Assembly (NCBI GenBank): GCA_043744275.1
Contig: JAYTUY010000012.1
Location: 5,403 to 69,402 of the forward strand
Source of the DNA: Saprospiraceae bacterium
GTDB lineage: Bacteria > Bacteroidota > Bacteroidia > Chitinophagales > Saprospiraceae
DNA length: 64,000 nucleotides
Direction of reading: 5' to 3'
How positions within the stretch are numbered: the first letter of the stretch is position 1; each line of letters starts with the position of its first letter. Positions 1 to 64,000 of the stretch are shown here, in pieces. Under the pieces are notes generated by a model. That model made no database searches. It saw only the letters and a list, made by a program, of their open reading frames with translations, and had not been told where the DNA came from. The position numbers and the translations under genes were made by a program.

Positions 1-745
1 AGAGGCAGGCTTGCGCGAATGGAATAAAAATATACCTGAAGAAATCAATAAATTACTCACGGATGCTGTAACTGATTTATACTTTTGCCCGACTCAAACA
101 GGCGTAGATAATTTAGAAAAACAGGGCATCATTGAAAACGTATTCAATACAGGTGATATAGGTATTGATTTGATTGCCAATAATTTAGATAAAATTGAGA
201 ACAATAAATCACTGCTTGAAAAACTTGAAATGACTGAGGGGTCTTATTTTTTTATGACCTGTCATAGAGCTTCAAACACCAATGATGTTGAAAATTTAAA
301 ACAAATTTTGAGCATTTTTGAAGACATCAACGAGCCTATTATTTTCCCAATTCACCCCCGTACAAGAGCTATTATTGAGCAAAATGGACTCGGTCATTTC
401 TTAGAAAAAAAGAATGTGAAAGCCATTGAGCCCATTGGTTTTTGGGATACTCAGACGCTTATTCGCCATGCTAAAATGGTTTTGACAGACTCAGGTGGCG
501 TTGTGAAAGAAGCCTATTTTCATCAAGTTCCGTGCTTGATTATGGATCAACAAATCGAGTGGATTGAGTCAGTCAATGAAGGTTGGAGCCATATTGTCGG
601 CGCGAGTCAAGAGAATATTTTAAACAAAATTCATAACTTTGGGATGCCCACATTGCAAAGCCATTTTTTAGGAAATGGTACAGCAGCGAAGCAAATTGTC
701 TCACATTTGAAGGCGTTTTTATTGAAAAAGAAAGCAAATGTCTAA
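1..745 (+). CDS. wecB: UDP-N-acetylglucosamine 2-epimerase family protein, C-terminal part (5' end outside window; the TTG at 11 is internal)
   Basis: The frame is open from the window edge. Motifs FPIHPRTR and VLTDSGGVVKEA fit the Epimerase_2 fold. A hydrolysing NeuC-type enzyme cannot be excluded. Confidence 0.7.
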   Translation, partial: EAGLREWNKNIPEEINKLLTDAVTDLYFCPTQTGVDNLEKQGIIENVFNTGDIGIDLIANNLDKIENNKSLLEKLEMTEGSYFFMTCHRASNTNDVENLKQILSIFEDINEPIIFPIHPRTRAIIEQNGLGHFLEKKNVKAIEPIGFWDTQTLIRHAKMVLTDSGGVVKEAYFHQVPCLIMDQQIEWIESVNEGWSHIVGASQENILNKIHNFGMPTLQSHFLGNGTAAKQIVSHLKAFLLKKKANV

Positions 746-2207
746 ATTTATAGAAAAATTAAAATTTAAGATTTGGCATCCTTACCTCATAATTTTATAT
801 TTTATATTGAAAAATGCCGATGATATTCACCTGCCTATGTTTCAGTGGATAGAGGCTGTTGGCATATTTTTAATTCTTTCGAGCATCATTTTCCTTATTT
901 TATTGATTGCCAAAAAAACACCGTTGAACACCCTAAAGGTTAGTTTACTCATCACTTTTGCCAGCGGCATATTGCTTTTTTTACTCCCCATTTTCAGCAC
1001 ATTCAATTATTTATACCCCTCAGTATTTGAACGTGTGAGGCAAGTTCTCCTGTTTTCTTCTATAATTTGGCTTATTTTAAGTGCATTTATTTTGTTGAAA
1101 AAGAAAAAAACATTCATTGGACTCAATTATTATCTCAATGTTTTACTTATAACCTTTTGTACATGGGAGCTTGCGAAGAGTGGTTACGAATCATTGATGG
1201 CTTCTGAGGAAACGTATTCAAATGTCAGTTCAACCTCATTAAAATCAAAATACAGTATTTATTTAATCGTGCCTGATGGCTATGCGTCGTCAAAAAATCT
1301 GAAAAATTATTGGCAATTTGACAATACTGAATTTGATAATTATTTAAGTCAAAAAGGTTTTTTTAAAGCCTCCAACAGTCATTCAAACTATAAATATACG
1401 GTGTTGACAATGGGGTCAAGCTTGAATATGACTTATTTTGTATCTCGTTCAGAGCCATATATTGCCAGCCAAATAAAGCGAAATCAAACGTGTAAAGTCT
1501 TGGATAAGCTAAATTATGACTGCTTTATGCTCGATTTTAGCGGCAATAATTACAAATATGACTCGAAAAATACTCAAGTTGATTTCAAATTATTGCTCTA
1601 CATGCAGTCTGCCGCTTATTTGATTTGTGAATCTTTAGGAGTAGAAATTTTCAAGGATTCTTATATGACCAATAATAAAGTTTTTACTCAATTTGAGTCT
1701 TATTTAGATGCTTCAAAAAAGCAATTTATTTATATGCACTCCATGATTACGCATCCGCCTTTTTATGATAGAGCGGAAGATAGTCCTGAAAAAAATGATA
1801 CAACATTGAATAGAATTCTCGACAAAATGGGAAGTGATGAATGGTTGTTTAGGAAAAATACTTGGCGAAGTATTGGCTCGCTGCAAGACGATGAGTACTT
1901 AAAACATATATATTTAAGTAAGATAAAATACACCAATCTGCAAATTCAAAATACCTTAGATAAAAATTGGGAGACCTTAAAAAATAGCGTTGTCATCGTA
2001 ATGAGTGATCATGGATTTAGAGAATTGCCTGGTTCAATACAAGATGTAAAAGCAGAAACTTACACCAATTTTTGCGCAATTTACTACCCAGATAAAAATT
2101 ATTCAGCATTAAATGACTCCATTACGCCTATCAATGTGATAAGAATGGCATTGAATAAAGCCATTGATTCACAACTTAAATATATTCCTGATAGAACAAA
2201 TTTATAA
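738..2207 (+). CDS. membrane-anchored sulfatase/alkaline-phosphatase superfamily protein (LTA-synthase or phosphoethanolamine-transferase-like)
   Basis: The N-terminal half is hydrophobic and multi-pass. The C-terminal half carries VVIVMSDHGF. It overlaps the upstream gene by 8 nt. Confidence 0.55.
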   Translation: MSKFIEKLKFKIWHPYLIILYFILKNADDIHLPMFQWIEAVGIFLILSSIIFLILLIAKKTPLNTLKVSLLITFASGILLFLLPIFSTFNYLYPSVFERVRQVLLFSSIIWLILSAFILLKKKKTFIGLNYYLNVLLITFCTWELAKSGYESLMASEETYSNVSSTSLKSKYSIYLIVPDGYASSKNLKNYWQFDNTEFDNYLSQKGFFKASNSHSNYKYTVLTMGSSLNMTYFVSRSEPYIASQIKRNQTCKVLDKLNYDCFMLDFSGNNYKYDSKNTQVDFKLLLYMQSAAYLICESLGVEIFKDSYMTNNKVFTQFESYLDASKKQFIYMHSMITHPPFYDRAEDSPEKNDTTLNRILDKMGSDEWLFRKNTWRSIGSLQDDEYLKHIYLSKIKYTNLQIQNTLDKNWETLKNSVVIVMSDHGFRELPGSIQDVKAETYTNFCAIYYPDKNYSALNDSITPINVIRMALNKAIDSQLKYIPDRTNL

Positions 2208-2325
2208 TCAACGTCAATTTTTTGTAAGAATCTAATTATTTAAAAATTGACATAATAAACCTTAATTTTACGCAAAAAAGGGCTTCAAAAGCCCCTTTAT
2301 TCACTATTTTGCAATAAAAATTTTA

Positions 2326-3066
2326 ATGATAATCGCCATTCACCAACCCAATTATTTACCTTGGCTGGGCTATTTCTATAAGATTTGGGCGAGTGACATT
2401 TTCGTTTTGCACGACAATGTTGAGTTTACGAAGCAGAGTTTTACGAAACGCGTTTTTATCCGAAAATCAGCCAATTCTACTGAGGCGACCTATCTGAGTG
2501 TGCCTTTAAAAAAACACAGTGATTTTATTTTTATAAAAAATTTAAAAATTTCTACTGAGCAAAATTGGCAAAAAAGCCATTTGAATAAAATTTATAACAC
2601 CTATCATCGCACGCCATTTTTTAATCATTATTACCCCATTATTTCTAAGACTTTACTCGATTCTTATTTGACTGAAAGTTTAGCCGAATTGAATAAAAAA
2701 TTAATTTTAAATATTTTAAATATCTTAAACATTGATAGTCAAATAGTTATGTCGTCTGATTTGCCTTTGTCGGGCTATCGGGCAGATGAATTTAATGCGG
2801 CGATTGTAGAGCATTTGGGCGGCAGTGTTTATATCAGCGGCACGGGTGCTAAGAAATATCAATCTGAAAATACATATCAAGAGCGCAATATTGCTTTGAT
2901 GTACAATCAAATCGGTAAATTTTTAAACAGCACACCCCCTCAGTATCCAACACATTTTATGGGAAATTTAAGTATTTTAGACGCTCTATTTTACATCGGA
3001 GAAAAAGAAATTTTAAATATATTTGAGCAGTATTTTCTATCGCAACAAAAAGTAGTAACAGTCTAA
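2326..3066 (+). CDS. WbqC family protein (polysaccharide-cluster associated)
   Basis: The N-terminus MIIAIHQPNYLPWLGYFYKI is the hallmark start of WbqC-like proteins (recalled from memory). Confidence 0.75.
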   Translation: MIIAIHQPNYLPWLGYFYKIWASDIFVLHDNVEFTKQSFTKRVFIRKSANSTEATYLSVPLKKHSDFIFIKNLKISTEQNWQKSHLNKIYNTYHRTPFFNHYYPIISKTLLDSYLTESLAELNKKLILNILNILNIDSQIVMSSDLPLSGYRADEFNAAIVEHLGGSVYISGTGAKKYQSENTYQERNIALMYNQIGKFLNSTPPQYPTHFMGNLSILDALFYIGEKEILNIFEQYFLSQQKVVTV

Positions 3067-3078
3067 TCAAATTATTTC

Positions 3079-4917
3079 ATGAAAAACCCAACCCGTCTTT
3101 TTGATTTTATTTATCATCAAAATGACAATTATCCGCAAGAGAAAGCCTTTTCTTATAGGCATGAGGGCAAAGAAGTCAGCTCTTTTTCAACGGCTCAAAT
3201 TATTGAATTAGCCAATAAAGTGAGTTGTGGCTTATTAAAATTAGGCTTGAAACCGGGCGATAAAATCACTTCCATCATCGTTAAAAATCGCCCTGAGTGG
3301 ACGATTTTGGATTTGGGTATGATGCAAATCGGTGTCATCAATGTACCTGTTTATCCCTCTATCAGTTCATCGGATTATGTCTATATTTTCAACGATGCGG
3401 AGGTGAAAATGTGCTTTATTGGCGATGATACTGAGGGGTCTGTTTTTAAAAAAGTAAAAATAGCGCAAAGCACTGTGCCTTCATTATCAACGATTTATAC
3501 ATTTGATAAAACAGAAAATATTCCTTTTTGGGAAAATATTTTGCAAAATACTGAGGGGTATCAAAGCGAAGTGGATAGAATAAAAAAGACGGTTTTACCA
3601 ATCGATTTAGCCACCATAATTTACACTTCTGGTACGACAGGGCAGCCAAAAGGCGTGATGCTTTCGCATGAAAATATTGTCTCGAATATCAAATCAACAA
3701 TGCCCGTTGTGCCTATTCAAGCGGGTGATAGAGGTTTGAGTTTTCTACCATTGAATCATATATTTGAGCGCGTTTGCTCGTATGCCTACATGTATGCAGG
3801 GGCGAACGTGACATTCACGGGCGTTGATAATCTGGGCGGCGATAATGGCGATTTGAAAGCCGTGCAACCACATTTTTTTACAACTGTTCCACGACTTTTA
3901 GAAAAAGTTTATGAAAAAATATACAACAAGGGCTTGGAACTGAGGGGTCTGAAACGCGCTATTTTCTTTTGGGCGTTGCGGCTCACAGACGATTACGATT
4001 ACGATAAAGAATATACGGGGTTTAAAAAATTCCAAATGAGCATCGCTGATAAACTCGTTTTTACTAAGTGGCGTGAGGCTTTGGGCGGCTCTATAAAAGG
4101 CATCGTGGTGGCAGCGTCGCCTTGCCCGATGAAAATTTTGAAGACATTTTCAGCCGCCGGCATTCCTGTTCGCGAAGGCTATGGCTTGACAGAATCCTCG
4201 CCCGGTATTTCTATCAACCGCTTCGATAAGGGCATGTCGCGGATTGGATGTGTAGGCTCAGTACTCAATGGCGTGGAAGTCATGATTGACAGCAGCGATG
4301 GTAATTATGCCAAAAACGAAGGCGAAATCCTATCGAGTGGACTCAATACCATGATGGGCTACTACAATAAACCTGAAGAAACGGCAAAAGTCATCAAATA
4401 TATAGACGGGAAACGCTGGCTTTGCACGGGCGATATTGGCAAATTTGAAGAGCAAAATGGCTTTAAGTTTTTGAAAATAACAGACCGTAAAAAGGAACTA
4501 CTCAAGACTTCGGGCGGCAAATATGTAGCACCTGCACCAATTGAAAATAAATTTCGTGAAGACTTTTTGATAGAGCAAATAATGGTGGTGGGCGACAATC
4601 AAAAATTCGTTTCAGCGTTGATTGTTCCAGCTATTGATGCGCTCAAAGATTGGTGTCAACATCATGGCATTACTTGGACGCAGCTTTCAGAAATTGTTGA
4701 TAATCAAGAAGTTGTGAAAAAATATAAAGAAATTTTGGAAAAATACAACCCTAATTTTAGCCACGTAGAGCAAGTAAAAGTCTTTCGCCTCGTAGCCGAT
4801 AATTGGGAACCTGTGAAAGCCGATGGTTCTGTTGGCGAGTTGACACCGACGATGAAACTCAAGCGGCGTGTGATTTTGCAGAAATATAAAAGTATCATTG
4901 AAGAAATCTATAAATAA
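3079..4917 (+). CDS. long-chain fatty acid--CoA ligase (AMP-binding enzyme)
   Basis: AMP-binding signature IIYTSGTTGQPKGVMLSH, plus the GYGLTE and TGDIG motifs. Length is 612 aa. Confidence 0.85.
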   Translation: MKNPTRLFDFIYHQNDNYPQEKAFSYRHEGKEVSSFSTAQIIELANKVSCGLLKLGLKPGDKITSIIVKNRPEWTILDLGMMQIGVINVPVYPSISSSDYVYIFNDAEVKMCFIGDDTEGSVFKKVKIAQSTVPSLSTIYTFDKTENIPFWENILQNTEGYQSEVDRIKKTVLPIDLATIIYTSGTTGQPKGVMLSHENIVSNIKSTMPVVPIQAGDRGLSFLPLNHIFERVCSYAYMYAGANVTFTGVDNLGGDNGDLKAVQPHFFTTVPRLLEKVYEKIYNKGLELRGLKRAIFFWALRLTDDYDYDKEYTGFKKFQMSIADKLVFTKWREALGGSIKGIVVAASPCPMKILKTFSAAGIPVREGYGLTESSPGISINRFDKGMSRIGCVGSVLNGVEVMIDSSDGNYAKNEGEILSSGLNTMMGYYNKPEETAKVIKYIDGKRWLCTGDIGKFEEQNGFKFLKITDRKKELLKTSGGKYVAPAPIENKFREDFLIEQIMVVGDNQKFVSALIVPAIDALKDWCQHHGITWTQLSEIVDNQEVVKKYKEILEKYNPNFSHVEQVKVFRLVADNWEPVKADGSVGELTPTMKLKRRVILQKYKSIIEEIYK

Positions 4918-4920
4918 AAA

Positions 4921-5433
4921 ATGGCTTTAATAAAACCTGTCAATGGCATAGAACCGAAGTTCGGTCAAAACTGTTACTTAGCTGAAAATGCGACGATAGT
5001 TGGCGATGTTGAAATGGGCGACGATTGCTCGGTTTGGTTCACGGCTGTGGTTCGGGGCGACGTCAATTCTATCCGAATGGGCAACAAAGTGAATGTGCAA
5101 GATGGGGCAGTGATTCATTGCACCTATAAATTATCGGTGACCACTATCGGCAACAACGTCTCAATTGGGCATCGCGCCTTGGTGCATGGGTGTACGATTC
5201 ACGACAATGTGCTCGTAGGCATGGGGGCGATAGTGATGGATAATGTGGTTGTGGAATCCAACGTTTTGATAGCGGCGGGCGCAGTGGTGCTTGAAAATGC
5301 CCACCTCGAATCGGGTTTTATCTACGCAGGAGTGCCTGCAAAAAAAGTGAAACCCCTCAGTATAGAAGCCTTTCAGCACAATATCGAGCGCATTGCTAAC
5401 AATTATGTGATGTATGCGGACTGGTTTAGATAG
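4921..5433 (+). CDS. gamma carbonic anhydrase family / hexapeptide-repeat protein (YrdA/PaaY-like)
   Basis: Hexapeptide left-handed beta-helix repeats run through the protein. It starts 3 nt after the upstream stop. Confidence 0.8.
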   Translation: MALIKPVNGIEPKFGQNCYLAENATIVGDVEMGDDCSVWFTAVVRGDVNSIRMGNKVNVQDGAVIHCTYKLSVTTIGNNVSIGHRALVHGCTIHDNVLVGMGAIVMDNVVVESNVLIAAGAVVLENAHLESGFIYAGVPAKKVKPLSIEAFQHNIERIANNYVMYADWFR

Positions 5434-5457
5434 ATAGTTGAATAAATAATTCGGGAG

Positions 5458-5493
5458 TAACTTTACGAGGGTTTTAAAACCCTCGTAAAGTTA
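5458..5493. terminator. perfect 36-bp palindrome TAACTTTACGAGGGTTTT/AAAACCCTCGTAAAGTTA
   Basis: Read directly from the sequence. It lies 25 nt after the stop at 5433. A near-identical copy is at 6015-6048. Confidence 0.6.
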
Positions 5494-5554
5494 TAACTAA
5501 TTGAAAGTCAATATTTTATGTTTATTAATTGAGAAATTAAAAATTGAATTATAC

Positions 5555-5992
5555 ATGAAAAAAATACTGTTTTTATTTTTAACAATCGCAGCGACAACGG
5601 CTTTTTCACAATCAGGTTTGAAAGACAATACTTGGAAAACGCTGTCCAAAATCACTTTCAAAAAAGAATACGACGAAGCATTGGGCATGAAAATAGACAT
5701 CCCTGTTTTCGGCAATGAAATCAAAGCCTTGTCAGGCAAAGAAGTGACCGTAAAAGGCTACATCATCCCAACGGATGGTTACAAAAACCAAAAAGAATTT
5801 GTCTTTTCAGCATTTCCTTACAATATGTGCTTTTTTTGTGGGGGCGCGGGACCTGAAACCGTGATGGAAGTGAATTCAAAAATGCCCATCGTTTACACCT
5901 CCGAACCTGTATATTTGAAAGGCATTTTGAGGCTCAATGGCACGGATGTTAATCGGCTGATTTATACGTTGGATAATGCGGAGAAACTTTGA
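5555..5992 (+). CDS. hypothetical secreted protein
   Basis: I moved the start to ATG 5555, giving the signal peptide MKKILFLFLTIAATTAFSQ. I recognised no family. Confidence 0.5.
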   Translation: MKKILFLFLTIAATTAFSQSGLKDNTWKTLSKITFKKEYDEALGMKIDIPVFGNEIKALSGKEVTVKGYIIPTDGYKNQKEFVFSAFPYNMCFFCGGAGPETVMEVNSKMPIVYTSEPVYLKGILRLNGTDVNRLIYTLDNAEKL

Positions 5993-6014
5993 AAATTCAA
6001 TTTTGAACGGTTGC

Positions 6015-6048
6015 AACTCTACGAGGGTTTTGAAACCCTCGTAGAGTT
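6015..6048. terminator. palindrome AACTCTACGAGGGTTT-TG-AAACCCTCGTAGAGTT, bidirectional terminator candidate
   Basis: It lies between convergent genes (stops at 5992 and 6137) and is a copy of the 5458-5493 palindrome. Confidence 0.6.
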
Positions 6049-6136
6049 ATTAGCTGCATATAATTTATAACAAAAAAAGCGAATCTGCTACAGATTCGCT
6101 TTTATCATATAATGTAAAACAATAAAAATCAAATAC

Positions 6137-6508
6137 TTACGCTACGACGACTGAATTGTCAACGCCAAAAGGAGTCGCTACATATTTAGGTGCATCCCAT
6201 GCGTTAGTCCATGTTTCACCGTTAAGAAGGAAGCGATATTGGTATTCTTTACCCGCCTCAAGCTCTACAGTTGCGCCAAATGAACCGTCTTTTTGTTTTT
6301 TCAAAGCAATACCTTCTGCGGCATTCCAATTGTTAAAATCACCGACTGCAACCACTGATTTAGCCGTTGCAACCGCTTCTTTAGGAAGGCTTAAAGTTAC
6401 TTTTGTTGTTGATTTTGAAGCAGTTGCTTTTTTAGCAGTTGCTTTAGGTGCTGTTTCAGCGACTGGAGCCGTTTCGGCTTTAGGTGCTGTTGATTTTTTA
6501 GCTGCCAT
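6137..6508 (-). CDS. CBM48/early-set glycogen-binding domain protein with an A/K/T/P-rich N-terminal tail
   Basis: VAVGDFNNWN...EYQYRFLLNGETW resembles the AMPK-beta/isoamylase N-terminal domain. The opposite-strand ORF 6156-6533 is judged a shadow. Confidence 0.6.
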   Translation of the reverse strand: MAAKKSTAPKAETAPVAETAPKATAKKATASKSTTKVTLSLPKEAVATAKSVVAVGDFNNWNAAEGIALKKQKDGSFGATVELEAGKEYQYRFLLNGETWTNAWDAPKYVATPFGVDNSVVVA

Positions 6509-6886
6509 TTTCTTGAAATTAATTGATGAATGAATAAATTTTGATGAATTTTTTTTTAAACAATCGGGTATTTCTTGTAAAATAAAATTGGTTTTGTTTG
6601 TTAATTTAAAAACTAACGATTTAGAGACTGACTTAGTGTAAAAAGGACACTATATTTTTTAAAAAATAATTTTACTTGTTATAAAAAATACTTACATAAA
6701 AAGCGTTGATAATCAATGTTTTAGAATAAAAAAATATTTACTTAAAATCTAATCGAAATTTTAATTTTAAATTTTTATTAAAATCAAAATATAATTTTGA
6801 GTGAAAAAAGTTTAGATTTTTCAAAAAAATCACCCAATTCTAAATGATGTTTTTTCCAATTAATCAATTAGCCGAGTTTTTTAATC

Positions 6887-6894
6887 TAACTTTG
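6887..6894 (+). promoter_or_regulatory. Bacteroidota -7 box TAACTTTG upstream of hisIE
   Basis: Matches the TAnnTTTG consensus, 42 nt before ATG 6936. Confidence 0.45.
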
Positions 6895-6935
6895 CGTCAC
6901 AAAAAATAAGCCAATCCATTAAATATTTTCCTAAA

Positions 6936-7553
6936 ATGAAAATTAATTTTAATTTAAAAGTCCTTGATTTTCAAAAAGTTGATGGCTTAATGCCTGCTAT
7001 TATTCAAGATGCCACTACTTCCAAAGTGTTGATGCTGGGATATATGAACGAAGACGCGCTTTTGAAGACATGTACTGAGGGGGTCGTGACGTTTTTCTCT
7101 CGCTCTAAAAATCGGTTGTGGACGAAGGGCGAAACTTCTCAAAATTTCCTCCACGTCGTGAGTATCAAAGAAGATTGTGATGCCGATACGCTGCTGATAA
7201 AAGTGAAACCTGATGGACCCACCTGTCATACAGGGGCGGATACGTGTTGGAATGAAAAAAATATAGACAGTGATTTCTTAAAATATCTTGAAAAAATAAT
7301 CCAACAACGCAAACTTGAAGACCCCTCAGTATCAACGAGTTACACCAATTCTTTATTTCAAAAAGGCATCAATAAAGTGGCTCAAAAAGTGGGTGAAGAA
7401 GCCGTCGAATTGGTCATAGAAGCCAAAGACGATAACCGCGATTTGTTCCTCAACGAAGCGGCTGATTTGATGTATCATTATATCGTCTTGCTCGCTGCTA
7501 AGAATTTTGAACTGGAAGATGTGTTGAATATTTTAAGAGAAAGAAATGCTTAG
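6936..7553 (+). CDS. hisIE: bifunctional phosphoribosyl-AMP cyclohydrolase / phosphoribosyl-ATP diphosphatase
   Basis: HisI core MLGYMNEDAL...WTKGETSQNF...DCDADTLL...CHTG is followed by a HisE-type C-terminal helical domain. Confidence 0.9.
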   Translation: MKINFNLKVLDFQKVDGLMPAIIQDATTSKVLMLGYMNEDALLKTCTEGVVTFFSRSKNRLWTKGETSQNFLHVVSIKEDCDADTLLIKVKPDGPTCHTGADTCWNEKNIDSDFLKYLEKIIQQRKLEDPSVSTSYTNSLFQKGINKVAQKVGEEAVELVIEAKDDNRDLFLNEAADLMYHYIVLLAAKNFELEDVLNILRERNA

Positions 7554-7565
7554 TGATTAGTTTGA

Positions 7566-7654
7566 GTGCAATGGGACACTGATTTTACTGATGAGACTGA
7601 TTTTTATTGATCATTAACATCAGTCGCATCTGTAAAATCAGTGTCCCATTGCAC
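7566..7654. repeat. 89-nt long hairpin with perfect 23-bp arms GTGCAATGGGACACTGATTTTAC and a further imperfect inner stem
   Basis: Arms at 7566-7588 and 7632-7654, read directly. It lies in the hisIE-kynU spacer. Confidence 0.6.
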
Positions 7655-7710
7655 CCAAAACTTTCTTTTTGATAATTTTATCCAAAATTTGAAATCTAAT
7701 CTCTTATTAC

Positions 7711-8958
7711 ATGTCATTTGAAAACTCACTCGCCTACGCCCGTGCCCTCGATGCACAAGACCCTTTAAAAAACTTTCGGGATGAATTTCACTGCCCAATG
7801 CACAACGGCGAACGCGCCATTTATTTCTGCGGCAATTCTCTCGGCTTGCAACCCAAAGCGACTGAAATAGCCATCCAATATGAACTCGATTATTGGAAAA
7901 AATATGGTGTGGAAGGTTGGTTTTCAGGAGAAACGCCGTGGCTGAGTTATCATAAAAATATGTCGGAATTGGCTGCTCTCATCGTCGGTGCGCGACCTGA
8001 AGAGGTGATAATTATGAACACTTTGACGGTCAATTTGCATTTAATGATGGTCTCTTTTTATCGCCCCACATCAAAACGGTTTAAAATATTGATGGAAGGC
8101 GGAGCATTCCCAAGCGACCAATATGCCATAGAAACCCAAGCCCGTTTTCATGGATTCGACCCCTCAGTATCTATCATAGAATTAATGCCGAGAGAAGGTG
8201 AAGACTGTTTAAGAACAGAAGATATTTTGCAAGTCATTGAAAATGAAGGCGATACGCTTGCATTAATTTTATTAGGTGGTATTAATTATTACACAGGGCA
8301 ATTTTATGATATTGAAAAAATTACAGCAGCAGGTCATCGCGTGGGTGCGCAAGTCGGCTTCGATTTAGCCCATGCGGCGGGTAATGTACCCCTCAGTCTG
8401 CACGATTGGAACGTGGATTTTGCGGTGTGGTGTACTTACAAATACCTCAATTCAGGACCGGGTGGCGTGAGTGGGGCGTTTGTACATACTCGACATTTTC
8501 AAGAGAATCTCCCCCGTTTTGCAGGTTGGTGGGGGCATGATGAAGCACAGCGTTTCAAAATGGAAAAGGGATTTATTCCGATGGTCGGTGCAGCGGGTTG
8601 GCAGGTTTCAACGGCTCAAATTATTCCTTTAGCGATGCATAAAGCGAGTTTAGAGATTTTCAAAAAAGCAAGAGGTATGGCTGTTTTAAGAAAAAAAGCC
8701 TTGAATTTGACGGCTTATTTAGCATATTTATTAGAACAATCGTCGCATCATTTCAAAATAATTACCCCCTCAGTATCAGAGGAACGTGGCACTCAATTGT
8801 CCATTTTAACTGATGAAAATGGTAAAAAACTCTTTGATTATTTGTCTGAAAATGGTGTGATTTGCGATTGGCGAGAGCCGAATGTGATTCGATTGGCACC
8901 TGTTCCGTTGTATAATTCGTTTGAGGAAGTTTGGCGTGTGGGGGAGTTGATGAAGTGA
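7711..8958 (+). CDS. kynU: kynureninase
   Basis: The WCTYKYLNSGPGGVSG PLP-lysine region and overall kynureninase-like sequence. Length is 415 aa. Confidence 0.9.
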   Translation: MSFENSLAYARALDAQDPLKNFRDEFHCPMHNGERAIYFCGNSLGLQPKATEIAIQYELDYWKKYGVEGWFSGETPWLSYHKNMSELAALIVGARPEEVIIMNTLTVNLHLMMVSFYRPTSKRFKILMEGGAFPSDQYAIETQARFHGFDPSVSIIELMPREGEDCLRTEDILQVIENEGDTLALILLGGINYYTGQFYDIEKITAAGHRVGAQVGFDLAHAAGNVPLSLHDWNVDFAVWCTYKYLNSGPGGVSGAFVHTRHFQENLPRFAGWWGHDEAQRFKMEKGFIPMVGAAGWQVSTAQIIPLAMHKASLEIFKKARGMAVLRKKALNLTAYLAYLLEQSSHHFKIITPSVSEERGTQLSILTDENGKKLFDYLSENGVICDWREPNVIRLAPVPLYNSFEEVWRVGELMK

Positions 8959-8970
8959 ATTGAACAGACC

Positions 8971-8998
8971 TTTCCAAAAGTTTTAAAACTTTTGGAAA
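8971..8998. terminator. palindrome TTTCCAAAAGTTTT/AAAACTTTTGGAAA, bidirectional terminator candidate
   Basis: It lies between convergent stops at 8958 and 9011. A near-identical copy is at 61894-61918. Confidence 0.55.
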
Positions 8999-9010
8999 AG
9001 TAGAGTTATA

Positions 9011-9532
9011 TTACACTTTTACAGGCAAATCCGAAGGTTTAGGCGTCAAATCAAGCAAATGTAGCTTATTTCTTTTGCCAATTTTATAATTTTTCACGCC
9101 CGACAATTTATCAATAATCCAACCCATCAACAGCGAACCGCCACCTACCACAAGGGCTTCATTGCAATTCGGACAATCAGGCGAGAGCCTTCCCAAAGTA
9201 GAAAATAGAATCAAACCCACTCCAAAACCTTGAAGCATTCGACCCGTTACTTTTGCGCCTCGATGCGCATACGGATTGCGCAATCCGATAATGTCATCGA
9301 AGTGAATTTGCCAATTTTCAAAGACGATGATGCCTTTATCTGTATCAAAATCCTTAATAATTTCGGAATACCATATATTATTCCCCTTCGTATCTTCCAA
9401 TTTGAAAATAATACGCGAGCCGATGTAATAGGCTGCTTTCGATGGATTTTTAGGTGTATCGAGCTTGAGAACCTTTTGTGAAAAAGCCGATGAAGTGAGA
9501 GATAATAATAATATGAGTAAAGTTAGGCGCAT
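9011..9532 (-). CDS. hypothetical secreted/membrane protein
   Basis: Signal peptide MRLTLLILLLSLTSSAFSQ and a C-terminal hydrophobic glycine-rich segment. I recognised no family. Confidence 0.5.
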   Translation of the reverse strand: MRLTLLILLLSLTSSAFSQKVLKLDTPKNPSKAAYYIGSRIIFKLEDTKGNNIWYSEIIKDFDTDKGIIVFENWQIHFDDIIGLRNPYAHRGAKVTGRMLQGFGVGLILFSTLGRLSPDCPNCNEALVVGGGSLLMGWIIDKLSGVKNYKIGKRNKLHLLDLTPKPSDLPVKV

Positions 9533-9603
9533 AGTAAAACGAATTGATGAGCCGAAAGAGTTTCAGCAAGTTGAATTGATAGGATATGGTTACAACGATA
9601 TCG

Positions 9604-10224
9604 CTAATTTCGATTCACATTTTCTTGTATTCGTGTAAAATGTATAGAAATTTTTACTAAGAAGAGATAGAATCCATAATTACTTAACATAAATATTTTT
9701 CTTTGAGATATATTATCTCTTGAAATAGAGTTATTATCACAGTGGTTTAATCTGTCAAGAAATACAATGCAATCTTCGGGTAGTTTATATCCTTTTGGTA
9801 AATATAGAATTTGCGTGATTTTTTGTTTTTTTATATCTTCTATATGGTTGTTTATAGATTGTTCATTTTTAATTTTTTCTTCAAGTAACTCTTGTTTATA
9901 GCTTTCTAAGCTAAATAATGGAGCATAACATATGTTTGAACTAAACAATCTTTTATTTGAATTATCAATATCGCAAGTATTTGAAAAAACAATTATAGGA
10001 GCCTTAAAAAATACTTCATTCGGCAGATTAACTACTATGAAATCTGTTAATCCATCTCCTTGAAATATGATATCCTCATTCTCTAAGAAACTACTGTAAA
10101 ACCTTTTATCTAAATTTGTAGGGAAATTTTGAAGTTCGCTCAATAGACGCTTTGTATCATCTTCAGAAAGATACTTCGGTAAATACATTTTTATATCGTC
10201 AAATATATTTTCCAGTTTACTCAT
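9604..10224 (-). CDS. hypothetical protein, third gene of the AT-rich cassette
   Basis: 206-aa ORF. Its ATG overlaps the upstream stop (ATGA). It is very AT-rich and I recognised no family. Confidence 0.55.
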   Translation of the reverse strand: MSKLENIFDDIKMYLPKYLSEDDTKRLLSELQNFPTNLDKRFYSSFLENEDIIFQGDGLTDFIVVNLPNEVFFKAPIIVFSNTCDIDNSNKRLFSSNICYAPLFSLESYKQELLEEKIKNEQSINNHIEDIKKQKITQILYLPKGYKLPEDCIVFLDRLNHCDNNSISRDNISQRKIFMLSNYGFYLFLVKISIHFTRIQENVNRN

Positions 10225-10541
10225 ATTTTCAAAAGCAGTTTTTCAAATTTTCTATTCACCATATCAACAATTTCACCATCTAAATCTTTACTTTCTGTTG
10301 AAATTTTAGAAATAAATTCTATTAGGATATCTTTTTCAGATGTTTCTAATTCAATGTTACAGTTTGGCAACGATTGAAACACATTATATCCATTTGAGTC
10401 TGATGCATAGTTAATATTAATTGGTATGGTTACACTGCTTCTATTAATTTCAAATTTGTCTGATAAATTAGGACTTCCCAAAAATAAAAATGGTAGCGAA
10501 GATATTTGTAATAGAGCACTATTATAATTTACATCTTTCAT
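10221..10541 (-). CDS. hypothetical small protein, second gene of the AT-rich cassette
   Basis: 106-aa ORF with ATGA overlaps at both ends, which implies translational coupling. Confidence 0.5.
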   Translation of the reverse strand: MKDVNYNSALLQISSLPFLFLGSPNLSDKFEINRSSVTIPININYASDSNGYNVFQSLPNCNIELETSEKDILIEFISKISTESKDLDGEIVDMVNRKFEKLLLKI

Positions 10542-11260
10542 TTGTTAAATTCAGGTTTGAGAGTATTTAGAAAATCAGTTTTCAGCAATCCAAAAAATAA
10601 TTCTTTTTCAAGTTTGTGAGCATTATTGATTATTGTCGAAATATTTAAAAACATATTGTCTGGATTATTAACTACACAAGCAATATCAAGTAACGACCCT
10701 TTTCTTTGCTCCATAGCATTTGAAACTGTTACATTGTTTGCTATTTGAAGAACTTTAATGAAACCGTCTTGCATAGCTTCTGTCCTAACCACTAAATTAT
10801 TACTTTGATAAGGTTCATTGAGCATTTGAACTTGAAAATTAATATTTTGAAATATATCGAGTTCAAAAAAATTCAAATATCTCAATGTTAAACTTATAGG
10901 TTGTTCAACAATGTCTGCTTTATTAATTCTTTCAAAGAATGAAATTATATTAGTTGAAAAATCCTGCCACCCAACGTAATTGTTAGGAGAATGAATTGAA
11001 ACAACATCCATTCCCACTTGTGCTGTAAATCTACCATCGGATAGCTTATACAATGCTTTATATTTTAAATCGGGGTCATTTTCAATAATTTCATTCGGAA
11101 GAGTTGCTGCGGGCAACTTTTCTACTTTATCGAACTTATCTTTGAGGGCATTATAAATAATTCCAAAAATTGCCCCTTTGGGTATAATAGAATTGAATTT
11201 TAATTCTACAGTTGCCTCCACAATTGGACAAGGTGTTATTTTTAAAGGTAATTTTAACAT
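10538..11260 (-). CDS. uncharacterised protein resembling the TIGR04255 family, first gene of the AT-rich cassette
   Basis: The N-terminal PCPIVEATVELKF and the roughly 240-aa length resemble my recollection of TIGR04255 proteins. This needs an HMM check. Confidence 0.5.
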   Translation of the reverse strand: MLKLPLKITPCPIVEATVELKFNSIIPKGAIFGIIYNALKDKFDKVEKLPAATLPNEIIENDPDLKYKALYKLSDGRFTAQVGMDVVSIHSPNNYVGWQDFSTNIISFFERINKADIVEQPISLTLRYLNFFELDIFQNINFQVQMLNEPYQSNNLVVRTEAMQDGFIKVLQIANNVTVSNAMEQRKGSLLDIACVVNNPDNMFLNISTIINNAHKLEKELFFGLLKTDFLNTLKPEFNK

Positions 11261-11276
11261 AAATCCTACTTTTACA

Positions 11277-11284
11277 CAAAGTTA
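11277..11284 (-). promoter_or_regulatory. -7 box TAACTTTG (minus strand) upstream of the cassette
   Basis: The reverse complement of CAAAGTTA matches TAnnTTTG, 17 nt before ATG 11260. Confidence 0.4.
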
Positions 11285-11402
11285 TATTATTTCAAACGAT
11301 TTTGCTATACGATTTACAGTTGTTTAATATTTAATTGGTCTATTATTCAATACTCGCAGTTCTTTTGAAAGTTCTAAACTACAAAATATTAAATTTAAAA
11401 GT

Positions 11403-11861
11403 TTACTGCACAAACACTTCCCTCCTAAATTTAGAAATCATTTTTTTCATGCCTTTCTCAATTTCTTCATAAGACAATTCTTCTTTGGCGACATACATCA
11501 CCATAAACGCAAATTGCTTACCCCTCAGTATCGAGGCATCTGGATGGTCATTTAAAAAATTATACAGCGAAATTTTGTTCAAACGATAGGCTTCGCGTAG
11601 GCGGCGGCGCAATATATTGCGGTCAACAGCGCGTTTAAAATTCTTTTTTGGAACGGTCAGAGAGAATTGAATGGGAAATGGCGGTGGCACAATCGGCAAA
11701 ATAATTCCCTGCTCCGTATCTTCGGAGGGGGCAACTGGGGCGTCATTGGCTACTTCAAGAAAAACTAAACGAAGTGGATAACAACTAAAAGAACGACCCT
11801 CTTTGAAAAGGCGAGAGATGATTTTTGTACTTTTAAGGCGTTCTTCTTTGTAGAATTTCAT
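11403..11861 (-). CDS. rnpA: ribonuclease P protein component
   Basis: It lies immediately downstream of rpmH. It has the KEERLKS...IISRLFKEG start and a basic RNR-like stretch ILRRRLREAYR. At 152 aa it is long and has an internal Pro-rich insert. Confidence 0.85.
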   Translation of the reverse strand: MKFYKEERLKSTKIISRLFKEGRSFSCYPLRLVFLEVANDAPVAPSEDTEQGIILPIVPPPFPIQFSLTVPKKNFKRAVDRNILRRRLREAYRLNKISLYNFLNDHPDASILRGKQFAFMVMYVAKEELSYEEIEKGMKKMISKFRREVFVQ

Positions 11862-11933
11862 TTTGAGTTATGAGTTATGAACTATGAGTTATGAGTTTGT
11901 CATAACTCACAACTCATAACTCATAACTCAAAA
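11861..11933 (-). repeat. hairpin built from tandem GAGTTAT heptamers (arms about 33 nt with 3 mismatches)
   Basis: Read directly. It fills the whole rpmH-rnpA spacer. Confidence 0.7.
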
Positions 11934-12089
11934 TTATTTAAGGCGTTTTTCGTCAGAAACTGTTAATTTCCAGCGACCATTCGCGCGACGGCGAGCCAAT
12001 ACTTTACGACCGTTTTTGGTCTCCATCCGCGTGCGGAAGCCGTGCTTGTTAGCGCGTTTTCTTCTTGATGGTTGAAATGTTCTTTTCAT
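11934..12089 (-). CDS. rpmH: 50S ribosomal protein L34
   Basis: My manual translation is [51 protein letters not shown]. It is below the ORF-track size cut-off. Confidence 0.95.
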
Positions 12090-12164
12090 CGTATTCCGAT
12101 TTTATTTTTGATATTCTTTAATGATTCTTCTTAACTTTCGGACTGTATTTTGTCAAAAGCGGTG

Positions 12165-12172
12165 CAAAGGTA
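12165..12172 (-). promoter_or_regulatory. -7 box TACCTTTG (minus strand) upstream of rpmH
   Basis: Matches TAnnTTTG, about 75 nt before the rpmH ATG. Confidence 0.4.
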
Positions 12173-12182
12173 GAATTATTTT

Positions 12183-13271
12183 ATGAATCAGACAATGTTT
12201 TTCAAAAAAAAAGTCATCATTCTGCTCTGTATTTTAGCAGCCGTGTTTTTCTTCGGTTGTCGAAAGCAATCACGTTCAGTTAGTACGTCTTTTTATCATT
12301 GGAAAACAGATTTTCATTTGACGGATTTTGAAAAAAATTATTGTAATCAATTGAAAATCAATAAGTTATATGTTCGATTATTTGATGTAGATTGGGATGA
12401 AGCCAGTCATTTTCCTATGCCGATAGCCATAGTTGATACTTTAGAGAAAACAGATTGGGAAATTATACCCACCATTTTTATAACAAATAAAACTTTTACA
12501 CAACTCGCTGATAATCAAATAGATACGTTAGTAAAATTAATTTTTGATAAAATTTTATTGAAAACTAAATCAGTTGTCACTGCGAGCAGAGCGTGGCAGG
12601 AGGGGGGTAAATTCAACGAAATTCAAATAGATTGCGATTGGACAGCCACCACGAGCGACCGTTTTTTTTCTTTTTTAAAAAAATTTAAAACTGTTTCTAA
12701 TAAAAAAATATCAGCGACCATACGCTTACATCAAGTGAAATTCAAGGAGAAAACGGGTGTGCCGCCTGTAGATGCAGGTGTTTTGATGGCTTACAATATG
12801 GGCAATTTGGATGATGTGAAAACGCAAAATTCTATTTTAGATATTGAAATTTTGAAATCTTATGTTTCAAAATTGAAAGATTATCCTTTAAAATTAGATG
12901 TTGCATTGCCGATTTTTAGTTGGGGAGTAGTGCTGCGAGATGGTGAAGTAGTGAAATTGATTAATAATTTAACTAAAAATGAATTACAACAGACCCCTCA
13001 GTATTTTGAGTATTTTAAAGAGAAAAAAGACAATCATTTTGAAGTTTTAAAAAATACTTACCTAAAAGGCTTTTATTTATACAAAGATGATGAAATTCGC
13101 ATTGAAAATACAGATTCAAAACAGGTCGATATTTTAGAAAAAGCAGCGGATATAATTTCGCAAAACATTAATAATCAACAACTTACAATCATTTTTTACC
13201 ATTTAGATTCTGTTACGCTCCAACGCATACGCTATGAAGAACTGGAAAATATTACCCACCGTTTTCAATAA
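12183..13271 (+). CDS. hypothetical lipoprotein
   Basis: Signal peptide plus Cys (FFFGCRK). I recognised no family. It contains the 33-bp GC-rich element. Confidence 0.5.
   Translation: MNQTMFFKKKVIILLCILAAVFFFGCRKQSRSVSTSFYHWKTDFHLTDFEKNYCNQLKINKLYVRLFDVDWDEASHFPMPIAIVDTLEKTDWEIIPTIFITNKTFTQLADNQIDTLVKLIFDKILLKTKSVVTASRAWQEGGKFNEIQIDCDWTATTSDRFFSFLKKFKTVSNKKISATIRLHQVKFKEKTGVPPVDAGVLMAYNMGNLDDVKTQNSILDIEILKSYVSKLKDYPLKLDVALPIFSWGVVLRDGEVVKLINNLTKNELQQTPQYFEYFKEKKDNHFEVLKNTYLKGFYLYKDDEIRIENTDSKQVDILEKAADIISQNINNQQLTIIFYHLDSVTLQRIRYEELENITHRFQ
12574..12607 (+). repeat. 33-bp GC-rich dispersed element, copy 1 (TTGTCACTGCGAGCAGAGCGTGGCAGGAGGGGG)
   Basis: It is near-identical (1 substitution) to 45422-45454 and is translated as VTASRAWQEG. 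Confidence 0.8.
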
Positions 13272-15537
13272 AAAACTTTTTGTTGCAGCCTTATTAGCAA
13301 CACTTTTTTTCACCATTTTACCCATCAGAACGGTGATGAGTGACTGTGGTATTTCGCTCAGAAATTACTCATTTGTGCACACTGATATTATGGAATCGCA
13401 ATCGGATTATGCACCCTATTTGATGGGCTATGGCATATTGAGTAATTACTATATGATGGAAAAACGCGAGCCTCAAATTGAAGACAATATCGGCGAGTGG
13501 CGTGGGCGATTCTGCAATATTCCCGATTCAGCAGATATTGATAAAATATTATATGATACAGATATTGATGAGTTGGCAGATTTGAGAGAAACCACTAATC
13601 GGTACAGCAAAAAAGATGTTTTTTATCAACTTCAAGACAATACTTTTGCTCAAGTGATTAAAGAAAATGGCTGTACAGACGTGGTGGATTATTTGATTTT
13701 TGCTAAAAATTGTGAGAAATATTGCGTCAAAGGAGAGGAATGGAGCGAGAAACCAAAGGACGTGGCGCAGATGTTTTTCTGGATCAACACAGGTCGCCAG
13801 CAGTTTAAAAACACCAAATCTTATTTTTTAAAATTGCGATATGCTTACCAAATAATTCGTTTGGCGCATTATGCCAAGGATTACAAAGCCGTTATAGACA
13901 TTTATAATGATGTAATGCCTAAAACGGATAAGATAAACAGTATCATCAATTATTGGATTTTAGGGCATAAAGCGGGGGCACTCAAGGCATTGGGCAAGCG
14001 GGCGGAAGCAGCGTATTTGTTCGCAGTGGTTTTTAGATATTGCCCCAGTAAAAGGCGTCAAGCGTTTGAAAGTTTTGACATTAAAACCGACCTCGAATGG
14101 CGACAATGCCTCAATCTTTGTCGCGACGATAGAGAGCGAGGCGCGTTATATGCTATCCGTGCGAGCTACGATAAAGCGAAGGCTTTTGAAGATATGAAAG
14201 AACTTTATCGGCTCGATCCTCAGAATGAACATCTGGAAATGTTGCTCATTCGAGAGACCTTGCGTTTGGAAAAAGTGCTTTTAGGTTCTTCGTTTAGGAA
14301 GCAAAATTATTCTACTGATATAATTAAAAAAAATACAGCATATTGTGTTGATTTTCAAAATTTTGTAAGAAAAGTGGCGAATGAAAACGCCGTTAAAAAT
14401 GCTGCTTTATGGCGCACTACTGAGGGGTATCTCAGCTTTCTTTTGGGCGATTGGTTTGAAGCTAAAAATACTTTTGCGCAAGCTCGAAAGATTGCCAAAA
14501 ATAATGTGCTGATAGAGCAAATTGATGCCTTCGATTTGGCTACCCGTATCGTTGGTTTGCAAGTCGGTGATGTGGCAAATGATTCGATTATGAACCTCAT
14601 TCGCAACCACAATGCTTACTTGAGCGATACCGATTTTGAAGACCTTTTTCATGATAAAGTAGCGTCTATTTATAGAAAAACAGGGCATCCTGGTATTGCA
14701 TATTTGACGGATTATTCGATTAGAGATTTAGAAAAAAATCCGCATTTGCCTGAAATTGATGACCTCATTGCCCTCTGTCGGAAGCCTCTAAAAACGCAAT
14801 ATGAGTTAGAATTAGTCACTTTGAGCGGTAAAAAGACCATCGAAACCATGCTTTGGAATGTGAAAGCAAGGTATCATCTTTCGAGGTTTGAAATGGAAGC
14901 AGCGAATGAATGTTTCAAACGCATTCCTGACAATGAACGTGGTAAAAAATATACGCCATTTTTGGATAAAATAAATGATTGTGTGGGGTGCAATAGTACG
15001 GACTCAGTGCTTTACAATCGGGCTGAATTTACTCAGCAAATGCTTTATTTGGAGTATCAAATTCGCATATCTTCACCTGGTATGGCAGTGGATACCAATT
15101 ATTATAAACTCGGTTTGGGCTATTTCAACATGACTTATTTTGGCAATAGCAGCGGCATTGCGGATTATTATCGCAGCGGGAAATCGTGGGAAAATATCAA
15201 TAGCGGTAAAAATGTGTTCTCTTTAAAGGGCTTTCCGCAGGGCAATTATGAGGTCACGGACGTATCACTTGCTTTAGAACATTTTGAAAAAGCCCGACAA
15301 ATGACTCAAAATCGGGAGCTTCAAGCCCGTTGCGCTTTTTGGAGTGCGAAATGCGAGCAGATATTGTTTTTCCTAAGCAAAGACAATCACTACACATTTA
15401 ATAATAAAACTGCGCCCACTGTACCCCCTCAGTATCGCCGCTATTTCAAGCTTCTGAAAGAGTATTATTCTGATACTCAATTCTATAAACAGGCAGCTAC
15501 TGAATGCAAATATTTTCAATTTTATACAACAAAATGA
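13234..15537 (+). CDS. hypothetical large protein (helical-repeat-like)
   Basis: Uninterrupted 767-aa ORF with an N-terminal hydrophobic segment. It overlaps the upstream gene by 38 nt, so the true start may be later. Confidence 0.5.
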   Translation: MKNWKILPTVFNKKLFVAALLATLFFTILPIRTVMSDCGISLRNYSFVHTDIMESQSDYAPYLMGYGILSNYYMMEKREPQIEDNIGEWRGRFCNIPDSADIDKILYDTDIDELADLRETTNRYSKKDVFYQLQDNTFAQVIKENGCTDVVDYLIFAKNCEKYCVKGEEWSEKPKDVAQMFFWINTGRQQFKNTKSYFLKLRYAYQIIRLAHYAKDYKAVIDIYNDVMPKTDKINSIINYWILGHKAGALKALGKRAEAAYLFAVVFRYCPSKRRQAFESFDIKTDLEWRQCLNLCRDDRERGALYAIRASYDKAKAFEDMKELYRLDPQNEHLEMLLIRETLRLEKVLLGSSFRKQNYSTDIIKKNTAYCVDFQNFVRKVANENAVKNAALWRTTEGYLSFLLGDWFEAKNTFAQARKIAKNNVLIEQIDAFDLATRIVGLQVGDVANDSIMNLIRNHNAYLSDTDFEDLFHDKVASIYRKTGHPGIAYLTDYSIRDLEKNPHLPEIDDLIALCRKPLKTQYELELVTLSGKKTIETMLWNVKARYHLSRFEMEAANECFKRIPDNERGKKYTPFLDKINDCVGCNSTDSVLYNRAEFTQQMLYLEYQIRISSPGMAVDTNYYKLGLGYFNMTYFGNSSGIADYYRSGKSWENINSGKNVFSLKGFPQGNYEVTDVSLALEHFEKARQMTQNRELQARCAFWSAKCEQILFFLSKDNHYTFNNKTAPTVPPQYRRYFKLLKEYYSDTQFYKQAATECKYFQFYTTK

Positions 15538-15539
15538 AG

Positions 15540-15610
15540 AGTGAAAAGCGGAAAGTGAAAAATGAACAAATTCACTCCATTTGTTCACTTTTCACTTTTC
15601 ACTTTTCACT
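15540..15610 (+). terminator. hairpin built from tandem GTGAAAA heptamers (about 30-nt arms)
   Basis: It starts 3 nt after the stop at 15537. Arms AGTGAAAAGCGGAAAGTGAAAAATGAACAAA and ATTTGTTCACTTTTCACTTTTCACTTTTCACT. Confidence 0.6.
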
Positions 15611-15712
15611 ATTTTAACTTATAGATAACTCATTGATAATAACACCTTAACTGAGGGGGTCATAGTTTTGCATCATGAAATTTGATTCAATAACTTTTAA
15701 ATTCATCTCCTT

Positions 15713-16273
15713 ATGAAACAATCGAAAATTCATCTTACCCTTATTCTTTTCAGTTTTTTAGCTTTAACAAAAACGACTGCTCAAGTAGATGTCAAATTAA
15801 GCCCATTGAACCTTTTATTGGGCAATATCGCTGGTGCTGTAGAAGTCGGCGTGACGCCTAACGTAGGGGTTGAAGCCACACTTGGTCATAGCTGGACAAA
15901 AATAACAATAGAGGGCAATGAGTATAAATCGGCTAAACCACGTTATGGTATTAATGTTCGATATTATGTGAATCCCAATGAAAAAGGTTTGAATAATTTT
16001 TATGGTGCGCTTTATACTCGCGGATCAAACGCCCATTTGACTAGAACATCTGACAACGTAACGGGTAACTACAAACGCGTAGGTTTAGGCTTTATGGTCG
16101 GTTATAAATTGGTGGCTCGAAATGAAAAACTGGTTTTTGATTTCAACTTAGGTTTTGGGCGCACATTGAAAAATAATATTAGCTTGAGCGATTCCGAGCC
16201 TGTTAACTTAAATAATATTCCATTCGTCAATTGGGACATACCCGCTACATTATCAATTGGTTATAGATTTTAA
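15713..16273 (+). CDS. small outer-membrane beta-barrel protein (DUF3575-like)
   Basis: Signal peptide, alternating beta-strand pattern and the C-terminal LSIGYRF. Confidence 0.55.
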   Translation: MKQSKIHLTLILFSFLALTKTTAQVDVKLSPLNLLLGNIAGAVEVGVTPNVGVEATLGHSWTKITIEGNEYKSAKPRYGINVRYYVNPNEKGLNNFYGALYTRGSNAHLTRTSDNVTGNYKRVGLGFMVGYKLVARNEKLVFDFNLGFGRTLKNNISLSDSEPVNLNNIPFVNWDIPATLSIGYRF

Positions 16274-16295
16274 ATTGTTTAACATATTTTTTTGC

Positions 16296-16332
16296 AAGCT
16301 ATTCGGGTATCGTCTCGAATAGCTTTTTTTTT
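16296..16332 (+). terminator. intrinsic terminator
   Basis: Stem AAGCTATTCG/CGAATAGCTT followed by a T run. Confidence 0.75.
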
Positions 16333-16476
16333 GTTTTTATTTATTTAAAAATAAAATAATATTGGGAAATCAGAGACTTAATTTTAATTTAGATGCTCAA
16401 TTATTTAAATGTCTAATTTTGAGTAATTTTAGATTTAAGGACACCTTTTTTTTAACGAAAAACCACCTCATTCATC

Positions 16477-18150
16477 ATGAGAAAATTAACAATCCTCGCC
16501 TTTTTATTGCCCTTTTTTATGTCTTGCAAAGAAGATAAACCTCAAGGCAATAGAGTCCTCATCAAAAACGGAATGATTTACGATGGCTATGGTTCCCAAC
16601 CTTATATAGCCGATATATTAATTCAAGGCGATACCATCGCCACCATCACGAAGCCTGGAATACTGAGGGGGGGCGTGGAAATTGATGCTAAGGGAATGGC
16701 TGTTGCGCCAGGTTTCATCAATATGCTGTCGTGGTCAACAGAAACTTTGATTGCTGATGGGCGGTCGCTGGGCGAAATCAAGGAAGGCGTCACGCTTGAA
16801 GTGATGGGCGAGGGCAATTCAATGGGTCCCCTCAATGATTCGATTCGCCGTGAAGCAGAAGCCAGTATGGGCGATTTGAAATACAAAATTGAGTGGACAA
16901 CGCTGGCAGGTTATTTAGATTGGCTGACTAAGCGTGGCGTGTCGTGCAATGTGGCGTCGTTTATAGGTGCGAGTACAGTGAGGGAAAATGTTTTAGGGAG
17001 TAAAAACGTAGCACCCAACGCTGAAGAGCTTAATAAAATGAAAGATTTGGTGCGCCAAGCCATGCAAGAAGGGGCGATGGGCGTTGGTTCAGCACTCATT
17101 TATGCGCCAGGTTTTTATGCTAAAACCGACGAACTCACGGAGCTTTGCAAGGTAGCTTCGGAATATGATGGCATGTACATTAGCCATATGCGTAGCGAAG
17201 GCAACCGCCTTTTGGAAGCAGTGGATGAATTGATAACCATAGCCGATGAGGCTAAAATTAGAGCAGAAATATACCATTTGAAAGCAGCAGGCAAGCAAAA
17301 TTGGGATAAATTGGATGCCGTAGTAGCTAAAATTGATGCAGCCCGAGCCAAAGGCTTGCAAATTTCTACGAATATGTACACCTACATTGCAGGTGCAACG
17401 GGCTTGGACGCTACCATGCCCCCCTCAGTACAAGAGGGCGGTTATAAGGAATGGGTGAAGCGATTGAAAGACCCAGCCATTAGAAAAAAAGTGTTACAAG
17501 AAATGGTCACGCCCACCGATAAATGGGAGAACCTTTTGCTCGGTGCTACACCGAAAGGTGCCATTTTAGCTGGATTTAAGTCAGATAGTTTGCGATATTT
17601 GACGGGTAAAACGCTTGAAGAAGCGGCTAAAATATATGGTAAAACGGCTCAGGAAACGGCGATTGACCTTGTTATTAAAGATGGCAGCCGTGTAGAGGTG
17701 GTATATTTTCTGATGTCGGAGGAAAATGTCAAAGCGCAAATCAAACTGCCGTATATGGCTTTCGGTTCGGATGCGGGTTCGATGGCACCTGAAGGAGATT
17801 TTCTCAAATCTTCTACTCACCCAAGAGCATACGGCAATTTTTCAAGGCTTTTGGGTAAATATGTCCGTGATGAAAAGGTGATTTCACTTCAAGAAGCTAT
17901 TTATAAACTATCGTCACTGCCTGCATCTCGCTTGAAAATCAAAAAAAGAGGTGCGCTCAAAGTGGGCAATTATGCCGACATCGTTGTCTTCGACCCCCTC
18001 AGTATTCGAGACAATGCGACCTTTGAAAAGCCTCATCAACTCTCTACGGGCGTGAAGCATGTCCTCGTGAATGGCATTCCTGTTTTGAAAGATGGAGAGC
18101 ATACGGGAGCGAAGCCGGGGCGAGTGGTTTATGGACCTGGGAAGAAGTAA
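16477..18150 (+). CDS. N-acyl-D-amino-acid deacylase (D-aminoacylase) family amidohydrolase
   Basis: The PGFINMLSW, ISHMRSEG, YHLKAAG and HPRAYGNFSRLLGKYVR blocks are typical of D-aminoacylases. The N-terminus is lipoprotein-like. Confidence 0.8.
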   Translation: MRKLTILAFLLPFFMSCKEDKPQGNRVLIKNGMIYDGYGSQPYIADILIQGDTIATITKPGILRGGVEIDAKGMAVAPGFINMLSWSTETLIADGRSLGEIKEGVTLEVMGEGNSMGPLNDSIRREAEASMGDLKYKIEWTTLAGYLDWLTKRGVSCNVASFIGASTVRENVLGSKNVAPNAEELNKMKDLVRQAMQEGAMGVGSALIYAPGFYAKTDELTELCKVASEYDGMYISHMRSEGNRLLEAVDELITIADEAKIRAEIYHLKAAGKQNWDKLDAVVAKIDAARAKGLQISTNMYTYIAGATGLDATMPPSVQEGGYKEWVKRLKDPAIRKKVLQEMVTPTDKWENLLLGATPKGAILAGFKSDSLRYLTGKTLEEAAKIYGKTAQETAIDLVIKDGSRVEVVYFLMSEENVKAQIKLPYMAFGSDAGSMAPEGDFLKSSTHPRAYGNFSRLLGKYVRDEKVISLQEAIYKLSSLPASRLKIKKRGALKVGNYADIVVFDPLSIRDNATFEKPHQLSTGVKHVLVNGIPVLKDGEHTGAKPGRVVYGPGKK

Positions 18151-18314
18151 AAGGATTAATATTTAAATAAACCGTAAAATTTAAAATGATAAATTTAAAA
18201 TGTAAAAGTGCTGGTTATTAATACATAGGGTATTTTAATTAATTTATACTAAATACATAAAATATTGAAAATCAATTAGTTATAAAAGTTATTGCCAATT
18301 TAAAAACAATTTGT

Positions 18315-19814
18315 ATGAAAAATATTACTTCCTTTTTAATCGCTCTCATACTTTTAATTTCAATAAAATCAACCGCTCAAGGCACTCCTCAACAGTTGAA
18401 AGATTTTGACGCTTATGTTGAAAAATCAGTGGCTGATTGGCAAACACCTGGCTTAGCGATTGTGGTTTGCAAAGGCAATGAGGTGCTTTTTTCTAAAGGA
18501 TATGGCATTCGTGAATTGGGGAAATCTGATAAAGTGGATACCAAAACTATCTTCGCTTGTGCATCTACGACTAAAGCCATGACTGCTGCTGCCATGGCGA
18601 TGCTCGTGGATGAAGGCAAGGTGCGGTGGCAAGATAAAGTGGTGCAGCATTTACCCGATTTCAAGGTGGCAGATGTTTATTTGACCAATGAATTGACCAT
18701 TCGAGACCTCTTTACGCATAACGGAGGTATGGGCAACGCTGATTTTCTCTGGGGTCATTCCGATTTTAATTCGGATGATATTTTGAGGCGTTTTGCCTTG
18801 ATGAAACCTGCTTATTCCTTGCGGTCTTCTTTTATTTATCAAAATGTGATGTATCTCGTGGCTGGTAAAGTCATTGAAAAAGTGAGCGGCATGACGTGGG
18901 CGGATTTCCTGAAAAAGCGCATATTCGACCCCCTCAGTATGAAACGTACTTTTCCCACTTTGGCAGCTTCAAAAGGCGAAACCAATCGCTCGCGCCCACA
19001 TGATCGGGTGAAAGGAGTCATCGTTCCTACCGAAGATACGAATGCGGACGATATTGGTCCTGCTGGTTCTGTGTGGTCGTGCGTAGAGGATATGTCGAAA
19101 TGGATGCGTTTTATGCTTGATTCTGCCAGGGTGAATGGTAAAATGTTGATTAGTCCTGTCAATTATGCAGAGCTTTTTAAGGTGCATTCTATCGTCACGC
19201 CTGCCCAATTTTATCCGACGGCTCTTTTAACCAAACCCAATTGGATGACTTATGGTTTGGGTTGGTTTCAGCATGATTATAAAGGGAAAATGGTGCAATT
19301 TCATACAGGCAGCCTACAAGGTACGGTGGCTATTCATGGCTTAATACCGTCTGAAAAAATAGGGGTATATGTGTTTGGTAATTTAGACCATACTGAAGTG
19401 CGCCATGCCTTGATGTATCGGGCGTTTGATATGCTAATGAATGAAAAAGAGCGCGATTGGAGCAGTGAATTGAAGCCGATTTATGATGGCATTCGAGCGC
19501 AAGTCGAAGCTGTGAGGAAGCAAAAAGAATCGCAACGCATATTGAATACAAAGCCTTCGCTGGATTTGGATAAATACACGGGCACTTATTACGATGCCAT
19601 TTTAGGTAAAATTGAAGTAAAACTGCTGAATGGGCAACTTGTCGCAAAGCTCAGTTCTAAGCTGTCCATGACTTTAGAGCATTGGCATTATGATACCTTC
19701 AAAGCCACTTATGATAAGGCATGGTTTCAGCCAGATTACGTCTCTTTTGTTTTAGACGAAAATGGGCGAGTGGCTAAATTGCAATCGGGTGGGCAGAGTT
19801 GGGATAAAAAGTAG
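18315..19814 (+). CDS. serine hydrolase, beta-lactamase/PBP4* fold
   Basis: Signal peptide, the SxxK motif ASTTK and the YxN motif YQN. Confidence 0.8.
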   Translation: MKNITSFLIALILLISIKSTAQGTPQQLKDFDAYVEKSVADWQTPGLAIVVCKGNEVLFSKGYGIRELGKSDKVDTKTIFACASTTKAMTAAAMAMLVDEGKVRWQDKVVQHLPDFKVADVYLTNELTIRDLFTHNGGMGNADFLWGHSDFNSDDILRRFALMKPAYSLRSSFIYQNVMYLVAGKVIEKVSGMTWADFLKKRIFDPLSMKRTFPTLAASKGETNRSRPHDRVKGVIVPTEDTNADDIGPAGSVWSCVEDMSKWMRFMLDSARVNGKMLISPVNYAELFKVHSIVTPAQFYPTALLTKPNWMTYGLGWFQHDYKGKMVQFHTGSLQGTVAIHGLIPSEKIGVYVFGNLDHTEVRHALMYRAFDMLMNEKERDWSSELKPIYDGIRAQVEAVRKQKESQRILNTKPSLDLDKYTGTYYDAILGKIEVKLLNGQLVAKLSSKLSMTLEHWHYDTFKATYDKAWFQPDYVSFVLDENGRVAKLQSGGQSWDKK

Positions 19815-19816
19815 CT

Positions 19817-19865
19817 CATTACCTATTACCTATTACCTATTACCTATTACCCATTACCCATTACC
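19817..19865. repeat. seven tandem YATTACC heptamers
   Basis: They fill almost the entire 56-bp spacer between the convergent stops at 19814 and 19871. Confidence 0.8.
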
Positions 19866-19870
19866 CGTAT

Positions 19871-21223
19871 TCACACCGCCATCCGCCTAACCATCCCATA
19901 AAATCGCCAGCAAAGCAGTATAGCTGAAACGGTCAAACCAGCCGTTAGCCCAATCCAAACGCCAGCAGCGGTGAGTCCATAATATTGACCTAAAAAATAT
20001 CCGATGGGCAAACCGACCACCCAATAAGCAAACAGCGTAATACCCGTAGGAACATTGACATCCGCTATACCCCTCAGTATGCCGAGGGCTGTAGCTTGCA
20101 AACCGTCTGATAATTGAAAAATGCCGCCGATAAAAAGCAGGGTCGTGGCAACAGGTACGACATTGGCATCCGCTGTATATAAACCAATTAAAAAATTATA
20201 AAAAACAAAAAATATTATGGCGCAAATAGCCATAAAACCACCGCCCATCAGCAAAGCCGCATTGCCTGAAATAAGGATTTGATGCCTATCGTGTAAGCCC
20301 CAAAAATGCCCTACTCGGATGCCGCCTGCTGCTGCAATACCCGTCACCATCATGTAAGTGACTGAACACATATTGATAGCAATTTGATGTGCTGCTTGTT
20401 CATATTTTCCATACCAACCGATGATGACAACAGCCCCTGCAAATACAGCTACTTCAAAAAAGCCTTGCATGCCTGAAGGCAAACCAATTTTTAGTATTTT
20501 TTTTATTAAATGTTGAAAATCGCCTGTGGTTGGGCTGAGGTAAGGCTTGAAAATAGGGTTGCGGCGAATAATCCACCAGAGAGCCGATGCCATATAAATA
20601 CGACTAATCAAAGTAGCAAAACCTGCTCCCAAAAGTTCAAGGCGAGGGAAAAAACCGATGCCGTTGATAAGCAACCAATTCAATAAAATATTGAGCAAAA
20701 GAGCAGATAATGTCACTGCCATAGCCAGTTGCGTTTTGCCCAAACCATCACTCAACTGCCTCAAACCGACGAATATGAGCATAGGCAAAATGGATAAAGC
20801 AATCACTCGATTATAAGGTTGTGCTATGGCAACTACTTCTGCATCTTGCCCCAATCTATCTAAGAAAAATCCCAATGTAAAGCATAAAAAAAACGTAATA
20901 AAGCCTAAATACAAGGCAACTCGCTTGGTGGCTTTGAGTAAAAGGTTGATTTCTTCCGTATTTTTCTCTGCTTCTGCTTTTGAAATCATAGGCGCGACTA
21001 CACCTAAAGCCAATAAGCCAATAATAGCAACTGTAAAAACAAGGCTATTCGACAAACCAGAAGCAGCCACTGATACCGCGCTTTTACCTTCAATACTGCC
21101 TACTTGAATTGTATCCGCAACACCCATCGCCACGATGCCCAATTGGCTTACCACTATTGGTAAGCCAAGTCGGATCATTTCAATCGCTTCTTTTTTATAG
21201 GATTTTAAGTCTACATTTTTCAT
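19871..21223 (-). CDS. MATE family efflux transporter
   Basis: 12-TM profile and the N-terminal KEAIEMIRLGLPIVVSQL typical of NorM/MATE proteins. Confidence 0.85.
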   Translation of the reverse strand: MKNVDLKSYKKEAIEMIRLGLPIVVSQLGIVAMGVADTIQVGSIEGKSAVSVAASGLSNSLVFTVAIIGLLALGVVAPMISKAEAEKNTEEINLLLKATKRVALYLGFITFFLCFTLGFFLDRLGQDAEVVAIAQPYNRVIALSILPMLIFVGLRQLSDGLGKTQLAMAVTLSALLLNILLNWLLINGIGFFPRLELLGAGFATLISRIYMASALWWIIRRNPIFKPYLSPTTGDFQHLIKKILKIGLPSGMQGFFEVAVFAGAVVIIGWYGKYEQAAHQIAINMCSVTYMMVTGIAAAGGIRVGHFWGLHDRHQILISGNAALLMGGGFMAICAIIFFVFYNFLIGLYTADANVVPVATTLLFIGGIFQLSDGLQATALGILRGIADVNVPTGITLFAYWVVGLPIGYFLGQYYGLTAAGVWIGLTAGLTVSAILLCWRFYGMVRRMAV

Positions 21224-21234
21224 AATATCTTATA

Positions 21235-23862
21235 CTATGCACCAAGCATCTGAGCAAATATAGCCTTCAATTGCTCATTTGATTCTTTATTGACAATTTC
21301 AGTCAGCATTTTAGTTAATTCAGAGTAATTGGTATTGGCTTGCGTTTTATATTTTTTACGCACATCATTAATGGCTTTTGCGCAGGCAAATCTTCGCCAA
21401 GGAGATTGGGCTTGATTGACGCCAATGTCTCTTAATTTACCCATTTTTTCAAGGATATTGCCTTCGCCGAGTTTATCTAATACTTTGACATAATTGCCTA
21501 CAAAATTTAAACTGGCCATACCATCTACCTTCAGAATGCTTTTTTCAAAAAATGCAATGTGCTCTGGCTTAGGATTTTCAGCATAAATACTACCAACTCC
21601 ACTCACAAGGTCATCATTATCATCGTTTTCAAATTTCTTGGCGGCTTCGGTAGCTCCATCTGGATCAACTTTATAAAGCGATTGCATAGCCGCTGAAATA
21701 ACTGGATAAGCCTGTTCTTTTTCTAAGACACTGCGATAAGTAGCTGCCCATTTCTGCTCTTTTGAAGCTGCCAATTTTGAAAGAGCCGCTGAACGAACAG
21801 TCGAACGCGCATCAGATTGCGCAATAACTGCAATTTTGTCCAATACTGAGGGGTCATCTTTTATCATCACGCTTTGAACAGCTTCTTCGCGAATACCCCA
21901 AAATTTATCATTCAAAGCTGTTTTGATAGTCACTTGCGCCTTCGGATTTTTACTCGTTTTCAAAGCATCCAAAGCCTCAGCCCGTGCCAAATACCGCTTG
22001 CTGTTGTTGTACATAAACATCCACTCATCTTCTGAATGATTGTCTGTTTTTTGAGCTAAAAGCATTCTATCGCCATCAAAATCTACCAACGCGGGCTTGC
22101 TCGCTACATCGAATGTAAAAGTTTCAGACCGTTTTGTCATGCGTACTTTTTCACGTTTGGGCGCTTGACCTCCTGCTGAATAAATATCTACTGCGAAAGG
22201 CAAATCAAAAATATAGGGTACACCTTCTTTCGCTTCTTGCTTTTGAAGCACTGTCATTTTCATTTTTTTATTCGCTTCATCATATTCATAGCTCACATCC
22301 ACAACTGGATGCCCTGCTTTGTAATACCATTGATTGAAAAACCAATTTAAATCCTCGCCACCAACTTCTTCTAAAGCCAAACGCAATTGTTGTGCTTCGC
22401 CTGATTTGAATTTATTATCAGTCAAATATTTTTTCAAACCTTCAAAAAAAGCGTCGTCACCCATATAATTGCGAAGCATATGGAGGATACAACCACCTTT
22501 ATTATAACTGTGGGCATCGAACATTTCCTCCCGATTGTTATATCTAAAATCAACAAGCGCGTGCATATTTTGCTCGGCTTGACCAAAGTAACCATCGGCT
22601 ACTTCTCTGCGGTGATGATCACCAGCATCGGTTCCGAATTTATGCTCCAACCAAAGCGATTCACTATAATCAGCAAAAGATTCATTCACTGTTAGATTCG
22701 ACCAACTTTCAGCCGTTACCAAATCGCCAAACCAATGGTGAAACATCTCATGTGCTACCACTGTCTCATTGTAATCTTTATCAATCAACTCACGTTCAGT
22801 GCCATTCAAAAACTCGCCATAAATGATAGCTGTTGTATTTTCCATCGCACCCGATACATAATCACGCACTACAATGTGCGCGAGCTTTTGCCAAGGATAC
22901 TCTACACCCAAACGGTCTGAAAAGAAATCTAAAATTTCAGGCACATATTTGAAAATGACTTTGCCTTTGCCTTTATATTTAGGTTCTACATAGTACATAA
23001 TGTCTTTTCCACGCCATTTTTCTGTTTCTACCTCAAACTCTCCAACTGCCATCATCACCAAATAAGGCGAGTGCGGCATGTCCATAACCCAATGGTCAGT
23101 ACGTGTGCCATCGCTATTTTTTTTAGAATCTTTCATCAAACCATTCGACAATGTTTTGTATTTGTCTTCAACAGTCATGTAGATTTCATCGGTCATTTTC
23201 TCATTCGGCTTATCGAAAGTTGGAAACCATTTGCTATTGCTTTCGGTTTCGCCTTGTGTCCAAATTTGCTTAGGCTTATCAGGTTCGCTACCATCAGGAT
23301 TGATAAAAAACAAGCCTTTATCGCTTGTGATAGCCGCGCTGCCACCTACGGGAGCTTCGTCGGGCTTGGCAACATACTCGATATAGACTGTATATTTTTT
23401 AGAGCGATTAAATGATTTACCCAAATTAATGCTCAATTTATCGTCCTCATAAGTATATTTCAATGGTGTGTTCGAGCCATCCATCGCTACTTTCAGAATG
23501 TCAAAACCTTTTGCATCCAACACCATTTTATCGGTTGGATTAAAATAAGGCTTGGCTGTAATCCATGCTTTTCCCAAAACATGTTTTTTCGACCAATCAA
23601 AACGCACATCTAATTTGGTGTGAATAATATCCGTTTCCATTTTCACCGTACTCCGATAGACGGGCAACGTATCAGGCATATCTTTAATGCCTACAACATC
23701 GTCAGCTTTGCCTTCATCATCTACCTTCATAGCAGGTGCTGGCGGCGGAGGAGTTTCGGTTTTGACGATTGATTTATCCTTATCTTTCATGGCACCTTTC
23801 GGAGCCGTACATCCCATCATCAATAACACGGCAAGCGTGAGTGCAGCAAGTGTTTTTTTCAT
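21235..23862 (-). CDS. M1 family metallo-aminopeptidase lipoprotein with C-terminal HEAT-like repeats
   Basis: GAMEN exopeptidase motif and HEMFHHWFGD...E zinc site. The lipobox is MMGC. Confidence 0.85.
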   Translation of the reverse strand: MKKTLAALTLAVLLMMGCTAPKGAMKDKDKSIVKTETPPPPAPAMKVDDEGKADDVVGIKDMPDTLPVYRSTVKMETDIIHTKLDVRFDWSKKHVLGKAWITAKPYFNPTDKMVLDAKGFDILKVAMDGSNTPLKYTYEDDKLSINLGKSFNRSKKYTVYIEYVAKPDEAPVGGSAAITSDKGLFFINPDGSEPDKPKQIWTQGETESNSKWFPTFDKPNEKMTDEIYMTVEDKYKTLSNGLMKDSKKNSDGTRTDHWVMDMPHSPYLVMMAVGEFEVETEKWRGKDIMYYVEPKYKGKGKVIFKYVPEILDFFSDRLGVEYPWQKLAHIVVRDYVSGAMENTTAIIYGEFLNGTERELIDKDYNETVVAHEMFHHWFGDLVTAESWSNLTVNESFADYSESLWLEHKFGTDAGDHHRREVADGYFGQAEQNMHALVDFRYNNREEMFDAHSYNKGGCILHMLRNYMGDDAFFEGLKKYLTDNKFKSGEAQQLRLALEEVGGEDLNWFFNQWYYKAGHPVVDVSYEYDEANKKMKMTVLQKQEAKEGVPYIFDLPFAVDIYSAGGQAPKREKVRMTKRSETFTFDVASKPALVDFDGDRMLLAQKTDNHSEDEWMFMYNNSKRYLARAEALDALKTSKNPKAQVTIKTALNDKFWGIREEAVQSVMIKDDPSVLDKIAVIAQSDARSTVRSAALSKLAASKEQKWAATYRSVLEKEQAYPVISAAMQSLYKVDPDGATEAAKKFENDDNDDLVSGVGSIYAENPKPEHIAFFEKSILKVDGMASLNFVGNYVKVLDKLGEGNILEKMGKLRDIGVNQAQSPWRRFACAKAINDVRKKYKTQANTNYSELTKMLTEIVNKESNEQLKAIFAQMLGA

Positions 23863-23933
23863 AATTATATAAATTTATTTAACTGTTTAAAAATTACAAA
23901 ATCAATATTTTACGTAAAAATAAGACAAAATAC

Positions 23934-24212
23934 TTATAATGAATCAGGTACTGGAATGACTGCATCCATCATCGGCATTGTATTGGTATTGCCTTGCTTT
24001 TTTTTCATAATGCGTTGCTCGGCTGGACTGTTGCTGGGAGCTTGACCTATTTGCTCATTGGCAACAGTTTTCTCAATTTTATTGTCCGATTTTTTAACTT
24101 CATTATTAGTTATGGTTGGGTTATTATTATTCCCAAAAGATGTACTTTTTGATGTCGTACAAGCCACAACCAACAGCGACAACAGCATAAAGGAGATGAT
24201 ATATTTTTTCAT
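23934..24212 (-). CDS. small hypothetical lipoprotein
   Basis: Signal peptide plus Cys (LLVVAC). The mature part is low-complexity. Confidence 0.45.
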   Translation of the reverse strand: MKKYIISFMLLSLLVVACTTSKSTSFGNNNNPTITNNEVKKSDNKIEKTVANEQIGQAPSNSPAEQRIMKKKQGNTNTMPMMDAVIPVPDSL

Positions 24213-24521
24213 TTAAAAAAGAGATTGATGATAAAAAATAGTTGCAAAATATATAGATGGTAGCACCAATTTATCATTGCGAACGGAGGTTTGCAAACTG
24301 ATAACATTTAAAAGATGCAAATGTAATGATTTATCCAACGATTTAGAAACGTGCTTTGTTATTCAACCATACTTAAACATATCTTAAAAAAATTAGAAAA
24401 CCTTTTTAAAACTGTAAAATACTGAGGGGGTATCGCTGAATCAATTTATGTAGAAAAATATTTTTTTACAAAAAAAACCGTCAAAATAGTACCAGCCCAA
24501 TGCTTTGCCCTATCTTTGCAC

Positions 24522-26042
24522 ATGGAAACGGTAAATTTACTCTCTGACAAATTCTTGGGCGAAGCCCTCACATTCGACGACGTTTTGCTCGTCCCTGCGT
24601 TCTCGCAAGTCCTTCCCCGCGAAGTTGACATTAAAACAAAAATCACACGAGATTTGATTATTAATGCCCCAATGGTCTCCGCTGCAATGGATACGGTGAC
24701 CGAAAAGGCATTAGCCATTGCCATTGCTCGGCAAGGCGGAATCGGTATTATTCATAAAAATATGAGTATCGCTGCCCAAGCCGATCAAGTGCGCTCAGTC
24801 AAACGCTCTGAAAGCGGAATGATTATCGACCCAGTCACCCTCGCACCGAATGCAACAGTAGGCGATGCACGAGCTATCATGAAAAAATACAGCATCGGCG
24901 GCATTCCCATTGTAGAGTTTGTTGGCTTAGAAAAAAATGCTGCAAGCGGTGGAAAATGGGGCAAATTAGTCGGCATCCTCACCAATCGCGACCTCCGTTT
25001 TGAGCAAAATCCTAACCGCATCGTCAGCGAATTGATGACAAAAGAAAACCTCATCATCGCACCTGTCGGTACAAATCTTGAGCAAGCCAAGCAAATTCTC
25101 CAAAAGAATAAAATTGAAAAACTACCTGTCGTAGATGAATATGGCAACCTCGCAGGGCTAATTACCTACAAAGACATCATGAAAGTGCAGGATTACCCTA
25201 ATTCTTGCAAAGATTCTTTCGGTCGTTTGGTGGTCGGTGCAGCATTGGGTGTTACGCGCGATATGCACGATCGTATGGATGCGCTGATAGCGGTGGGCGT
25301 AGATGTGGTCATTATTGATACGGCTCATGGGCATTCGGAAGGCGTTTTGAATGCAGTGAGTGAAGCCAAAAAACGTCATCCATATTTGCAAGTTATTGGC
25401 GGCAATGTGGCAACAGGCGAAGGGGCAAAAGCCCTTGCAGATGCCGGTGCAGATGGGGTAAAAGTAGGCGTGGGACCCGGTTCGATTTGTACAACGCGCA
25501 TCGTAGCAGGTGTCGGTATGCCGCAATTGACAGCCATATATAATGCAGCTCAAGCTTTGAAAGGCACTGGTATCCCTATTATCGGCGATGGTGGCATCCG
25601 TTTTACAGGCGATATTGCCAAAGCCATTGCAGCAGGAGCGAGTACGATTATGGCAGGTTCGCTCTTCGCAGGTGTGGAAGAAGCACCAGGAGAAACGATA
25701 CTTTTTGAAGGTCGAAAATTCAAAGTTTATAGAGGCATGGGTTCACTCGGCGCTATGCAAGAGGGTTCAAAAGACCGCTATTTTCAAGACGTTGAAGATG
25801 ATGTCAAAAAACTCGTACCCGAAGGCATCGAAGGTCGCATCCCTTTCAAAGGCACTTTGGCGGAAGTGATGGTGCAATATATCGGTGGTTTGAGAGCAGG
25901 GATGGGCTATTGTGGTGCAGCCACAATCGAGGCGATGCACAACGCACGTTTCGTTCGCATGACAGGCGCAGGCATCATCGAAAGTCATCCGCACAATATC
26001 AATATTACTAAGGAATCGCCTAATTATTCGAGGGGGTCATAG
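24522..26042 (+). CDS. guaB: IMP dehydrogenase
   Basis: [11 protein letters not shown] start block, tandem CBS region and the catalytic loop [12 protein letters not shown] chose ATG 24522 over the TTG at 24516. Confidence 0.95.
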
Positions 26043-27056
26043 GAAAATACTTTTCAAAACCCCAATCAACTCCTCCACCATCGCATCCGTAATATGCAAA
26101 TGAGTGACAAATCGAACTGTATTGGGTCCAAAAAGCACCGCTTTCACACCATGTTTTTCTAATTTTTCAAGGAAAATAGCACCAGTCAGCGGTGGTTTGA
26201 CATCGAAAATGACAATATTGGTCATGACTGGACGGAGGTTTTCTACATAAGGCAGACCCCTCAGTATTTCGCCGATTTTGCGAGCATTATCGTTGTCCTG
26301 CTTCAATCTTTTCACATTATTTTCAAGCGCATAAATGCCCGCTGCTGCTAAAAATCCCGCTTGTCGCATACCACCGCCGAAGGCTTTTCTAATTCTTCTG
26401 GCTCTTTTGATGAAATCTTTCTCTCCAATTAATAGCGAACCGACAGGCGCACCCAAGCCTTTTGATAAGCAAATGGAGATAGAATCGAAGGCTTCTCCCC
26501 ATTGTTGAGGTGTCTCACCCGTTTCCACAAGAGCGTTGAAAAGACGGGCGCCATCGAGATGAAGTTTCAGATTTCTACTTTTACACAAGGCTGTGATAGG
26601 CTTTATTTGCTCAATATTGTAGAATGAACCACCGCCATGATTGCACGTATTTTCAAGCACCACCAACGAGGTGATAGGCAGCCAATCGTAGAGCGGTTTG
26701 ATGGCTTTTTCTATCATTTCCACATTCAAAATACCATTTTCACCCCTCAGTAAATTCACTCCAATACCACTGTGAAAAGCATATCCGCCTACTTCCGATT
26801 GAAAAATATGACTTTTTTCATCGCAAATCACTTCATCGAGCGGCTGCGTATGGGTCTTCAGCGCAATCTGGTTGGTCATCGTGCCGCTGGGGCAAAATAG
26901 GGCTGCTTCCATGCCAAACATCGCCGCTGCCAACGCTTCGAGCGCATTGACTGAGGGGTCACTTTGAAACACATCATCGCCGACTTCGGCATTCATCATC
27001 GCTTCGAGCATAGCTGGCGTAGGCTGTGTTATGGTGTCTGAAATTAAGTTAATCAT
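26037..27056 (-). CDS. ltaE: low-specificity L-threonine aldolase
   Basis: The DTITQPTPAMLEAM start and the PSGTMTNQIAL block fit the threonine aldolase family. Confidence 0.85.
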   Translation of the reverse strand: MINLISDTITQPTPAMLEAMMNAEVGDDVFQSDPSVNALEALAAAMFGMEAALFCPSGTMTNQIALKTHTQPLDEVICDEKSHIFQSEVGGYAFHSGIGVNLLRGENGILNVEMIEKAIKPLYDWLPITSLVVLENTCNHGGGSFYNIEQIKPITALCKSRNLKLHLDGARLFNALVETGETPQQWGEAFDSISICLSKGLGAPVGSLLIGEKDFIKRARRIRKAFGGGMRQAGFLAAAGIYALENNVKRLKQDNDNARKIGEILRGLPYVENLRPVMTNIVIFDVKPPLTGAIFLEKLEKHGVKAVLFGPNTVRFVTHLHITDAMVEELIGVLKSIFL

Positions 27057-27095
27057 TCTGCTATCAATTATTAATCGTTAGTTAATTTTAAAAAA

Positions 27096-27683
27096 TTAAG
27101 GTTTTAAAACTCGTATATCCCAAGTATCATAGCTATTCACAACCGTTTTTTCATCAATTTTTGAAGTGACAAGCATTATTTTATCCCAAATCTGTTGATG
27201 CCCTTTAAAATTATGATGGACACTGATGATGAAATAGCCATCCGATTTTAAATAAGGAAAAAACCGTTTGACCAAAGCCGTTACATCAGGCGTATAATAA
27301 ACACATTCGTTGAAAATAATAAAATCATAGAGTTTAGGCGGTTGATAGGTGTGCATATCAGAGGCTATGAAATTCGTTTTATCATCCTCAAAAAGCTTTT
27401 TCGCTTCCGCAATCGCCACGTCCGAAAGGTCTGTTCCAAGAAATTCTGAGAAGTCATTATGGTTCAAATATTGTCTAAAATAACCTTCTCCGCAACCAAT
27501 TTCAAGGATTTGAGGCAAATCTACACCTTTATATTGTCTCACTAATTCAGCCGTCACTGCCAAGCGTCGTTGCTCTTCGGGATCGCGCAAGCCATTCCAA
27601 CGTCCTTTTTTGAAATTATGATTCCAACGTTCGCGCGCATCACGCAGGATTTTTCTTTTTATAAATGAGATAATAGAATTCAT
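27096..27683 (-). CDS. class I SAM-dependent methyltransferase
   Basis: Motif I ILEIGCGEGYF and the acidic loop GTDLS. Confidence 0.7.
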   Translation of the reverse strand: MNSIISFIKRKILRDARERWNHNFKKGRWNGLRDPEEQRRLAVTAELVRQYKGVDLPQILEIGCGEGYFRQYLNHNDFSEFLGTDLSDVAIAEAKKLFEDDKTNFIASDMHTYQPPKLYDFIIFNECVYYTPDVTALVKRFFPYLKSDGYFIISVHHNFKGHQQIWDKIMLVTSKIDEKTVVNSYDTWDIRVLKP

Positions 27684-27685
27684 TA

Positions 27686-27720
27686 AAATTAGGAATTTGA
27701 AATTAGGAATTAGGAATTTG
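27686..27720. repeat. short tandem ATTAGGA(A) repeat
   Basis: AAATTAGGAATTTG AAATTAGGAATTAGGAATTTG, directly upstream of the methyltransferase start. Confidence 0.5.
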
Positions 27721-27765
27721 CGTAAAGTTATTGATAAAAAAAATGCTTTTCAGTAGAGTTTTCTA

Positions 27766-27773
27766 TAATTTTG
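27766..27773 (+). promoter_or_regulatory. -7 box TAATTTTG upstream of asnS
   Basis: Matches TAnnTTTG, about 110 nt before ATG 27883. Confidence 0.4.
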
Positions 27774-27882
27774 CGCCTTCAAAAAATGAAAGGTTATATT
27801 TTAACTCAAAAACACAATGAATTTTTTAAGTCTTGCTTAATACCTTGCTAATTAATGGTTTATAAGTTTTAAATTATAAAAT

Positions 27883-29319
27883 ATGAAAAAGAGAATTGAA
27901 ATAGGTGAAATACTGAGGGGTAGCCAGACTGGTAACAATGTGACTGTTATGGGTTGGGTACGGACGTTTCGGAACAATCAGTTTGTGGCTTTGAACGATG
28001 GCTCATGCTTGGGCAATTTGCAAATAGTGGTGAATCCTGAAACGGCAGATGCGGCTACATTGAAGCGCATAACCGTTGGGGCTGCTGTGTGTTTTGAAGG
28101 AAAAGTAGTCGAATCGCAAGGCAAGGGGCAGTCTGTGGAGGTCATTGCAGAGACGATTGAAATATTCGGCGATTGCGACCCCTCAGTATATCCGCTCCAA
28201 CCGAAGAAGCACAGCTTGGAATTTCTACGGGAGATTGCCCATTTACGCTTCCGTACACAGACGTTTAGTGCGGTTTTTCGCATACGCCACGCCTTATCAT
28301 TTGCCATTCATAAATTTTTTAATGACAAAGGTTTTTACAATATGCACTCACCTATTATTACAGCTTCTGATGCAGAGGGTGCGGGTGAAATGTTTAAAGT
28401 GACGACATTAGATGTTGAAAAGCCGCCTCGTACTGAGGGGGGTGAAGTAGATTATAAAAAAGATTTTTTTGAACGCCCGACCAGTTTGACGGTTTCAGGG
28501 CAGCTTGAAGCGGAATTGGCAGCTTTGGCTTTGGGCAAGGTCTATACGTTTGGACCTACTTTCAGAGCTGAAAACTCCAATACTTCGCGCCATTTAGCGG
28601 AGTTTTGGATGATTGAGCCAGAGGTTGCTTTTGCGGATTTGGAGGATAATATGAATTTGGCAGAGGCTATGTTGAAGTTTTGTATTCAATATGCCTTAGA
28701 AAATTGCAAAGAAGATTTGACTTTCCTTGCACAACGCCTTGATGAAGAGGAAAAACAAAAACCTCAAAATGAGCGCAGCGATATGGGATTGATTGAAAAA
28801 TTGGAGTTTGTATTGGCGCAACCTTTCCAACGCTTGACTTATACAGAAGCGATTGATATTTTATTGGATTCAACGCCGAATAAAAAAGGCAAATTTAAAT
28901 ACCCTGTAACAGGCTGGGGAACGGATTTGCAAAGCGAGCATGAACGCTATTTGGTAGAAAAACATTTCAAAAAACCTGTCATTTTGACCAATTATCCTAA
29001 AGAAATCAAGGCATTTTATATGCGTCAAGACGATAACGGCACGACGGTTTCGGCAATGGATATTCTTTTCCCAGGCATCGGCGAAATCATCGGCGGTTCA
29101 CAACGCGAAGAGCGCATGGATAAACTCATGAAGCGCATGGAAGAAATGCACATTCCGACAGAAGAAATGTATTGGTTTTTAGATACGCGCCGCTTTGGCA
29201 CTTGCCCACATGCGGGCTTTGGTTTGGGTTTTGAGCGATTGGTTCAGTTCATTTCAGGCATGGGCAATATTAGGGATGTGATTCCTTTCCCACGTTATCC
29301 AGGTAGTGCGGAGTTTTAA
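27883..29319 (+). CDS. asnS: asparagine--tRNA ligase
   Basis: Class IIb motifs including [21 protein letters not shown] and GFGLGFERL. Confidence 0.95.
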
Positions 29320-29345
29320 GAAAAAATTTAAATACCATATAATTT

Positions 29346-29381
29346 TAAAAAACGGGTAGTTGAAAAAACTACTCGTTTTTT
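29346..29381 (+). terminator. intrinsic terminator after asnS
   Basis: Stem ACGGGTAGTT/AACTACTCGT (one G-U pair) followed by a T run. Confidence 0.65.
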
Positions 29382-29597
29382 TATATCAAATAAAAGCAAT
29401 TGAAAATATTGTAGAAAATTCTGTTAAAAAATTAAAATTGCCCCCCTCAGTATTTTGCCTAATTTTTCACTTTGTCAAGGGATATTTTGAGTTGAAAAAA
29501 ATCTAAAAATGGTCTATTTTTCTATTTTTTTTTAAAAAAGTATTAAAAAACAATAGAAAAAGTTGAGGATAGGCTTTTTAAATCAGTGTACAGTGCT

Positions 29598-29605
29598 TAC
29601 CTTTG
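29598..29605 (+). promoter_or_regulatory. -7 box TACCTTTG upstream of atpB
   Basis: Matches TAnnTTTG, 39 nt before ATG 29644. Confidence 0.5.
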
Positions 29606-29643
29606 CAAAGTTTTTAAAGAATACATATAAAAATCTATATACG

Positions 29644-30861
29644 ATGACTAAGAAGTCGTTACTTTTTCTTCTTTCTTTCTTCATATTTTTCACTTCTATC
29701 AATGCTCAAGAGCACAACGAAGGCGATAAATCAGAACATACTGCTACGGAAGCAGTTGAAAAATATGACCCGACACCGAATATTATGAGCCATATTGCGA
29801 ATACGCATGAGTTCCATTTGTTCGGACATTATTCTATTCCGTTGCCTTGCATCGTTTATGAAAAAGATGGCGGTGGTGTCAAAACCTTTATGTCGTCAGT
29901 TTTTGAACATGGTGAAAAATCATATGAAGGTTACATCAGTGATCATGGCGTGATGAAACGAGTGAAAGATTTGGCATTCCCGAAAGGTGAGTTGGATTTG
30001 GATGTGGTTCATGAGCATGAAGGAGAAAAGCATTTCGTAGAGCATGATTCTTTGGATAATGCATTCGTACAATATAAAGGTGTAAAATACGAAGTTGAAA
30101 AAGGCAGTGGCTTATTATCCGCTACTTCATTTTATGATTTCTCTATTACAAAAAATGTTTTTACGATGTTGATGTCAGGCTTTTTGCTTTTGTTTTTATT
30201 TACATCAGCAGCCAATGCCTACAAGAAAAACCCTAATAAAGCACCTTCTGGCATTCAGAATCTACTTGAGCCTGTGGTTCAATTCATAACGGATGATGTG
30301 GCAAAGCCAATGATTGGTAAAAATTACTTCAAATATTTGCCTTATTTGTTGACCATTTTCTTTTTTATTCTGGCTAATAACTTGATTGGCTTGATTCCTT
30401 TTGCTCCCTTCGGCGCAAACGTTACTGGAAATATTGCTACGACGGGTGCATTAGCACTCATCGCATTTTTTGTTACCAATTTGAATGGAACAGTTGACTA
30501 TTGGAAGCATATTTTTTGGATGCCGAATGTGGCAGTACCGATGAAATTGTTCTTAGCACCCATTGAATTGATTGGCGTATTCACAAAGCCTATTTCATTG
30601 ATGATACGTCTTTTTGCTAATATTACAGCGGGACACATTATTATAGTAGCCTTAGTGAGCTTGATTTTCGTTTTCGGCAATGCAGGTCATAGCATGGGCG
30701 GTTCAGTCATGGGTACGCTGGTAGCCGTGCCTTTTACTTTGTTTTTGAGTGTTATCGAAGTGATTGTCGCATTTATTCAAGCGTTTATTTTCACGATTTT
30801 AACAGCCAGTTATATTGGGGCAGCTATCGAAGAACATCATCACGCAGAAGCTCATCATTAA
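29644..30861 (+). CDS. atpB: F0F1 ATP synthase subunit a (long N-terminal extension, His-rich C-terminal tail)
   Basis: RLFANITAGH contains the essential Arg motif. I moved the start to MTKKSLLFLL. Confidence 0.9.
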   Translation: MTKKSLLFLLSFFIFFTSINAQEHNEGDKSEHTATEAVEKYDPTPNIMSHIANTHEFHLFGHYSIPLPCIVYEKDGGGVKTFMSSVFEHGEKSYEGYISDHGVMKRVKDLAFPKGELDLDVVHEHEGEKHFVEHDSLDNAFVQYKGVKYEVEKGSGLLSATSFYDFSITKNVFTMLMSGFLLLFLFTSAANAYKKNPNKAPSGIQNLLEPVVQFITDDVAKPMIGKNYFKYLPYLLTIFFFILANNLIGLIPFAPFGANVTGNIATTGALALIAFFVTNLNGTVDYWKHIFWMPNVAVPMKLFLAPIELIGVFTKPISLMIRLFANITAGHIIIVALVSLIFVFGNAGHSMGGSVMGTLVAVPFTLFLSVIEVIVAFIQAFIFTILTASYIGAAIEEHHHAEAHH

Positions 30862-30901
30862 TTTTTTTAGTGATATTCAGAGAAATGGCTATTCTTTTTA
30901 G

Positions 30902-31159
<258 letters not shown>

Positions 31160-31178
31160 TTAGCAAGCCGAAAAGACA

Positions 31179-31215
31179 GAGTCAGCGGCACAACGGTTGG
31201 TTGTTCTGCTGACTC
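31179..31215 (+). promoter_or_regulatory. intra-operon stem-loop after atpE
   Basis: Outer stem GAGTCAGC/GCTGACTC and inner stem ACAAC/GTTGT. There is no strong T run. Confidence 0.4.
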
Positions 31216-31284
31216 AATTTTCAACTTTGAGTTAAGATTTAAAATTAAAAATCTAAGAATAATAACAATTCAACGATATAAAAT

Positions 31285-31797
31285 ATGATTTTCCTCGTAG
31301 ATTTTTCGCCAATCAAACCGGATTTCGGACTCTTTTTTTGGACGCTGATAATTTTCGGTATCTTCTTTTTTCTTTTGAGCAAATTCGCTTTCAAGCCAAT
31401 CGCTCAGGCATTAAAAGATCGTGAAAATGGCATTGCCGATGCACTTGGCTCTGCTGAAAAAGCCCGTTTAGAGGTTGCAAACATGAAAGCTGAAAATGAG
31501 CAAATCCTTGCACAAGCGCGTGAGGAGCGTATGAAAATGCTCAAAGAAGCGAAAGAGCAAGCGACTTCTATTGTGAATGAATCTAAAAATGTAGCGAAAG
31601 AAGAAGCTTCTAAGATCATTGTGAACGCCAAACAAGAGATTGAAAACATGAAATTGGCAGTTATCACGGATGTGAAAAACCAAGCTGGTACATTGGCTTT
31701 AGAGATTGCTGAAAAAGTGATTCGCAAAGAACTCAAAGGCAATCCAGAGCAAGTGGCTTTTGTAAACACATTGGTGAAAGAAATGAACCTTAATTAA
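31285..31797 (+). CDS. atpF: F0F1 ATP synthase subunit b
   Basis: A single N-terminal TM segment followed by a long charged helix. Its operon position fits. Confidence 0.85.
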   Translation: MIFLVDFSPIKPDFGLFFWTLIIFGIFFFLLSKFAFKPIAQALKDRENGIADALGSAEKARLEVANMKAENEQILAQAREERMKMLKEAKEQATSIVNESKNVAKEEASKIIVNAKQEIENMKLAVITDVKNQAGTLALEIAEKVIRKELKGNPEQVAFVNTLVKEMNLN

Positions 31798-31813
31798 TTT
31801 TTAATTAATAAAA

Positions 31814-32386
31814 ATGTCAGTAAGTACAAGAGTAGCAGGGCGTTATGCCAAATCGTTGATAGACCTTGCCGTTGAGCGGGGCAATTTGCAATCTGTGGTA
31901 GGCGATATGGAAAGCCTCAACCAAGCGATGAAGAATCGGGATTTATATCTGATGCTGAAAAGCCCCATTATCAATGCAGATAAAAAGGAGAGCATCATGA
32001 AAATTCTTTTCGGAGAAACTTTTGATGATGTGACGATGGCTTTCATCAAAATATGTATTAATAAAAATCGAGAAGATATTTTACCTGAAATAGCGGCTGA
32101 TTTTTTAGCAGAATACAAAAAAATGCAAGGCATCACAACTATAAAAGTGACAACTGCAGCACCCCTCAGTAAAGAGACACTTGAAGACCTTCGAAATAAA
32201 TTAATAGATAGTTCAATGACCGCTAAAAATGTAGAAATTGAAACAATCGTCAATCCAGATATTATTGGCGGTTATGTGATTGAGTTTGGCGATAAATTAT
32301 ATGATGCGAGTGTTGCCCATAAATTGGAGTCATTGAAGAAGGAGTTTACGGGTAATATTTATGAATCTCAGATTGAGAAGAAGTAA
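31814..32386 (+). CDS. atpH: F0F1 ATP synthase subunit delta
   Basis: The OSCP-like start RVAGRYAKSLIDLA and the operon position. Confidence 0.85.
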   Translation: MSVSTRVAGRYAKSLIDLAVERGNLQSVVGDMESLNQAMKNRDLYLMLKSPIINADKKESIMKILFGETFDDVTMAFIKICINKNREDILPEIAADFLAEYKKMQGITTIKVTTAAPLSKETLEDLRNKLIDSSMTAKNVEIETIVNPDIIGGYVIEFGDKLYDASVAHKLESLKKEFTGNIYESQIEKK

Positions 32387-32397
32387 ATTTATAATTA

Positions 32398-32433
32398 ATC
32401 CCTCAGTACAATAGTTGAAAATCAATATTTACA
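32398..32433 (+). repeat. left copy of the ~33-bp direct repeat (CCCTCAGTACAATAGTTGAAAATCAATATTT)
   Basis: About 30 of 33 positions match the right copy at 32817-32853. Confidence 0.75.
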
Positions 32434-32816
32434 TGAATAATTTTTTATTCTCAATATTATTTTCTGTCTTTCTTATTATCAGTTGTAAAAAAGACACTCC
32501 GACAACTTGTCTACAGACAACTACTACGGTGGGTTCAACAAATTATATCGAACAAGATACCTTAATTTATAAGGGAAAAGTAACAGTTGAAGTAGCAGAC
32601 TTGATAGTTAATAACTGTAAGTCTAATCAGAGTCAATTCAATTTTATAAATCTGACTGACAATTCAATTTATGTTAAGGTTTATAATGACACTACTTATA
32701 AAGAACTTTTTACTGAAATTAATATTGGACCAAGAAAAAGTTCGCAAACTTGGTTAGGTCCAATGCAGAAAGGATCGAAAGTTTTAGTTCCATTGATAAA
32801 GGTGAAATATAGATAA
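32433..32816 (+). CDS. small hypothetical lipoprotein inserted between atpH and atpA
   Basis: MNNFLFSILFSVFLIISC lipobox. It is AT-rich and I recognised no family. Confidence 0.5.
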   Translation: MNNFLFSILFSVFLIISCKKDTPTTCLQTTTTVGSTNYIEQDTLIYKGKVTVEVADLIVNNCKSNQSQFNFINLTDNSIYVKVYNDTTYKELFTEINIGPRKSSQTWLGPMQKGSKVLVPLIKVKYR

Positions 32817-32853
32817 CACCTTCAGTACAAAGCATTGAAAATCAATATTTTAG
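32817..32853 (+). repeat. right copy of the direct repeat (CCTTCAGTACAAAGCATTGAAAATCAATATTT)
   Basis: See 32398-32433. Confidence 0.75.
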
Positions 32854-32893
32854 ATAAATAGATAAATTTTAAAATCAATAAAATAATATAAAA

Positions 32894-34477
32894 ATGGTTG
32901 ACGTAAGACCGGAAGAAATATCAGCAATTCTCAAACAACAATTGAGTGGTTTCTCCTCAGCAACCGAGCTTGAGCAAGTAGGTACTGTATTGCAAGTGGG
33001 TGATGGTATCGCTCGCATCTATGGATTGAACAATGTTCAAGCAGGTGAATTAGTAGAATTTGAAAATGGTACTCAAGCCATTGCGTTGAACCTTGAAGAA
33101 GACAACGTCGGTGTGGTACTGCTCGGTGCTGGCGATGGCATTCGGGAGGGTTCAATAGCTCGTCGGACTGCTCGTATTGCATCTATTCAAGTTGGCGAAG
33201 GCTTGATTGGTCGTGTTGTGAACACATTGGGTTTGCCTATTGATGGTAAAGGTCCGATTACGGGTGTGCGTTATGAGATGCCTTTGGAGCGTAAAGCACC
33301 TGGTGTTCTTTTCCGCCAACCAGTCAACGAGCCGCTTCAAACGGGTATCAAAGCGATTGATGCGATGATTCCGATTGGTCGTGGTCAACGCGAGTTGATT
33401 ATCGGTGACCGCCAAACGGGTAAAACTGCTATTGCGTTGGATACGATTATCAATCAAAAAGAATTTTATGATCGGGGCGAACCAGTTTTTTGTATCTATG
33501 TAGCTTCAGGTCAAAAATCTTCTACGGTAGCTCAAGTTGCGCGTATTTTGGAAGAAAATGGTGCGATGCCATATACAGTTATCGTTTCAGCTTCAGCTGC
33601 TGAACCCGCTCCGATGCAATTTTATGCGCCGTTTGCAGGTGCTGCCATTGGTGAATTTTTCCGTGATACAGGTCGTCCAGCTTTGATTATTTATGATGAT
33701 TTGTCGAAACAAGCGGTGGCTTATCGTGAAGTTTCTTTGTTGCTCCGTCGTCCTCCAGGACGTGAGGCATATCCAGGTGATGTATTTTATTTGCACTCAC
33801 GCTTGCTTGAGCGTGCTGCGAAAGTGATTAATAATGATGAATTGGCTAACCAAATGAACGATTTACCTAAATCTCTGAAAGATGCAGGTATCGTGAAAGG
33901 TGGTGGTTCATTGACAGCTCTTCCGATTATCGAAACACAAGCGGGTGACGTTTCGGCGTATATCCCAACGAACGTGATTTCGATTACGGATGGTCAAATT
34001 TTCTTGGAATCAGGTCTTTTCAACGCAGGTGTTCGCCCAGCTATCAACGTGGGTATTTCGGTATCACGCGTGGGTGGTAATGCTCAGATTAAATCCATGA
34101 AAAAAGTGTCAGGTACTTTGAAACTTGATCAAGCGCAATATCGCGAGTTGGAAGCCTTCTCAAAATTTGGTTCTGACCTCGATGCAGCGACCAAAGCGGT
34201 TTTGGACAAAGGTGCGCGCAATGTGGAGTTGTTGAAGCAACCTCAGTATGCACCTGTATCTGTTGAAAAACAAGTAGCGGCTATGTATGCAGGTTCAAAC
34301 AATTTGTTGAGTTTATTGCCTTTGAATAAAGTTCGTGCTTTTGAAGAGTCTTTCTATTTGGCTCTTGAAACACGCCATAAAGACATCCTTGAAAATTTCC
34401 GTAAAGGTAAGTTGGAGAATGCTGATTTGGCAACGGTGAAAGCATTGGCGGCTGAGGTGGTTTCTCAGGTTAAGTAA
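32894..34477 (+). CDS. atpA: F0F1 ATP synthase subunit alpha
   Basis: Walker A GDRQTGKT and an alpha-subunit-like sequence throughout. Confidence 0.97.
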
Positions 34478-34504
34478 TTGATAATCAATAAGTTGTGAGA
34501 TAAA

Positions 34505-35398
34505 ATGGCAAGTTTAAAAGAAGTCCGTATCCGAATTGCGTCGGTTATTTCTACGCAGCAGATTACAAAAGCGATGAAGATGGTATCGGCGGCGAAACTC
34601 CGCAGAGCGCAAACGGCTATCGTGCAGATGCGCCCTTACGCTGATAAACTCAACGAAATGTTGATTAATATCCTATCAAATTTAGACGGTGATAGCAGCA
34701 CGTCGTTTGGTGTAGAGCGTGAAATTGAGAACGCTTGTATGGTAGTAGTGACCTCTAATCGTGGTTTGGCGGGAGCATTTAATACAAATGTTATCAAAGC
34801 AGCCGTAGCAACTATCAATGAAAAATATGCTAAACAGCGCGATAATGGTAAGTTGACAATCATCTGTATCGGCAAAAAAGGGGCTGATTATTTCCGTCGC
34901 CGCTATACAAATTGTACAGTTATTACGGATTATGTAGATACTTTCAGCGATTTGAGTTTTGACAATGTGAAATTAGTGGCTCAACAAATCATGGATGGTT
35001 TTGAAGCGAAAAAGTACGACCATGTATCGGTGGCGTATAGCCGTTTTAAAAATGCAGCCATGCAGTTTGCTGAATCAGTACAATTTTTACCTGTTCAAAA
35101 ATTGGAGATGGTGAAAGGTGAGCCGAAAAAGAAAAGAGCGGATTACATTTTTGAACCCGATCAAGAAACTTTGCTTCAAGAACTTGTGCCGAGTATTTTA
35201 CAGACGAGTTTCTATAAATTTTTACTCGATACACATGCTTCTGAGCATGGTGCGCGGATGACTTCAATGGATAAAGCGACTGAAAACGCCAATGAAATTT
35301 TGAAAACGCTCCGTATCAATTATAACAAAGCCCGTCAAGAATCAATTACTAAAGAATTGTCAGAAATTGTAGGCGGTGCCGCAGCATTGGAAAGTTAA
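34505..35398 (+). CDS. atpG: F0F1 ATP synthase subunit gamma
   Basis: The start MASLKEVRIRIASVISTQQITKAMKMVSAAKLRRAQ and the C-terminal ITKELSEIVGGAAAL. Confidence 0.95.
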   Translation: MASLKEVRIRIASVISTQQITKAMKMVSAAKLRRAQTAIVQMRPYADKLNEMLINILSNLDGDSSTSFGVEREIENACMVVVTSNRGLAGAFNTNVIKAAVATINEKYAKQRDNGKLTIICIGKKGADYFRRRYTNCTVITDYVDTFSDLSFDNVKLVAQQIMDGFEAKKYDHVSVAYSRFKNAAMQFAESVQFLPVQKLEMVKGEPKKKRADYIFEPDQETLLQELVPSILQTSFYKFLLDTHASEHGARMTSMDKATENANEILKTLRINYNKARQESITKELSEIVGGAAALES

Positions 35399-35427
35399 TT
35401 TAAATGAAATAAATTGTTTTAAAATAT

Positions 35428-35462
35428 ACGCCTTGCTCGACTTATTGAGCAAGGCGTTTTTT
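35428..35462 (+). terminator. intrinsic terminator after atpG
   Basis: Stem ACGCCTTGCTC/GAGCAAGGCGT followed by TTTTT. Confidence 0.8.
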
Positions 35463-35545
35463 GTATTTATTTTCACTAAAAGAAAGACCTTAAGTAATAA
35501 AATACTGAGGGGGTATGATTAGATAAGGTATTGATTATCAATTAG

Positions 35546-37051
35546 TTACAAACTTAATCCCAATATTTTTGAAGTCCTCTTACGCGTATGCTCGCAAAGT
35601 TCTGAATCATTGGCTAAGTGCAAACCATAAGAAGGGATGAGTTCAGCCAACTCTTTTTTCCAAGCCGCTGAACCCATCAATTCAGGAAAACATTTTTTCA
35701 ACACATCAATCATAATAGAAACAGAAGTGGATGCTCCTGGTGAAGCCCCTAAAAGTGTTGCCAAAGAGCCATCTTCAGCATAAACCACCTCAGTGCCAAA
35801 CTCCAAAACGCCCCCTTCTTCCTTATCTTTTTTAATCACTTGCACCCGTTGACCTGCTTGTTGCAATGCCCAGTCATGTATATGTGCTAAAGGAAAATAC
35901 TCCAATAAGGCTGCCATTCTGTCTTCGGGCGATTGGGTGACTTGGTCAATCAAATATTTAGTCAAGGGTATATTTCTAACTCCAGCTGAAACCAACGGTA
36001 TAATATTGCCCCATTTAACAGACAGTGGTAAATCCAAATAAGAGCCATGCTTCAAAAATTTGGTAGAAAATCCTGCAAAAGGACCAAATAATAAGGCTTT
36101 TTGACCATCAATCAAGCGCGTATCTAAATGCGGTACAGACATAGGCGGCGAACCGACCTTGGCTTTGCCATATACTTTTGCTTCGTGTTTCTCAATAATT
36201 TCAGGTTTATTACAAACCAACCATTGACCACTGATAGGGAATCCACCGTAGCCACGACCTTCGGGAATACCCGATTTTTCGAGCAAGGGCAATGAACCGC
36301 CGCCAGCTCCGATGAAGACAAAACTTGACGTATATTCTGTTTCGTCTCCTGTATCCAAATCTTTCACGGTGAGTTGCCAAAGCTCATTGTCTATTCTTTC
36401 AATATTTTCTACTTCATTGTGCAATTGCAATCCCACCTTTTTATCTTGCTGCAAATAATCAATCATGATGCGAGAGAGTGTTCCGAAATTGACATCAGTG
36501 CCTATATCCATCCGAGTGGCAGCTATTTTTTGAGTGGCATCCCGCCCTTCCATGACCAACGGCATCCAATTAGCAATTTCTGAAGGGTTTTCAGAAAATT
36601 GCATACCCTTGAATAAGGGGTGCTGGCTCATAGCACAATATCTTTTCCTTAAAAAATGGCTATCTTCTTCTCCCCAAACAAAGCTGATATGAGGTGTGTG
36701 GTGAATAATATCCGCAGGGTTTTCAATAATCCCTTGCTTGACCAATGTTGCCCAAAATTCTTTAGAGACTTCAAATGATTCAGCAATTTTAATGGCTTTG
36801 TCAATATTAATAGTGCCATCAGTATTTTCAGGCGTATAATTGAGTTCGCAAAAAGCAGAATGTCCTGTACCAGCATTGTTCCACGCTTCTGAGGATTCCA
36901 TCGCGACTTTGTCCATGCGCTCAAAAATTTTGATTGTCCATTGAGGTTCTAATTTTTTTAAAAAAACACCTAATGTCGCGCTCATAATGCCTGAACCAAT
37001 CAATATGACATCACAGTGATTTTGTTTATTAATTTTTTTCATAAAAAACAC
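35546..37051 (-). CDS. mqo: malate:quinone oxidoreductase
   Basis: FAD motif DVILIGSGIMSATLG and the ESSEAWNNAGTGHSAFCELNYT block. Confidence 0.9.
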   Translation of the reverse strand: MFFMKKINKQNHCDVILIGSGIMSATLGVFLKKLEPQWTIKIFERMDKVAMESSEAWNNAGTGHSAFCELNYTPENTDGTINIDKAIKIAESFEVSKEFWATLVKQGIIENPADIIHHTPHISFVWGEEDSHFLRKRYCAMSQHPLFKGMQFSENPSEIANWMPLVMEGRDATQKIAATRMDIGTDVNFGTLSRIMIDYLQQDKKVGLQLHNEVENIERIDNELWQLTVKDLDTGDETEYTSSFVFIGAGGGSLPLLEKSGIPEGRGYGGFPISGQWLVCNKPEIIEKHEAKVYGKAKVGSPPMSVPHLDTRLIDGQKALLFGPFAGFSTKFLKHGSYLDLPLSVKWGNIIPLVSAGVRNIPLTKYLIDQVTQSPEDRMAALLEYFPLAHIHDWALQQAGQRVQVIKKDKEEGGVLEFGTEVVYAEDGSLATLLGASPGASTSVSIMIDVLKKCFPELMGSAAWKKELAELIPSYGLHLANDSELCEHTRKRTSKILGLSL

Positions 37052-37233
37052 TTGAATTTTAAAGGAAATGTGATAGGGTAATAAAGATAATGAAGGAACA
37101 AAAAATTGATGCTTAGGTTTAGAGATTTAATAGAAGAAAAGTACTGATTTTTATAAAAAATACTGAGGGGTATCTTCACAGTTTTCTATATTTGCTCAGT
37201 TTCAATAGTTTATAAATGTATTAAATAAAAAAT

Positions 37234-37440
37234 ATGAATTTCAAAATTAACCATATTCAGCACATCGGCATCCCTGTTACTGATTTGAAAAAATCAGAAG
37301 AATTTTATGAAAAACTTGGATTCGAGAATGTTATGACCTCTTCTTTTGAGTATAATGGCGACAAAGGCAATGTGTCGATGATACAAAAACGTTGCGGTCA
37401 CTATTGAAATTTATCAGTTCAGTGCAATAAAAAACTCTCA
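37234..37440 (+). pseudogene. frameshifted and 3'-truncated VOC/glyoxalase family gene
   Basis: MNFKINHIQHIGIPVTDLKKSEEFYEKLGFE is a VOC N-terminus. The frame breaks near 37395 (VTIEIYQF continues in another frame) and the sequence stops near 37440. A full-length protein would be about 125 aa. Confidence 0.55.
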
Positions 37441-37559
37441 ATAAAATCAATGAAACAAAATAAATCAAGAAATTAAAAATTCATTGATTAACAAATTCTT
37501 AATTTGTGACGAATTATTGACAATACAAAAATCTAATTACTATACGTTTACATATACAA

Positions 37560-38642
37560 ATGTGCAAAATTTATAATTCAATAGGCTCTTTAACGACTAT
37601 AAAAGCTCATTTAGATAGGAGTGATATTCGTGATTTCAAGTCTCTTAAAGAAGTATTAGACTTTCAGAAATCATACTTTATACATAAACAACGAATCATT
37701 ACTGAACATGAAAATTTAATTGAGCAGGAAAAAAACATACTTCAATTAGACATACAACAGTTAGAGATAAAGATAGAAACCCAAAAGCTGCAAGTTGAGA
37801 CAGAACTAGGTAATGAAATAGACAAGCTAAGACATCAGTTTAATTCTTACTCAACAAATTTTTTTCATCAATTTATTTATTGGTTAAAACACTTGTATTA
37901 TAAGAAAAAAATTCATGACAAAGAAACCAATTTTAATTCTGAAGTAGAAAAAGGAATCAAAGAATTAACTGACCTGTGCGAGGAAAAAAAGTATCGTTAT
38001 CAATATATTCTCTCGAATTTTGATGATGCAGTAGTACAGAGTTATTACCAAGTAGTAACAGAACTTGAAAGAAAAAAAACAATAATAGATGGACTAAATT
38101 CTTTTATATATGGAGCATTAGGCGAACAAAAAGTTGTTAAAAGATTAGAAAGTCTTTCAGACGATTATTTTCTTGTTAATGACTTTTCAATCTCTTTTTC
38201 TTCTCCAATTTACAACAGGCAAGATAATGACTACATAAAATCTATTCAAATAGACCACGTTCTAATTACACCATCTGGGATTTTCCTTATCGAAACAAAA
38301 AATTGGAGTGAAGACTCATTAGAGAATTTAAGTTTACGTTCACCAGTACAACAGATTAAGCGTACAAGTTTTGCATTTTTTAAATTGTTAAACAACGAAA
38401 GACTTAACTATTTTCTGCACCTTGATGGACATCATTGGGGTGACAAAAAAATACCAGTTAGAAATCTTATTGTTTTTACAAATACAAAACCAAGAGAAGA
38501 GTTTCAATTCGTTAAAATATTGACACTGAACGAACTTATTCTATATGTTCAATATTTCAATTCTATTTTTACAAATATTGAGACACAAAGAATAGCCGAC
38601 TATCTTATAAAGATTAATGACGAGAAAATTCTCTATCTATAA
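37560..38642 (+). CDS. NERD (nuclease-related) domain protein with N-terminal coiled coil
   Basis: GALGEQKVVKRLESL...IDHVLITPSGIFLIETKNW matches the NERD core pattern. It is AT-rich. Confidence 0.75.
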   Translation: MCKIYNSIGSLTTIKAHLDRSDIRDFKSLKEVLDFQKSYFIHKQRIITEHENLIEQEKNILQLDIQQLEIKIETQKLQVETELGNEIDKLRHQFNSYSTNFFHQFIYWLKHLYYKKKIHDKETNFNSEVEKGIKELTDLCEEKKYRYQYILSNFDDAVVQSYYQVVTELERKKTIIDGLNSFIYGALGEQKVVKRLESLSDDYFLVNDFSISFSSPIYNRQDNDYIKSIQIDHVLITPSGIFLIETKNWSEDSLENLSLRSPVQQIKRTSFAFFKLLNNERLNYFLHLDGHHWGDKKIPVRNLIVFTNTKPREEFQFVKILTLNELILYVQYFNSIFTNIETQRIADYLIKINDEKILYL

Positions 38643-38721
38643 ACAGAACCTGATAGATTTTTACTGAGGGGTATTATTACGACCTAAAAACTGCTAAAAC
38701 CATCGTTTTGAAATGAAAATT

Positions 38722-39681
38722 CTACAAATTTTCCAATAAATGCTCAGTAATATTATCCAAAACTTCAAAAGCAGTTTCAGCCATTTTATTACCTTTTAAG
38801 TCCAATAATGGGTTGATTTCTACAAATTCAATACAAATGACCTTCTTTGATAGGATAATTTTGTTGATGATTGACATGATTTCATATTGGTCAAATCCTT
38901 TGGAAACGGGTGTGCCTGTGCCATGCGAAATCATATCGCAATCCATACTATCCACATCAAAAGAAATATAAATCATATCGCAAGCGGATAATTTTTCTAA
39001 GGCTTCCTGCACACACGCTTCTATGGTTCGATAACGAACTTCAGCGACCATATAATTTTTAATACCCAATTTTTCAATCTGTTTATCCTCAGGCTCTTCG
39101 GTATCTCGAACACCAAAATAAACAATATTTTGTGGTAAGACTTTAGCACCTTTCAAGCCTATATTTTTCATGGCTTTCCAATGCTTTTCAGTCGCTCTAC
39201 CCACTTCATTGATTTGACAATCCATATTATCGTCGGCAATAGCAGCAGCCATAGGCATTCCATGTACATTGCCCGAAGGTGAGGTGTAGGGCGAATGTAA
39301 ATCCGCATGGGCATCTATCCAAATCACGCCCAATTGCTTATCAGGAAAAGCGGCTTTGATACCGCTTATCGTACCCAACGCAGAGGAATGATCTCCTGAA
39401 AGCACCAAAGGGAAATATTGGGCTTCAAGGTTTTTTTTAACCGACTTGCTCACACGCGTACATTGCTCATAAACGTCTTCAATCCGCTTGGCAAACGAAT
39501 TTCTCACCATATTATAAATGGATTCGTTGTGCGTTTTGACATCCTCGAATTCAAATCGGTTGAAATAATCGTTGCCTTGATTGATAGCAGCAATTTCTAT
39601 GGCATCGATGCCCATATCTGCCCCGCGTGTGCCTGCACCAATGTCAGACCTATTTTTTATCAGTTTAAGTTTCCTTTCCAT
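38722..39681 (-). CDS. rocF: arginase family hydrolase (probable arginase)
   Basis: Mn-binding motifs IWIDAHADLH and SFDVDSMD. It lies directly downstream of the ornithine aminotransferase gene. Confidence 0.75.
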   Translation of the reverse strand: MERKLKLIKNRSDIGAGTRGADMGIDAIEIAAINQGNDYFNRFEFEDVKTHNESIYNMVRNSFAKRIEDVYEQCTRVSKSVKKNLEAQYFPLVLSGDHSSALGTISGIKAAFPDKQLGVIWIDAHADLHSPYTSPSGNVHGMPMAAAIADDNMDCQINEVGRATEKHWKAMKNIGLKGAKVLPQNIVYFGVRDTEEPEDKQIEKLGIKNYMVAEVRYRTIEACVQEALEKLSACDMIYISFDVDSMDCDMISHGTGTPVSKGFDQYEIMSIINKIILSKKVICIEFVEINPLLDLKGNKMAETAFEVLDNITEHLLENL

Positions 39682-39684
39682 TTT

Positions 39685-40974
39685 TTAAATAAATGCATTC
39701 AATGATTTTTCAATAATAGAAAGGCTTTCATGAATTTGAGTTTCTGTAATGACCAATGGTGGTGCTAATCTGATTTTATTGCCATGCGTCGGCTTAGCTA
39801 ATAAGCCATTGTCTCTAAATTTTAAGCAAATATTCCAAGCCAAATCAGAGTCTTCGCCGCTATCAATCACGATGGCATTTAGCAAGCCTTTGCCACGAAC
39901 AAGTGTTATCAATTTATTTCGTTGAGCTATTTCTTCTAAGCCGTTTCTAAATATTTTACCCATTTTTTCAGCATTTTCTGCCAAATTTTCATCAATTACC
40001 ACTTGTAAAGCCTCGCGAGCGACAGCACAAGCCAATGGATTGCCACCAAATGTAGAACCATGCTCGCCTGGTTTGATGGTCAACATAATTTCGTCATTGG
40101 CTAAAACAGCCGATACAGGAAACACGCCGCCTGATAATGCTTTCCCAAGTATCAAAATGTCGGGTTTTACTGAGGGGGTGTTTTCACAACCGTTTTTACA
40201 ATCACAATTGCCGCAAGTTGCTAATAATCTGCCTGTACGAGCGATGCCTGTTTGGATTTCATCAGCTATAAAAAGAACATTATGCTGATTACATAATTGC
40301 TGAACACCTGGCAAATAATTATCATCTGGCACCACCACGCCTGCTTCACCTTGAATAGGTTCGACTATAAATCCTGCTATATTTTTATTACGCTCTAAAA
40401 TTTCCTTCAAAGCATTTAAGTCATTATAAGCAATCGTTTCGATACCGCCCATAAACGGACCAAATCCTGTGCGGCTACTTGGATCGGTTGAAGCAGAAAC
40501 GACAGACAGCGTTCTACCATGAAAATTACCCTTTGCGAAGATAATAACTGCTTGATTTTCAGCAATACCTTTCACTTGATATGCCCATTTGCGGCAGAGT
40601 TTCATAGCCGTTTCGACGGCTTCCACACCTGAATTCATTAAAAGCACTTTGTCAAAATTGAAGAGTTGAGTCATATATTCTTCAAACTCACCGAGCAAAC
40701 TGCTGTGAAAAGCCCTTGATGTGAGGGTTAGTTTTTCAGCTTGATTTTTCAAGGCTTGAATAATTCTGGGATGGCAATGACCTTGATTGACCGCAGAGTA
40801 GGCAGATAAAAAATCGAAATATTTTTTCCCTTCAACGTCCCAAACAAACACCCCTTCGCCACGCTCTAACACGACAGGCAATGGGTGATAATTGTGAGCA
40901 CCATATTTATTTTCTTTCTCTATCGCCGTTTCAGTTTTGCTCAGAGAAGTATTTAAAGTCATGACCTGTTCCAT
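39685..40974 (-). CDS. rocD: ornithine--oxo-acid aminotransferase
   Basis: [11 protein letters not shown] and LGKALSGG (PLP lysine), with an OAT-like N-terminus. It carries an extra Cys-rich insert. Confidence 0.9.
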
Positions 40975-41132
40975 AATTTGTGTATTTTTAATTGAAAGAA
41001 AAAATTAAATTTAATGTGCAAAATTAGGGTAATATTTTTGCTTAGCCAAATATTCATTTAAATTTGACTTTTATTTTAAATAAAATAAGTCATATTTATT
41101 ATTTTAAATAAAAAATAAGTCAAAATAAATTA

Positions 41133-41594
41133 ATGAATACGATGGAAAATTTAGACGATTTTGACATTCAGATACTCCGCCAGCTTGAGATTGATGGCAG
41201 GAAAGCCTTCTCAGCTATTGCAACTGAACTGGGTATTTCTAATACAATGGTGCATCAACGCGTGAATAGGCTCACAGAGCAAGGAATACTGAGGGGTATC
41301 AAACCCGTATTGGACGAGAAGAAAATTGGCTACGATTGGGGTGCATTCACAGGCATCACTTTAGAAAAAGACCATGATTCGGAGCGGATTATCGAGGCAC
41401 TTAAAAATATTCCTGAGGTAACGGAGTGCTATTATATCACAGGCACTTACACGCTCTACCTTCGCATCATCGCCAAAAATCACGAAGATATGCGGCGAAT
41501 ATTGTATGACAAAATAGATAATATTTCGGGCATCGCTAAAACTGATTCGATTATAGAACTCGGTTGTGCTTTCAAAAGAAATATCGTCTTATAA
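41133..41594 (+). CDS. Lrp/AsnC family transcriptional regulator
   Basis: HTH FSAIATELGISNTMVHQRVNRL plus a RAM-type C-terminal domain. It is divergent from rocD-rocF. Confidence 0.85.
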   Translation: MNTMENLDDFDIQILRQLEIDGRKAFSAIATELGISNTMVHQRVNRLTEQGILRGIKPVLDEKKIGYDWGAFTGITLEKDHDSERIIEALKNIPEVTECYYITGTYTLYLRIIAKNHEDMRRILYDKIDNISGIAKTDSIIELGCAFKRNIVL

Positions 41595-41658
41595 TTTCGG
41601 ATTTGGGATTTGGGATTTCGGACACTTCTCGGGCGCGCCCGAAATCCGAAATCCGAAA
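41595..41658 (+). terminator. hairpin of tandem ATTTCGG/ATTTGGG heptamers around a CGGGCGCGCCCG core
   Basis: It starts right after the stop at 41594. The right arm is CCGAAAT x3. Confidence 0.6.
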
Positions 41659-41729
41659 TACTGAGGGGGTAGGGCAGAAGTTACTCTAACAGTCTAATGT
41701 CTATTTTTCTAAATTCTAAAATAACGGCA

Positions 41730-41771
41730 CAAAAAAAACAGGGCGACAATTCGCTGAGCGAACGCACCCTG
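41730..41771 (-). terminator. orphan intrinsic terminator on the minus strand
   Basis: The minus-strand hairpin CAGGGTGCGTTCGCTCAGCGAATTGTCGCCCTG is followed by T8. No minus-strand CDS lies upstream. Confidence 0.5.
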
Positions 41772-42399
41772 TATAACCCCAAAAAACCAAATGAAAACAA
41801 TCTACATATAATAATCCTGAACTAAATCAGGAACATTAAAATCTTTTTATAATCTAACTACGCTATCTTTAACAAAAAAGATTTATAATAGTTGATTTTT
41901 TTTTTAATTAACAGAAATCTTATTTTCTGTTGTTGACATTTTGACGAGATAGCTTTTATAAGTCACATTTTCCTTAGAAAAAAAACTAAAAAAATTTTAT
42001 AAAACAAATTTAGGTAAAAAAATAATTACACACAAATTTTTTTATTAAATATTCAGTCTCTTTTTTTATATCTTTTAACTGATTTAGGGTAAAAATGAAA
42101 AATAAATATTCAAGTGCTATCATTAAATATGATACAAAGATAAGTCACATTTTTTAAATTTTCATCATAATTTAGTCAAAAAAATGTTAATGCACTTAAA
42201 TATTAACATTTTTTTGATTTTGATAAATTCTATTAAATCATTTAATATTTTGAAATTTCGTCTAAAAAAGAAATTTATTTTAGATAAATACTTTGAAAAG
42301 CGATTTTTATTCTAAATTCGCTCCTCAAAGTTAGTGTCTTTTTAACAATTATTATTTGCGAAAATTCGCTTGAAAAATTTTTAAACAACCAATTTTAAT

Positions 42400-44076
42400 A
42401 TGCAAACAGGTCTCCAAACTTTAGATTATTTCGTTTTTCTCTTTTATTTTATCGTGGTAGCCACTTATGGTTATTGGATTTATAATCGCAAAAAAAAGGC
42501 TGAAACAAGTTCAGCAGATTATTTTCTCGCTGAAGGCTCGCTCACTTGGTGGGCTATCGGTGCTTCGCTCATCGCATCCAATATTTCTGCCGAGCAGTTT
42601 ATCGGGATGAGTGGTAATGGTTTTAAAATGGGTTTAGCCATTGCCACCTACGAATGGATGGCAGCGGCAACGCTTATGATTGTCGCCATTTTCTTCATGC
42701 CAATCTATTTGAAAAACCATATTTTCACGATGCCTCAGTTTCTTGAAAAAAGATACGATAGTCGCGTGAGTATGGTGATGGCGATATTTTGGCTTTTATT
42801 GTATGTTGTCGTGAACTTGACTGCTATCTTATATTTAGGTGCTTTAGCGGTTAATTCTATTTCAGGCATCAACTTCACTGTTTGTATGCTTGGATTGGCA
42901 CTATTTGCTTTGTTCATTACGCTCGGTGGTATGAAAGTCATTGGCTACACCGACGTTGTTCAAGTTGTTTTCCTCATCATTGGCGGTTTAGCGACCACTT
43001 ATTTAGCAGTCAATATGGTGTCTAAAGAATTTGGCGTGGATGGTGTCATGGGTGGATTGGGTGTGATGATGGACAAAACGCCAGACCATTTTCATATGGT
43101 TTTTGACAAATCGAATCCTAACTATATGAGCCTTCCTGGCTTGAGTATTTTGATTGGCGGTATGTGGATTATCAACCTCAACTATTGGGGTTGCAATCAA
43201 TACATTACGCAGCGGGCACTTGGGGCGGATTTGAAAACGGCTCGGAGCGGTATCCTTTTCGCTGCATTTTTGAAATTGCTCATGCCAGTTATTGTGGTTT
43301 TGCCTGGTATTGCTGCATTTGTATTGCATCAAAAAGGTTTATTGCAATCAGAAATGTTAGGAAAAGATGGTTCATTATCTCAAGACAATGCGTACCCTGT
43401 GATGATGAATTTATTGGGTCCAGGTCTGAAAGGTTTGGCTTTTGCTGCCTTGACAGCCGCTATTGTTGCATCGTTAGCGGGCAAAGCCAACTCGATTTCG
43501 ACTATTTTTACTTTAGATATTTATAAAAAAGTAATTAATAAAGATGCTGATGAAAAGCAATTGGTGAGCGTAGGACGCACTGCTATTATTGTCTCTCTCA
43601 TTCTTGCGGTTATCATTTCGCCGTTTATGGGCATCGATAAAAAAGGTGGTTTCGAGTTTATTCAAGAATATACGGGCTTCTTATCTCCTGGTATTTTCGC
43701 CATGTTCATTTTAGGTTTCTTCTGGAAACGCACGACAGCAAATGCCGCTTTATTCGCAACATTGGGCGGTTTTATCATGTCGTGCATATTTAAGGCATTG
43801 CCTAATTTTATGGATTTATCAGGATTAGCGAATTTAGGTTTTGCAGCGCTTAATGATAAAGGTGTATATGAAATTCCTTTTATTGACCGTATGGGTTTCG
43901 TATTTGTTCTTTCTGTTATCGGTATGGTTATCATTAGTCTTTCCGATGAGAAGAGCAAAAACAATCCAAAAGGCTTGGAAATCGACTCATCTATGTTCAA
44001 AATGTCGAATGGTTTTGCTGCAGGTGCTTTAATCGTTTTAGGTATTTTAGCTGCACTTTATACTATTTTTTGGTAG
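42400..44076 (+). CDS. sodium:solute symporter (SSS/SGLT family)
   Basis: About 14 TM segments, with the ADYFLAEGSLTWWAIGASLIASNISAEQFIGMSG block typical of the SSS family. Confidence 0.85.
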   Translation: MQTGLQTLDYFVFLFYFIVVATYGYWIYNRKKKAETSSADYFLAEGSLTWWAIGASLIASNISAEQFIGMSGNGFKMGLAIATYEWMAAATLMIVAIFFMPIYLKNHIFTMPQFLEKRYDSRVSMVMAIFWLLLYVVVNLTAILYLGALAVNSISGINFTVCMLGLALFALFITLGGMKVIGYTDVVQVVFLIIGGLATTYLAVNMVSKEFGVDGVMGGLGVMMDKTPDHFHMVFDKSNPNYMSLPGLSILIGGMWIINLNYWGCNQYITQRALGADLKTARSGILFAAFLKLLMPVIVVLPGIAAFVLHQKGLLQSEMLGKDGSLSQDNAYPVMMNLLGPGLKGLAFAALTAAIVASLAGKANSISTIFTLDIYKKVINKDADEKQLVSVGRTAIIVSLILAVIISPFMGIDKKGGFEFIQEYTGFLSPGIFAMFILGFFWKRTTANAALFATLGGFIMSCIFKALPNFMDLSGLANLGFAALNDKGVYEIPFIDRMGFVFVLSVIGMVIISLSDEKSKNNPKGLEIDSSMFKMSNGFAAGALIVLGILAALYTIFW

Positions 44077-44107
44077 AATTTATCTTAAAAAATAACGTTT
44101 TAGAATC

Positions 44108-44146
44108 AAAAACCCGAATCGCAATCGAATGCTTTTCGGGTTTTTA
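44108..44146 (+). terminator. intrinsic terminator after the symporter
   Basis: Stem AAAAACCCGAA/TTCGGGTTTTT. Confidence 0.7.
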
Positions 44147-44247
44147 ATTTTTAATAAATATAAAAGTCAACACCTAAATTGGTAAAATTCGTAAATTCGT
44201 TAAATTCGCGGCTTCCTAAACGTAATAGCTATAATTCAAAGTTTAAA

Positions 44248-45588
44248 ATGATAGAAAATCTCTATAAAATATTTCAAGAATACCAGACCGTCACGACCGA
44301 TACCCGTCAAATTACTGAGGGGTGCATCTTTTTTGCACTCAAAGGCGATACCTTCGATGGGAATGTTTTCGCAGAAAAAGCCTTAGAATTGGGAGCAATA
44401 TGCGCCGTTATTGACAATATTAGCTTCAAAAAAGATGATCGCTACTTTTTAGTGGACGATGTTTTGACCGCACTCCAAGATTTGGCAAGGCATCATCGCC
44501 GCCAATTTGATTTCCCAATTATCGCTATTACAGGCTCAAACGGAAAGACAACCACGAAAGAATTAATGGCTGCCGTAATGTCGAGTCAATACAATACTCA
44601 TTTTACAAAAGGCAATTTTAATAACCATATTGGCGTGCCGTTGACCCTTCTGCAACTCAATGCTGATCATGAAGTCGCCATCATCGAAATGGGGGCGAAC
44701 CACCAAGGGGAGATTGATTTATTGTGCAGAATAGCCGAGCCAACACATGGCTTAATCACCAATATGGGCAAAGCGCATTTAGAAGGTTTTGGCGGTTTTG
44801 AAGGGGTGAAAAAAGGGAAATCTGAGATGTATCGTTGGCTTGAAATGCATCTTGGCACTATTTTCTTGAATCAAGATGAGCCATATTTAATGGAATGCCT
44901 ACCTCAAAGTGCCTCACGTGTCATAACATACTGCCTCAGCCATGCACCCTCTATGACTACCCCTCAGTATGAAATCACTTTGGAGGCTTCAAAAGGCTTT
45001 TTGAAAGTCGGTTTTCTTAATTCAAAAGGTGAAATGGTGTATGCCACGACCAATTTAATCGGCGAATATAATTTTGCGAACATCGCTACGGCAGTGGCAG
45101 TCGGTAAATATTTTAAAGTACCGACAAGCAAAATTAAAAATGCTTTAGAAAATTATGTGCCCAGCATGAATCGTTCTCAACTCATGGAATATAAGGGCGC
45201 AACGCTCATTATGGATGCTTACAATGCCAATCCATCGAGCATGAAACAAGCTCTTTTGAATCTTTCAAAAATGCCTCAAACCTATAAAATTGCCATCATC
45301 GGCGATATGCGCGAACTCGGAGAGGAAAGTTTGAGAGAACATATTTCTATTTTAGAATTGGCTAAGTCATTGAATTTCAATGAGTTAGTAACAGTTGGAC
45401 ATGAATTTGGAAGAGTAAATATTGTCACTGCGAGCGGAGCGTGGCAGGAGGGGGTACATTTTGATGAAACTGAAAACGCCATGCAATGGTTTCAAAACAA
45501 AAAGTTTGAAAACGAAACTTGCATTTTAATCAAAGGCTCAAGGGGCATGAAATTAGAAACTTTATTAGAAAAACCGCAAACCCACTGA
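44248..45588 (+). CDS. murF: UDP-N-acetylmuramoyl-tripeptide--D-alanyl-D-alanine ligase
   Basis: TDTRQI start block and P-loop ITGSNGKTTTKE. I moved the start to MIENLYKIF. Confidence 0.9.
   Translation: MIENLYKIFQEYQTVTTDTRQITEGCIFFALKGDTFDGNVFAEKALELGAICAVIDNISFKKDDRYFLVDDVLTALQDLARHHRRQFDFPIIAITGSNGKTTTKELMAAVMSSQYNTHFTKGNFNNHIGVPLTLLQLNADHEVAIIEMGANHQGEIDLLCRIAEPTHGLITNMGKAHLEGFGGFEGVKKGKSEMYRWLEMHLGTIFLNQDEPYLMECLPQSASRVITYCLSHAPSMTTPQYEITLEASKGFLKVGFLNSKGEMVYATTNLIGEYNFANIATAVAVGKYFKVPTSKIKNALENYVPSMNRSQLMEYKGATLIMDAYNANPSSMKQALLNLSKMPQTYKIAIIGDMRELGEESLREHISILELAKSLNFNELVTVGHEFGRVNIVTASGAWQEGVHFDETENAMQWFQNKKFENETCILIKGSRGMKLETLLEKPQTH
45422..45454 (+). repeat. 33-bp GC-rich dispersed element, copy 2 (TTGTCACTGCGAGCGGAGCGTGGCAGGAGGGGG)
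   Basis: It matches 12574-12606 with 1 substitution and is translated as VTASGAWQEG inside murF. Confidence 0.8.
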
Positions 45589-47421
45589 CCAGCCCCACCA
45601 CTCATATTTATCGCCTGAAAGTTTGGCTTTTTCAGGGATAAGGTTCTTTTTTATCATTGAAATATCATTTGCAGTTTGATTTTTTGAATTAAGAAAATAG
45701 GTATTCCAAGTAGGGGCAAAGCCAATTCCAACCCGCTTCGTAATTTGTAAATTGAGGGCAGGAGCCAAGCGAACCAAACCACCTCGATTTTCAAAAAGCG
45801 GGTCAATCCAATAGCGATGTGCCGTAGCATCCAAAGTGAGGGCTACTGTTTTGCCAAACCAAATACTCGTGCCTAAGCCCATGCCACCGCTCAAAATATT
45901 GGTTTTTTGACCGAGTTGAGGTTGCCCACCCAAAGCATAAATAGTATAAAACCAGCGAGTGCCTGTGCGGAAAGAAATATTGCCATAAGTGACATCATTG
46001 CTCGAAAATTCAAGCACATGATAGCCTTTTTTGACAATATTAATCAAACCCAACAGCACCCCATCCGCCGTATCTGCTCTATTAATCAAGCCAATTTGAA
46101 GACCCCTCAGTCTATTCGCATGATTAATCAAACCAATTTGGATGCCTACTGTATCAGCTTTATTACCCACCGCAGCCGCTTGGAAAAAAGTGCGTCCTTC
46201 TGCCGTTTTGTTGTACATGCCAGCCACTTGAAAAACGCCTCTGCTACCTATCTCTGCATAATTATTAATGCCTGAAATTTGGAGACCCCTCAGTATTGTA
46301 TCTGAATAATTTGTAATGCCACCTACTTGAAAACCACTCACTTTCCTCGTCCGATTGATAATAGCAGAGGCTTGAATTCCTTTCATATTCCCTTTGACAA
46401 TATTAAAAAGTGACGCCAATTGCACACCTTTTACATCGCCTTGACTGATATTTCCCACGCCCGCTACCTCCATTTTATTATTTCCCTTTGAGTAACCGAC
46501 CGTCGCATTTACTGACCAATCATTGACCACGTTGCCACTCAAAGCCAAGTTTGTACCCACGTAAGGCGCGAGCGACGCTTGCCATTTTCTACTGAGGGGT
46601 TCTTGAATATTCAGTTCATTGATGCGCTGAAGTTCACTCACAGTCCGTCGAATGGCTTGATTGATTTGCAAATTGGAAATAAGCGTTTGCTCTGTAAAAT
46701 CTTCGGTTTTAGGCGTTTTTTCTACAATTTCATCACTATTTGCTTGTATTTCTCTCGATTCAACCTCTATTTTAGGCAGTAAAGACACATCAATATTTTG
46801 AGGGCTTGCTTTTTCACTTCGCACTTGCAGAACTGTATCGCCATAATTATAGCGAGCGATGGAGAGTTGTTGAATGGGTTTGCGAGTAATAATTTCATAA
46901 TAGCCCGCGCTATCCGTTGTCGCTGAAGCCAGCGTTTTTTTATCGTAAACCGTCACGTTCGATAGCTTTTTACCCGTTTTTTTATCGCTGATATAGCCGC
47001 CAATGAGTTGCTCATCGGCTTTGAGTTTTTGAATAATCAGATAATTGCCTTTTTCTTTAAATTGAAAATTATTGCCCAAAAGATTGGTCAAAACAGTCCG
47101 CACTTTTTCAGATTCGACACTCAACGATACTTTTTTTTCAGCATTAAATATATGGGCATTGTAAGAAAAATAGAAACCTGCTTGAGTAGAAATATCTTTC
47201 AAAACATCGCCCAAAGGCATATTGACAACCCTAATCGTCACGCTTCGTTCAAGTATAGGAGCAGCCATACCCCCCTCAGTCATGCTTTCAGTGAGCGCAT
47301 TTTGCGCCATCACGCTATGCGTGGCTTGATGGCGCGTTTGCGCCATATTTTTGCTAAAAAGAGAGTAAAAAGTCGTTGAAAAAAATAGAATCAAGGGCAA
47401 CAAGTGTTTGTTTTTTCTCAT
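45565..47421 (-). CDS. STN domain + carboxypeptidase-regulatory-like domain + surface-repeat (LA_2272-like) protein
   Basis: Signal peptide, then an STN-like block VTIRVVNMPLGDVLKDISTQAGFYFSY, then GGYISDKKTGKKLSNVTVYD, then many G(V/I)Q(I/L)xG(I/L)xN repeats. I saw no TonB plug or barrel motifs. Confidence 0.65.
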   Translation of the reverse strand: MRKNKHLLPLILFFSTTFYSLFSKNMAQTRHQATHSVMAQNALTESMTEGGMAAPILERSVTIRVVNMPLGDVLKDISTQAGFYFSYNAHIFNAEKKVSLSVESEKVRTVLTNLLGNNFQFKEKGNYLIIQKLKADEQLIGGYISDKKTGKKLSNVTVYDKKTLASATTDSAGYYEIITRKPIQQLSIARYNYGDTVLQVRSEKASPQNIDVSLLPKIEVESREIQANSDEIVEKTPKTEDFTEQTLISNLQINQAIRRTVSELQRINELNIQEPLSRKWQASLAPYVGTNLALSGNVVNDWSVNATVGYSKGNNKMEVAGVGNISQGDVKGVQLASLFNIVKGNMKGIQASAIINRTRKVSGFQVGGITNYSDTILRGLQISGINNYAEIGSRGVFQVAGMYNKTAEGRTFFQAAAVGNKADTVGIQIGLINHANRLRGLQIGLINRADTADGVLLGLINIVKKGYHVLEFSSNDVTYGNISFRTGTRWFYTIYALGGQPQLGQKTNILSGGMGLGTSIWFGKTVALTLDATAHRYWIDPLFENRGGLVRLAPALNLQITKRVGIGFAPTWNTYFLNSKNQTANDISMIKKNLIPEKAKLSGDKYEWWGWSVGLRFF

Positions 47422-47476
47422 AAAATTTTAATTTTCACTAAGAAAATCCCTAATAATCAAGGATTTGAATGTACAA

Positions 47477-47509
47477 AACCTATAAGATTTTCAAAATCTT
47501 ATAGGTTTG
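47477..47509. repeat. palindrome AAACCTATAAGATTTT-C-AAAATCTTATAGGTTT
   Basis: Read directly. It lies in the leader of the STN gene. Confidence 0.55.
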
Positions 47510-47592
47510 TAAAGTTTGCCAATAACTCGGGGTTGTATAATGAATTTTTTGATACTACGTATCAGCAGGAAATCTTAAATTCTGTGGTTATT

Positions 47593-47714
47593 ATAAACAT
47601 TTTGACTCTCCGAGTCATTTTAATTTTCGCTTTTAATGACTCGGAGAGTCAATATGTTTATAATAATCCGTATTAGAAAAGGCTCTTCCTGACACGGAGT
47701 GTCAACATATTTAT
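47593..47714. repeat. 27-bp inverted repeat (1 mismatch) plus a third degenerate arm copy
   Basis: ATAAACATTTTGACTCTCCGAGTCATT at 47593-47619, its complement at 47635-47661, and a related copy at 47688-47714. Confidence 0.65.
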
Positions 47715-47722
47715 TTAAATAT

Positions 47723-48718
47723 TTAATCACAACCCTTACCCCTAAGTATAATCCTATCTCCTTGCTTTTCAACCTCAATATTCATGCTTTCGCCTATAAT
47801 TTCATTAAAGAAAAACTCTAAATCCTGCCCTTCATAAACGGTTGTAATTTCACAGTTTTCAAGAGCAGACGACGCAATTTCTATATTATGTCCAAACAAT
47901 TTGTTTATTTTTTCGACTACGTTTTTCAGTTTTTCAGTCTCAAAATCCAAGCGACGCGTTTTATAAGCCGTGACATTTTTATCCGTATTATCACTTTCTT
48001 CAAATGATGCTGTCAAAATATCATAAACCGCTTTCTGTCCTTTTGTCAATCGAAGCCCAGCACCTTGCCCTTTCACCTCCACAATCCCTTCTTCAACGAC
48101 AACAATTACTTTATTGGGTTGCGACAAATTATCAATATTAAATGCAGTGCCGACTACTTTAACCTCTAAAGTTTTGACCTCAATCACAAACGGTTTTTCA
48201 ATATCATGCGCTACGGCGAAATAAGCCTCGCCCACCATTTTCACACGGCGTACAGTCTTAGAAAATGAAGTTGAAATACTTGATTTTTTATTCAAAGTAA
48301 TGACTGAACCGTCTGCTAAAGTTTCTGTTTTCACTGTTGTTTCAGCCATATATTTCTGCTCAATCGGCTTGTTTTTTTCAATAAAAACCAAGTAAGCTGT
48401 GGTTAAAAATGCAACGGCTGCCGCTATTTTTAAAATATTATTTATTGATAACCACTTGATTGTCAATGGTTTAGGTGCATGAATCTGATTTTGAACCTTT
48501 GCCCAAGCCACATCAGTATCTACTGCCATAGAGCCTGAATACTCAGGGGGCAAAGCATCACCCGCCTTCGTCCACAACTGTTTCAAATCGTCGAAGTACT
48601 GCCGATTTTCGCTGGCAGCATCCAGCCATTGACTCAGTTTTTCCTTGTCTATGACTGTCGCTTCATCGGTCAAAACTTTGCCGATGAGGTCATCTATTTC
48701 AGGTAAAAATGCGTTCAT
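47723..48718 (-). CDS. FecR family anti-sigma factor
   Basis: N-terminal anti-sigma helix region, a single TM segment (ILKIAAAVAFLTTAYLVFI) and a periplasmic FecR-like domain. Confidence 0.8.
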   Translation of the reverse strand: MNAFLPEIDDLIGKVLTDEATVIDKEKLSQWLDAASENRQYFDDLKQLWTKAGDALPPEYSGSMAVDTDVAWAKVQNQIHAPKPLTIKWLSINNILKIAAAVAFLTTAYLVFIEKNKPIEQKYMAETTVKTETLADGSVITLNKKSSISTSFSKTVRRVKMVGEAYFAVAHDIEKPFVIEVKTLEVKVVGTAFNIDNLSQPNKVIVVVEEGIVEVKGQGAGLRLTKGQKAVYDILTASFEESDNTDKNVTAYKTRRLDFETEKLKNVVEKINKLFGHNIEIASSALENCEITTVYEGQDLEFFFNEIIGESMNIEVEKQGDRIILRGKGCD

Positions 48719-48740
48719 TTTTATTTATTTTGAATCCTTT

Positions 48741-49319
48741 TTATTTCCCTATAAAATATAAATAAGCAACCACAAAACATAAAAAATCAACCAAATCCAA
48801 CCTCAATCTTTTCAATGCTTTCCCCATTTGATTCTCGACAGTTTTAATAGAAATATTCAGATGCTCGGCGATTTCTTTATATTTCATATCTTCAAAACGG
48901 CTGAGTTTGAAAACCAGACGGCACTGTTCGGGCAGTTCAGCAATCGCTTTTTCGATGCGTTGGCTGAGTGCCGATTCCGTCATTCGGTCAGGTTGAAAAT
49001 CGGGATTTTGATTGAGATTATCTAAATTCATGACTTTGTAAGCATCTCTAATTTGCGTTTTTTTAATCTGATTCAGACTCGCATTGCGAACAGCTCGGAA
49101 CAGATACGCCTGCACCGAGCTGGTCACTTCGAGGCTCGTTCGCTGTTCCCAAAGCCGACAAAACATCGTTTGTACCACTTCCTCCGCTTCTGCACGGTCT
49201 TCCAATAACGTACCAGCGAAGGCACACAGGCGAGGATAATACGCTCGGAACAATTGCTCAAACGCCGACTCATCGTCTATTTTGAAAGACGTAACTACTT
49301 GTTTTTCAATCAGTTGCAC
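48741..49319 (-). CDS. ECF (sigma-70 family) RNA polymerase sigma factor
   Basis: Region 2 FEQLFRAYYPRLCAFA and region 4 HTH KYKEIAEHLNISIKTVENQMGKAL. Confidence 0.85.
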   Translation of the reverse strand: MQLIEKQVVTSFKIDDESAFEQLFRAYYPRLCAFAGTLLEDRAEAEEVVQTMFCRLWEQRTSLEVTSSVQAYLFRAVRNASLNQIKKTQIRDAYKVMNLDNLNQNPDFQPDRMTESALSQRIEKAIAELPEQCRLVFKLSRFEDMKYKEIAEHLNISIKTVENQMGKALKRLRLDLVDFLCFVVAYLYFIGK

Positions 49320-49333
49320 AAATATTTGGTTTT

Positions 49334-50002
49334 TTAAAATTTTCTAACCTTTCCTAAATCTGATATACGCGAAGATACTGAGGGGTCACCTTTATAAACC
49401 AAATTGCCAATATCAGAGACGCTGACGTCTAATTTATTTTTCACATTCACCTGCCCCGAACCTTTATCTGAAATAACAATATTGACAGTATCCGTCGGCA
49501 AACCGAACGCCCGAATATCGCCCAAATCGGAGACTTTTATTTGCATTTTTTTAGCAGTACCTTGTAAAAATATATCGCCCGCGTCGTTGATATTAATGCC
49601 TAATTCATCAAAATTATAGTTGCCAATAGTGCTGATATGGCTACTGCCACTGGCTTTCAGATGGGTCAAACGCGGCATTATCAGTGTCACTTCGCCGTTA
49701 GAATGGTTGACCCAATGATTGGTATAATTAAAAACAGCGTCTGAATATTTAATAATCAAAGTGTTATTGACGACCTGCGTTTCAAGTTGAGGCAACAGAT
49801 TTTCATAATCTTTAACAACTATTTTAAGCGAATCGCCTTGTTTAATTTTTACATCAATAGCCCCTTTTACTTCAATTTTGCTGAAATTGCCTACAAAAGT
49901 TCTATTTTCTGTTAAAATGAGACCCGTTCCGACGACATCTTCTTTGTTACAGCCGCTTAAAAGTAATAAAAACATGACAGGGAAAACATAATTTTTTTTC
50001 AT
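49334..50002 (-). CDS. DUF2807 / head GIN domain lipoprotein
   Basis: Lipobox LLLSGC and a repetitive beta-helix-like G-D/S-I pattern. It lies 14 nt upstream of the sigma factor gene. Confidence 0.6.
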   Translation of the reverse strand: MKKNYVFPVMFLLLLSGCNKEDVVGTGLILTENRTFVGNFSKIEVKGAIDVKIKQGDSLKIVVKDYENLLPQLETQVVNNTLIIKYSDAVFNYTNHWVNHSNGEVTLIMPRLTHLKASGSSHISTIGNYNFDELGININDAGDIFLQGTAKKMQIKVSDLGDIRAFGLPTDTVNIVISDKGSGQVNVKNKLDVSVSDIGNLVYKGDPSVSSRISDLGKVRKF

Positions 50003-50194
50003 GATTGTCCTAAATTTTTGGTGATTTCTTAATTTTTAATTTCATTCTTAGATAGGACAATTGAGGAGGAGGTTACCCCTACGTTATATTTTGTATCGGG
50101 GAACTCCAGTTCCGACTCCAGAGGTAAAAAGGTATAATATAGAAAAGAAAAAATCAATTGTTCCGAATATTCTAATTTAAGAAAAAAAATACGC

Positions 50195-50264
50195 GACAAT
50201 TCGCGACATTTGTAAGACAAAATTTGTATTTAAAAGACAATTCGCGACATTTTAAAGACAAAAT
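50195..50264. repeat. two 29-bp direct repeats GACAATTCGCGACATTT..AAGACAAAAT (27/29 identical, period 41 bp)
   Basis: Copies at 50195-50223 and 50236-50264, in the region upstream of the DUF2807-sigma-FecR-STN gene string. Confidence 0.7.
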
Positions 50265-50300
50265 GGGAGGAAAAATCGAAACTGGAGTTTGGCACTACGA

Positions 50301-51734
50301 CTATATAAGTTGCATAAAATATTTAGCAAAAGCCATCAATTCGCTCTCTTCCCATTTATCAGCCATAAATTGCAGACCAATTGGCAACCCCTCAGTATTT
50401 TGACCAATCGGCACAGCAATGCCTGGAATGCCGACCATATTCGCTTGCACCGTGAAAATATCGGCTAAATACATCGCCACAGGATCATCAGATTTTTCGC
50501 CGATTTTCCAAGCAGGGGTAGGGGCAGCGGGCATGAGGATAAAATCATATTCCTTGAAAATATCGAAAGTTCTTTCAGCTATCAATCGCCTCACTTTTTG
50601 CGCTTTGGTATAATAGGCGTCGTAATAACCCGAGCTTAAAACAAACGTGCCGAGCATAATCCGCCGCTTCACTTCCTCGCTGAACCCCTCAGTACGAGAG
50701 CGTTTGTAGGTCTCCTCCAAGGTCGTTACGCCTTCGGCTCTATGCCCGTAGCGAATGCCATCGAAACGGCTCAAATTCGTAGATGCTTCAGCAGTCGTGA
50801 GCACATAATAGGCAGGAATAATATAGTCCAAATATTCAAAATCAACGGCTTCGACGGTATGCCCTTGACCCCTCAGTATATCAATGCTTTTTTGTATTTT
50901 TTCATACACTTCTTTATCTAAACCATTGGGATTCAAGGCTTTATCAAAATAAGCGATTTTATATTCTTTTTTAAAATTATTGACTTTATCAGCATATTTA
51001 TCAACAGGTTTTTGACTGGCGGTGGCATCAAATTCATCGCTTCCAGCCATGATTTCGAGGAACAATGCCGCATCATCCACCGAATGACTGACCACCCCAA
51101 TTTGATCAAAAGAAGACCCATAAGCCAATAAACCATGCCTTGAAATGCGTCCGTAAGTCGGCTTCATACCTACTACGCCGCACCACGCCGCTGGCTGACG
51201 CACCGAGCCGCCCGTGTCTGAACCCAATGCCACCAAGCAAGTATCTGCTTGCACCGCCACTGCCGCGCCACCCGACGAACCGCCTGCCACACGCGTTTCG
51301 TCCGCCGCATTGTGCACCACGCCATACACGGAGTTGGTATTGTCGCTGCCCATAGCAAATTGGTCGCAATTGGTGCGCCCGATGATGATGACGTCTTCAG
51401 CTAAAAGCCGTTCCAAAGCCGTAGCCGTAAACATACTTTTGAACCCCCTCAGTATTTTACTCGCTGCGGTGACTTCATGACCCGCATAGCAAATCACATC
51501 TTTTATAGAAATGACCGCCCCGAACAACCGCCCCATGCGCTCAGGATGATGGCGAAATTTTTTATCCAATTCGATGGCTCTTTCCACCACTTCATCTGTA
51601 AATACTTCGATATAAGCATTGAGCCGTTGCGTATCTTCAATTTGGCGCAAGTAATATTCCGCCACCTGAAGTATGCTCGTTTGACCGTTTCGGATGTCAG
51701 TTTGTATCTGAGAAAGCGTTGAATATTTTGCCAT
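50301..51734 (-). CDS. gatA: Asp-tRNA(Asn)/Glu-tRNA(Gln) amidotransferase subunit A
   Basis: Amidase signature GGSSGGAAVAV. I chose the start at MAKYSTLSQI; the ORF track extends it to 51782. Confidence 0.9.
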   Translation of the reverse strand: MAKYSTLSQIQTDIRNGQTSILQVAEYYLRQIEDTQRLNAYIEVFTDEVVERAIELDKKFRHHPERMGRLFGAVISIKDVICYAGHEVTAASKILRGFKSMFTATALERLLAEDVIIIGRTNCDQFAMGSDNTNSVYGVVHNAADETRVAGGSSGGAAVAVQADTCLVALGSDTGGSVRQPAAWCGVVGMKPTYGRISRHGLLAYGSSFDQIGVVSHSVDDAALFLEIMAGSDEFDATASQKPVDKYADKVNNFKKEYKIAYFDKALNPNGLDKEVYEKIQKSIDILRGQGHTVEAVDFEYLDYIIPAYYVLTTAEASTNLSRFDGIRYGHRAEGVTTLEETYKRSRTEGFSEEVKRRIMLGTFVLSSGYYDAYYTKAQKVRRLIAERTFDIFKEYDFILMPAAPTPAWKIGEKSDDPVAMYLADIFTVQANMVGIPGIAVPIGQNTEGLPIGLQFMADKWEESELMAFAKYFMQLI

Positions 51735-51826
51735 AAAAGAAGATATTATACCAAAGGTATCCCTTCGGGAGAAAATAGACATTAGATTTTAGATACTTAA
51801 AGTATTGATAATCAATTATTTGCACA

Positions 51827-52707
<881 letters not shown>

Positions 52708-52823
52708 TTCAAAAGGGATTTTAGAATTTTAAAAGAATATCAATTTTAGTGCAAAGCTAAAAATTTGAATAGGATTTTCATAAAACACAAGGCAATGAGT
52801 GTTTTTAGTGTAAAATTTAGACT

Positions 52824-52831
52824 TACCTTTG
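52824..52831 (+). promoter_or_regulatory. -7 box TACCTTTG, about 295 nt upstream of aspS
   Basis: Matches TAnnTTTG. If used, it would place the nested palindrome in the aspS leader. Confidence 0.35.
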
Positions 52832-52907
52832 CAACTCTTATTTTGAAAATGGGGTAAAAGTGATGTAAATACTGAGGGGGTGTCTATTATAAGTTCTTAA
52901 AAATAGA

Positions 52908-53071
52908 GAGTCCAGCGGACTCTTACGTTTGTAGGGATATTAATGAACAAGTTCTCCCGAGTCCATCGGACTCGCACATAATACGTTACACACATAATAT
53001 TATGTGCGAGTCCGCTGGACTCGTAAAAAAGTATTTTATTTTTGCTACAAACGTAAGAGTCCGCTGGACTC
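52908..53071. repeat. 164-bp nested palindrome with four GAGTCCNNNGGACTC mini-hairpins
   Basis: The outer 27-bp arms (52908-52934 and 53045-53071) are perfect. The inner 25-bp arms (52959-52983 and 52998-53022) have 1 mismatch. Confidence 0.85.
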
Positions 53072-53126
53072 CATTGCGTAGTGCTTAAAATTAGACAATC
53101 AGATTTTAATAAAAATTAAAAATAAT

Positions 53127-54887
53127 ATGTACAGAACGCACAATTGTGGCGCATTACGCCTTTCGGATGCTGGAAAAGAAGTAACATTGAGTGCTTGGGT
53201 GGATGCTACCCGCGCTTTCGGACCCATGACTTTCGTGGATTTGCGCGACCGCTACGGCATCACGCAAGTCGTTTTTGAAAATAACGAAACGCTGAATAAG
53301 CAAGCGGCGAGCCTCGGACGTGAATATGTCATCAAAGTGGTTGGCACGGTGCGTGAGCGGACAGCGAAAAATCCGAACCGCCCGACAGGCGATATTGAAG
53401 TCGTGGCGGCTACGCTCGAGGTTTTGAACGTTTCAAAAACACCTCCTTTCACCATTAAAGATGATACGGACGGCGGCGACGATATTCGCATGAAATATCG
53501 TTACTTGGATTTGCGGCGGGCGGCTGTGCAGAAAAATCTATTTTTCCGTTCGCAAGTGGCTATTGAGGTGCGTAAATATTTGAGCGGTGAAGATTTTATT
53601 GAAGTCGAAACGCCTAATTTGATTAAATCTACGCCCGAAGGTGCAAGGGATTTCGTGGTGCCAAGCCGCATGAATGCAGGGCAATTTTATGCTTTGCCGC
53701 AATCGCCTCAGACGTTTAAGCAGCTACTGATGGTGTCTGGTTTTGATAAATATTTTCAAATCGTGAAATGTTTTAGGGATGAAGATTTACGAGCAGACCG
53801 TCAACCTGAGTTCACTCAGATAGATTGCGAAATGTCGTTCGTAACGCAAGAAGATATTTTGAACACCTTTGAAGGTTTGACAAAACACGTTTTCAAAACG
53901 GCTTTGAATGTTGATTTGCCTGCATTCCCACGCATGACATATGATGAGGCGGCGAAGCGTTATGGCTCGGATAAGCCAGATATTCGCTTCGGAATGGAGT
54001 TTATGGAGCTGAATGATGTGGCTAAAAATAAAGGCTTTTCCGTATTTGATTCGGCTGAATTAATCGTCGGTATTTGCGCTGAAGGCGTGGCTTCTACTTA
54101 CACCAATAAAACGTTGGGTGAATTGACGGATTTCGTAAAACGCCCTCAAATCGGTGCTAAAGGCATGATTTATGTCAAATTTGAAGAAGATGGTACAGTG
54201 AAATCGCCTATTTCTAAATTTTATTCAGATGAAGATTTGAGAGCTTGGGGTGAAAGATTTGGTGCTAAAAATGGTGACGTGTTGTTCATTTTAAGTGGTG
54301 AAACGGATAAAACTCGTAAGCAACTCAGTGAATTGCGCTTAGAAATTGGTTCGCGCAAAGGCTTGCGTGACCCCTCAGTATTTAAGCCATTATGGGTCGT
54401 AGATTTTCCATTGTTGGAATGGGACGAGGAGACGCAACGCTTTTATGCGATGCACCATCCGTTCACATCGCCTAAGCGTGAGCAAATCCCTTCGATGCTC
54501 AATGGTGACCATGAAACGATGAAAAACTTGCGGGCGGATGCTTATGATTTAGTCCTGAATGGTGTTGAAATCGGCGGCGGTTCTATCCGTATTTATGACC
54601 GTGAATTGCAGTCTAAAAACTTCACTTTGCTCGGCATGACGGAGGAAGAAGCAGAAGCCAAATTCGGTTTCTTACTGGGAGCGTTTGAATTTGGTGCGCC
54701 ACCTCATGGCGGCATTGCTTTTGGTTTCGATCGCTTGTGTGCGGTGATGTCGGGTAGCAATTCGATTCGCGATTTTATTGCTTTCCCTAAAAACAATCAA
54801 GGGCGCGATATTATGATAGATGCACCTTCCGTGATTGATGATAAGCAATTGGAAGAGTTGAGCATTGCCGTTCATATTGAAGCATAA
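53127..54887 (+). CDS. aspS: aspartate--tRNA ligase
   Basis: Class IIb motifs [18 protein letters not shown] and [10 protein letters not shown], with an OB-fold N-terminus. Confidence 0.95.
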
Positions 54888-55005
54888 AACATTGATTTTG
54901 AATACTTTAAAAGCCGTTTCGATATGTCGTGGCGGCTTTTTTAACACCCCCTCAGTAAAAACAAGAAAATTTCTTAATTTTCTTGAAAAATTGTATATTT
55001 GAGTT

Positions 55006-55438
55006 ATGATGACATTACTCAGCGAAAACGACCGATTTATTCCTTTCACGTCCGACTATGGTTTTAAAGTAACCTTCAGATTTAGAAAAATTAATTTTTA
55101 CAATGAAAATGCTCAACGTCATAGATGAACCTACTCAATATCCACAATTTTGGACAGAGGAATGGTTGAAAATTGCGCTCCATGAATTGGATACGCGCTA
55201 CATGACCCCTGAAAAAAGAGCGGCATTTGAAATTATAGTAGCCAATAATGCTTACGCTGTTCGATTGGAAAATGAAAGAGTTGCTAAGGCAGAGGCAGCA
55301 GCTAAAATAAAAGGCATGGCTGAGGGGAAAGCTGAAAGTAATATTACATTTGCTCGTTTAATGAAATTGAATGGTGAGCCTATAGAAAAAATTAAAACCT
55401 ATACAGGCTTAAACGAAGATGAAATTAATGCACTATGA
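55006..55438 (+). pseudogene. internally deleted remnant of an Rpn/PD-(D/E)XK-family putative transposase gene
   Basis: A 40-aa ORF (RFIPFTSDYGFKVTF, a typical family N-terminus) abuts, in another frame, a 111-aa ORF that resembles the family C-terminus (...TYTGLNEDEINAL). The nuclease core is missing. Confidence 0.5.
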
Positions 55439-55500
55439 AATATATCTGATTCTAAAATGACATATAGATTTGGTGTAAAAACATGAAAATACTGAGGGGG

Positions 55501-55716
55501 TCAACCAAAAAATGCATCTCTATGCCGCTTGATATAACGGCGAATATTCACCCAAAAGGCGAGGATAAGATAGAAAATAACGGGCGAGCCGAGCGTGACG
55601 AACGAAGCATAAATAAAATACAAACGCACGCGCGACGAAGCAATATTCATTTTTTCTCCCAAATAACTACACACGCCAAAAGTCGAGCGTTCTACAATAT
55701 CTTTTATTCCATTCAT
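55501..55716 (-). CDS. PspC domain-containing membrane protein
   Basis: FGVCSYLGEKMNIASSRVRLYFIY followed by a TM segment. The overlapping plus-strand ORF 55483-55731 was rejected. Confidence 0.7.
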   Translation of the reverse strand: MNGIKDIVERSTFGVCSYLGEKMNIASSRVRLYFIYASFVTLGSPVIFYLILAFWVNIRRYIKRHRDAFFG

Positions 55717-55804
55717 TTTATATTATTTTGATATGACAAAGCTAAAGAAAAAATTTTAAAAAAACAAAGCTCGCAAGGAACAATCCTTACGAGCTTTTGA
55801 TTTT

Positions 55805-57382
55805 TTATCCTAATCGAATCTCATCTTCATGATCATCGAAAAATTTAAACATCGTGAGTGGATATTCAGGTTCGGGCACCATCGTAATCCAACGTTGATA
55901 TTTGAAATACCACTTCCATACTTTATTTGGGAAGCCTTTTTTCAAATATGCTTCTACAAAAGGGTGTACATGTAGGAACAATTTACCTTTCGGACGAGAC
56001 AATAGGATAAAGTCGAGGTCTCTATCAATATCATCCGTCAACAAAACGGTTGGTTGTACCTTGCCTGTGCCGTTGCAAGATGGGCAAATTTCAGCCGTAT
56101 TAATTTTCAATTCAGGTCGAACGCGTTGGCGTGTAATCTGCATTAAGCCGAATTTACTGAGGGGTAGTATGGTGTGCTGCGCACGATCCTTGACCATAAA
56201 GTTCTTCATCACATTTTGAAGTTCTTTCTTATGCTCAGGGTCTTTCATATCAATGAAATCCACAATAATAATACCGCCCAAATCGCGTAAACGCAACTGC
56301 CGGGCAATCTCCTCAGCTGCTTCTACATTGACAGCCAAAATAGCATCGTCGCTGGATTGCGAACCGACTTTATGACCGCTGTTGACATCTACCACGTGCA
56401 TGGCTTCAGTATGCTCGATAATAAGATACGCGCCGCTCGGCATCGTTGCTGCCTTGCCAAATGAGGCTTTTATTTGACGATGAACGCCATGATGGTCAAA
56501 AATATGCTTCGCTCCTTTGTATTGCTGAACAATTTTTATTTGATCAGGTGCAAAACCTGCAAGAAAATTTTTGACACCTTCGTAAGTGTCTTTGTCGTCA
56601 GCAATTACGCGCGTAAACGTATCGTTCAGCAAATCGCGCAATATACTGGTTGTTTTGTCAAGCTCGCTGAGGAGCTTGGTAGGCGGCGTTGCCTGTTTGA
56701 GTTGCAAAAAGATTTTCTCCCATTTGGAGGTCATTTGCAACATCTCTTCGTGCAGCTCTGCCGTTTTTTTACCTTCGGCAGCCGTGCGCACGATGACGCC
56801 AAAATTCTTAGGTTTGATACTCTCCGCTATATTTTGAAGCCTTTTTCGCTCTTCAGAACTGGAAATTTTCTTCGATACTGCTATCACATCCGTGAAAGGA
56901 GTGAGTACAAGAAACCGACCTGGGATAGTGATTTCACAACTCAACCTTGGTCCTTTCGTTCCGATAGGTTCTTTCAGAATCTGCACCAATATATGTTGGC
57001 GTTTTGCCAGCACTTGGTCCACTTTACCGTTTTTGTTTATATCCGGTTCGATTCTAAAATTGTCGAGATTAGCAGTATTGTAGCCATTAGAGAGAACACC
57101 ATCGGTATATTTGAGGACATTTTTGAGTTTTGGTCCCATGTCAGTATAATGCAAAAAAGCATCTTTCTTATGACCAATGTCCACGAATGCAGCGTTCAAC
57201 CCGGGCATCAATTTTCTGATTTTGCCGATAAAAATATCGCCAACGGCAAAATCATTGCTAATTTCTTCGTGATGCAGTTCAACTAATTTTCCGTCTTCGA
57301 GAAGTGCGATTTCAACCTCAGTAGGCGTAGAGTGGATAACAAGTTCTTTTTCCACAATCGTACTGGTTTGACTGATGGGCAA
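55805..57382 (-). CDS. rng: Rne/Rng family ribonuclease (RNase G-like)
   Basis: S1 domain VGDIFIGKIRKLMPGLNAAFVDIG, catalytic IIIVDFIDM, and a CPSCNGTG zinc-link. The TTG start at 57382 is uncertain; GTG 57355 is possible. Confidence 0.85.
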   Translation of the reverse strand: MPISQTSTIVEKELVIHSTPTEVEIALLEDGKLVELHHEEISNDFAVGDIFIGKIRKLMPGLNAAFVDIGHKKDAFLHYTDMGPKLKNVLKYTDGVLSNGYNTANLDNFRIEPDINKNGKVDQVLAKRQHILVQILKEPIGTKGPRLSCEITIPGRFLVLTPFTDVIAVSKKISSSEERKRLQNIAESIKPKNFGVIVRTAAEGKKTAELHEEMLQMTSKWEKIFLQLKQATPPTKLLSELDKTTSILRDLLNDTFTRVIADDKDTYEGVKNFLAGFAPDQIKIVQQYKGAKHIFDHHGVHRQIKASFGKAATMPSGAYLIIEHTEAMHVVDVNSGHKVGSQSSDDAILAVNVEAAEEIARQLRLRDLGGIIIVDFIDMKDPEHKKELQNVMKNFMVKDRAQHTILPLSKFGLMQITRQRVRPELKINTAEICPSCNGTGKVQPTVLLTDDIDRDLDFILLSRPKGKLFLHVHPFVEAYLKKGFPNKVWKWYFKYQRWITMVPEPEYPLTMFKFFDDHEDEIRLG

Positions 57383-57657
57383 TGCAGGGGCAAAGAGAGC
57401 TTGCCAGAGGGGAAGTTTTTAATTGTCGAGTTCAGAGTTAGAAGTCAGAACATTAATTTGCCTTTTGATTACATTAAGTTGGTATTATTTAAAACAAGGC
57501 TTTTAATAATTCTGAAAAGTAAGGGTTTTAAGTAAAGATTTGACTAAAATCATGGGATGGAACAAGGTTAAACTTTAAAAGGGCGTTTGGGTTAGAAACG
57601 AGTCAAATCTAAATTTTGATGTTACCATTTCAGACAAGTTCCCCGAATATCTTTAGG

Positions 57658-57817
57658 CTTTGAGGTTGAAAAAAGAGGGAACAAGCCGAAATATAACAGA
57701 CCCCTAATACTGAAAGGAACGCCGAAAGACGATTTTCTTCCGACATTCCTTTGAATTTCTTTTGATTTTGTCACAAATCAACTCTGACTTGAAGTAAAAA
57801 ACACCCCGACCTCAAAG
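57658..57817 (-). promoter_or_regulatory. candidate structured RNA element between the bS22-like ORF and rng
   Basis: The long-range 9-bp pairing CTTTGAGGT/ACCTCAAAG encloses at least two hairpins. One has G-U pairs that only work in the minus-strand transcript. Confidence 0.3.
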
Positions 57818-57864
57818 CTATTGCCTCTTATCTTGCAAACGCTCATCAGGGTTAGAAAATCAGA

Positions 57865-57957
57865 TTACTTCTTCTTCTTGTGACGATTCTTACGCAATCT
57901 CTTCTTACGCTTGTGCGTCGCTATTTTATGACGCTTCCGTTTTTTTCCACAAGGCAT
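57865..57957 (-). CDS. 30-aa highly basic protein, bS22-like (AURKAIP1/COX24-type) small ribosomal protein candidate
   Basis: My manual translation is MPCGKKRKRHKIATHKRKKRLRKNRHKKKK. It resembles the small basic peptide conserved in Bacteroidota (recalled from memory). Confidence 0.6.
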   Translation of the reverse strand: MPCGKKRKRHKIATHKRKKRLRKNRHKKKK

Positions 57958-58050
57958 GTGTTCTATCTTTTAATGAATGAAAAATATTATTTAGCTAAAT
58001 ACATTTTTGTAATATTAAAAATGTATTATAAGCATTTTCAAATTGAAGCG

Positions 58051-58058
58051 CAAAGGTA
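58051..58058 (-). promoter_or_regulatory. -7 box TACCTTTG (minus strand) upstream of the bS22-like ORF
   Basis: Matches TAnnTTTG, about 95 nt before ATG 57957. Confidence 0.4.
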
Positions 58059-58145
58059 AAAATTAAAATGACAATTTTAACTAAAAAAAGTCTTTTCTAA
58101 TAAAAAACTCATTTTATCCCATTCATCAAGGCTTATACTGAGGGG

Positions 58146-58919
58146 TCATAAACTTTCACATTTCTTCATCATCTCAGATGCTTTAGCATTTTGACTACCT
58201 GCATAAGCATCGGCTAATAGACAAACGGCTTTTTTATTGTTCGGCTCTTTTGTCAAAACGGATTCTAAGCGCACGATGGCTCTATCAAATTGCCCTGTTT
58301 TGATAGCCAAACGAGCTAATTGCAAATTGACAGCTATATTGTCGGGATTTTCTTTATCCAAATCTCGAAGCAACAGAATACCTTTCATGGGGTTGTCCTG
58401 CGGTGGATTTTCAGTATAACATAAAGCCAAATTTATTTTATTATCTAATTTAGTGGGATTAATCGAAATAGCATTTTGAAAAGCATTCACTGCTCGCTGT
58501 GTACAAAAATTCCGCATCTGCTTATCCTCATTTTGAGTGATGGCTAAATGATAATTGGCTCCTGCAATGCTCCAAGCCTCCTCCGTTTTTTCAAAATCCG
58601 CTATTTGTTCGGCATACCACGCCGCTATTTCATCATGCTTAGCATCGTGCCAAGCACCTGAAAGTTGCTTCAAAATATTGATTGAATCGCTGCTTTTTGT
58701 AGGTGATTGAGCCATTATTGATTGAATACTCATCTTTTGTGCAGCGTCGAGTGAGGCTAAAGTGGTTTCAGCATGGCTTTTAATATCTAAAGCTTCGGTG
58801 GTAAGAGCGCGAGATTGAGCGATGGCTTTTTGCTCTGTGGTTTTGGTGTCGCAGCCAAAATAGAGGATAAAAAATAGGGCAATCGCCGAGCCGACGACAA
58901 TGAGTTGTTGTTTGTTCAT
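58146..58919 (-). CDS. membrane-anchored TPR-repeat protein
   Basis: N-terminal TM segment and TPR-like helical repeats in the C-terminal half. Confidence 0.6.
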   Translation of the reverse strand: MNKQQLIVVGSAIALFFILYFGCDTKTTEQKAIAQSRALTTEALDIKSHAETTLASLDAAQKMSIQSIMAQSPTKSSDSINILKQLSGAWHDAKHDEIAAWYAEQIADFEKTEEAWSIAGANYHLAITQNEDKQMRNFCTQRAVNAFQNAISINPTKLDNKINLALCYTENPPQDNPMKGILLLRDLDKENPDNIAVNLQLARLAIKTGQFDRAIVRLESVLTKEPNNKKAVCLLADAYAGSQNAKASEMMKKCESL

Positions 58920-59065
58920 TGTAAATTAAAACTAAATTTTCAAAATGCTCTGTAAACTATGCCAGTAGTTTTAGGGCACTTTTGGTCATACTAAAAACAA
59001 ATATTGGGATATCGAAACGTGATGTTATTTCAATATCCCAATAAAGAGCCTTAATCTGAGTGTCT

Positions 59066-59380
59066 TTAATCGTCAGCGCCTTCGTCGCTTGGCAATGAAT
59101 TCACCTTGCTTTTCACATGCTCAGTAAATACTTTTGCAGGTTTGAAAGAAGGAATGAAATGCTCAGGAATCTGAACTGTTTTGCCACGTTTGATATTCCG
59201 ACCCATTTTAGGTGCGCGGCGTTTGATGACGAAAGACCCGAAACCGCGAATATAAACATTTTCTCCACTGCCCATCGTGTCACGTACTTCGTTGAAGAAC
59301 GTTTCAAGTGTTACCAATACATCTACTTTGGCGAGTCCGGTTTTCTCAGAAATTGCTGTTACAATGTCAGCTTTTCTCAT
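59066..59380 (-). CDS. HU/IHF family DNA-binding protein
   Basis: MRKADIVTAISEKTGL...RGFGSF...R.GRN..TG pattern of the HU/IHF fold. Confidence 0.85.
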   Translation of the reverse strand: MRKADIVTAISEKTGLAKVDVLVTLETFFNEVRDTMGSGENVYIRGFGSFVIKRRAPKMGRNIKRGKTVQIPEHFIPSFKPAKVFTEHVKSKVNSLPSDEGADD

Positions 59381-59891
59381 TATGAATTGATTTTGAATAA
59401 ATTATAAATTTTAGTTCAGTATCTCTTTCGTTTTGTCAAAAGCGCGGCAAATTTCTCATTTTTATTTTGATATAAAAAAATATTTGCGCAACTTTTTTTC
59501 AAAAAATTATTAAAAAAAATTAATTCTCAATGCTTTATATATTTGAAAATCAATACTTTATAAGGAAAAGGCAAATTTTGAGCCAATTTACAATTGTATT
59601 TTATTTTTAAAATTTATTTTAAATATATATGTAAAATGCACAAAAAATTCACTCGCATTGGCTCACGCTGATAGTATGCTAATGCTTCTGTCATTTAACA
59701 AAAATGATAGTTTTCAGTAAAAAAAATGATTAATAATAGGGTTGAAAGTGCCTCATGTGCGAATAGTGAAACGAAAATACAGGTATTTGATTGATTATCA
59801 ACACTTTATGTAATTTTTTTTCAAAAAAAATTTTTTTTACTTCAAAAAAATCATGAAACTGCCAAATTCGCAACACTTACAGACCTTTTGT

Positions 59892-59899
59892 TATCTTTG
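59892..59899 (+). promoter_or_regulatory. -7 box TATCTTTG upstream of yicC
   Basis: Matches TAnnTTTG, 29 nt before ATG 59928. Confidence 0.45.
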
Positions 59900-59927
59900 C
59901 GCTTCATTTATCATAAACTGTTGTAAT

Positions 59928-60806
59928 ATGCTCCTTTCAATGACCGGTTACGGACGGGCAACTCGTACTTTTGACGATAAAAGCATCACCATTGAGGTGC
60001 GCGCTTTGAATTCTAAAATGACGGATATCCGTTTCAAAATGCCTTATAATTATAAGGCTAAAGAAATAGAACTTCGCCGTATCCTCACTGATCAGGCTGA
60101 GCGTGGGAAGATTGATGTATCCATTAATATCAAATCGCTTACTGGAGAAGATGATTTTGCTTTGAATCATGAGCTTTTCAAAAAATATTACAAGGAACTG
60201 AAAGGGCTGACTCATGAATTGGATTTGCCTGCCAACGATTTATTGTCTGCTATTTTGCGCTTGCCTAATATTGTCGGCACTGACGAAGAAGGTGTGCCTG
60301 ATGAAGAGTGGGAAGTAGCACAGCAAACCCTCAATGAAGCACTCGAAGACTTCAAAAAGTTCCGTTTTACTGAGGGGGGTGCTATGGAGAAAGATTTGTA
60401 TGATAGGATAGCCAATATCCTCAATTTGCTCAAAGCCATTGTACCTTATGAAAAAGAACGGATTGTCAAATTGCGTCAGCGGCTGCGTCAAAATCTTGAA
60501 GAGTTTTTAGGAAAAGAAAATGTAGATGAAAATCGTTTTGAGCAAGAAGTCTTATTTTATCTCGAAAAAATAGACGTGACGGAAGAAAAAATACGCCTTG
60601 AGCAACATTGCCGCTATTTCAAAGAGACTTTAGACGATAAAAAAAATACTTCAAAAGGTAGAACCCTTAATTTTATCACTCAAGAAGTGGGGCGGGAAAT
60701 TAATACTTTAGGTTCAAAAGCCTATTCGTCAGAAATTCAACATTTGGTCGTACAAATGAAAGATGAATTGGAAAAAATGAAAGAGTTAATCGCTAATTTG
60801 GTTTAA
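59928..60806 (+). CDS. yicC: YicC/YloC family endoribonuclease
   Basis: The MLLSMTGYGRA start and the C-terminal REINTLGSKA block. I moved the start from 59853. Confidence 0.85.
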   Translation: MLLSMTGYGRATRTFDDKSITIEVRALNSKMTDIRFKMPYNYKAKEIELRRILTDQAERGKIDVSINIKSLTGEDDFALNHELFKKYYKELKGLTHELDLPANDLLSAILRLPNIVGTDEEGVPDEEWEVAQQTLNEALEDFKKFRFTEGGAMEKDLYDRIANILNLLKAIVPYEKERIVKLRQRLRQNLEEFLGKENVDENRFEQEVLFYLEKIDVTEEKIRLEQHCRYFKETLDDKKNTSKGRTLNFITQEVGREINTLGSKAYSSEIQHLVVQMKDELEKMKELIANLV

Positions 60807-61369
60807 TGAATAAGTTAATCATAGTCACTGCACCATCGGGAGCAGGCAAAACAACAATTGTCCATCATCTTTTAGAAAAATTTGATGAATTGGCTTTCTC
60901 TGTGTCGGCTACTAATCGAGCGAAAAGAGTTCATGAAACAGATAGCGTAGATTATTACTTCTTTTCCACTGATGATTTTAAACGCCTTGTTACTGAGGGG
61001 GCGTTTTTGGAGTATGAAGAAGTGTATGAAAATCAATTTTATGGTACTTTGAAATTGGAAATTGAAAGGCTGTGGTCACTTGGCAAATGCATTATTTTTG
61101 ACGTGGATGTGAAAGGGGCTACCAATATTCAAAAAGCCTATCCTACTGAATCGTTATCTATTTTTATAAAACCGCCTTCCAAAGAAATACTCTTCGAACG
61201 GTTAAAAAACCGCAAAACTGAAACGCCTGAAAGCCTTCGTAAGCGAATTGCCCGCGCTACCGAAGAGTTAGCTTACGAAAATCGGTTCAATAAAGTCATC
61301 GTCAATGATGATTTAGAGAAAGCACTCAGCCAAGCTGAAAAAATAGTATTAGAATTTATCCGAACTTAG
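60806..61369 (+). CDS. gmk: guanylate kinase
   Basis: P-loop APSGAGKTT and YYF...F motifs. Its start overlaps the yicC stop. Confidence 0.9.
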   Translation: MNKLIIVTAPSGAGKTTIVHHLLEKFDELAFSVSATNRAKRVHETDSVDYYFFSTDDFKRLVTEGAFLEYEEVYENQFYGTLKLEIERLWSLGKCIIFDVDVKGATNIQKAYPTESLSIFIKPPSKEILFERLKNRKTETPESLRKRIARATEELAYENRFNKVIVNDDLEKALSQAEKIVLEFIRT

Positions 61370-61428
61370 TATTAATTTTATTGTTGCATTTCTTAGATTT
61401 GTCAAATCAATAAAGTCCAATAATAACT

Positions 61429-61821
61429 ATGAACTTGGAAACTATCGTTACAAATGGCATCAAAGTAAGCGTGGAGACTTTTTATCAGGAAGAGTATAGC
61501 CGACCTATAGAAAATAAATACATCTTCGCTTATCGCATCTACATTCAAAATCTGAGTGAACACACCGTTCAGTTGATGAGGCGGCACTGGTATATTATTG
61601 ACTCGAATGGTATGATACGCGAAGTGGAAGGAGAAGGAGTGATTGGACATCAGCCAATTTTAGCAGCAGGCGACACGCATCAATATGTCTCATGGTCGCA
61701 TCTTTTTACCGAAATGGGCAAAATGCATGGCTATTATCTTTTCGTTCGCCAAATAGATGGTGAAATGTTTAAAGCCACCATTCCTGAATTTCAATTGGTT
61801 GTACCTTTTAAAATGAATTAG
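61429..61821 (+). CDS. apaG: ApaG (DUF525) protein
   Basis: FAYRIYIQNLSEHTVQLMRRHWYIIDSNG...VEGEGVIGHQP matches the ApaG pattern. Confidence 0.85.
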   Translation: MNLETIVTNGIKVSVETFYQEEYSRPIENKYIFAYRIYIQNLSEHTVQLMRRHWYIIDSNGMIREVEGEGVIGHQPILAAGDTHQYVSWSHLFTEMGKMHGYYLFVRQIDGEMFKATIPEFQLVVPFKMN

Positions 61822-61889
61822 AAACGTAGCGCGGAACTCCAGTTCTGCATTTTACTGAGGGGGTAGTTATTTATTTCATAATGTGTTAC

Positions 61890-61922
61890 AACATTCCAAA
61901 AGTTTTTAACTTTTGGAATGTT
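61890..61922. terminator. palindrome AACATTCCAAAAGTT-TTT-AACTTTTGGAATGTT
   Basis: It lies after apaG. Its core is the same as 8971-8998. Confidence 0.55.
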
Positions 61923-61926
61923 TACA

Positions 61927-61972
61927 AAAGAAAGAGGGTGTTGACCATTTAATGGCAACACCCTCTTTCTTT
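61927..61972. terminator. 17-bp stem hairpin AAAGAAAGAGGGTGTTG/CAACACCCTCTTTCTTT
   Basis: It lies between convergent genes, with T/A runs on both sides, and is probably a bidirectional terminator. Confidence 0.7.
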
Positions 61973-61997
61973 ATTTTAAAACTATGTTTCCCTCGGC

Positions 61998-62714
61998 TTA
62001 TTCCTTCGGCAAACTAAAAATAGTTTTATCAAGCTTTGGATTAAGCTCCACTTTATCCGCTTTGATAACCATACCTGTCTGACCATTGAGTTTGTTCTCG
62101 ATAGTATGCGGTATCATCAAACCATCCACTTCTTTATAATCACTCAAAAAAGTTTCGACAGCCTGACCTTTCATCGGACCAGATGAAGCAAAAGAGCGAA
62201 TCATAACAGGTACAAAATTCTCAGCATCGATAAAATATATTTTTTCATCGCCTACTTTGCGTTTCAATTTCAATTTGAAACATTTTGCGCCATCTATTTC
62301 CTCTTTACCATCTAACTCAACGGTATGACCTTTGGTTTTATAATCAATAAAATCATCTTCAAACGGCTCTTTAGCAGCATCGGCTGTTTCTTCTTCCGTT
62401 TTTTTAGTCGGTTTATTCATAGTTGCAAATGGGCTACATTGCCAAGCAGTAGTGCCATCGAACGCATCAACGAATTTTTGACCCTGAAAATCGCCTTCCT
62501 GACGCGTCATATTGGGGCGCATTGAAGACGCTGTAAATGGAATATTCATCCCTTGAACCACTACAAAACCTGTTTGGCGCATGGATTCTAATTTTTTCCA
62601 TTTCTCTACACCGCCTACGGCTTTAATGTATTTTTCGACGATTTCATCGGCTGTCTGAGCTTGTACCATGAAGGCTGTTAAAAACAAACCTAAAATGAGC
62701 GTGAATTTTTTCAT
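61998..62714 (-). CDS. secreted protein, outer-membrane lipoprotein-sorting (LolA-like) family candidate
   Basis: I moved the start to MKKFTLILGLFLTAFMVQAQ. The TADEIVEKYIKAVGG start resembles that family (recalled from memory). Confidence 0.5.
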   Translation of the reverse strand: MKKFTLILGLFLTAFMVQAQTADEIVEKYIKAVGGVEKWKKLESMRQTGFVVVQGMNIPFTASSMRPNMTRQEGDFQGQKFVDAFDGTTAWQCSPFATMNKPTKKTEEETADAAKEPFEDDFIDYKTKGHTVELDGKEEIDGAKCFKLKLKRKVGDEKIYFIDAENFVPVMIRSFASSGPMKGQAVETFLSDYKEVDGLMIPHTIENKLNGQTGMVIKADKVELNPKLDKTIFSLPKE

Positions 62715-62914
62715 CTGTACTATTTTTTGTTTTGTTAAATGTTTAAAAATAACTTTTATTAAAAAAAAATTGACTATCAATTTATTGCAAAATAAATAAC
62801 AATTGATTGAAGCTACAAAAGAAATTTCCCTGCACCTGCTTTGAAAAAATACTTTACAAACAATTGGAAATAAACGACGAAAATTGTTTCCTCATTGTCA
62901 AGAAGAAAAACCAT

Positions 62915-63802
62915 TTAAACCAAATCGCTCAACAAAGCCAATTTTGCACCCATATCTGTATTGCCTTTTTGTAGTTCTTCTTGAGCCAATAAATGCAACC
63001 CCCTCAGTATATTGCCCGAATAAAGTATCTTTTGAACGCGATTATCTTTTTTCAAAGTTAAGATTTCTTCTTTAGGTGGTAAAGCTATGAGGCTGGCAAT
63101 TTGAGCAATATTATTGCCCGTCAACACTTCGCTTTGGCGAATACTGAGGGGTAGCCCATCGTAGCCCAAAACGATAGGACGCTCAGGCTGCACAATTTCA
63201 AAAACAGCGTCGCCACTCGCTCGGGTGTAATATGCCCGACCGAGCCTGCCTACGAGGTCTATTTTATAGGGGTCAATCCGCCTTTTATCAGCATCCATCA
63301 CATCTTCAGAAACATGGATACACAAAACATTGCAAATAATCAGACACCCTGCGCCCCCCTCAGTACCCAAGGGTAAAATCCGATCCACGCGGCATTCCAA
63401 TTGCACGGGCGACTCTTTCACTCGAAATGGGCGCACCAAATCTGAAGCCAATGGCGTCAATCCTGCTTTCTCAAATTCATTCACCCCTTTTGGATAATTA
63501 ACTGCCGTGAGGGTCATTTGCCGAACAATGCTATGGCTCACCATATTAATAACACATTCCATCGTCTCTTCTACGTTGCTCAAGGTATCTTTAGTCGTGC
63601 CATCCTGTACGCGCTTACCGACTGAGAAAACCACAATTGGGGGATTAGCACTGAAAGCATTGAAAAAACTGAAAGGCGCGAGGTTGGTATTGCCTTCTTT
63701 ATCCATTGTGCTGACAAATGCAATAGGGCGAGGTGCCACAGATGCGATTAAAAACTGATAAAAATCAGGGTTAGAGGTTGTCTGTGGGTCAATTCTTATC
63801 AT
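62915..63802 (-). CDS. flavin reductase family protein (FMN-binding split barrel)
   Basis: VAPRPIAFVSTMDKEGNTNLAPFSFFN block. ATGA start/stop overlap with aat. Confidence 0.8.
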   Translation of the reverse strand: MIRIDPQTTSNPDFYQFLIASVAPRPIAFVSTMDKEGNTNLAPFSFFNAFSANPPIVVFSVGKRVQDGTTKDTLSNVEETMECVINMVSHSIVRQMTLTAVNYPKGVNEFEKAGLTPLASDLVRPFRVKESPVQLECRVDRILPLGTEGGAGCLIICNVLCIHVSEDVMDADKRRIDPYKIDLVGRLGRAYYTRASGDAVFEIVQPERPIVLGYDGLPLSIRQSEVLTGNNIAQIASLIALPPKEEILTLKKDNRVQKILYSGNILRGLHLLAQEELQKGNTDMGAKLALLSDLV

Positions 63803-64000
63803 GTTTTATTTCTTTTTAAAATCTCATAAAATTCGGTTCTTGAAATCAATCGCCCACCCAAACTTGTCAAATGTCGTGTTTCTTGCTGACAATCGATGAG
63901 TAAAAAATCCATTTCGCACAATTTTTGAACAAAGGTAATAAAACCGAATTTAGATGCATTGGGTACTTTTGTAAACATGCTCTCACCAAAAAAAACACGC
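63799..64000 (-). CDS. aat: leucyl/phenylalanyl-tRNA--protein transferase, C-terminal part (5' end outside window)
   Basis: My manual translation is ...FFGESMFTKVPNASKFGFITFVQKLCEMDFLLIDCQQETRHLTSLGGRLISRTEFYEILKRNKT. Confidence 0.75.
   Translation of the reverse strand, partial: RVFFGESMFTKVPNASKFGFITFVQKLCEMDFLLIDCQQETRHLTSLGGRLISRTEFYEILKRNKT

Follow-up and report, generated by a model that had tools for sequence, protein, structure and literature searches.

A hyper-abundant non-palindromic word in one Saprospiraceae clade as a candidate Bacteroidota analogue of DNA uptake sequences

The genomes of Haemophilus influenzae and Neisseria meningitidis are ~1.8 Mb and ~2.2 Mb in size, respectively. 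The former contains 1,465 USS cores and the latter 1,892 DNA uptake sequences (DUS) (quoted in PMC7811141), and only two families, both proteobacterial, are known to take up DNA in a sequence-specific manner (PMC12616744). The USS of Haemophilus are flanked by phased AT tracts, which contribute to uptake (PMC7811141), and temperate phages of the Pasteurellaceae accumulate USS (PMC6776037). The 64-kb stretch of DNA analysed here (the window) is ordinary chromosome of an uncultured member of the Saprospiraceae (Bacteroidota). The 10-mer TACTGAGGGG occurs in this chromosome at a density of ~1 copy per kb on both strands, and a literature search did not find it as a microbial motif, in line with the initial annotation, to which the word was not known as described. 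The presented results suggest that this word is a counterpart of DNA uptake sequences which arose independently in the Bacteroidota, a reading to which we assign a rough probability of 0.55.

The core CTGAGGGG is present in 63 copies in the window (31 on the plus and 32 on the minus strand), whereas 0.49 were expected from dinucleotide shuffles, the largest value of which was 3. Fifty-four of these copies extend to TACTGAGGGG (0.03 expected), and the over-representation amounts to ~130-fold for the core and ~2000-fold for the 10-mer. The hyper-abundance and the extension of most copies beyond the core, both claimed in the initial annotation, are therefore confirmed. Its list contained nearly all starts, but missed one plus-strand copy (55320, GGCTGAGGGG) and placed three starts off by one (41289, 50685 and 54371 are correct, not 41290, 50686 and 54370). 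Gene calling based simply on ORFs assigns 51 copies to coding sequences, close to the 50 or so estimated before, and 12 to intergenic DNA. The codon-preserving shuffle, named beforehand as a refutation test, left the claim standing, since shuffling synonymous codons with all protein sequences and codon usage kept gave a coding-sequence mean of 0.82 (largest 6 in 1000) vs 51 observed. This persistence agrees with the proposal that the force at work targets the word as DNA. One-off variants showed a modest excess (24 vs 2.1 expected), as would be expected if mutation and drive balance.

The genic copies, which are TACTGAGGGG unless another form is given, begin at 232..241 (+, GACTGAGGGG) in ORF 11-745 (UDP-GlcNAc 2-epimerase), followed by 1016..1025 (-) in ORF 738-2207, 2936..2945 (-) in ORF 2326-3066, 3429..3438, 3549..3558 and 3938..3947 (all +, the last AACTGAGGGG) in ORF 3079-4917, and 5353..5362 (-) in ORF 4921-5433. 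ORF 6936-7553 (hisIE) carries 7073..7082 (+) and 7322..7331 (-), and ORF 7711-8958 (kynureninase) 8160..8169, 8389..8398 (GACTGAGGGG) and 8766..8775 (all -). Single minus-strand copies are located at 11521..11530 in ORF 11403-11861 (rnpA), 12994..13003 in ORF 12183-13271, 18930..18939 in ORF 18315-19814 and 20070..20079 in ORF 19871-21223 (MatE), while 14418..14427 (+) and 15425..15434 (-) share ORF 13234-15537, and 16661..16670 (+), 17421..17430 (-) and 17995..18004 (-) share ORF 16477-18150. Further along the window, copies are found at 40168..40177 (+) in ORF 39685-40974, 41287..41296 (+) in ORF 41133-41594 (Lrp/AsnC), 44313..44322 (+) and 44960..44969 (-) in ORF 44179-45588 (Mur ligase), 46103..46112 (-, GACTGAGGGG), 46286..46295 (-), 46590..46599 (+) and 47272..47281 (-, GACTGAGGGG) in ORF 45565-47421, 49376..49385 (+) in ORF 49334-50002, 52342..52351 (-, GACTGAGGGG) in ORF 51856-52707 and 54371..54380 (-) in aspS (53127-54887). 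The copy absent from the earlier list, which is the weakest (GGCTGAGGGG, 55318..55327, +), lies in ORF 55103-55438; beyond it are 56155..56164 (+) in an RNase E/G gene (55805-57382), 60368..60377 (+) in ORF 59853-60806 (YicC), 60991..61000 (+) in gmk (60806-61369), and 63000..63009 (-), 63142..63151 (+) and 63356..63365 (-) in ORF 62915-63802. Intergenic copies occupy 15649..15658 (AACTGAGGGG), 35503..35512, 37161..37170, 38662..38671, 41659..41668, 52870..52879, 55490..55499, 58136..58145 (adjoining the stop of ORF 58146-58919) and 61853..61862, all on the plus strand, and 54948..54957 (-), immediately 3' of a terminator-like hairpin and outside it. The preference of the intergenic copies for AAAATACTGAGGGGGT proved to be a tendency only, with four exact matches and at least five G in 9 of 12.

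The identical word was found in every relative down to ~69-71% PepN/GatA identity, at 0.6-1.15 copies per kb. The motif-bearing loci are L001, L002, L004, L006, L201-204, L215 and L217 (down to 69% PepN and 71% GatA), and the clade members are uncultured and all metagenome-assembled. Seven independent clade loci gave 0.87 copies per kb over 177 kb, a density which matches the USS and DUS counts of H. influenzae and N. meningitidis. The word was absent at PepN identities of ≤63% (L205, L005 and L003), from the Haliscomenobacter-type locus L216 and from ~70 other Saprospiraceae/Chitinophagia loci. The distribution is all-or-none with the same word throughout, and no sequence 'dialects' were seen, unlike in DUS/USS. 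Where sequences align at 85-87% nucleotide identity, the word was kept exactly at 13 of 14 sites, compared with 36-37% of random 9-mers. The pepN copy (21844..21853, +; gene 21235-23862, -) is kept in L001, L004, L201, L203 and L204, and L002 encodes DPSVL there by different codons. The copies kept in L006 are 24420..24429 (+) and 29443..29452 (-), both intergenic, 26257..26266 (-), 26743..26752 (-) and 26949..26958 (+, GACTGAGGGG; one-off in L201/L203, ..GGGA) in ORF 26037-27056, 27911..27920 (+), 28179..28188 (-) and 28431..28440 (+) in asnS (27883-29319), and 32162..32171 (-) in ORF 31814-32386 of the atp region. The same sites were found again in independent assemblies (NCBI, ENA, JGI, Logan). 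The copies are also spaced more evenly than random in the window (CV 0.76 vs 0.98, P=0.014), with a largest gap of 3343 bp vs a mean largest gap of 4707 bp for 63 random points. The earlier claim of absence from AT-rich islands found no statistical support. Positions 8774-11520 (2.75 kb) and 37171-38663 (1.5 kb) lack copies and the atp region has one, but these stretches are not significant and the gaps are within range for 63 random points.

The word is also carried by phages. A Mu-like phage (L206/L214), which is of a temperate type, contains 23 copies in 21.6 kb, and a second lineage (L219) contains 9 copies in 11 kb; the word is present also in L084 and L140. Host motif density is thus reached in two or more phage lineages, including the Mu-like one, whereas relatives of the motif-bearing phages contain zero copies. 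This accumulation resembles that of USS, but the host-level density in L219, whose lifestyle is unproven, would also fit a protective self-marker on duplex DNA. In such a case the word would be an orientation-independent, Chi-like 'stop degrading' signal to a nuclease, a repair system or a defence system of the host, each site would be directly useful, and phages would be selected to mimic the word. The very high per-site conservation, the small number of one-off variants, the even spacing with no gap above 3.3 kb, the host-level density in at least two unrelated phage lineages whose relatives have none, and the saturation of compatible tripeptides all speak for this explanation. However, we know of no orientation-independent degradation-stop system, which counts against it, and the balanced strands (78:76) and duplex-phased A-tracts are unlike Chi-type signals. 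Moreover, sitewise selection on ~3,000 sites per genome (a rough estimate) would be harder to sustain than drive, and the temperate type of the Mu-like phage is covered by an uptake model too. A self-marker is therefore considered unlikely.

The extended signal spans ~45 bp around the core (A/T)TACTGAGGGG(G/T), all nine to ten positions of which are equally sharp. Three to four A-tracts precede the core on its 5' side in a 10.5-bp phase (A = 56% at -13, p=1e-11; Fourier peak 10.5 bp; column-permutation P < 2e-4), and a T-rich patch follows 13-19 bp downstream. The phasing holds for sites fully within genes, controls were flat, and apart from this weak composition phasing the flanks are random, with no conserved sequence. 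Phased A-tracts adjoin the core as they do in Haemophilus USS. They also imply an intrinsically bent duplex, and together with the even spacing, the strand symmetry and the conserved sites they are compatible with a sequence-specific nucleoid-associated or other architectural protein which, bound at dense sites, would bend or wrap DNA and so structure the chromosome on a kilobase spacing. The window includes an HU-family gene (59066-59380), though such genes are ubiquitous. This architectural role is rather improbable, since it leaves unexplained both the all-or-none clade boundary and the match of phage to host density alongside motif-free relatives. To our knowledge, there is also no nucleoid protein with an exact 10-mer site enriched ~2000-fold in coding sequences at amino-acid cost. 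Inverted pairs of the motif occasionally form strong terminator-like hairpins, in a host relative and in phage, and such inverted repeats are known from DUS/USS. About half of DUS/USS lie in predicted terminators, whereas all 12 intergenic copies of the window lie outside hairpins and terminators.

The word has left a clear imprint on proteins. It is read in five frames, as the initial annotation stated; the sixth, which puts TGA in frame, has 0 copies. The tripeptides LRG, TEG, PLS, PSV and PQY are enriched 3.4-3.6-fold in the clade and 0.65-0.85-fold outside it, and the word accounts for 50 of their 55 occurrences, which is near saturation. Compared with outgroups, GatA required residue changes at three of its four motif sites, all on the minus strand: NTEGLP at 50388..50397 (HETGLP in outgroups), DILRGQ at 50869..50878 (EWLKAQ etc.) and KILRGF at 51445..51454 (KILEGF etc.), the last being the reading noticed earlier. 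At 50685..50694 (RTEGFS) the residues are universal and codon choice makes the word. The tripeptide and GatA comparisons agree with the proposed origin by residue and codon choice and not by insertion. The saturated codon choice, the enrichment of host and phage DNA alike, and a clade boundary as sharp as if one enzyme had been gained are also what a HIP1-like by-product of sequence-specific mutation, repair or modification might leave, for instance through a methyltransferase or mismatch-repair system converting near-matches. This origin is likewise doubtful: a repair bias normally concerns one mismatch type at one position, which does not suit a uniformly sharp core, and it would not make A-tracts tens of bases off, even spacing or inverted-pair hairpins. 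Furthermore, the word is non-palindromic, unlike HIP1 and most methylation sites. This property, the phased A-tracts, the phage accumulation and the occasional hairpin pairs place it nearer USS/DUS than HIP1, the two analogues originally proposed, and all tests run agree with that proposal.

Chi-type signals are recognised on a single strand by an enzyme moving along the DNA; they show a strand skew and a much lower enrichment. A classical Chi (RecBCD/AddAB) or a KOPS/AIMS-type polar chromosome signal, usually G-rich and non-palindromic as TACTGAGGGG is, does not fit and is very improbable because the strands are balanced (31:32 in 64 kb; 78 plus and 76 minus over the 177 kb of the seven clade loci), which bears out the earlier view. 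Relative to genes, 28 coding-sequence copies in the window are sense and 23 antisense, a runs test revealed no orientation switch along the window, density and fold-enrichment are well above those of known Chi sites, and duplex-phased flanks would be irrelevant for single-strand scanning. MITE/REP remnants or an assembly or sequencing artefact would account for the high copy number and nothing more, and their probability is negligible given the otherwise random flanks, the in-frame copies inside conserved housekeeping proteins and the recurrence of sites in independent assemblies.

Under the preferred reading, an uptake-sequence analogue, the ~45-bp signal with its core TACTGAGGGG would be read as duplex by a DNA-binding component of the machinery with which one Saprospiraceae clade imports or exchanges DNA, and this component would favour word-bearing fragments. 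Word-bearing alleles would therefore be imported and recombined more often than word-free alleles, and this conversion-like 'molecular drive', possibly assisted by selection for kin exchange, could have raised the word to ~1 copy per kb on both strands, in genic and intergenic DNA, and spread it into temperate phages resident in the clade genomes. We infer natural competence, a receptor identity and a bias acting at uptake as opposed to a later exchange step; no competence or pilus genes were found within the 64-kb window. The codon near-saturation and strong per-site conservation could be explained just as well if each site were itself under selection. Summarizing, the behaviour of the word is that of the uptake signals in the families of Neisseria and Haemophilus, and it may thus represent the first self-recognition tag of the uptake-signal type outside the Proteobacteria.

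There are 63 copies of the core CTGAGGGG in the 64-kb window (31 on the plus strand and 32 on the minus strand), whereas dinucleotide-preserving shuffles gave a mean of 0.49 and a maximum of 3 copies. The 10-mer form, TACTGAGGGG, was found 54 times against 0.03 expected, an enrichment of about 2000-fold; its own sub-words aside, no 9- to 12-mer of the window is more frequent. In the initial annotation the copies had been listed correctly, save that one copy (55320) had been missed and three starts were off by one. The logo of the word is (A/T)-T-A-C-T-G-A-G-G-G-G-(G/T), beyond which no base is conserved in sequence, and the word is non-palindromic, with CCCCTCAGTA as the reverse complement of the 10-mer. 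Simple ORF-based gene calling yielded 56 ORFs and a coding share of 86%. The coding sequences contain 51 copies (81%; 28 sense and 23 antisense, in five reading frames) and the intergenic regions 12, which corresponds to 0.92 copies per kb of coding and 1.39 per kb of non-coding DNA. The codon-preserving shuffle proposed earlier, in which the proteins and the overall codon usage are kept, produced 0.82 copies (at most 6 in 1000 shuffles) against the 51 observed, so the enrichment stands. The spacing of the copies is more even than random (CV 0.76 versus 0.98, P=0.014), with a minimum distance of 120 bp between two copies and a widest gap of 3.3 kb, and word density is not correlated with GC content (Spearman 0.13). 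Accordingly, the AT-rich islands that the initial annotation had singled out as motif-free are no longer than expected by chance. One of them (9011-11260) carries four minus-strand ORFs without a Pfam match, one of which resembles conserved hypothetical families; another motif-free stretch, 37560-38642, contains a NERD-domain gene. Both may be accessory or defence-type DNA, although their gaps are not unusual statistically.

The window is ordinary chromosome, with pepN, guaB, asnS, an atp gene, mqo, gatA, aspS, an RNase E/G gene, an HU gene and gmk. The tRNA and Rfam scans of the window gave no matches, and on these empty scans, together with the occurrence of the word in both orientations relative to genes, an RNA-level element was rejected. 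Two further features of the window were recorded independently of the word. At 6137-6533, low-complexity Ala/Leu-rich ORFs of 123 and 125 aa overlap on both strands; they match no Pfam or Rfam family, and possibly both are spurious. Short tandem arrays of 7-bp units, the unit differing from array to array, lie between genes directly at their ends or starts, namely at 11864-11930 (TGAGTTA x4.9 adjoining TCATAAC x4.4), 15584-15610 (TTCACTT x3.9), 19818-19865 (ATTACCT x6.9), 27687-27718 (AATTAGG x4.6) and 51827-51857 (ATTCATC x4.4).

The PepN and GatA homologues place the window in uncultured Saprospiraceae (Bacteroidota), and the closest cultured relative among the homologues seen is Haliscomenobacter hydrossis, with 68% GatA identity. 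An exact look-up of the PepN protein of the window matched no record. The distribution of the word was surveyed at contig scale in DNA fetched around orthologues, the GatA comparison being made through protein homologues and contig look-ups. At 0.57-1.15 copies per kb, the identical word was recovered from each relative whose PepN identity reaches 69% or whose GatA identity reaches 71% (loci L006, L001, L002, L004, L201-L204, L215 and L217, from independent NCBI, ENA, JGI and Logan assemblies). It is fully missing in the outgroup loci L205 (63%), L005 (61%) and L003 (57%) and in the Haliscomenobacter-type L216, as well as in about 70 further Saprospiraceae and Chitinophagia loci. Seven non-redundant clade loci, 177 kb in all, contain 154 copies (0.87 per kb; 78 on the plus and 76 on the minus strand). 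The lineage specificity is thus all-or-none, with one shared word.

No alternative dialect was found in other lineages among the loci surveyed, where the candidates were explained by tandem arrays, duplicated genes or repeats within proteins. The word TAAATGACCCC of L061 and L013, loci from other Saprospiraceae MAGs, was rejected because it belongs to local tandem arrays: units of about 11 bp, AAATGACCCC(T/C)T, are clustered at 2100-2700 and 13650-14050 of L061 and at 4560-4700 and 13400-13700 of L013 and are not dispersed. The candidate GACCCAGGGT of L015, a locus from a Lewinellaceae MAG, derives from a tandem array at 500-8100 in which a unit of about 1.8 kb recurs five times and inflates the k-mer counts, and the abundant word of L065 reflects repeated protein domains. 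That of L080 (Saprospiraceae chromosome OZ244050.1, 63% GC) was set aside as a different, small hairpin-like dispersed element. This element, GSCTTTCGSCAAAAC, is about 15 nt long and lies on both strands (for example at 922, 7231, 14790, 16395 and 18332), with 10 occurrences at up to one mismatch and 15 at up to two in 22.6 kb; G..C / C..G covariation suggests that it may form a tiny hairpin. A Chitinophaga sp. locus, L072, has AAAGAACT ten times in 18.7 kb (1203-15224; 0.9 expected), nine of the ten on one strand, a pattern that could reflect a polar word of the KOPS or Chi kind in that genome.

Within the clade, the sites are maintained. Thirteen of the 14 alignable window sites, intergenic ones included, are exactly kept in relatives at 85-87% nucleotide identity, compared with only 36-37% for random 9-mers of those alignments. 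Turnover was also visible, as full sites of L006 are matched by one-off variants in the window and L201 has a one-off variant at a window site, and in the PepN of L002 the DPSVL peptide is kept with different codons. Counts over 134 kb of clade DNA gave 112 exact 10-mers (0.05 expected) and 24 one-off variants (2.1 expected), of which ten are altered at the first and least constrained position; two-off variants number 42. The corresponding numbers in the outgroup loci are 0, 0 and 9. The USS of Pasteurellaceae come with more degenerate copies per perfect copy than the present word.

The word has also left an imprint on the encoded proteins. The five usable reading frames encode LRG, TEG, PLS, PSV and PQY, and in the window 50 of the 55 such tripeptides are encoded by the word, which means that the compatible sites are nearly saturated. 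These tripeptides exceed the expectation from amino-acid composition 3.6-fold in the window and 3.4-fold in the other clade loci; outside the clade the same ratio is 0.65 in the nearest outgroups and 0.85 in other Saprospiraceae. The GatA gene supports the earlier proposal that the word is made by residue and codon choice and not by insertion. Its RTEGF peptide is family-wide, and the word arises there by codon choice alone in the window and in L217, while L215 and Haliscomenobacter have the peptide and not the word. The peptides KILRGF, DILRG and NTEGLP stand where the outgroups have KILEGF, EWLKA and HETGLP, and at these word sites the residues themselves were therefore changed.

The flanks were aligned on the motif strand, at 123 and then at 154 sites. 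Adenine is enriched at -3/-4 (69% at -3), -13/-14 (56% at -13, p=1e-11), -22 to -24 and -34/-35, with G+C-rich troughs at -8, -19 and -29; on the other side, from +13 to +19, there is a T-rich patch. Fourier analysis peaks at 10.5 bp (column-permutation P <2e-4), and the phasing persists in the 88 sites whose flanks lie entirely within genes. The controls, GGGG or ACTGA occurring outside the motif, had flat flank profiles. About 45 bp of duplex DNA, including the helically phased A-tracts, therefore make up the functional unit. This arrangement implies that it is bent or bendable double-stranded DNA that is recognised, and it counts against a single-strand or RNA reading of the word. Flanking AT tracts also contribute to uptake of the Haemophilus USS (PMC7811141).

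The word is carried by phages as well. IMG/VR was scanned with one 14-mer version, which returned mainly single chance matches and six stretches at host-like density. The first, L206/L214 (IMGVR_UViG_3300037309_000133), spans nearly all of a 26.5-kb contig and encodes a terminase, portal, Mu-F-like head protein, protease, major head protein, sheath, tape measure and baseplate; the contig ends with the gene of a MuB-like AAA_22+HTH protein. It is a nearly complete myovirus that probably infects this Saprospiraceae clade, and its gene content makes it a Mu-like and probably temperate phage. In L206, at 44.8% GC, there are 23 copies in 21.6 kb (1.07 per kb), spread over all modules; phages with terminases 63-65% identical to its own have none. 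The second, L219 (IMGVR_UViG_3300020050_013619), makes up the end of a 76-kb contig and encodes a helicase, a resolvase and three DNA methyltransferases. It has 9 copies in 11 kb (0.81 per kb), whereas in 18 viral loci that carry related genes the count is 0 or 1. The three methyltransferase genes of L219 (5639-6361, 7280-8557 and 10001-10987) lie within 5.5 kb, and one is fused to a ParB-like domain. L084 carries 11 copies in 14.5 kb beside a primase-helicase and an Ant-like anti-repressor, and L140 also has a high word density. The word thus accumulates in putatively temperate phages, whose relatives carry no copy or, in the case of L219, at most one. Copies in phages seemed at first to speak against an uptake signal. 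However, temperate phages of Pasteurellaceae, Mu-like ones included, gain USS to near host levels and large, probably lytic ones do not (PMC6776037), so the phage copies form a parallel instead.

Inverted pairs of the word produce strong hairpins of -22 to -42 kcal/mol, three in L206 (terminator-like, at 12217/12235, 15438/15460 and 21007/21034) and one in the host relative L201/L203, and some of them are followed by T runs. Approximately half of DUS and USS reportedly lie in predicted terminators (bioRxiv 10.1101/2025.10.24.684340). An association with terminators was rejected for the window, which has no inverted pairs and in which folding puts none of the 12 intergenic copies within a hairpin. 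The share of terminators and inverted pairs is therefore lower than in DUS and USS, but this trait is typical of those systems and not defining.

Taken together, the asymmetric 10-mer enrichment, the density near one copy per kb, divided equally between the strands, the location in coding and non-coding DNA, the restriction to one clade, the even spacing and the conservation with turnover all lead to a reading of the word as an independent Bacteroidota analogue of USS and DUS. The protein imprint, the phased AT flanks, the temperate-type phages and the inverted-pair hairpins lead to the same reading. With the exception of even spacing and turnover, these features match the descriptions of DUS and USS in the cited papers, and the probability of this reading is therefore put at about 0.55. 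Sequences of the DUS type are kept up by biased uptake with subsequent recombination. We infer that the bias acts at uptake and that these bacteria are competent, and the identity of the receptor would be a matter of inference as well. The DUS receptor is the ComP minor pilin, and ComN/PpdA is the proposed receptor of USS. Competence, pilus or receptor genes were not found among the 56 ORFs of the window or the Pfam-annotated neighbour genes of the clade loci, and no prepilin-like N-termini were seen in the four unannotated small ORFs at 9011-11260.

Among the other explanations, the word may mark duplex DNA as 'self', in either orientation, for a nuclease, repair or defence machine, although this appears rather unlikely. 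Such a system would be undescribed and bend-sensitive, with sites about every kb; it would rewrite codons and residues genome-wide and force phages to copy the word. That the copies are binding sites of an architectural protein, an explanation to be weighed beside the phased A-tracts, is considered somewhat less probable still. The same low standing is given to a by-product of repair or modification of the HIP1 type. The cyanobacterial HIP1 (GCGATCGC) is likewise hyper-abundant, with a copy in roughly every kb of genic and spacer DNA, and is maintained above neutral expectation. However, HIP1 is a palindrome tied to methyltransferase sites, whereas the present word is asymmetric, has oriented flanks and is common to host and phages. 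A classical polar signal is very improbable. Chi and KOPS/AIMS are also G-rich, non-palindromic and over-represented, and Chi sites can be phage-borne, but such signals are strongly replication-skewed and few-fold enriched. The present word, enriched about 2000-fold, is unskewed, both in the window (31:32, with a non-significant runs test and no orientation switch) and over the seven clade loci (78:76), in agreement with the initial annotation, which had already judged it unlike Chi or KOPS. A MITE or an assembly artefact can practically be dismissed, given the random flanks and the same word in independent assemblies; longer MITE-, REP- or NTS-like repeats were rejected on a logo without conserved sequence past the core to +/-60, the 81% of copies in coding sequence and the unfolded intergenic copies. 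The NTS/dRS3 of Neisseria, bound by Ssn nucleases, are abundant genomic repeats too and are linked to natural transformation, but each is a 28-nt intergenic hairpin clustered around certain genes (PMC11893778). The analogy was rejected, since a hairpin-less 10-mer spread evenly through coding sequence is not comparable.

Seen as an analogue of USS and DUS, the word can be compared directly with both. The USS of Pasteurellaceae (Hin-type AAGTGCGGT, Apl-type ACAAGCGGT) resemble it in the short non-palindromic core, the density of about one per kb on both strands and in genic and intergenic DNA, the helically phased AT tracts adjoining the core, the lineage restriction, the even spacing, the gain in temperate phages, Mu-like ones included (PMC6776037), the occasional inverted pairs as terminator-like hairpins and the imprint on encoded peptides. 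They differ in that the word is unrelated in sequence and belongs to the phylum Bacteroidota, that its phased tracts are situated on the 5' side, across three to four turns, and that the window copies are hardly ever in terminators. The DUS of Neisseriaceae (GCCGTCTGAA and its dialects) share with it the length of 10-12 nucleotides, copy density, strand symmetry, clade specificity, coding-sequence copies with frame preferences and inverted-repeat pairs, whereas the present word is all-or-none, no dialects having been found in neighbouring lineages, and its terminator link is weak. The principle of DUS and USS appears to be shared, but with an independent origin in another phylum and an anatomy of its own, which consists of the 5' phased A-tracts, the weak terminator association and the all-or-none presence without dialects.

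A full-text literature search for the word and its complement returned eukaryotic primers and similar matches only, and no paper tying uptake sequences to Saprospiraceae or Bacteroidota was found in the literature search. A 2025 paper (PMC12616744) states that just two families, both of them Proteobacteria, are known to take up DNA sequence-specifically. The origin, receptor and evolutionary rationale of such systems (molecular drive or kin-biased sex) are still debated from those two cases, and a third, independent case in Bacteroidota, if true, would make the phenomenon more general. With motif-bearing and motif-free sister lineages so sharply separated, the receptor is approachable by gene presence/absence and comparative genomics. 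Should the word have no role in uptake, the strong marks it has left on codons, residues, flanking DNA shape and phages would point to an unknown genome-wide process. If it is an uptake signal, it would indicate natural transformation with self-recognition in uncultured environmental Saprospiraceae, and it would provide a simple sequence tag by which metagenome contigs and phages may be assigned to this host clade.

Follow-up and report, generated by a model that had tools for sequence, protein, structure and literature searches.

Small REP-like repeats that reside inside genes are already known from Rickettsia and a few other bacteria. Palindromic elements of the RPE-1 type, which are about 100–150 nt long and occur in Rickettsia only, are inserted in frame in unrelated and often essential genes, map to surface loops of the encoded proteins and are polymorphic between relatives. 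In the REPIN/RAYT systems, GTAG-tagged REPs are mobilised by Y1 HUH transposases.

A further group, the CGTC-tagged REPs, includes Rickettsia RPE-4 and RPE-6 as well as Neisseria dRS3 (Di Nocera, De Gregorio and Rocco 2013, PMC3733652). These repeats are 20–40 nt long, carry a 5′ CGTC tag that is often TGTC (CCTC is also allowed), have an A at the start of the stem and end in a short CCA tail; in the four described families the stems are 8–9 bp and the loops 4–5 nt long (PMC3733652). They are found in several phyla, including Bacteroidetes and Spirochaetes, mostly in intergenic DNA and often as head-to-head dimers that can be folded as one long hairpin, and some of the dimers lie inside particular target palindromes. 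Some copies are located in frame inside genes, and no dedicated transposase is known (PMC3733652).

The locus described below adds to this picture a strict link between a REP/RPE-like in-frame insert and a conserved, hyper-abundant DNA word, which also collects other small inserts. Very probably, 24-nt REP-like units with a distribution across phyla are inserted here singly, at or in a word specific to the lineage, and are tolerated in frame within genes.

A repeat shared by two unrelated genes

The window, i.e. the entire 64-kb stretch of Saprospiraceae DNA that was analysed, contains a 33-mer, TTGTCACTGCGAGCAGAGCGTGGCAGGAGGGGG, at positions 12574–12606 of the plus strand. A second copy with one A/G difference (32/33 identical) is found at 45422–45454 of the same strand. 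A search of the window allowing up to three mismatches gave these two matches vs 0.00 expected (none in 100 shuffles), and the GC content of the 33-mer is 67% vs 38% for the window. Both copies begin on the second base of a codon and are read as VTASRAWQEG (copy 1) and VTASGAWQEG (copy 2). The search, the shuffles and the base composition bear out the preliminary description of this DNA, which had reported a GC-rich 33-mer that recurs with a single A/G change on the plus strand and in the same frame. Similarity between the two loci is confined to the 33-mer and ends at its borders. The host genes and the parts of the two copies are as follows:

12183–13271, plus strand: host gene 1, a lipoprotein-like ORF of 362 aa (signal peptide and cysteine), conserved in Saprospiraceae
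12575–12599, plus strand: copy 1, tag T and the 24-nt unit GTCACTGCGAGCAGAGCGTGGCAG (unit at 12576–12599), encoding VTASRAWQ, residues 132–139 of the lipoprotein-like ORF
12600–12607, plus strand: GAGGGGGG, kept 3′ half of the target word at copy 1; native, with the same GAGGGGGG after ACT in empty alleles
44248–45588, plus strand: host gene 2, murF, with Mur_ligase, Mur_ligase_M and Mur_ligase_C domains
45423–45447, plus strand: copy 2, tag T and the 24-nt unit GTCACTGCGAGCGGAGCGTGGCAG (unit at 45424–45447), encoding VTASGAWQ, residues 416–423 of the 469-aa ORF; MurF C-terminal domain
45448–45454, plus strand: GAGGGGG, kept 3′ half of the target word at copy 2; native, present in empty alleles

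The 362-aa product of host gene 1 has no match in Pfam. The start of murF is probably the ATG at 44248 and not the TTG at 44179, where the mechanical ORF begins, because the orthologues begin at MIENLYK.

Empty and filled alleles

At 85–93% identity, orthologues of both host genes comprise sequences with the insert and sequences without it, and distant relatives are without it. Among the MurF orthologues that are 88–93% identical (Saprospiraceae wherever the source gives a name), the eight residues are present in P0001, P0003 and P0007 and absent in P0002, P0005, P0006 and P0008; relatives at 55–78% identity have VNTEGVHF or a similar sequence and no insert. At the DNA level, murF is filled in the window, L003, L004 and L005 and empty in L001, L002 and L007. 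With a slash marking the insertion point, the empty site reads AAATACT/GAGGGGGTACAT in L007 (AATACT/GAGGGGGTACAT also in L001 and L002), and the window reads AAATATT[GTCACTGCGAGCGGAGCGTGGCAG]GAGGGGGTACAT, which is exactly 24 nt longer. The lipoprotein gene is filled in the window, P0123 and L131 and empty in P0124, P0126, P0128–P0131 and the outgroups; the empty allele of L128 reads ..AACGGCGCT/ACTGAGGGGGG (junction GCT/ACTGAGGGGGG). Since the empty alleles carry the trailing GAGGGGG, this end of the 33-mer is native and lies outside the inserted unit, which is the 24-nt (T)GTCACTGCGAGCRGAGCGYGGCAG. Both inserts are insertions of DNA; they represent a derived state and not common protein ancestry.

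In the AlphaFold models, both inserts are located in predicted loops. The MurF insert (residues 416–423) is placed between a helix (residues 408–416) and a strand (residues 425–428), with pLDDT below 50 at residues 418–423. In the lipoprotein, residues 132–141, which include the insert (residues 132–139), form the only segment with pLDDT below 50.

The filled murF alleles differ in the 9–45 nt immediately 5′ of the unit. The empty L001 and the filled L005 are 99–100% identical on both sides of the site, except for a 45-nt cluster of changes that ends at the insert. Overall, murF is a mosaic gene, which indicates frequent recombination. The 9–45-nt upstream differences fit recombination patches or error-prone repair as well as they fit transposition.

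The preliminary description had taken all 33 nt for the shared insert. The insertion is real, but its mobile part comprises the 24-nt unit, and the GAGGGG(G) end belongs to the host gene. The proposal that the element is a mobile or templated in-frame insert of the Rickettsia palindromic type, as opposed to a product of protein homology, agrees with its presence and absence in orthologues, with the copies in unrelated, antisense and intergenic DNA described below, and with the CGTC-tagged REPs, among which are RPE-4 and RPE-6. Aligned with their orthologues, as had been suggested, MurF and the lipoprotein show the residues as an insertion that distant relatives are without, and the surface loop anticipated for MurF corresponds to a predicted loop with pLDDT below 50. 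The residues are not ancestral in distant taxa, and the copies are not limited to two in alignable domains. The likeness of the 3′ end of the 33-mer to an abundant word, CTGAGGGG, turned out to be more than an echo: this word is the insertion site.

An abundant word at the insertion site

The consensus of the word is ATACTGAGGGG[G/T], 10–12 bases long (K stands for G or T below). In the 64-kb window, TACTGAGGGG occurs 54 times vs 0.03 expected, and ACTGAGGGG, which is contained in both empty sites, occurs 62 times. The latter copies are distributed over the sense phases TEG (15) and LRG (13), the antisense phases PSV (11), PLS (8) and PQY (4), and intergenic DNA (11). The word is present in every permissible frame and on both strands of the window, with no strand skew. 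All related contigs, including that of a relative at 70% protein identity, contain about one word per kb. Of 57 orthologous comparisons at 85–90% nucleotide identity, 52 show the word intact, vs 28–40% for random 9-mers; its DNA sequence as such is therefore under constraint, like that of uptake sequences or HIP1. The GC content upstream of words is generally not raised (0.40 vs 0.38), so most words are empty.

The word is comparable to DUS/USS and HIP1 in its length of about 10–12 nt, its density of about 1 per kb, its occurrence on both strands and in all frames, and its retention at orthologous positions beyond coding need. HIP1 is palindromic, whereas the Saprospiraceae word is not. Insertion of small repeats at DUS, USS or HIP1 is not known to us from any report. 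A literature search with the unit and the word as strings returned unrelated primers only and no description of the word, and no link of such a word to competence was found in the literature searched on Bacteroidota. Derivation of the word from the unit through an internal 18-nt deletion was considered and rejected, since the clean pairs differ by 24 nt and ACT is retained.

Further insertion sites

Additional sites at which the window or its relatives carry an insert at or near the word are located in three genes:

47272–47280, minus strand: intact word ACTGAGGGG in phase TEG, in a CarbopepD_reg_2-like gene downstream of murF (site 3); L003, L004 and L006 carry the 24-nt unit at the same place
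47280–47345, minus strand: a different, 66-nt GC-rich and partly palindromic in-frame insert, MAQTRHQATHSVMAQNALTESM, directly 5′ of the 47272 word; found in the window genome only among those compared
3550–3558, plus strand: intact word in an acyl-CoA synthetase gene (site 4); L254 and L255 carry the 24-nt T-variant GTCATTGCGAGCGATAGCGNGGCA directly 5′ of the word
3430–3438, plus strand: intact word in the acyl-CoA synthetase gene; inserts of 4 and 7 aa are found at precisely this position in the orthologues P0247 and P0301
12994–13003, minus strand: word in the lipoprotein gene, intact as CCCCTCAGTA; at a distance of 5 nt, L130 carries the 21-nt hairpin insert CCGAAGGGATGCCTTCGG

Site 3 is empty in L001, AAAAATACT/GAGGGGGG, and filled in L003, ATATAACT[GTCACTGCGAGCGAAGCGTGGCAG]GAGGGAG. 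The filled alleles of L003, L004 and L006 conform to ATATAACT[GTCACTGCGAGCGRAGCGTGGCAG]GAGGGRG; ACT and GAGGGG are separated by a clean gain of 24 nt, and nothing is duplicated. In L129, L068, L254 and L255, the T-variant of the unit, GTCATTGCGAG..GGCA, immediately precedes the whole word on its 5′ side, and an unrelated hairpin of L130, TGCCGAAGGCATCCCTTCGGG, is found 5 nt upstream of two words. The insertion point relative to the word thus lies at +3 (C-type unit), 0 (T-type unit) or −5 (CCGAAGG hairpin). Such offsets between insert families speak against one precise site-specific cut.

The word is a hot spot for changes in protein length. Between the window and six related contigs, four of the five coding indels of at least 15 nt fall within 12 nt of a word, and the word neighbourhoods make up about 3% of the window. 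The acyl-CoA synthetase (3079–4917, 612 aa) provided an independent test: in 31 orthologues, every internal indel is located at residues 117 and 155–158, which are the two TEG-phase words of the gene (3430 and 3550), and its LRG-phase word at 3939 has no indels among the same orthologues. The DNA of two of these orthologues contains the 24-nt T-variant, and that of a third, more distant one contains a 21-nt insert at the other word.

Related contigs carry further copies of the unit in long ORFs (in the same frame), antisense to ORFs (LPRSARSD twice and SCHTPFAVT once) and in intergenic DNA. All of the approximately 17 Saprospiraceae copies are solo, have a T before and a GAGGGG-like sequence after the unit, and share one orientation relative to the word. 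The left half of the word is poorly kept at filled sites, where ATT or AAT is commoner than ACT. A metagenome scan with the loose pattern GTCAYTGCGAG..GAGGGG recovered units of other phyla with a nested CCCCGAGCG..CGAGGGG loop hairpin and no further Saprospiraceae copies.

The unit comprises eight codons; none of its sense frames contains a stop, and one of its antisense frames does. The nine distinct genic sites in sense orientation (9/9) are all in the V[TI]AS frame, i.e. that of TEG-phase words, vs 15 TEG and 13 LRG sense words in the window (p ~0.004; the frame statistics and the census of about 20 copies in the lineage rest on these copies, some of which were found with a pattern that fixes part of the sequence). 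Where the phase of the word is xxT-ACT-GAG-GGG, the unit adds VTASxAxQ to the protein. In the LRG phase it would be read as the arginine-rich SLRAERGRRG, and inserts in this phase are probably selected against. The frame common to the copies is explained by the codon phase of the word together with, probably, selection. With eight codons, no stop and words that lie in loops, insertions are tolerated within genes.

A family of stem-loop units across phyla

The 24-nt unit has the layout (T)GTC-ACTGC-GAGCRGAGCGYG-GCAG. The corresponding pattern, GTCACTGCGAGCNNNNCGNGGCAG, matches at least 120 loci in at least 10 phyla, and the hosts of the matches listed include Comamonadaceae, Sulfurimonas, Chloroflexi, Spirochaetota, Ignavibacteria, Cyclobacteriaceae, Planctomycetes, Actinomycetota, Alphaproteobacteria and a CPR bacterium. 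Outside Saprospiraceae, the unit mostly forms one arm of a long intergenic hairpin, (C)GTCACTGCGAGCGNAGCGYGGCAGTCCATG..CATGGATTGCCRCGCTNCGCTCGCAATGAC(G), with folding energies of −18 to −35 kcal/mol. Among the matches listed from other phyla, an inverted partner is present within about 106 nt in 82 of 123 copies. The base before GTCAC is C in 87/123 and T in 33/123 of the matches listed, of which 116/123 continue with TCC or TCT. In a larger set from other phyla, C or T precedes GTCA in 194 of 201 units (C in 134, T in 60); in the Saprospiraceae copies this base is always T. The 3′ flank differs as well: of about 200 copies in other phyla, 127 continue with (T)CC and 60 with (T)CT, often as CCATG, and in Saprospiraceae GAGGGG stands in this place.

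The fifth base of the unit covaries with the base that follows GCA. The combination T..A is found in 64/64 and 95/97 copies, and C..G is found in every C-type copy, where C and G were for the most part preset by the search pattern. Each unit thus forms a small stem-loop made up of a tag, a 5-bp stem (A[C/T]TGC/GCA[G/A]T), a 12-nt GC-rich loop and a tail. As DNA, a single unit folds weakly (−3.7 kcal/mol). That a 24-mer is nearly unchanged across at least 10 phyla needs explaining, be it by a shared recognising factor or by wide horizontal spread.

An Rfam search with hairpin loci and with loci of solo copies returned no family. Of 2.9 million viral contigs, 2 contain the general unit and none contains the Saprospiraceae type, which gives no indication of a phage vehicle. 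The gene map of the window contains no transposase-like gene, and no transposase family is enriched among 150 ORFs that adjoin the hairpins in other phyla. A pair of inverted repeats at 5458–6049, spaced as if around a small transposase gene, was examined and discarded, since the repeats flank a small secreted protein.

Among described repeats, the unit resembles the CGTC-tagged REPs most closely. It shares with them the short length, the CGTC/TGTC tag, the A at the start of the stem, the occurrence in several phyla and, for some copies, in frame within genes, and, in other phyla, the arrangement in intergenic inverted pairs and the lack of an enriched adjacent transposase. The CCA or CT after the unit in other phyla may correspond to their CCA tail. 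Its stem of 5 bp and loop of 12 nt depart from the stems of 8–9 bp and loops of 4–5 nt of the described families. Because of these sizes, and because the comparison is one of described layout and not of sequence, the unit is treated here as a relative of the CGTC-tagged REPs and not as a proven member. The Saprospiraceae units are further set apart by being solo and by having the GAGGGG half of the word in place of the CCA tail. Moreover, every copy is located at one specific abundant word, a feature that PMC3733652 does not describe for the CGTC-tagged REPs in general.

The likeness to other systems is partial. As with the Rickettsia palindromic elements, an in-frame insert is found in unrelated genes, is absent from orthologues and falls in predicted loops; unlike the 100–150-nt RPE-1 of Rickettsia, the unit is 24 nt long, has a family that extends across phyla, uses a defined word as its site and resides in Saprospiraceae. 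The REPIN/RAYT systems share with it small stem-loop repeats, a conserved 5′ tetranucleotide, dimer arrangements and the lack of terminal inverted repeats and target duplications, but the tag here is CGTC/TGTC and not GTAG, no RAYT gene is found beside the copies, and singletons are located inside genes. Classical MITEs derived from DDE elements differ in two respects: the exact empty/filled pairs contain no duplication, and there are no terminal inverted repeats beyond the 5-bp stem.

Origin of the insertions

In this Saprospiraceae lineage, single units have recently entered ATACT/GAGGGG(K) or its 5′ edge, always in the same orientation and without target duplication. An element-specific activity attracted to the word, probably one that acts on single-strand DNA (HUH/Y1-like or other), may move the unit, and selection would then remove the copies in the arginine-rich frame and in the frame that contains a stop. 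The fixed orientation, the lack of duplication and the exact boundaries, which are the same in phyla that do not have the word, make it more likely that the responsible activity recognises the unit itself and is attracted to the word. A single-strand reaction of the HUH type is the best analogue, and we consider it nearly as likely as not. The fixed orientation, the lack of duplication and the specific neighbouring sequence seen here are also features of IS200/IS605-type transposition, in which a Y1 transposase acts on a hairpin-bearing element; no such enzyme was found in the gene map of the window or next to the hairpins of other phyla, and the offset to the neighbouring sequence varies between insert families.

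The unit could alternatively spread from word to word with no dedicated enzyme, through template switching or through microhomology-mediated short-patch recombination, in which DNA that has been taken up may take part. The halves of the word that surround a filled copy, AAATACT and GAGGGGGT, would then act as tiny homology arms through which the insert is copied into intact words. At a density of about 1 per kb, each genome would offer thousands of identical words for such copying. The presence of several unrelated insert families at the same word, the lack of target duplication and the fact that no transposase was found, either in the window map or as an enriched family next to the hairpins of other phyla, all speak for it, and so does the mosaic murF gene, in which L001 and L005 are nearly identical save for the 45-nt patch that ends at the insert. 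However, the 5′ boundary of the unit is constant in all copies and equals the boundary in phyla that do not have the word, the left half of the word is poorly kept, and arms of 6–8 nt are very short for recombination. Overall, we consider copying of this kind unlikely, and favour an activity that recognises the unit itself.

Two other explanations concern the alleles as such. Selection for a functional VTASGAWQEG motif in both proteins, whether by conservation or by convergence, would account for the common frame, and E. coli MurF contains ISTASGVGEHF at the aligned place. The TASG that it has in common with the insert was judged a coincidence, as it amounts to four residues and the ancestors of the lineage are without the insert. 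The nucleotide identity of 32/33 extends to third codon positions, close orthologues do not have the eight residues, copies occur antisense to ORFs and in intergenic DNA (in other phyla, the 24-mer itself is intergenic), and the residues are predicted to form disordered loops. Thus, a selected peptide is extremely improbable, the empty alleles having already refuted it. Nearly as improbable is a filled ancestral state from which the empty alleles arose by precise deletion, or an artefact of chimeric assembly. Small hairpin-forming DNA is known to be lost precisely, and the sequences come from metagenome assemblies. Nonetheless, neither site is filled in outgroups at 55–78% identity, the reading frames have remained open, and the 24-nt unit is found at identical sites in independent assemblies from different projects (ENA ERZ285735xx, ENA ERZ273xxxxx and NCBI MAGs).

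Role of the word

Besides receiving the unit, ATACTGAGGGG(K) could be a dedicated landing site, i.e. a DNA signal found throughout the lineage, possibly for uptake or recombination, with some activity that time and again places small GC-rich stem-loop modules of several families, the cross-phylum REP-like unit among them, at its 5′ edge. We offer this reading tentatively, as a possibility that falls short of being probable. If it is true, thousands of words in coding DNA would be pre-set sites that generate insertions of 7–22 residues, exchanged between related species, and the word and the modules together would form a two-part system without a described counterpart. Irrespective of its role, the word is a previously uncharacterised, genome-wide feature of Saprospiraceae; its nucleotides are conserved, and variation in protein length arises at the places that it marks. 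The lineage offers exact empty/filled pairs in several genes, a defined sequence at every site and solo units that are simpler than dimers, which makes the target choice and the chemistry of CGTC-type repeats testable.

An abundant word and the inserts adjoining it

The 10–12-base word ATACTGAGGGG(K), which serves as the insertion target of the 24-nt unit, occurs at 62 sites spread across the whole window (e.g. 233, 3430, 3550, 14419, 44314, 47272 and 60369), on both strands. TACTGAGGGG is found in 54 copies, compared to 0.03 expected. The word is present in every permissible frame on the plus and minus strands, and it is kept intact in 52 of the 57 orthologous comparisons. It resembles genome signals of the uptake-sequence or HIP1 type, and we found no description of it in the literature.

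The 24-nt unit is not the only element that adjoins these words:
47280–47345, minus strand: GC-rich insert, 66 nt long and in frame, that contains small palindromes (ATGGCGCAAACGCGCCAT..) and falls within the N-terminal region of a CarbopepD_reg_2-like protein
L130 (a contig related to the window) 2479–2496 and 2915–2932, corresponding to window positions of about 12583 and 13008: second insert family, TGCCGAAGGCATCCCTTCGGG then AAAATACTGAGGGG
41610–41680, intergenic: palindrome TTCGGGCGCGCCCGAA accompanied by three repeats of ATCCGAA, immediately 5′ to a word

The 66-nt insert, which lies immediately 5′ of a word, is missing from the related contig L001, and in three others (L003, L004 and L006) the 24-nt unit takes its place. 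The two copies of the TGCCGAAGGCATCCCTTCGGG family, both in the lipoprotein gene of L130, have opposed orientations, and each is 5 nt from a word. The intergenic palindrome region is a 50-nt indel between the window and L003.

Hairpins and palindromes elsewhere in the window

Three further structures were noted:
5458–5523 and 5984–6049: near-identical hairpin pair (ACTTTACGAGGGTTTTAAAACCCTCGTAAAGT) on either side of a small gene
15535–15609: hairpin of 75 nt built from GTGAAAAG repeats, lying downstream of a 767-aa gene
52908–53071, intergenic: cluster of palindromic repeats (GAGTCCRNCGGACTC)

The gene between the paired hairpins was considered as a transposase, a reading that was rejected, as its product is a small secreted protein. 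The 75-nt hairpin is missing from L130, and the intergenic region that holds the GAGTCCRNCGGACTC cluster differs in length among relatives.

Mosaic structure and start of murF

Between L001 and L005, which carry murF without and with the unit, respectively, nucleotide identity in this gene (44248–45588) is 98–100% at both ends and 80–90% in the middle, a mosaic pattern that indicates frequent recombination between these populations. The mechanically called ORF opens with a TTG 23 codons upstream (44179–44247) of the ATG at 44248, and nearly all aligned orthologues start at the corresponding ATG. Shortly before the start, around 44243–44250, relatives also differ by an indel of 24 nt.

The unit family in other phyla

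In many units from other phyla (metagenome loci, e.g. L186 5573–5661, L247, L140 and L146), a second hairpin is nested in the loop, GTCATTGCGAGGA[CCCCGAGCGNAGCGAGGGG]GACGAAGCAATC, and the family is therefore modular. In four Comamonadaceae loci (L019, L064, L079 and L101), partial copies (..GTCACTGCGAG plus 10–15 nt) are repeated in tandem two to three times immediately upstream of full hairpins. In several Rhodoferax loci, the hairpin is preceded by a shared, conserved 40-nt sequence (CCGAATCCGGCCCGATACCGCACACGGACCTTGAAC).
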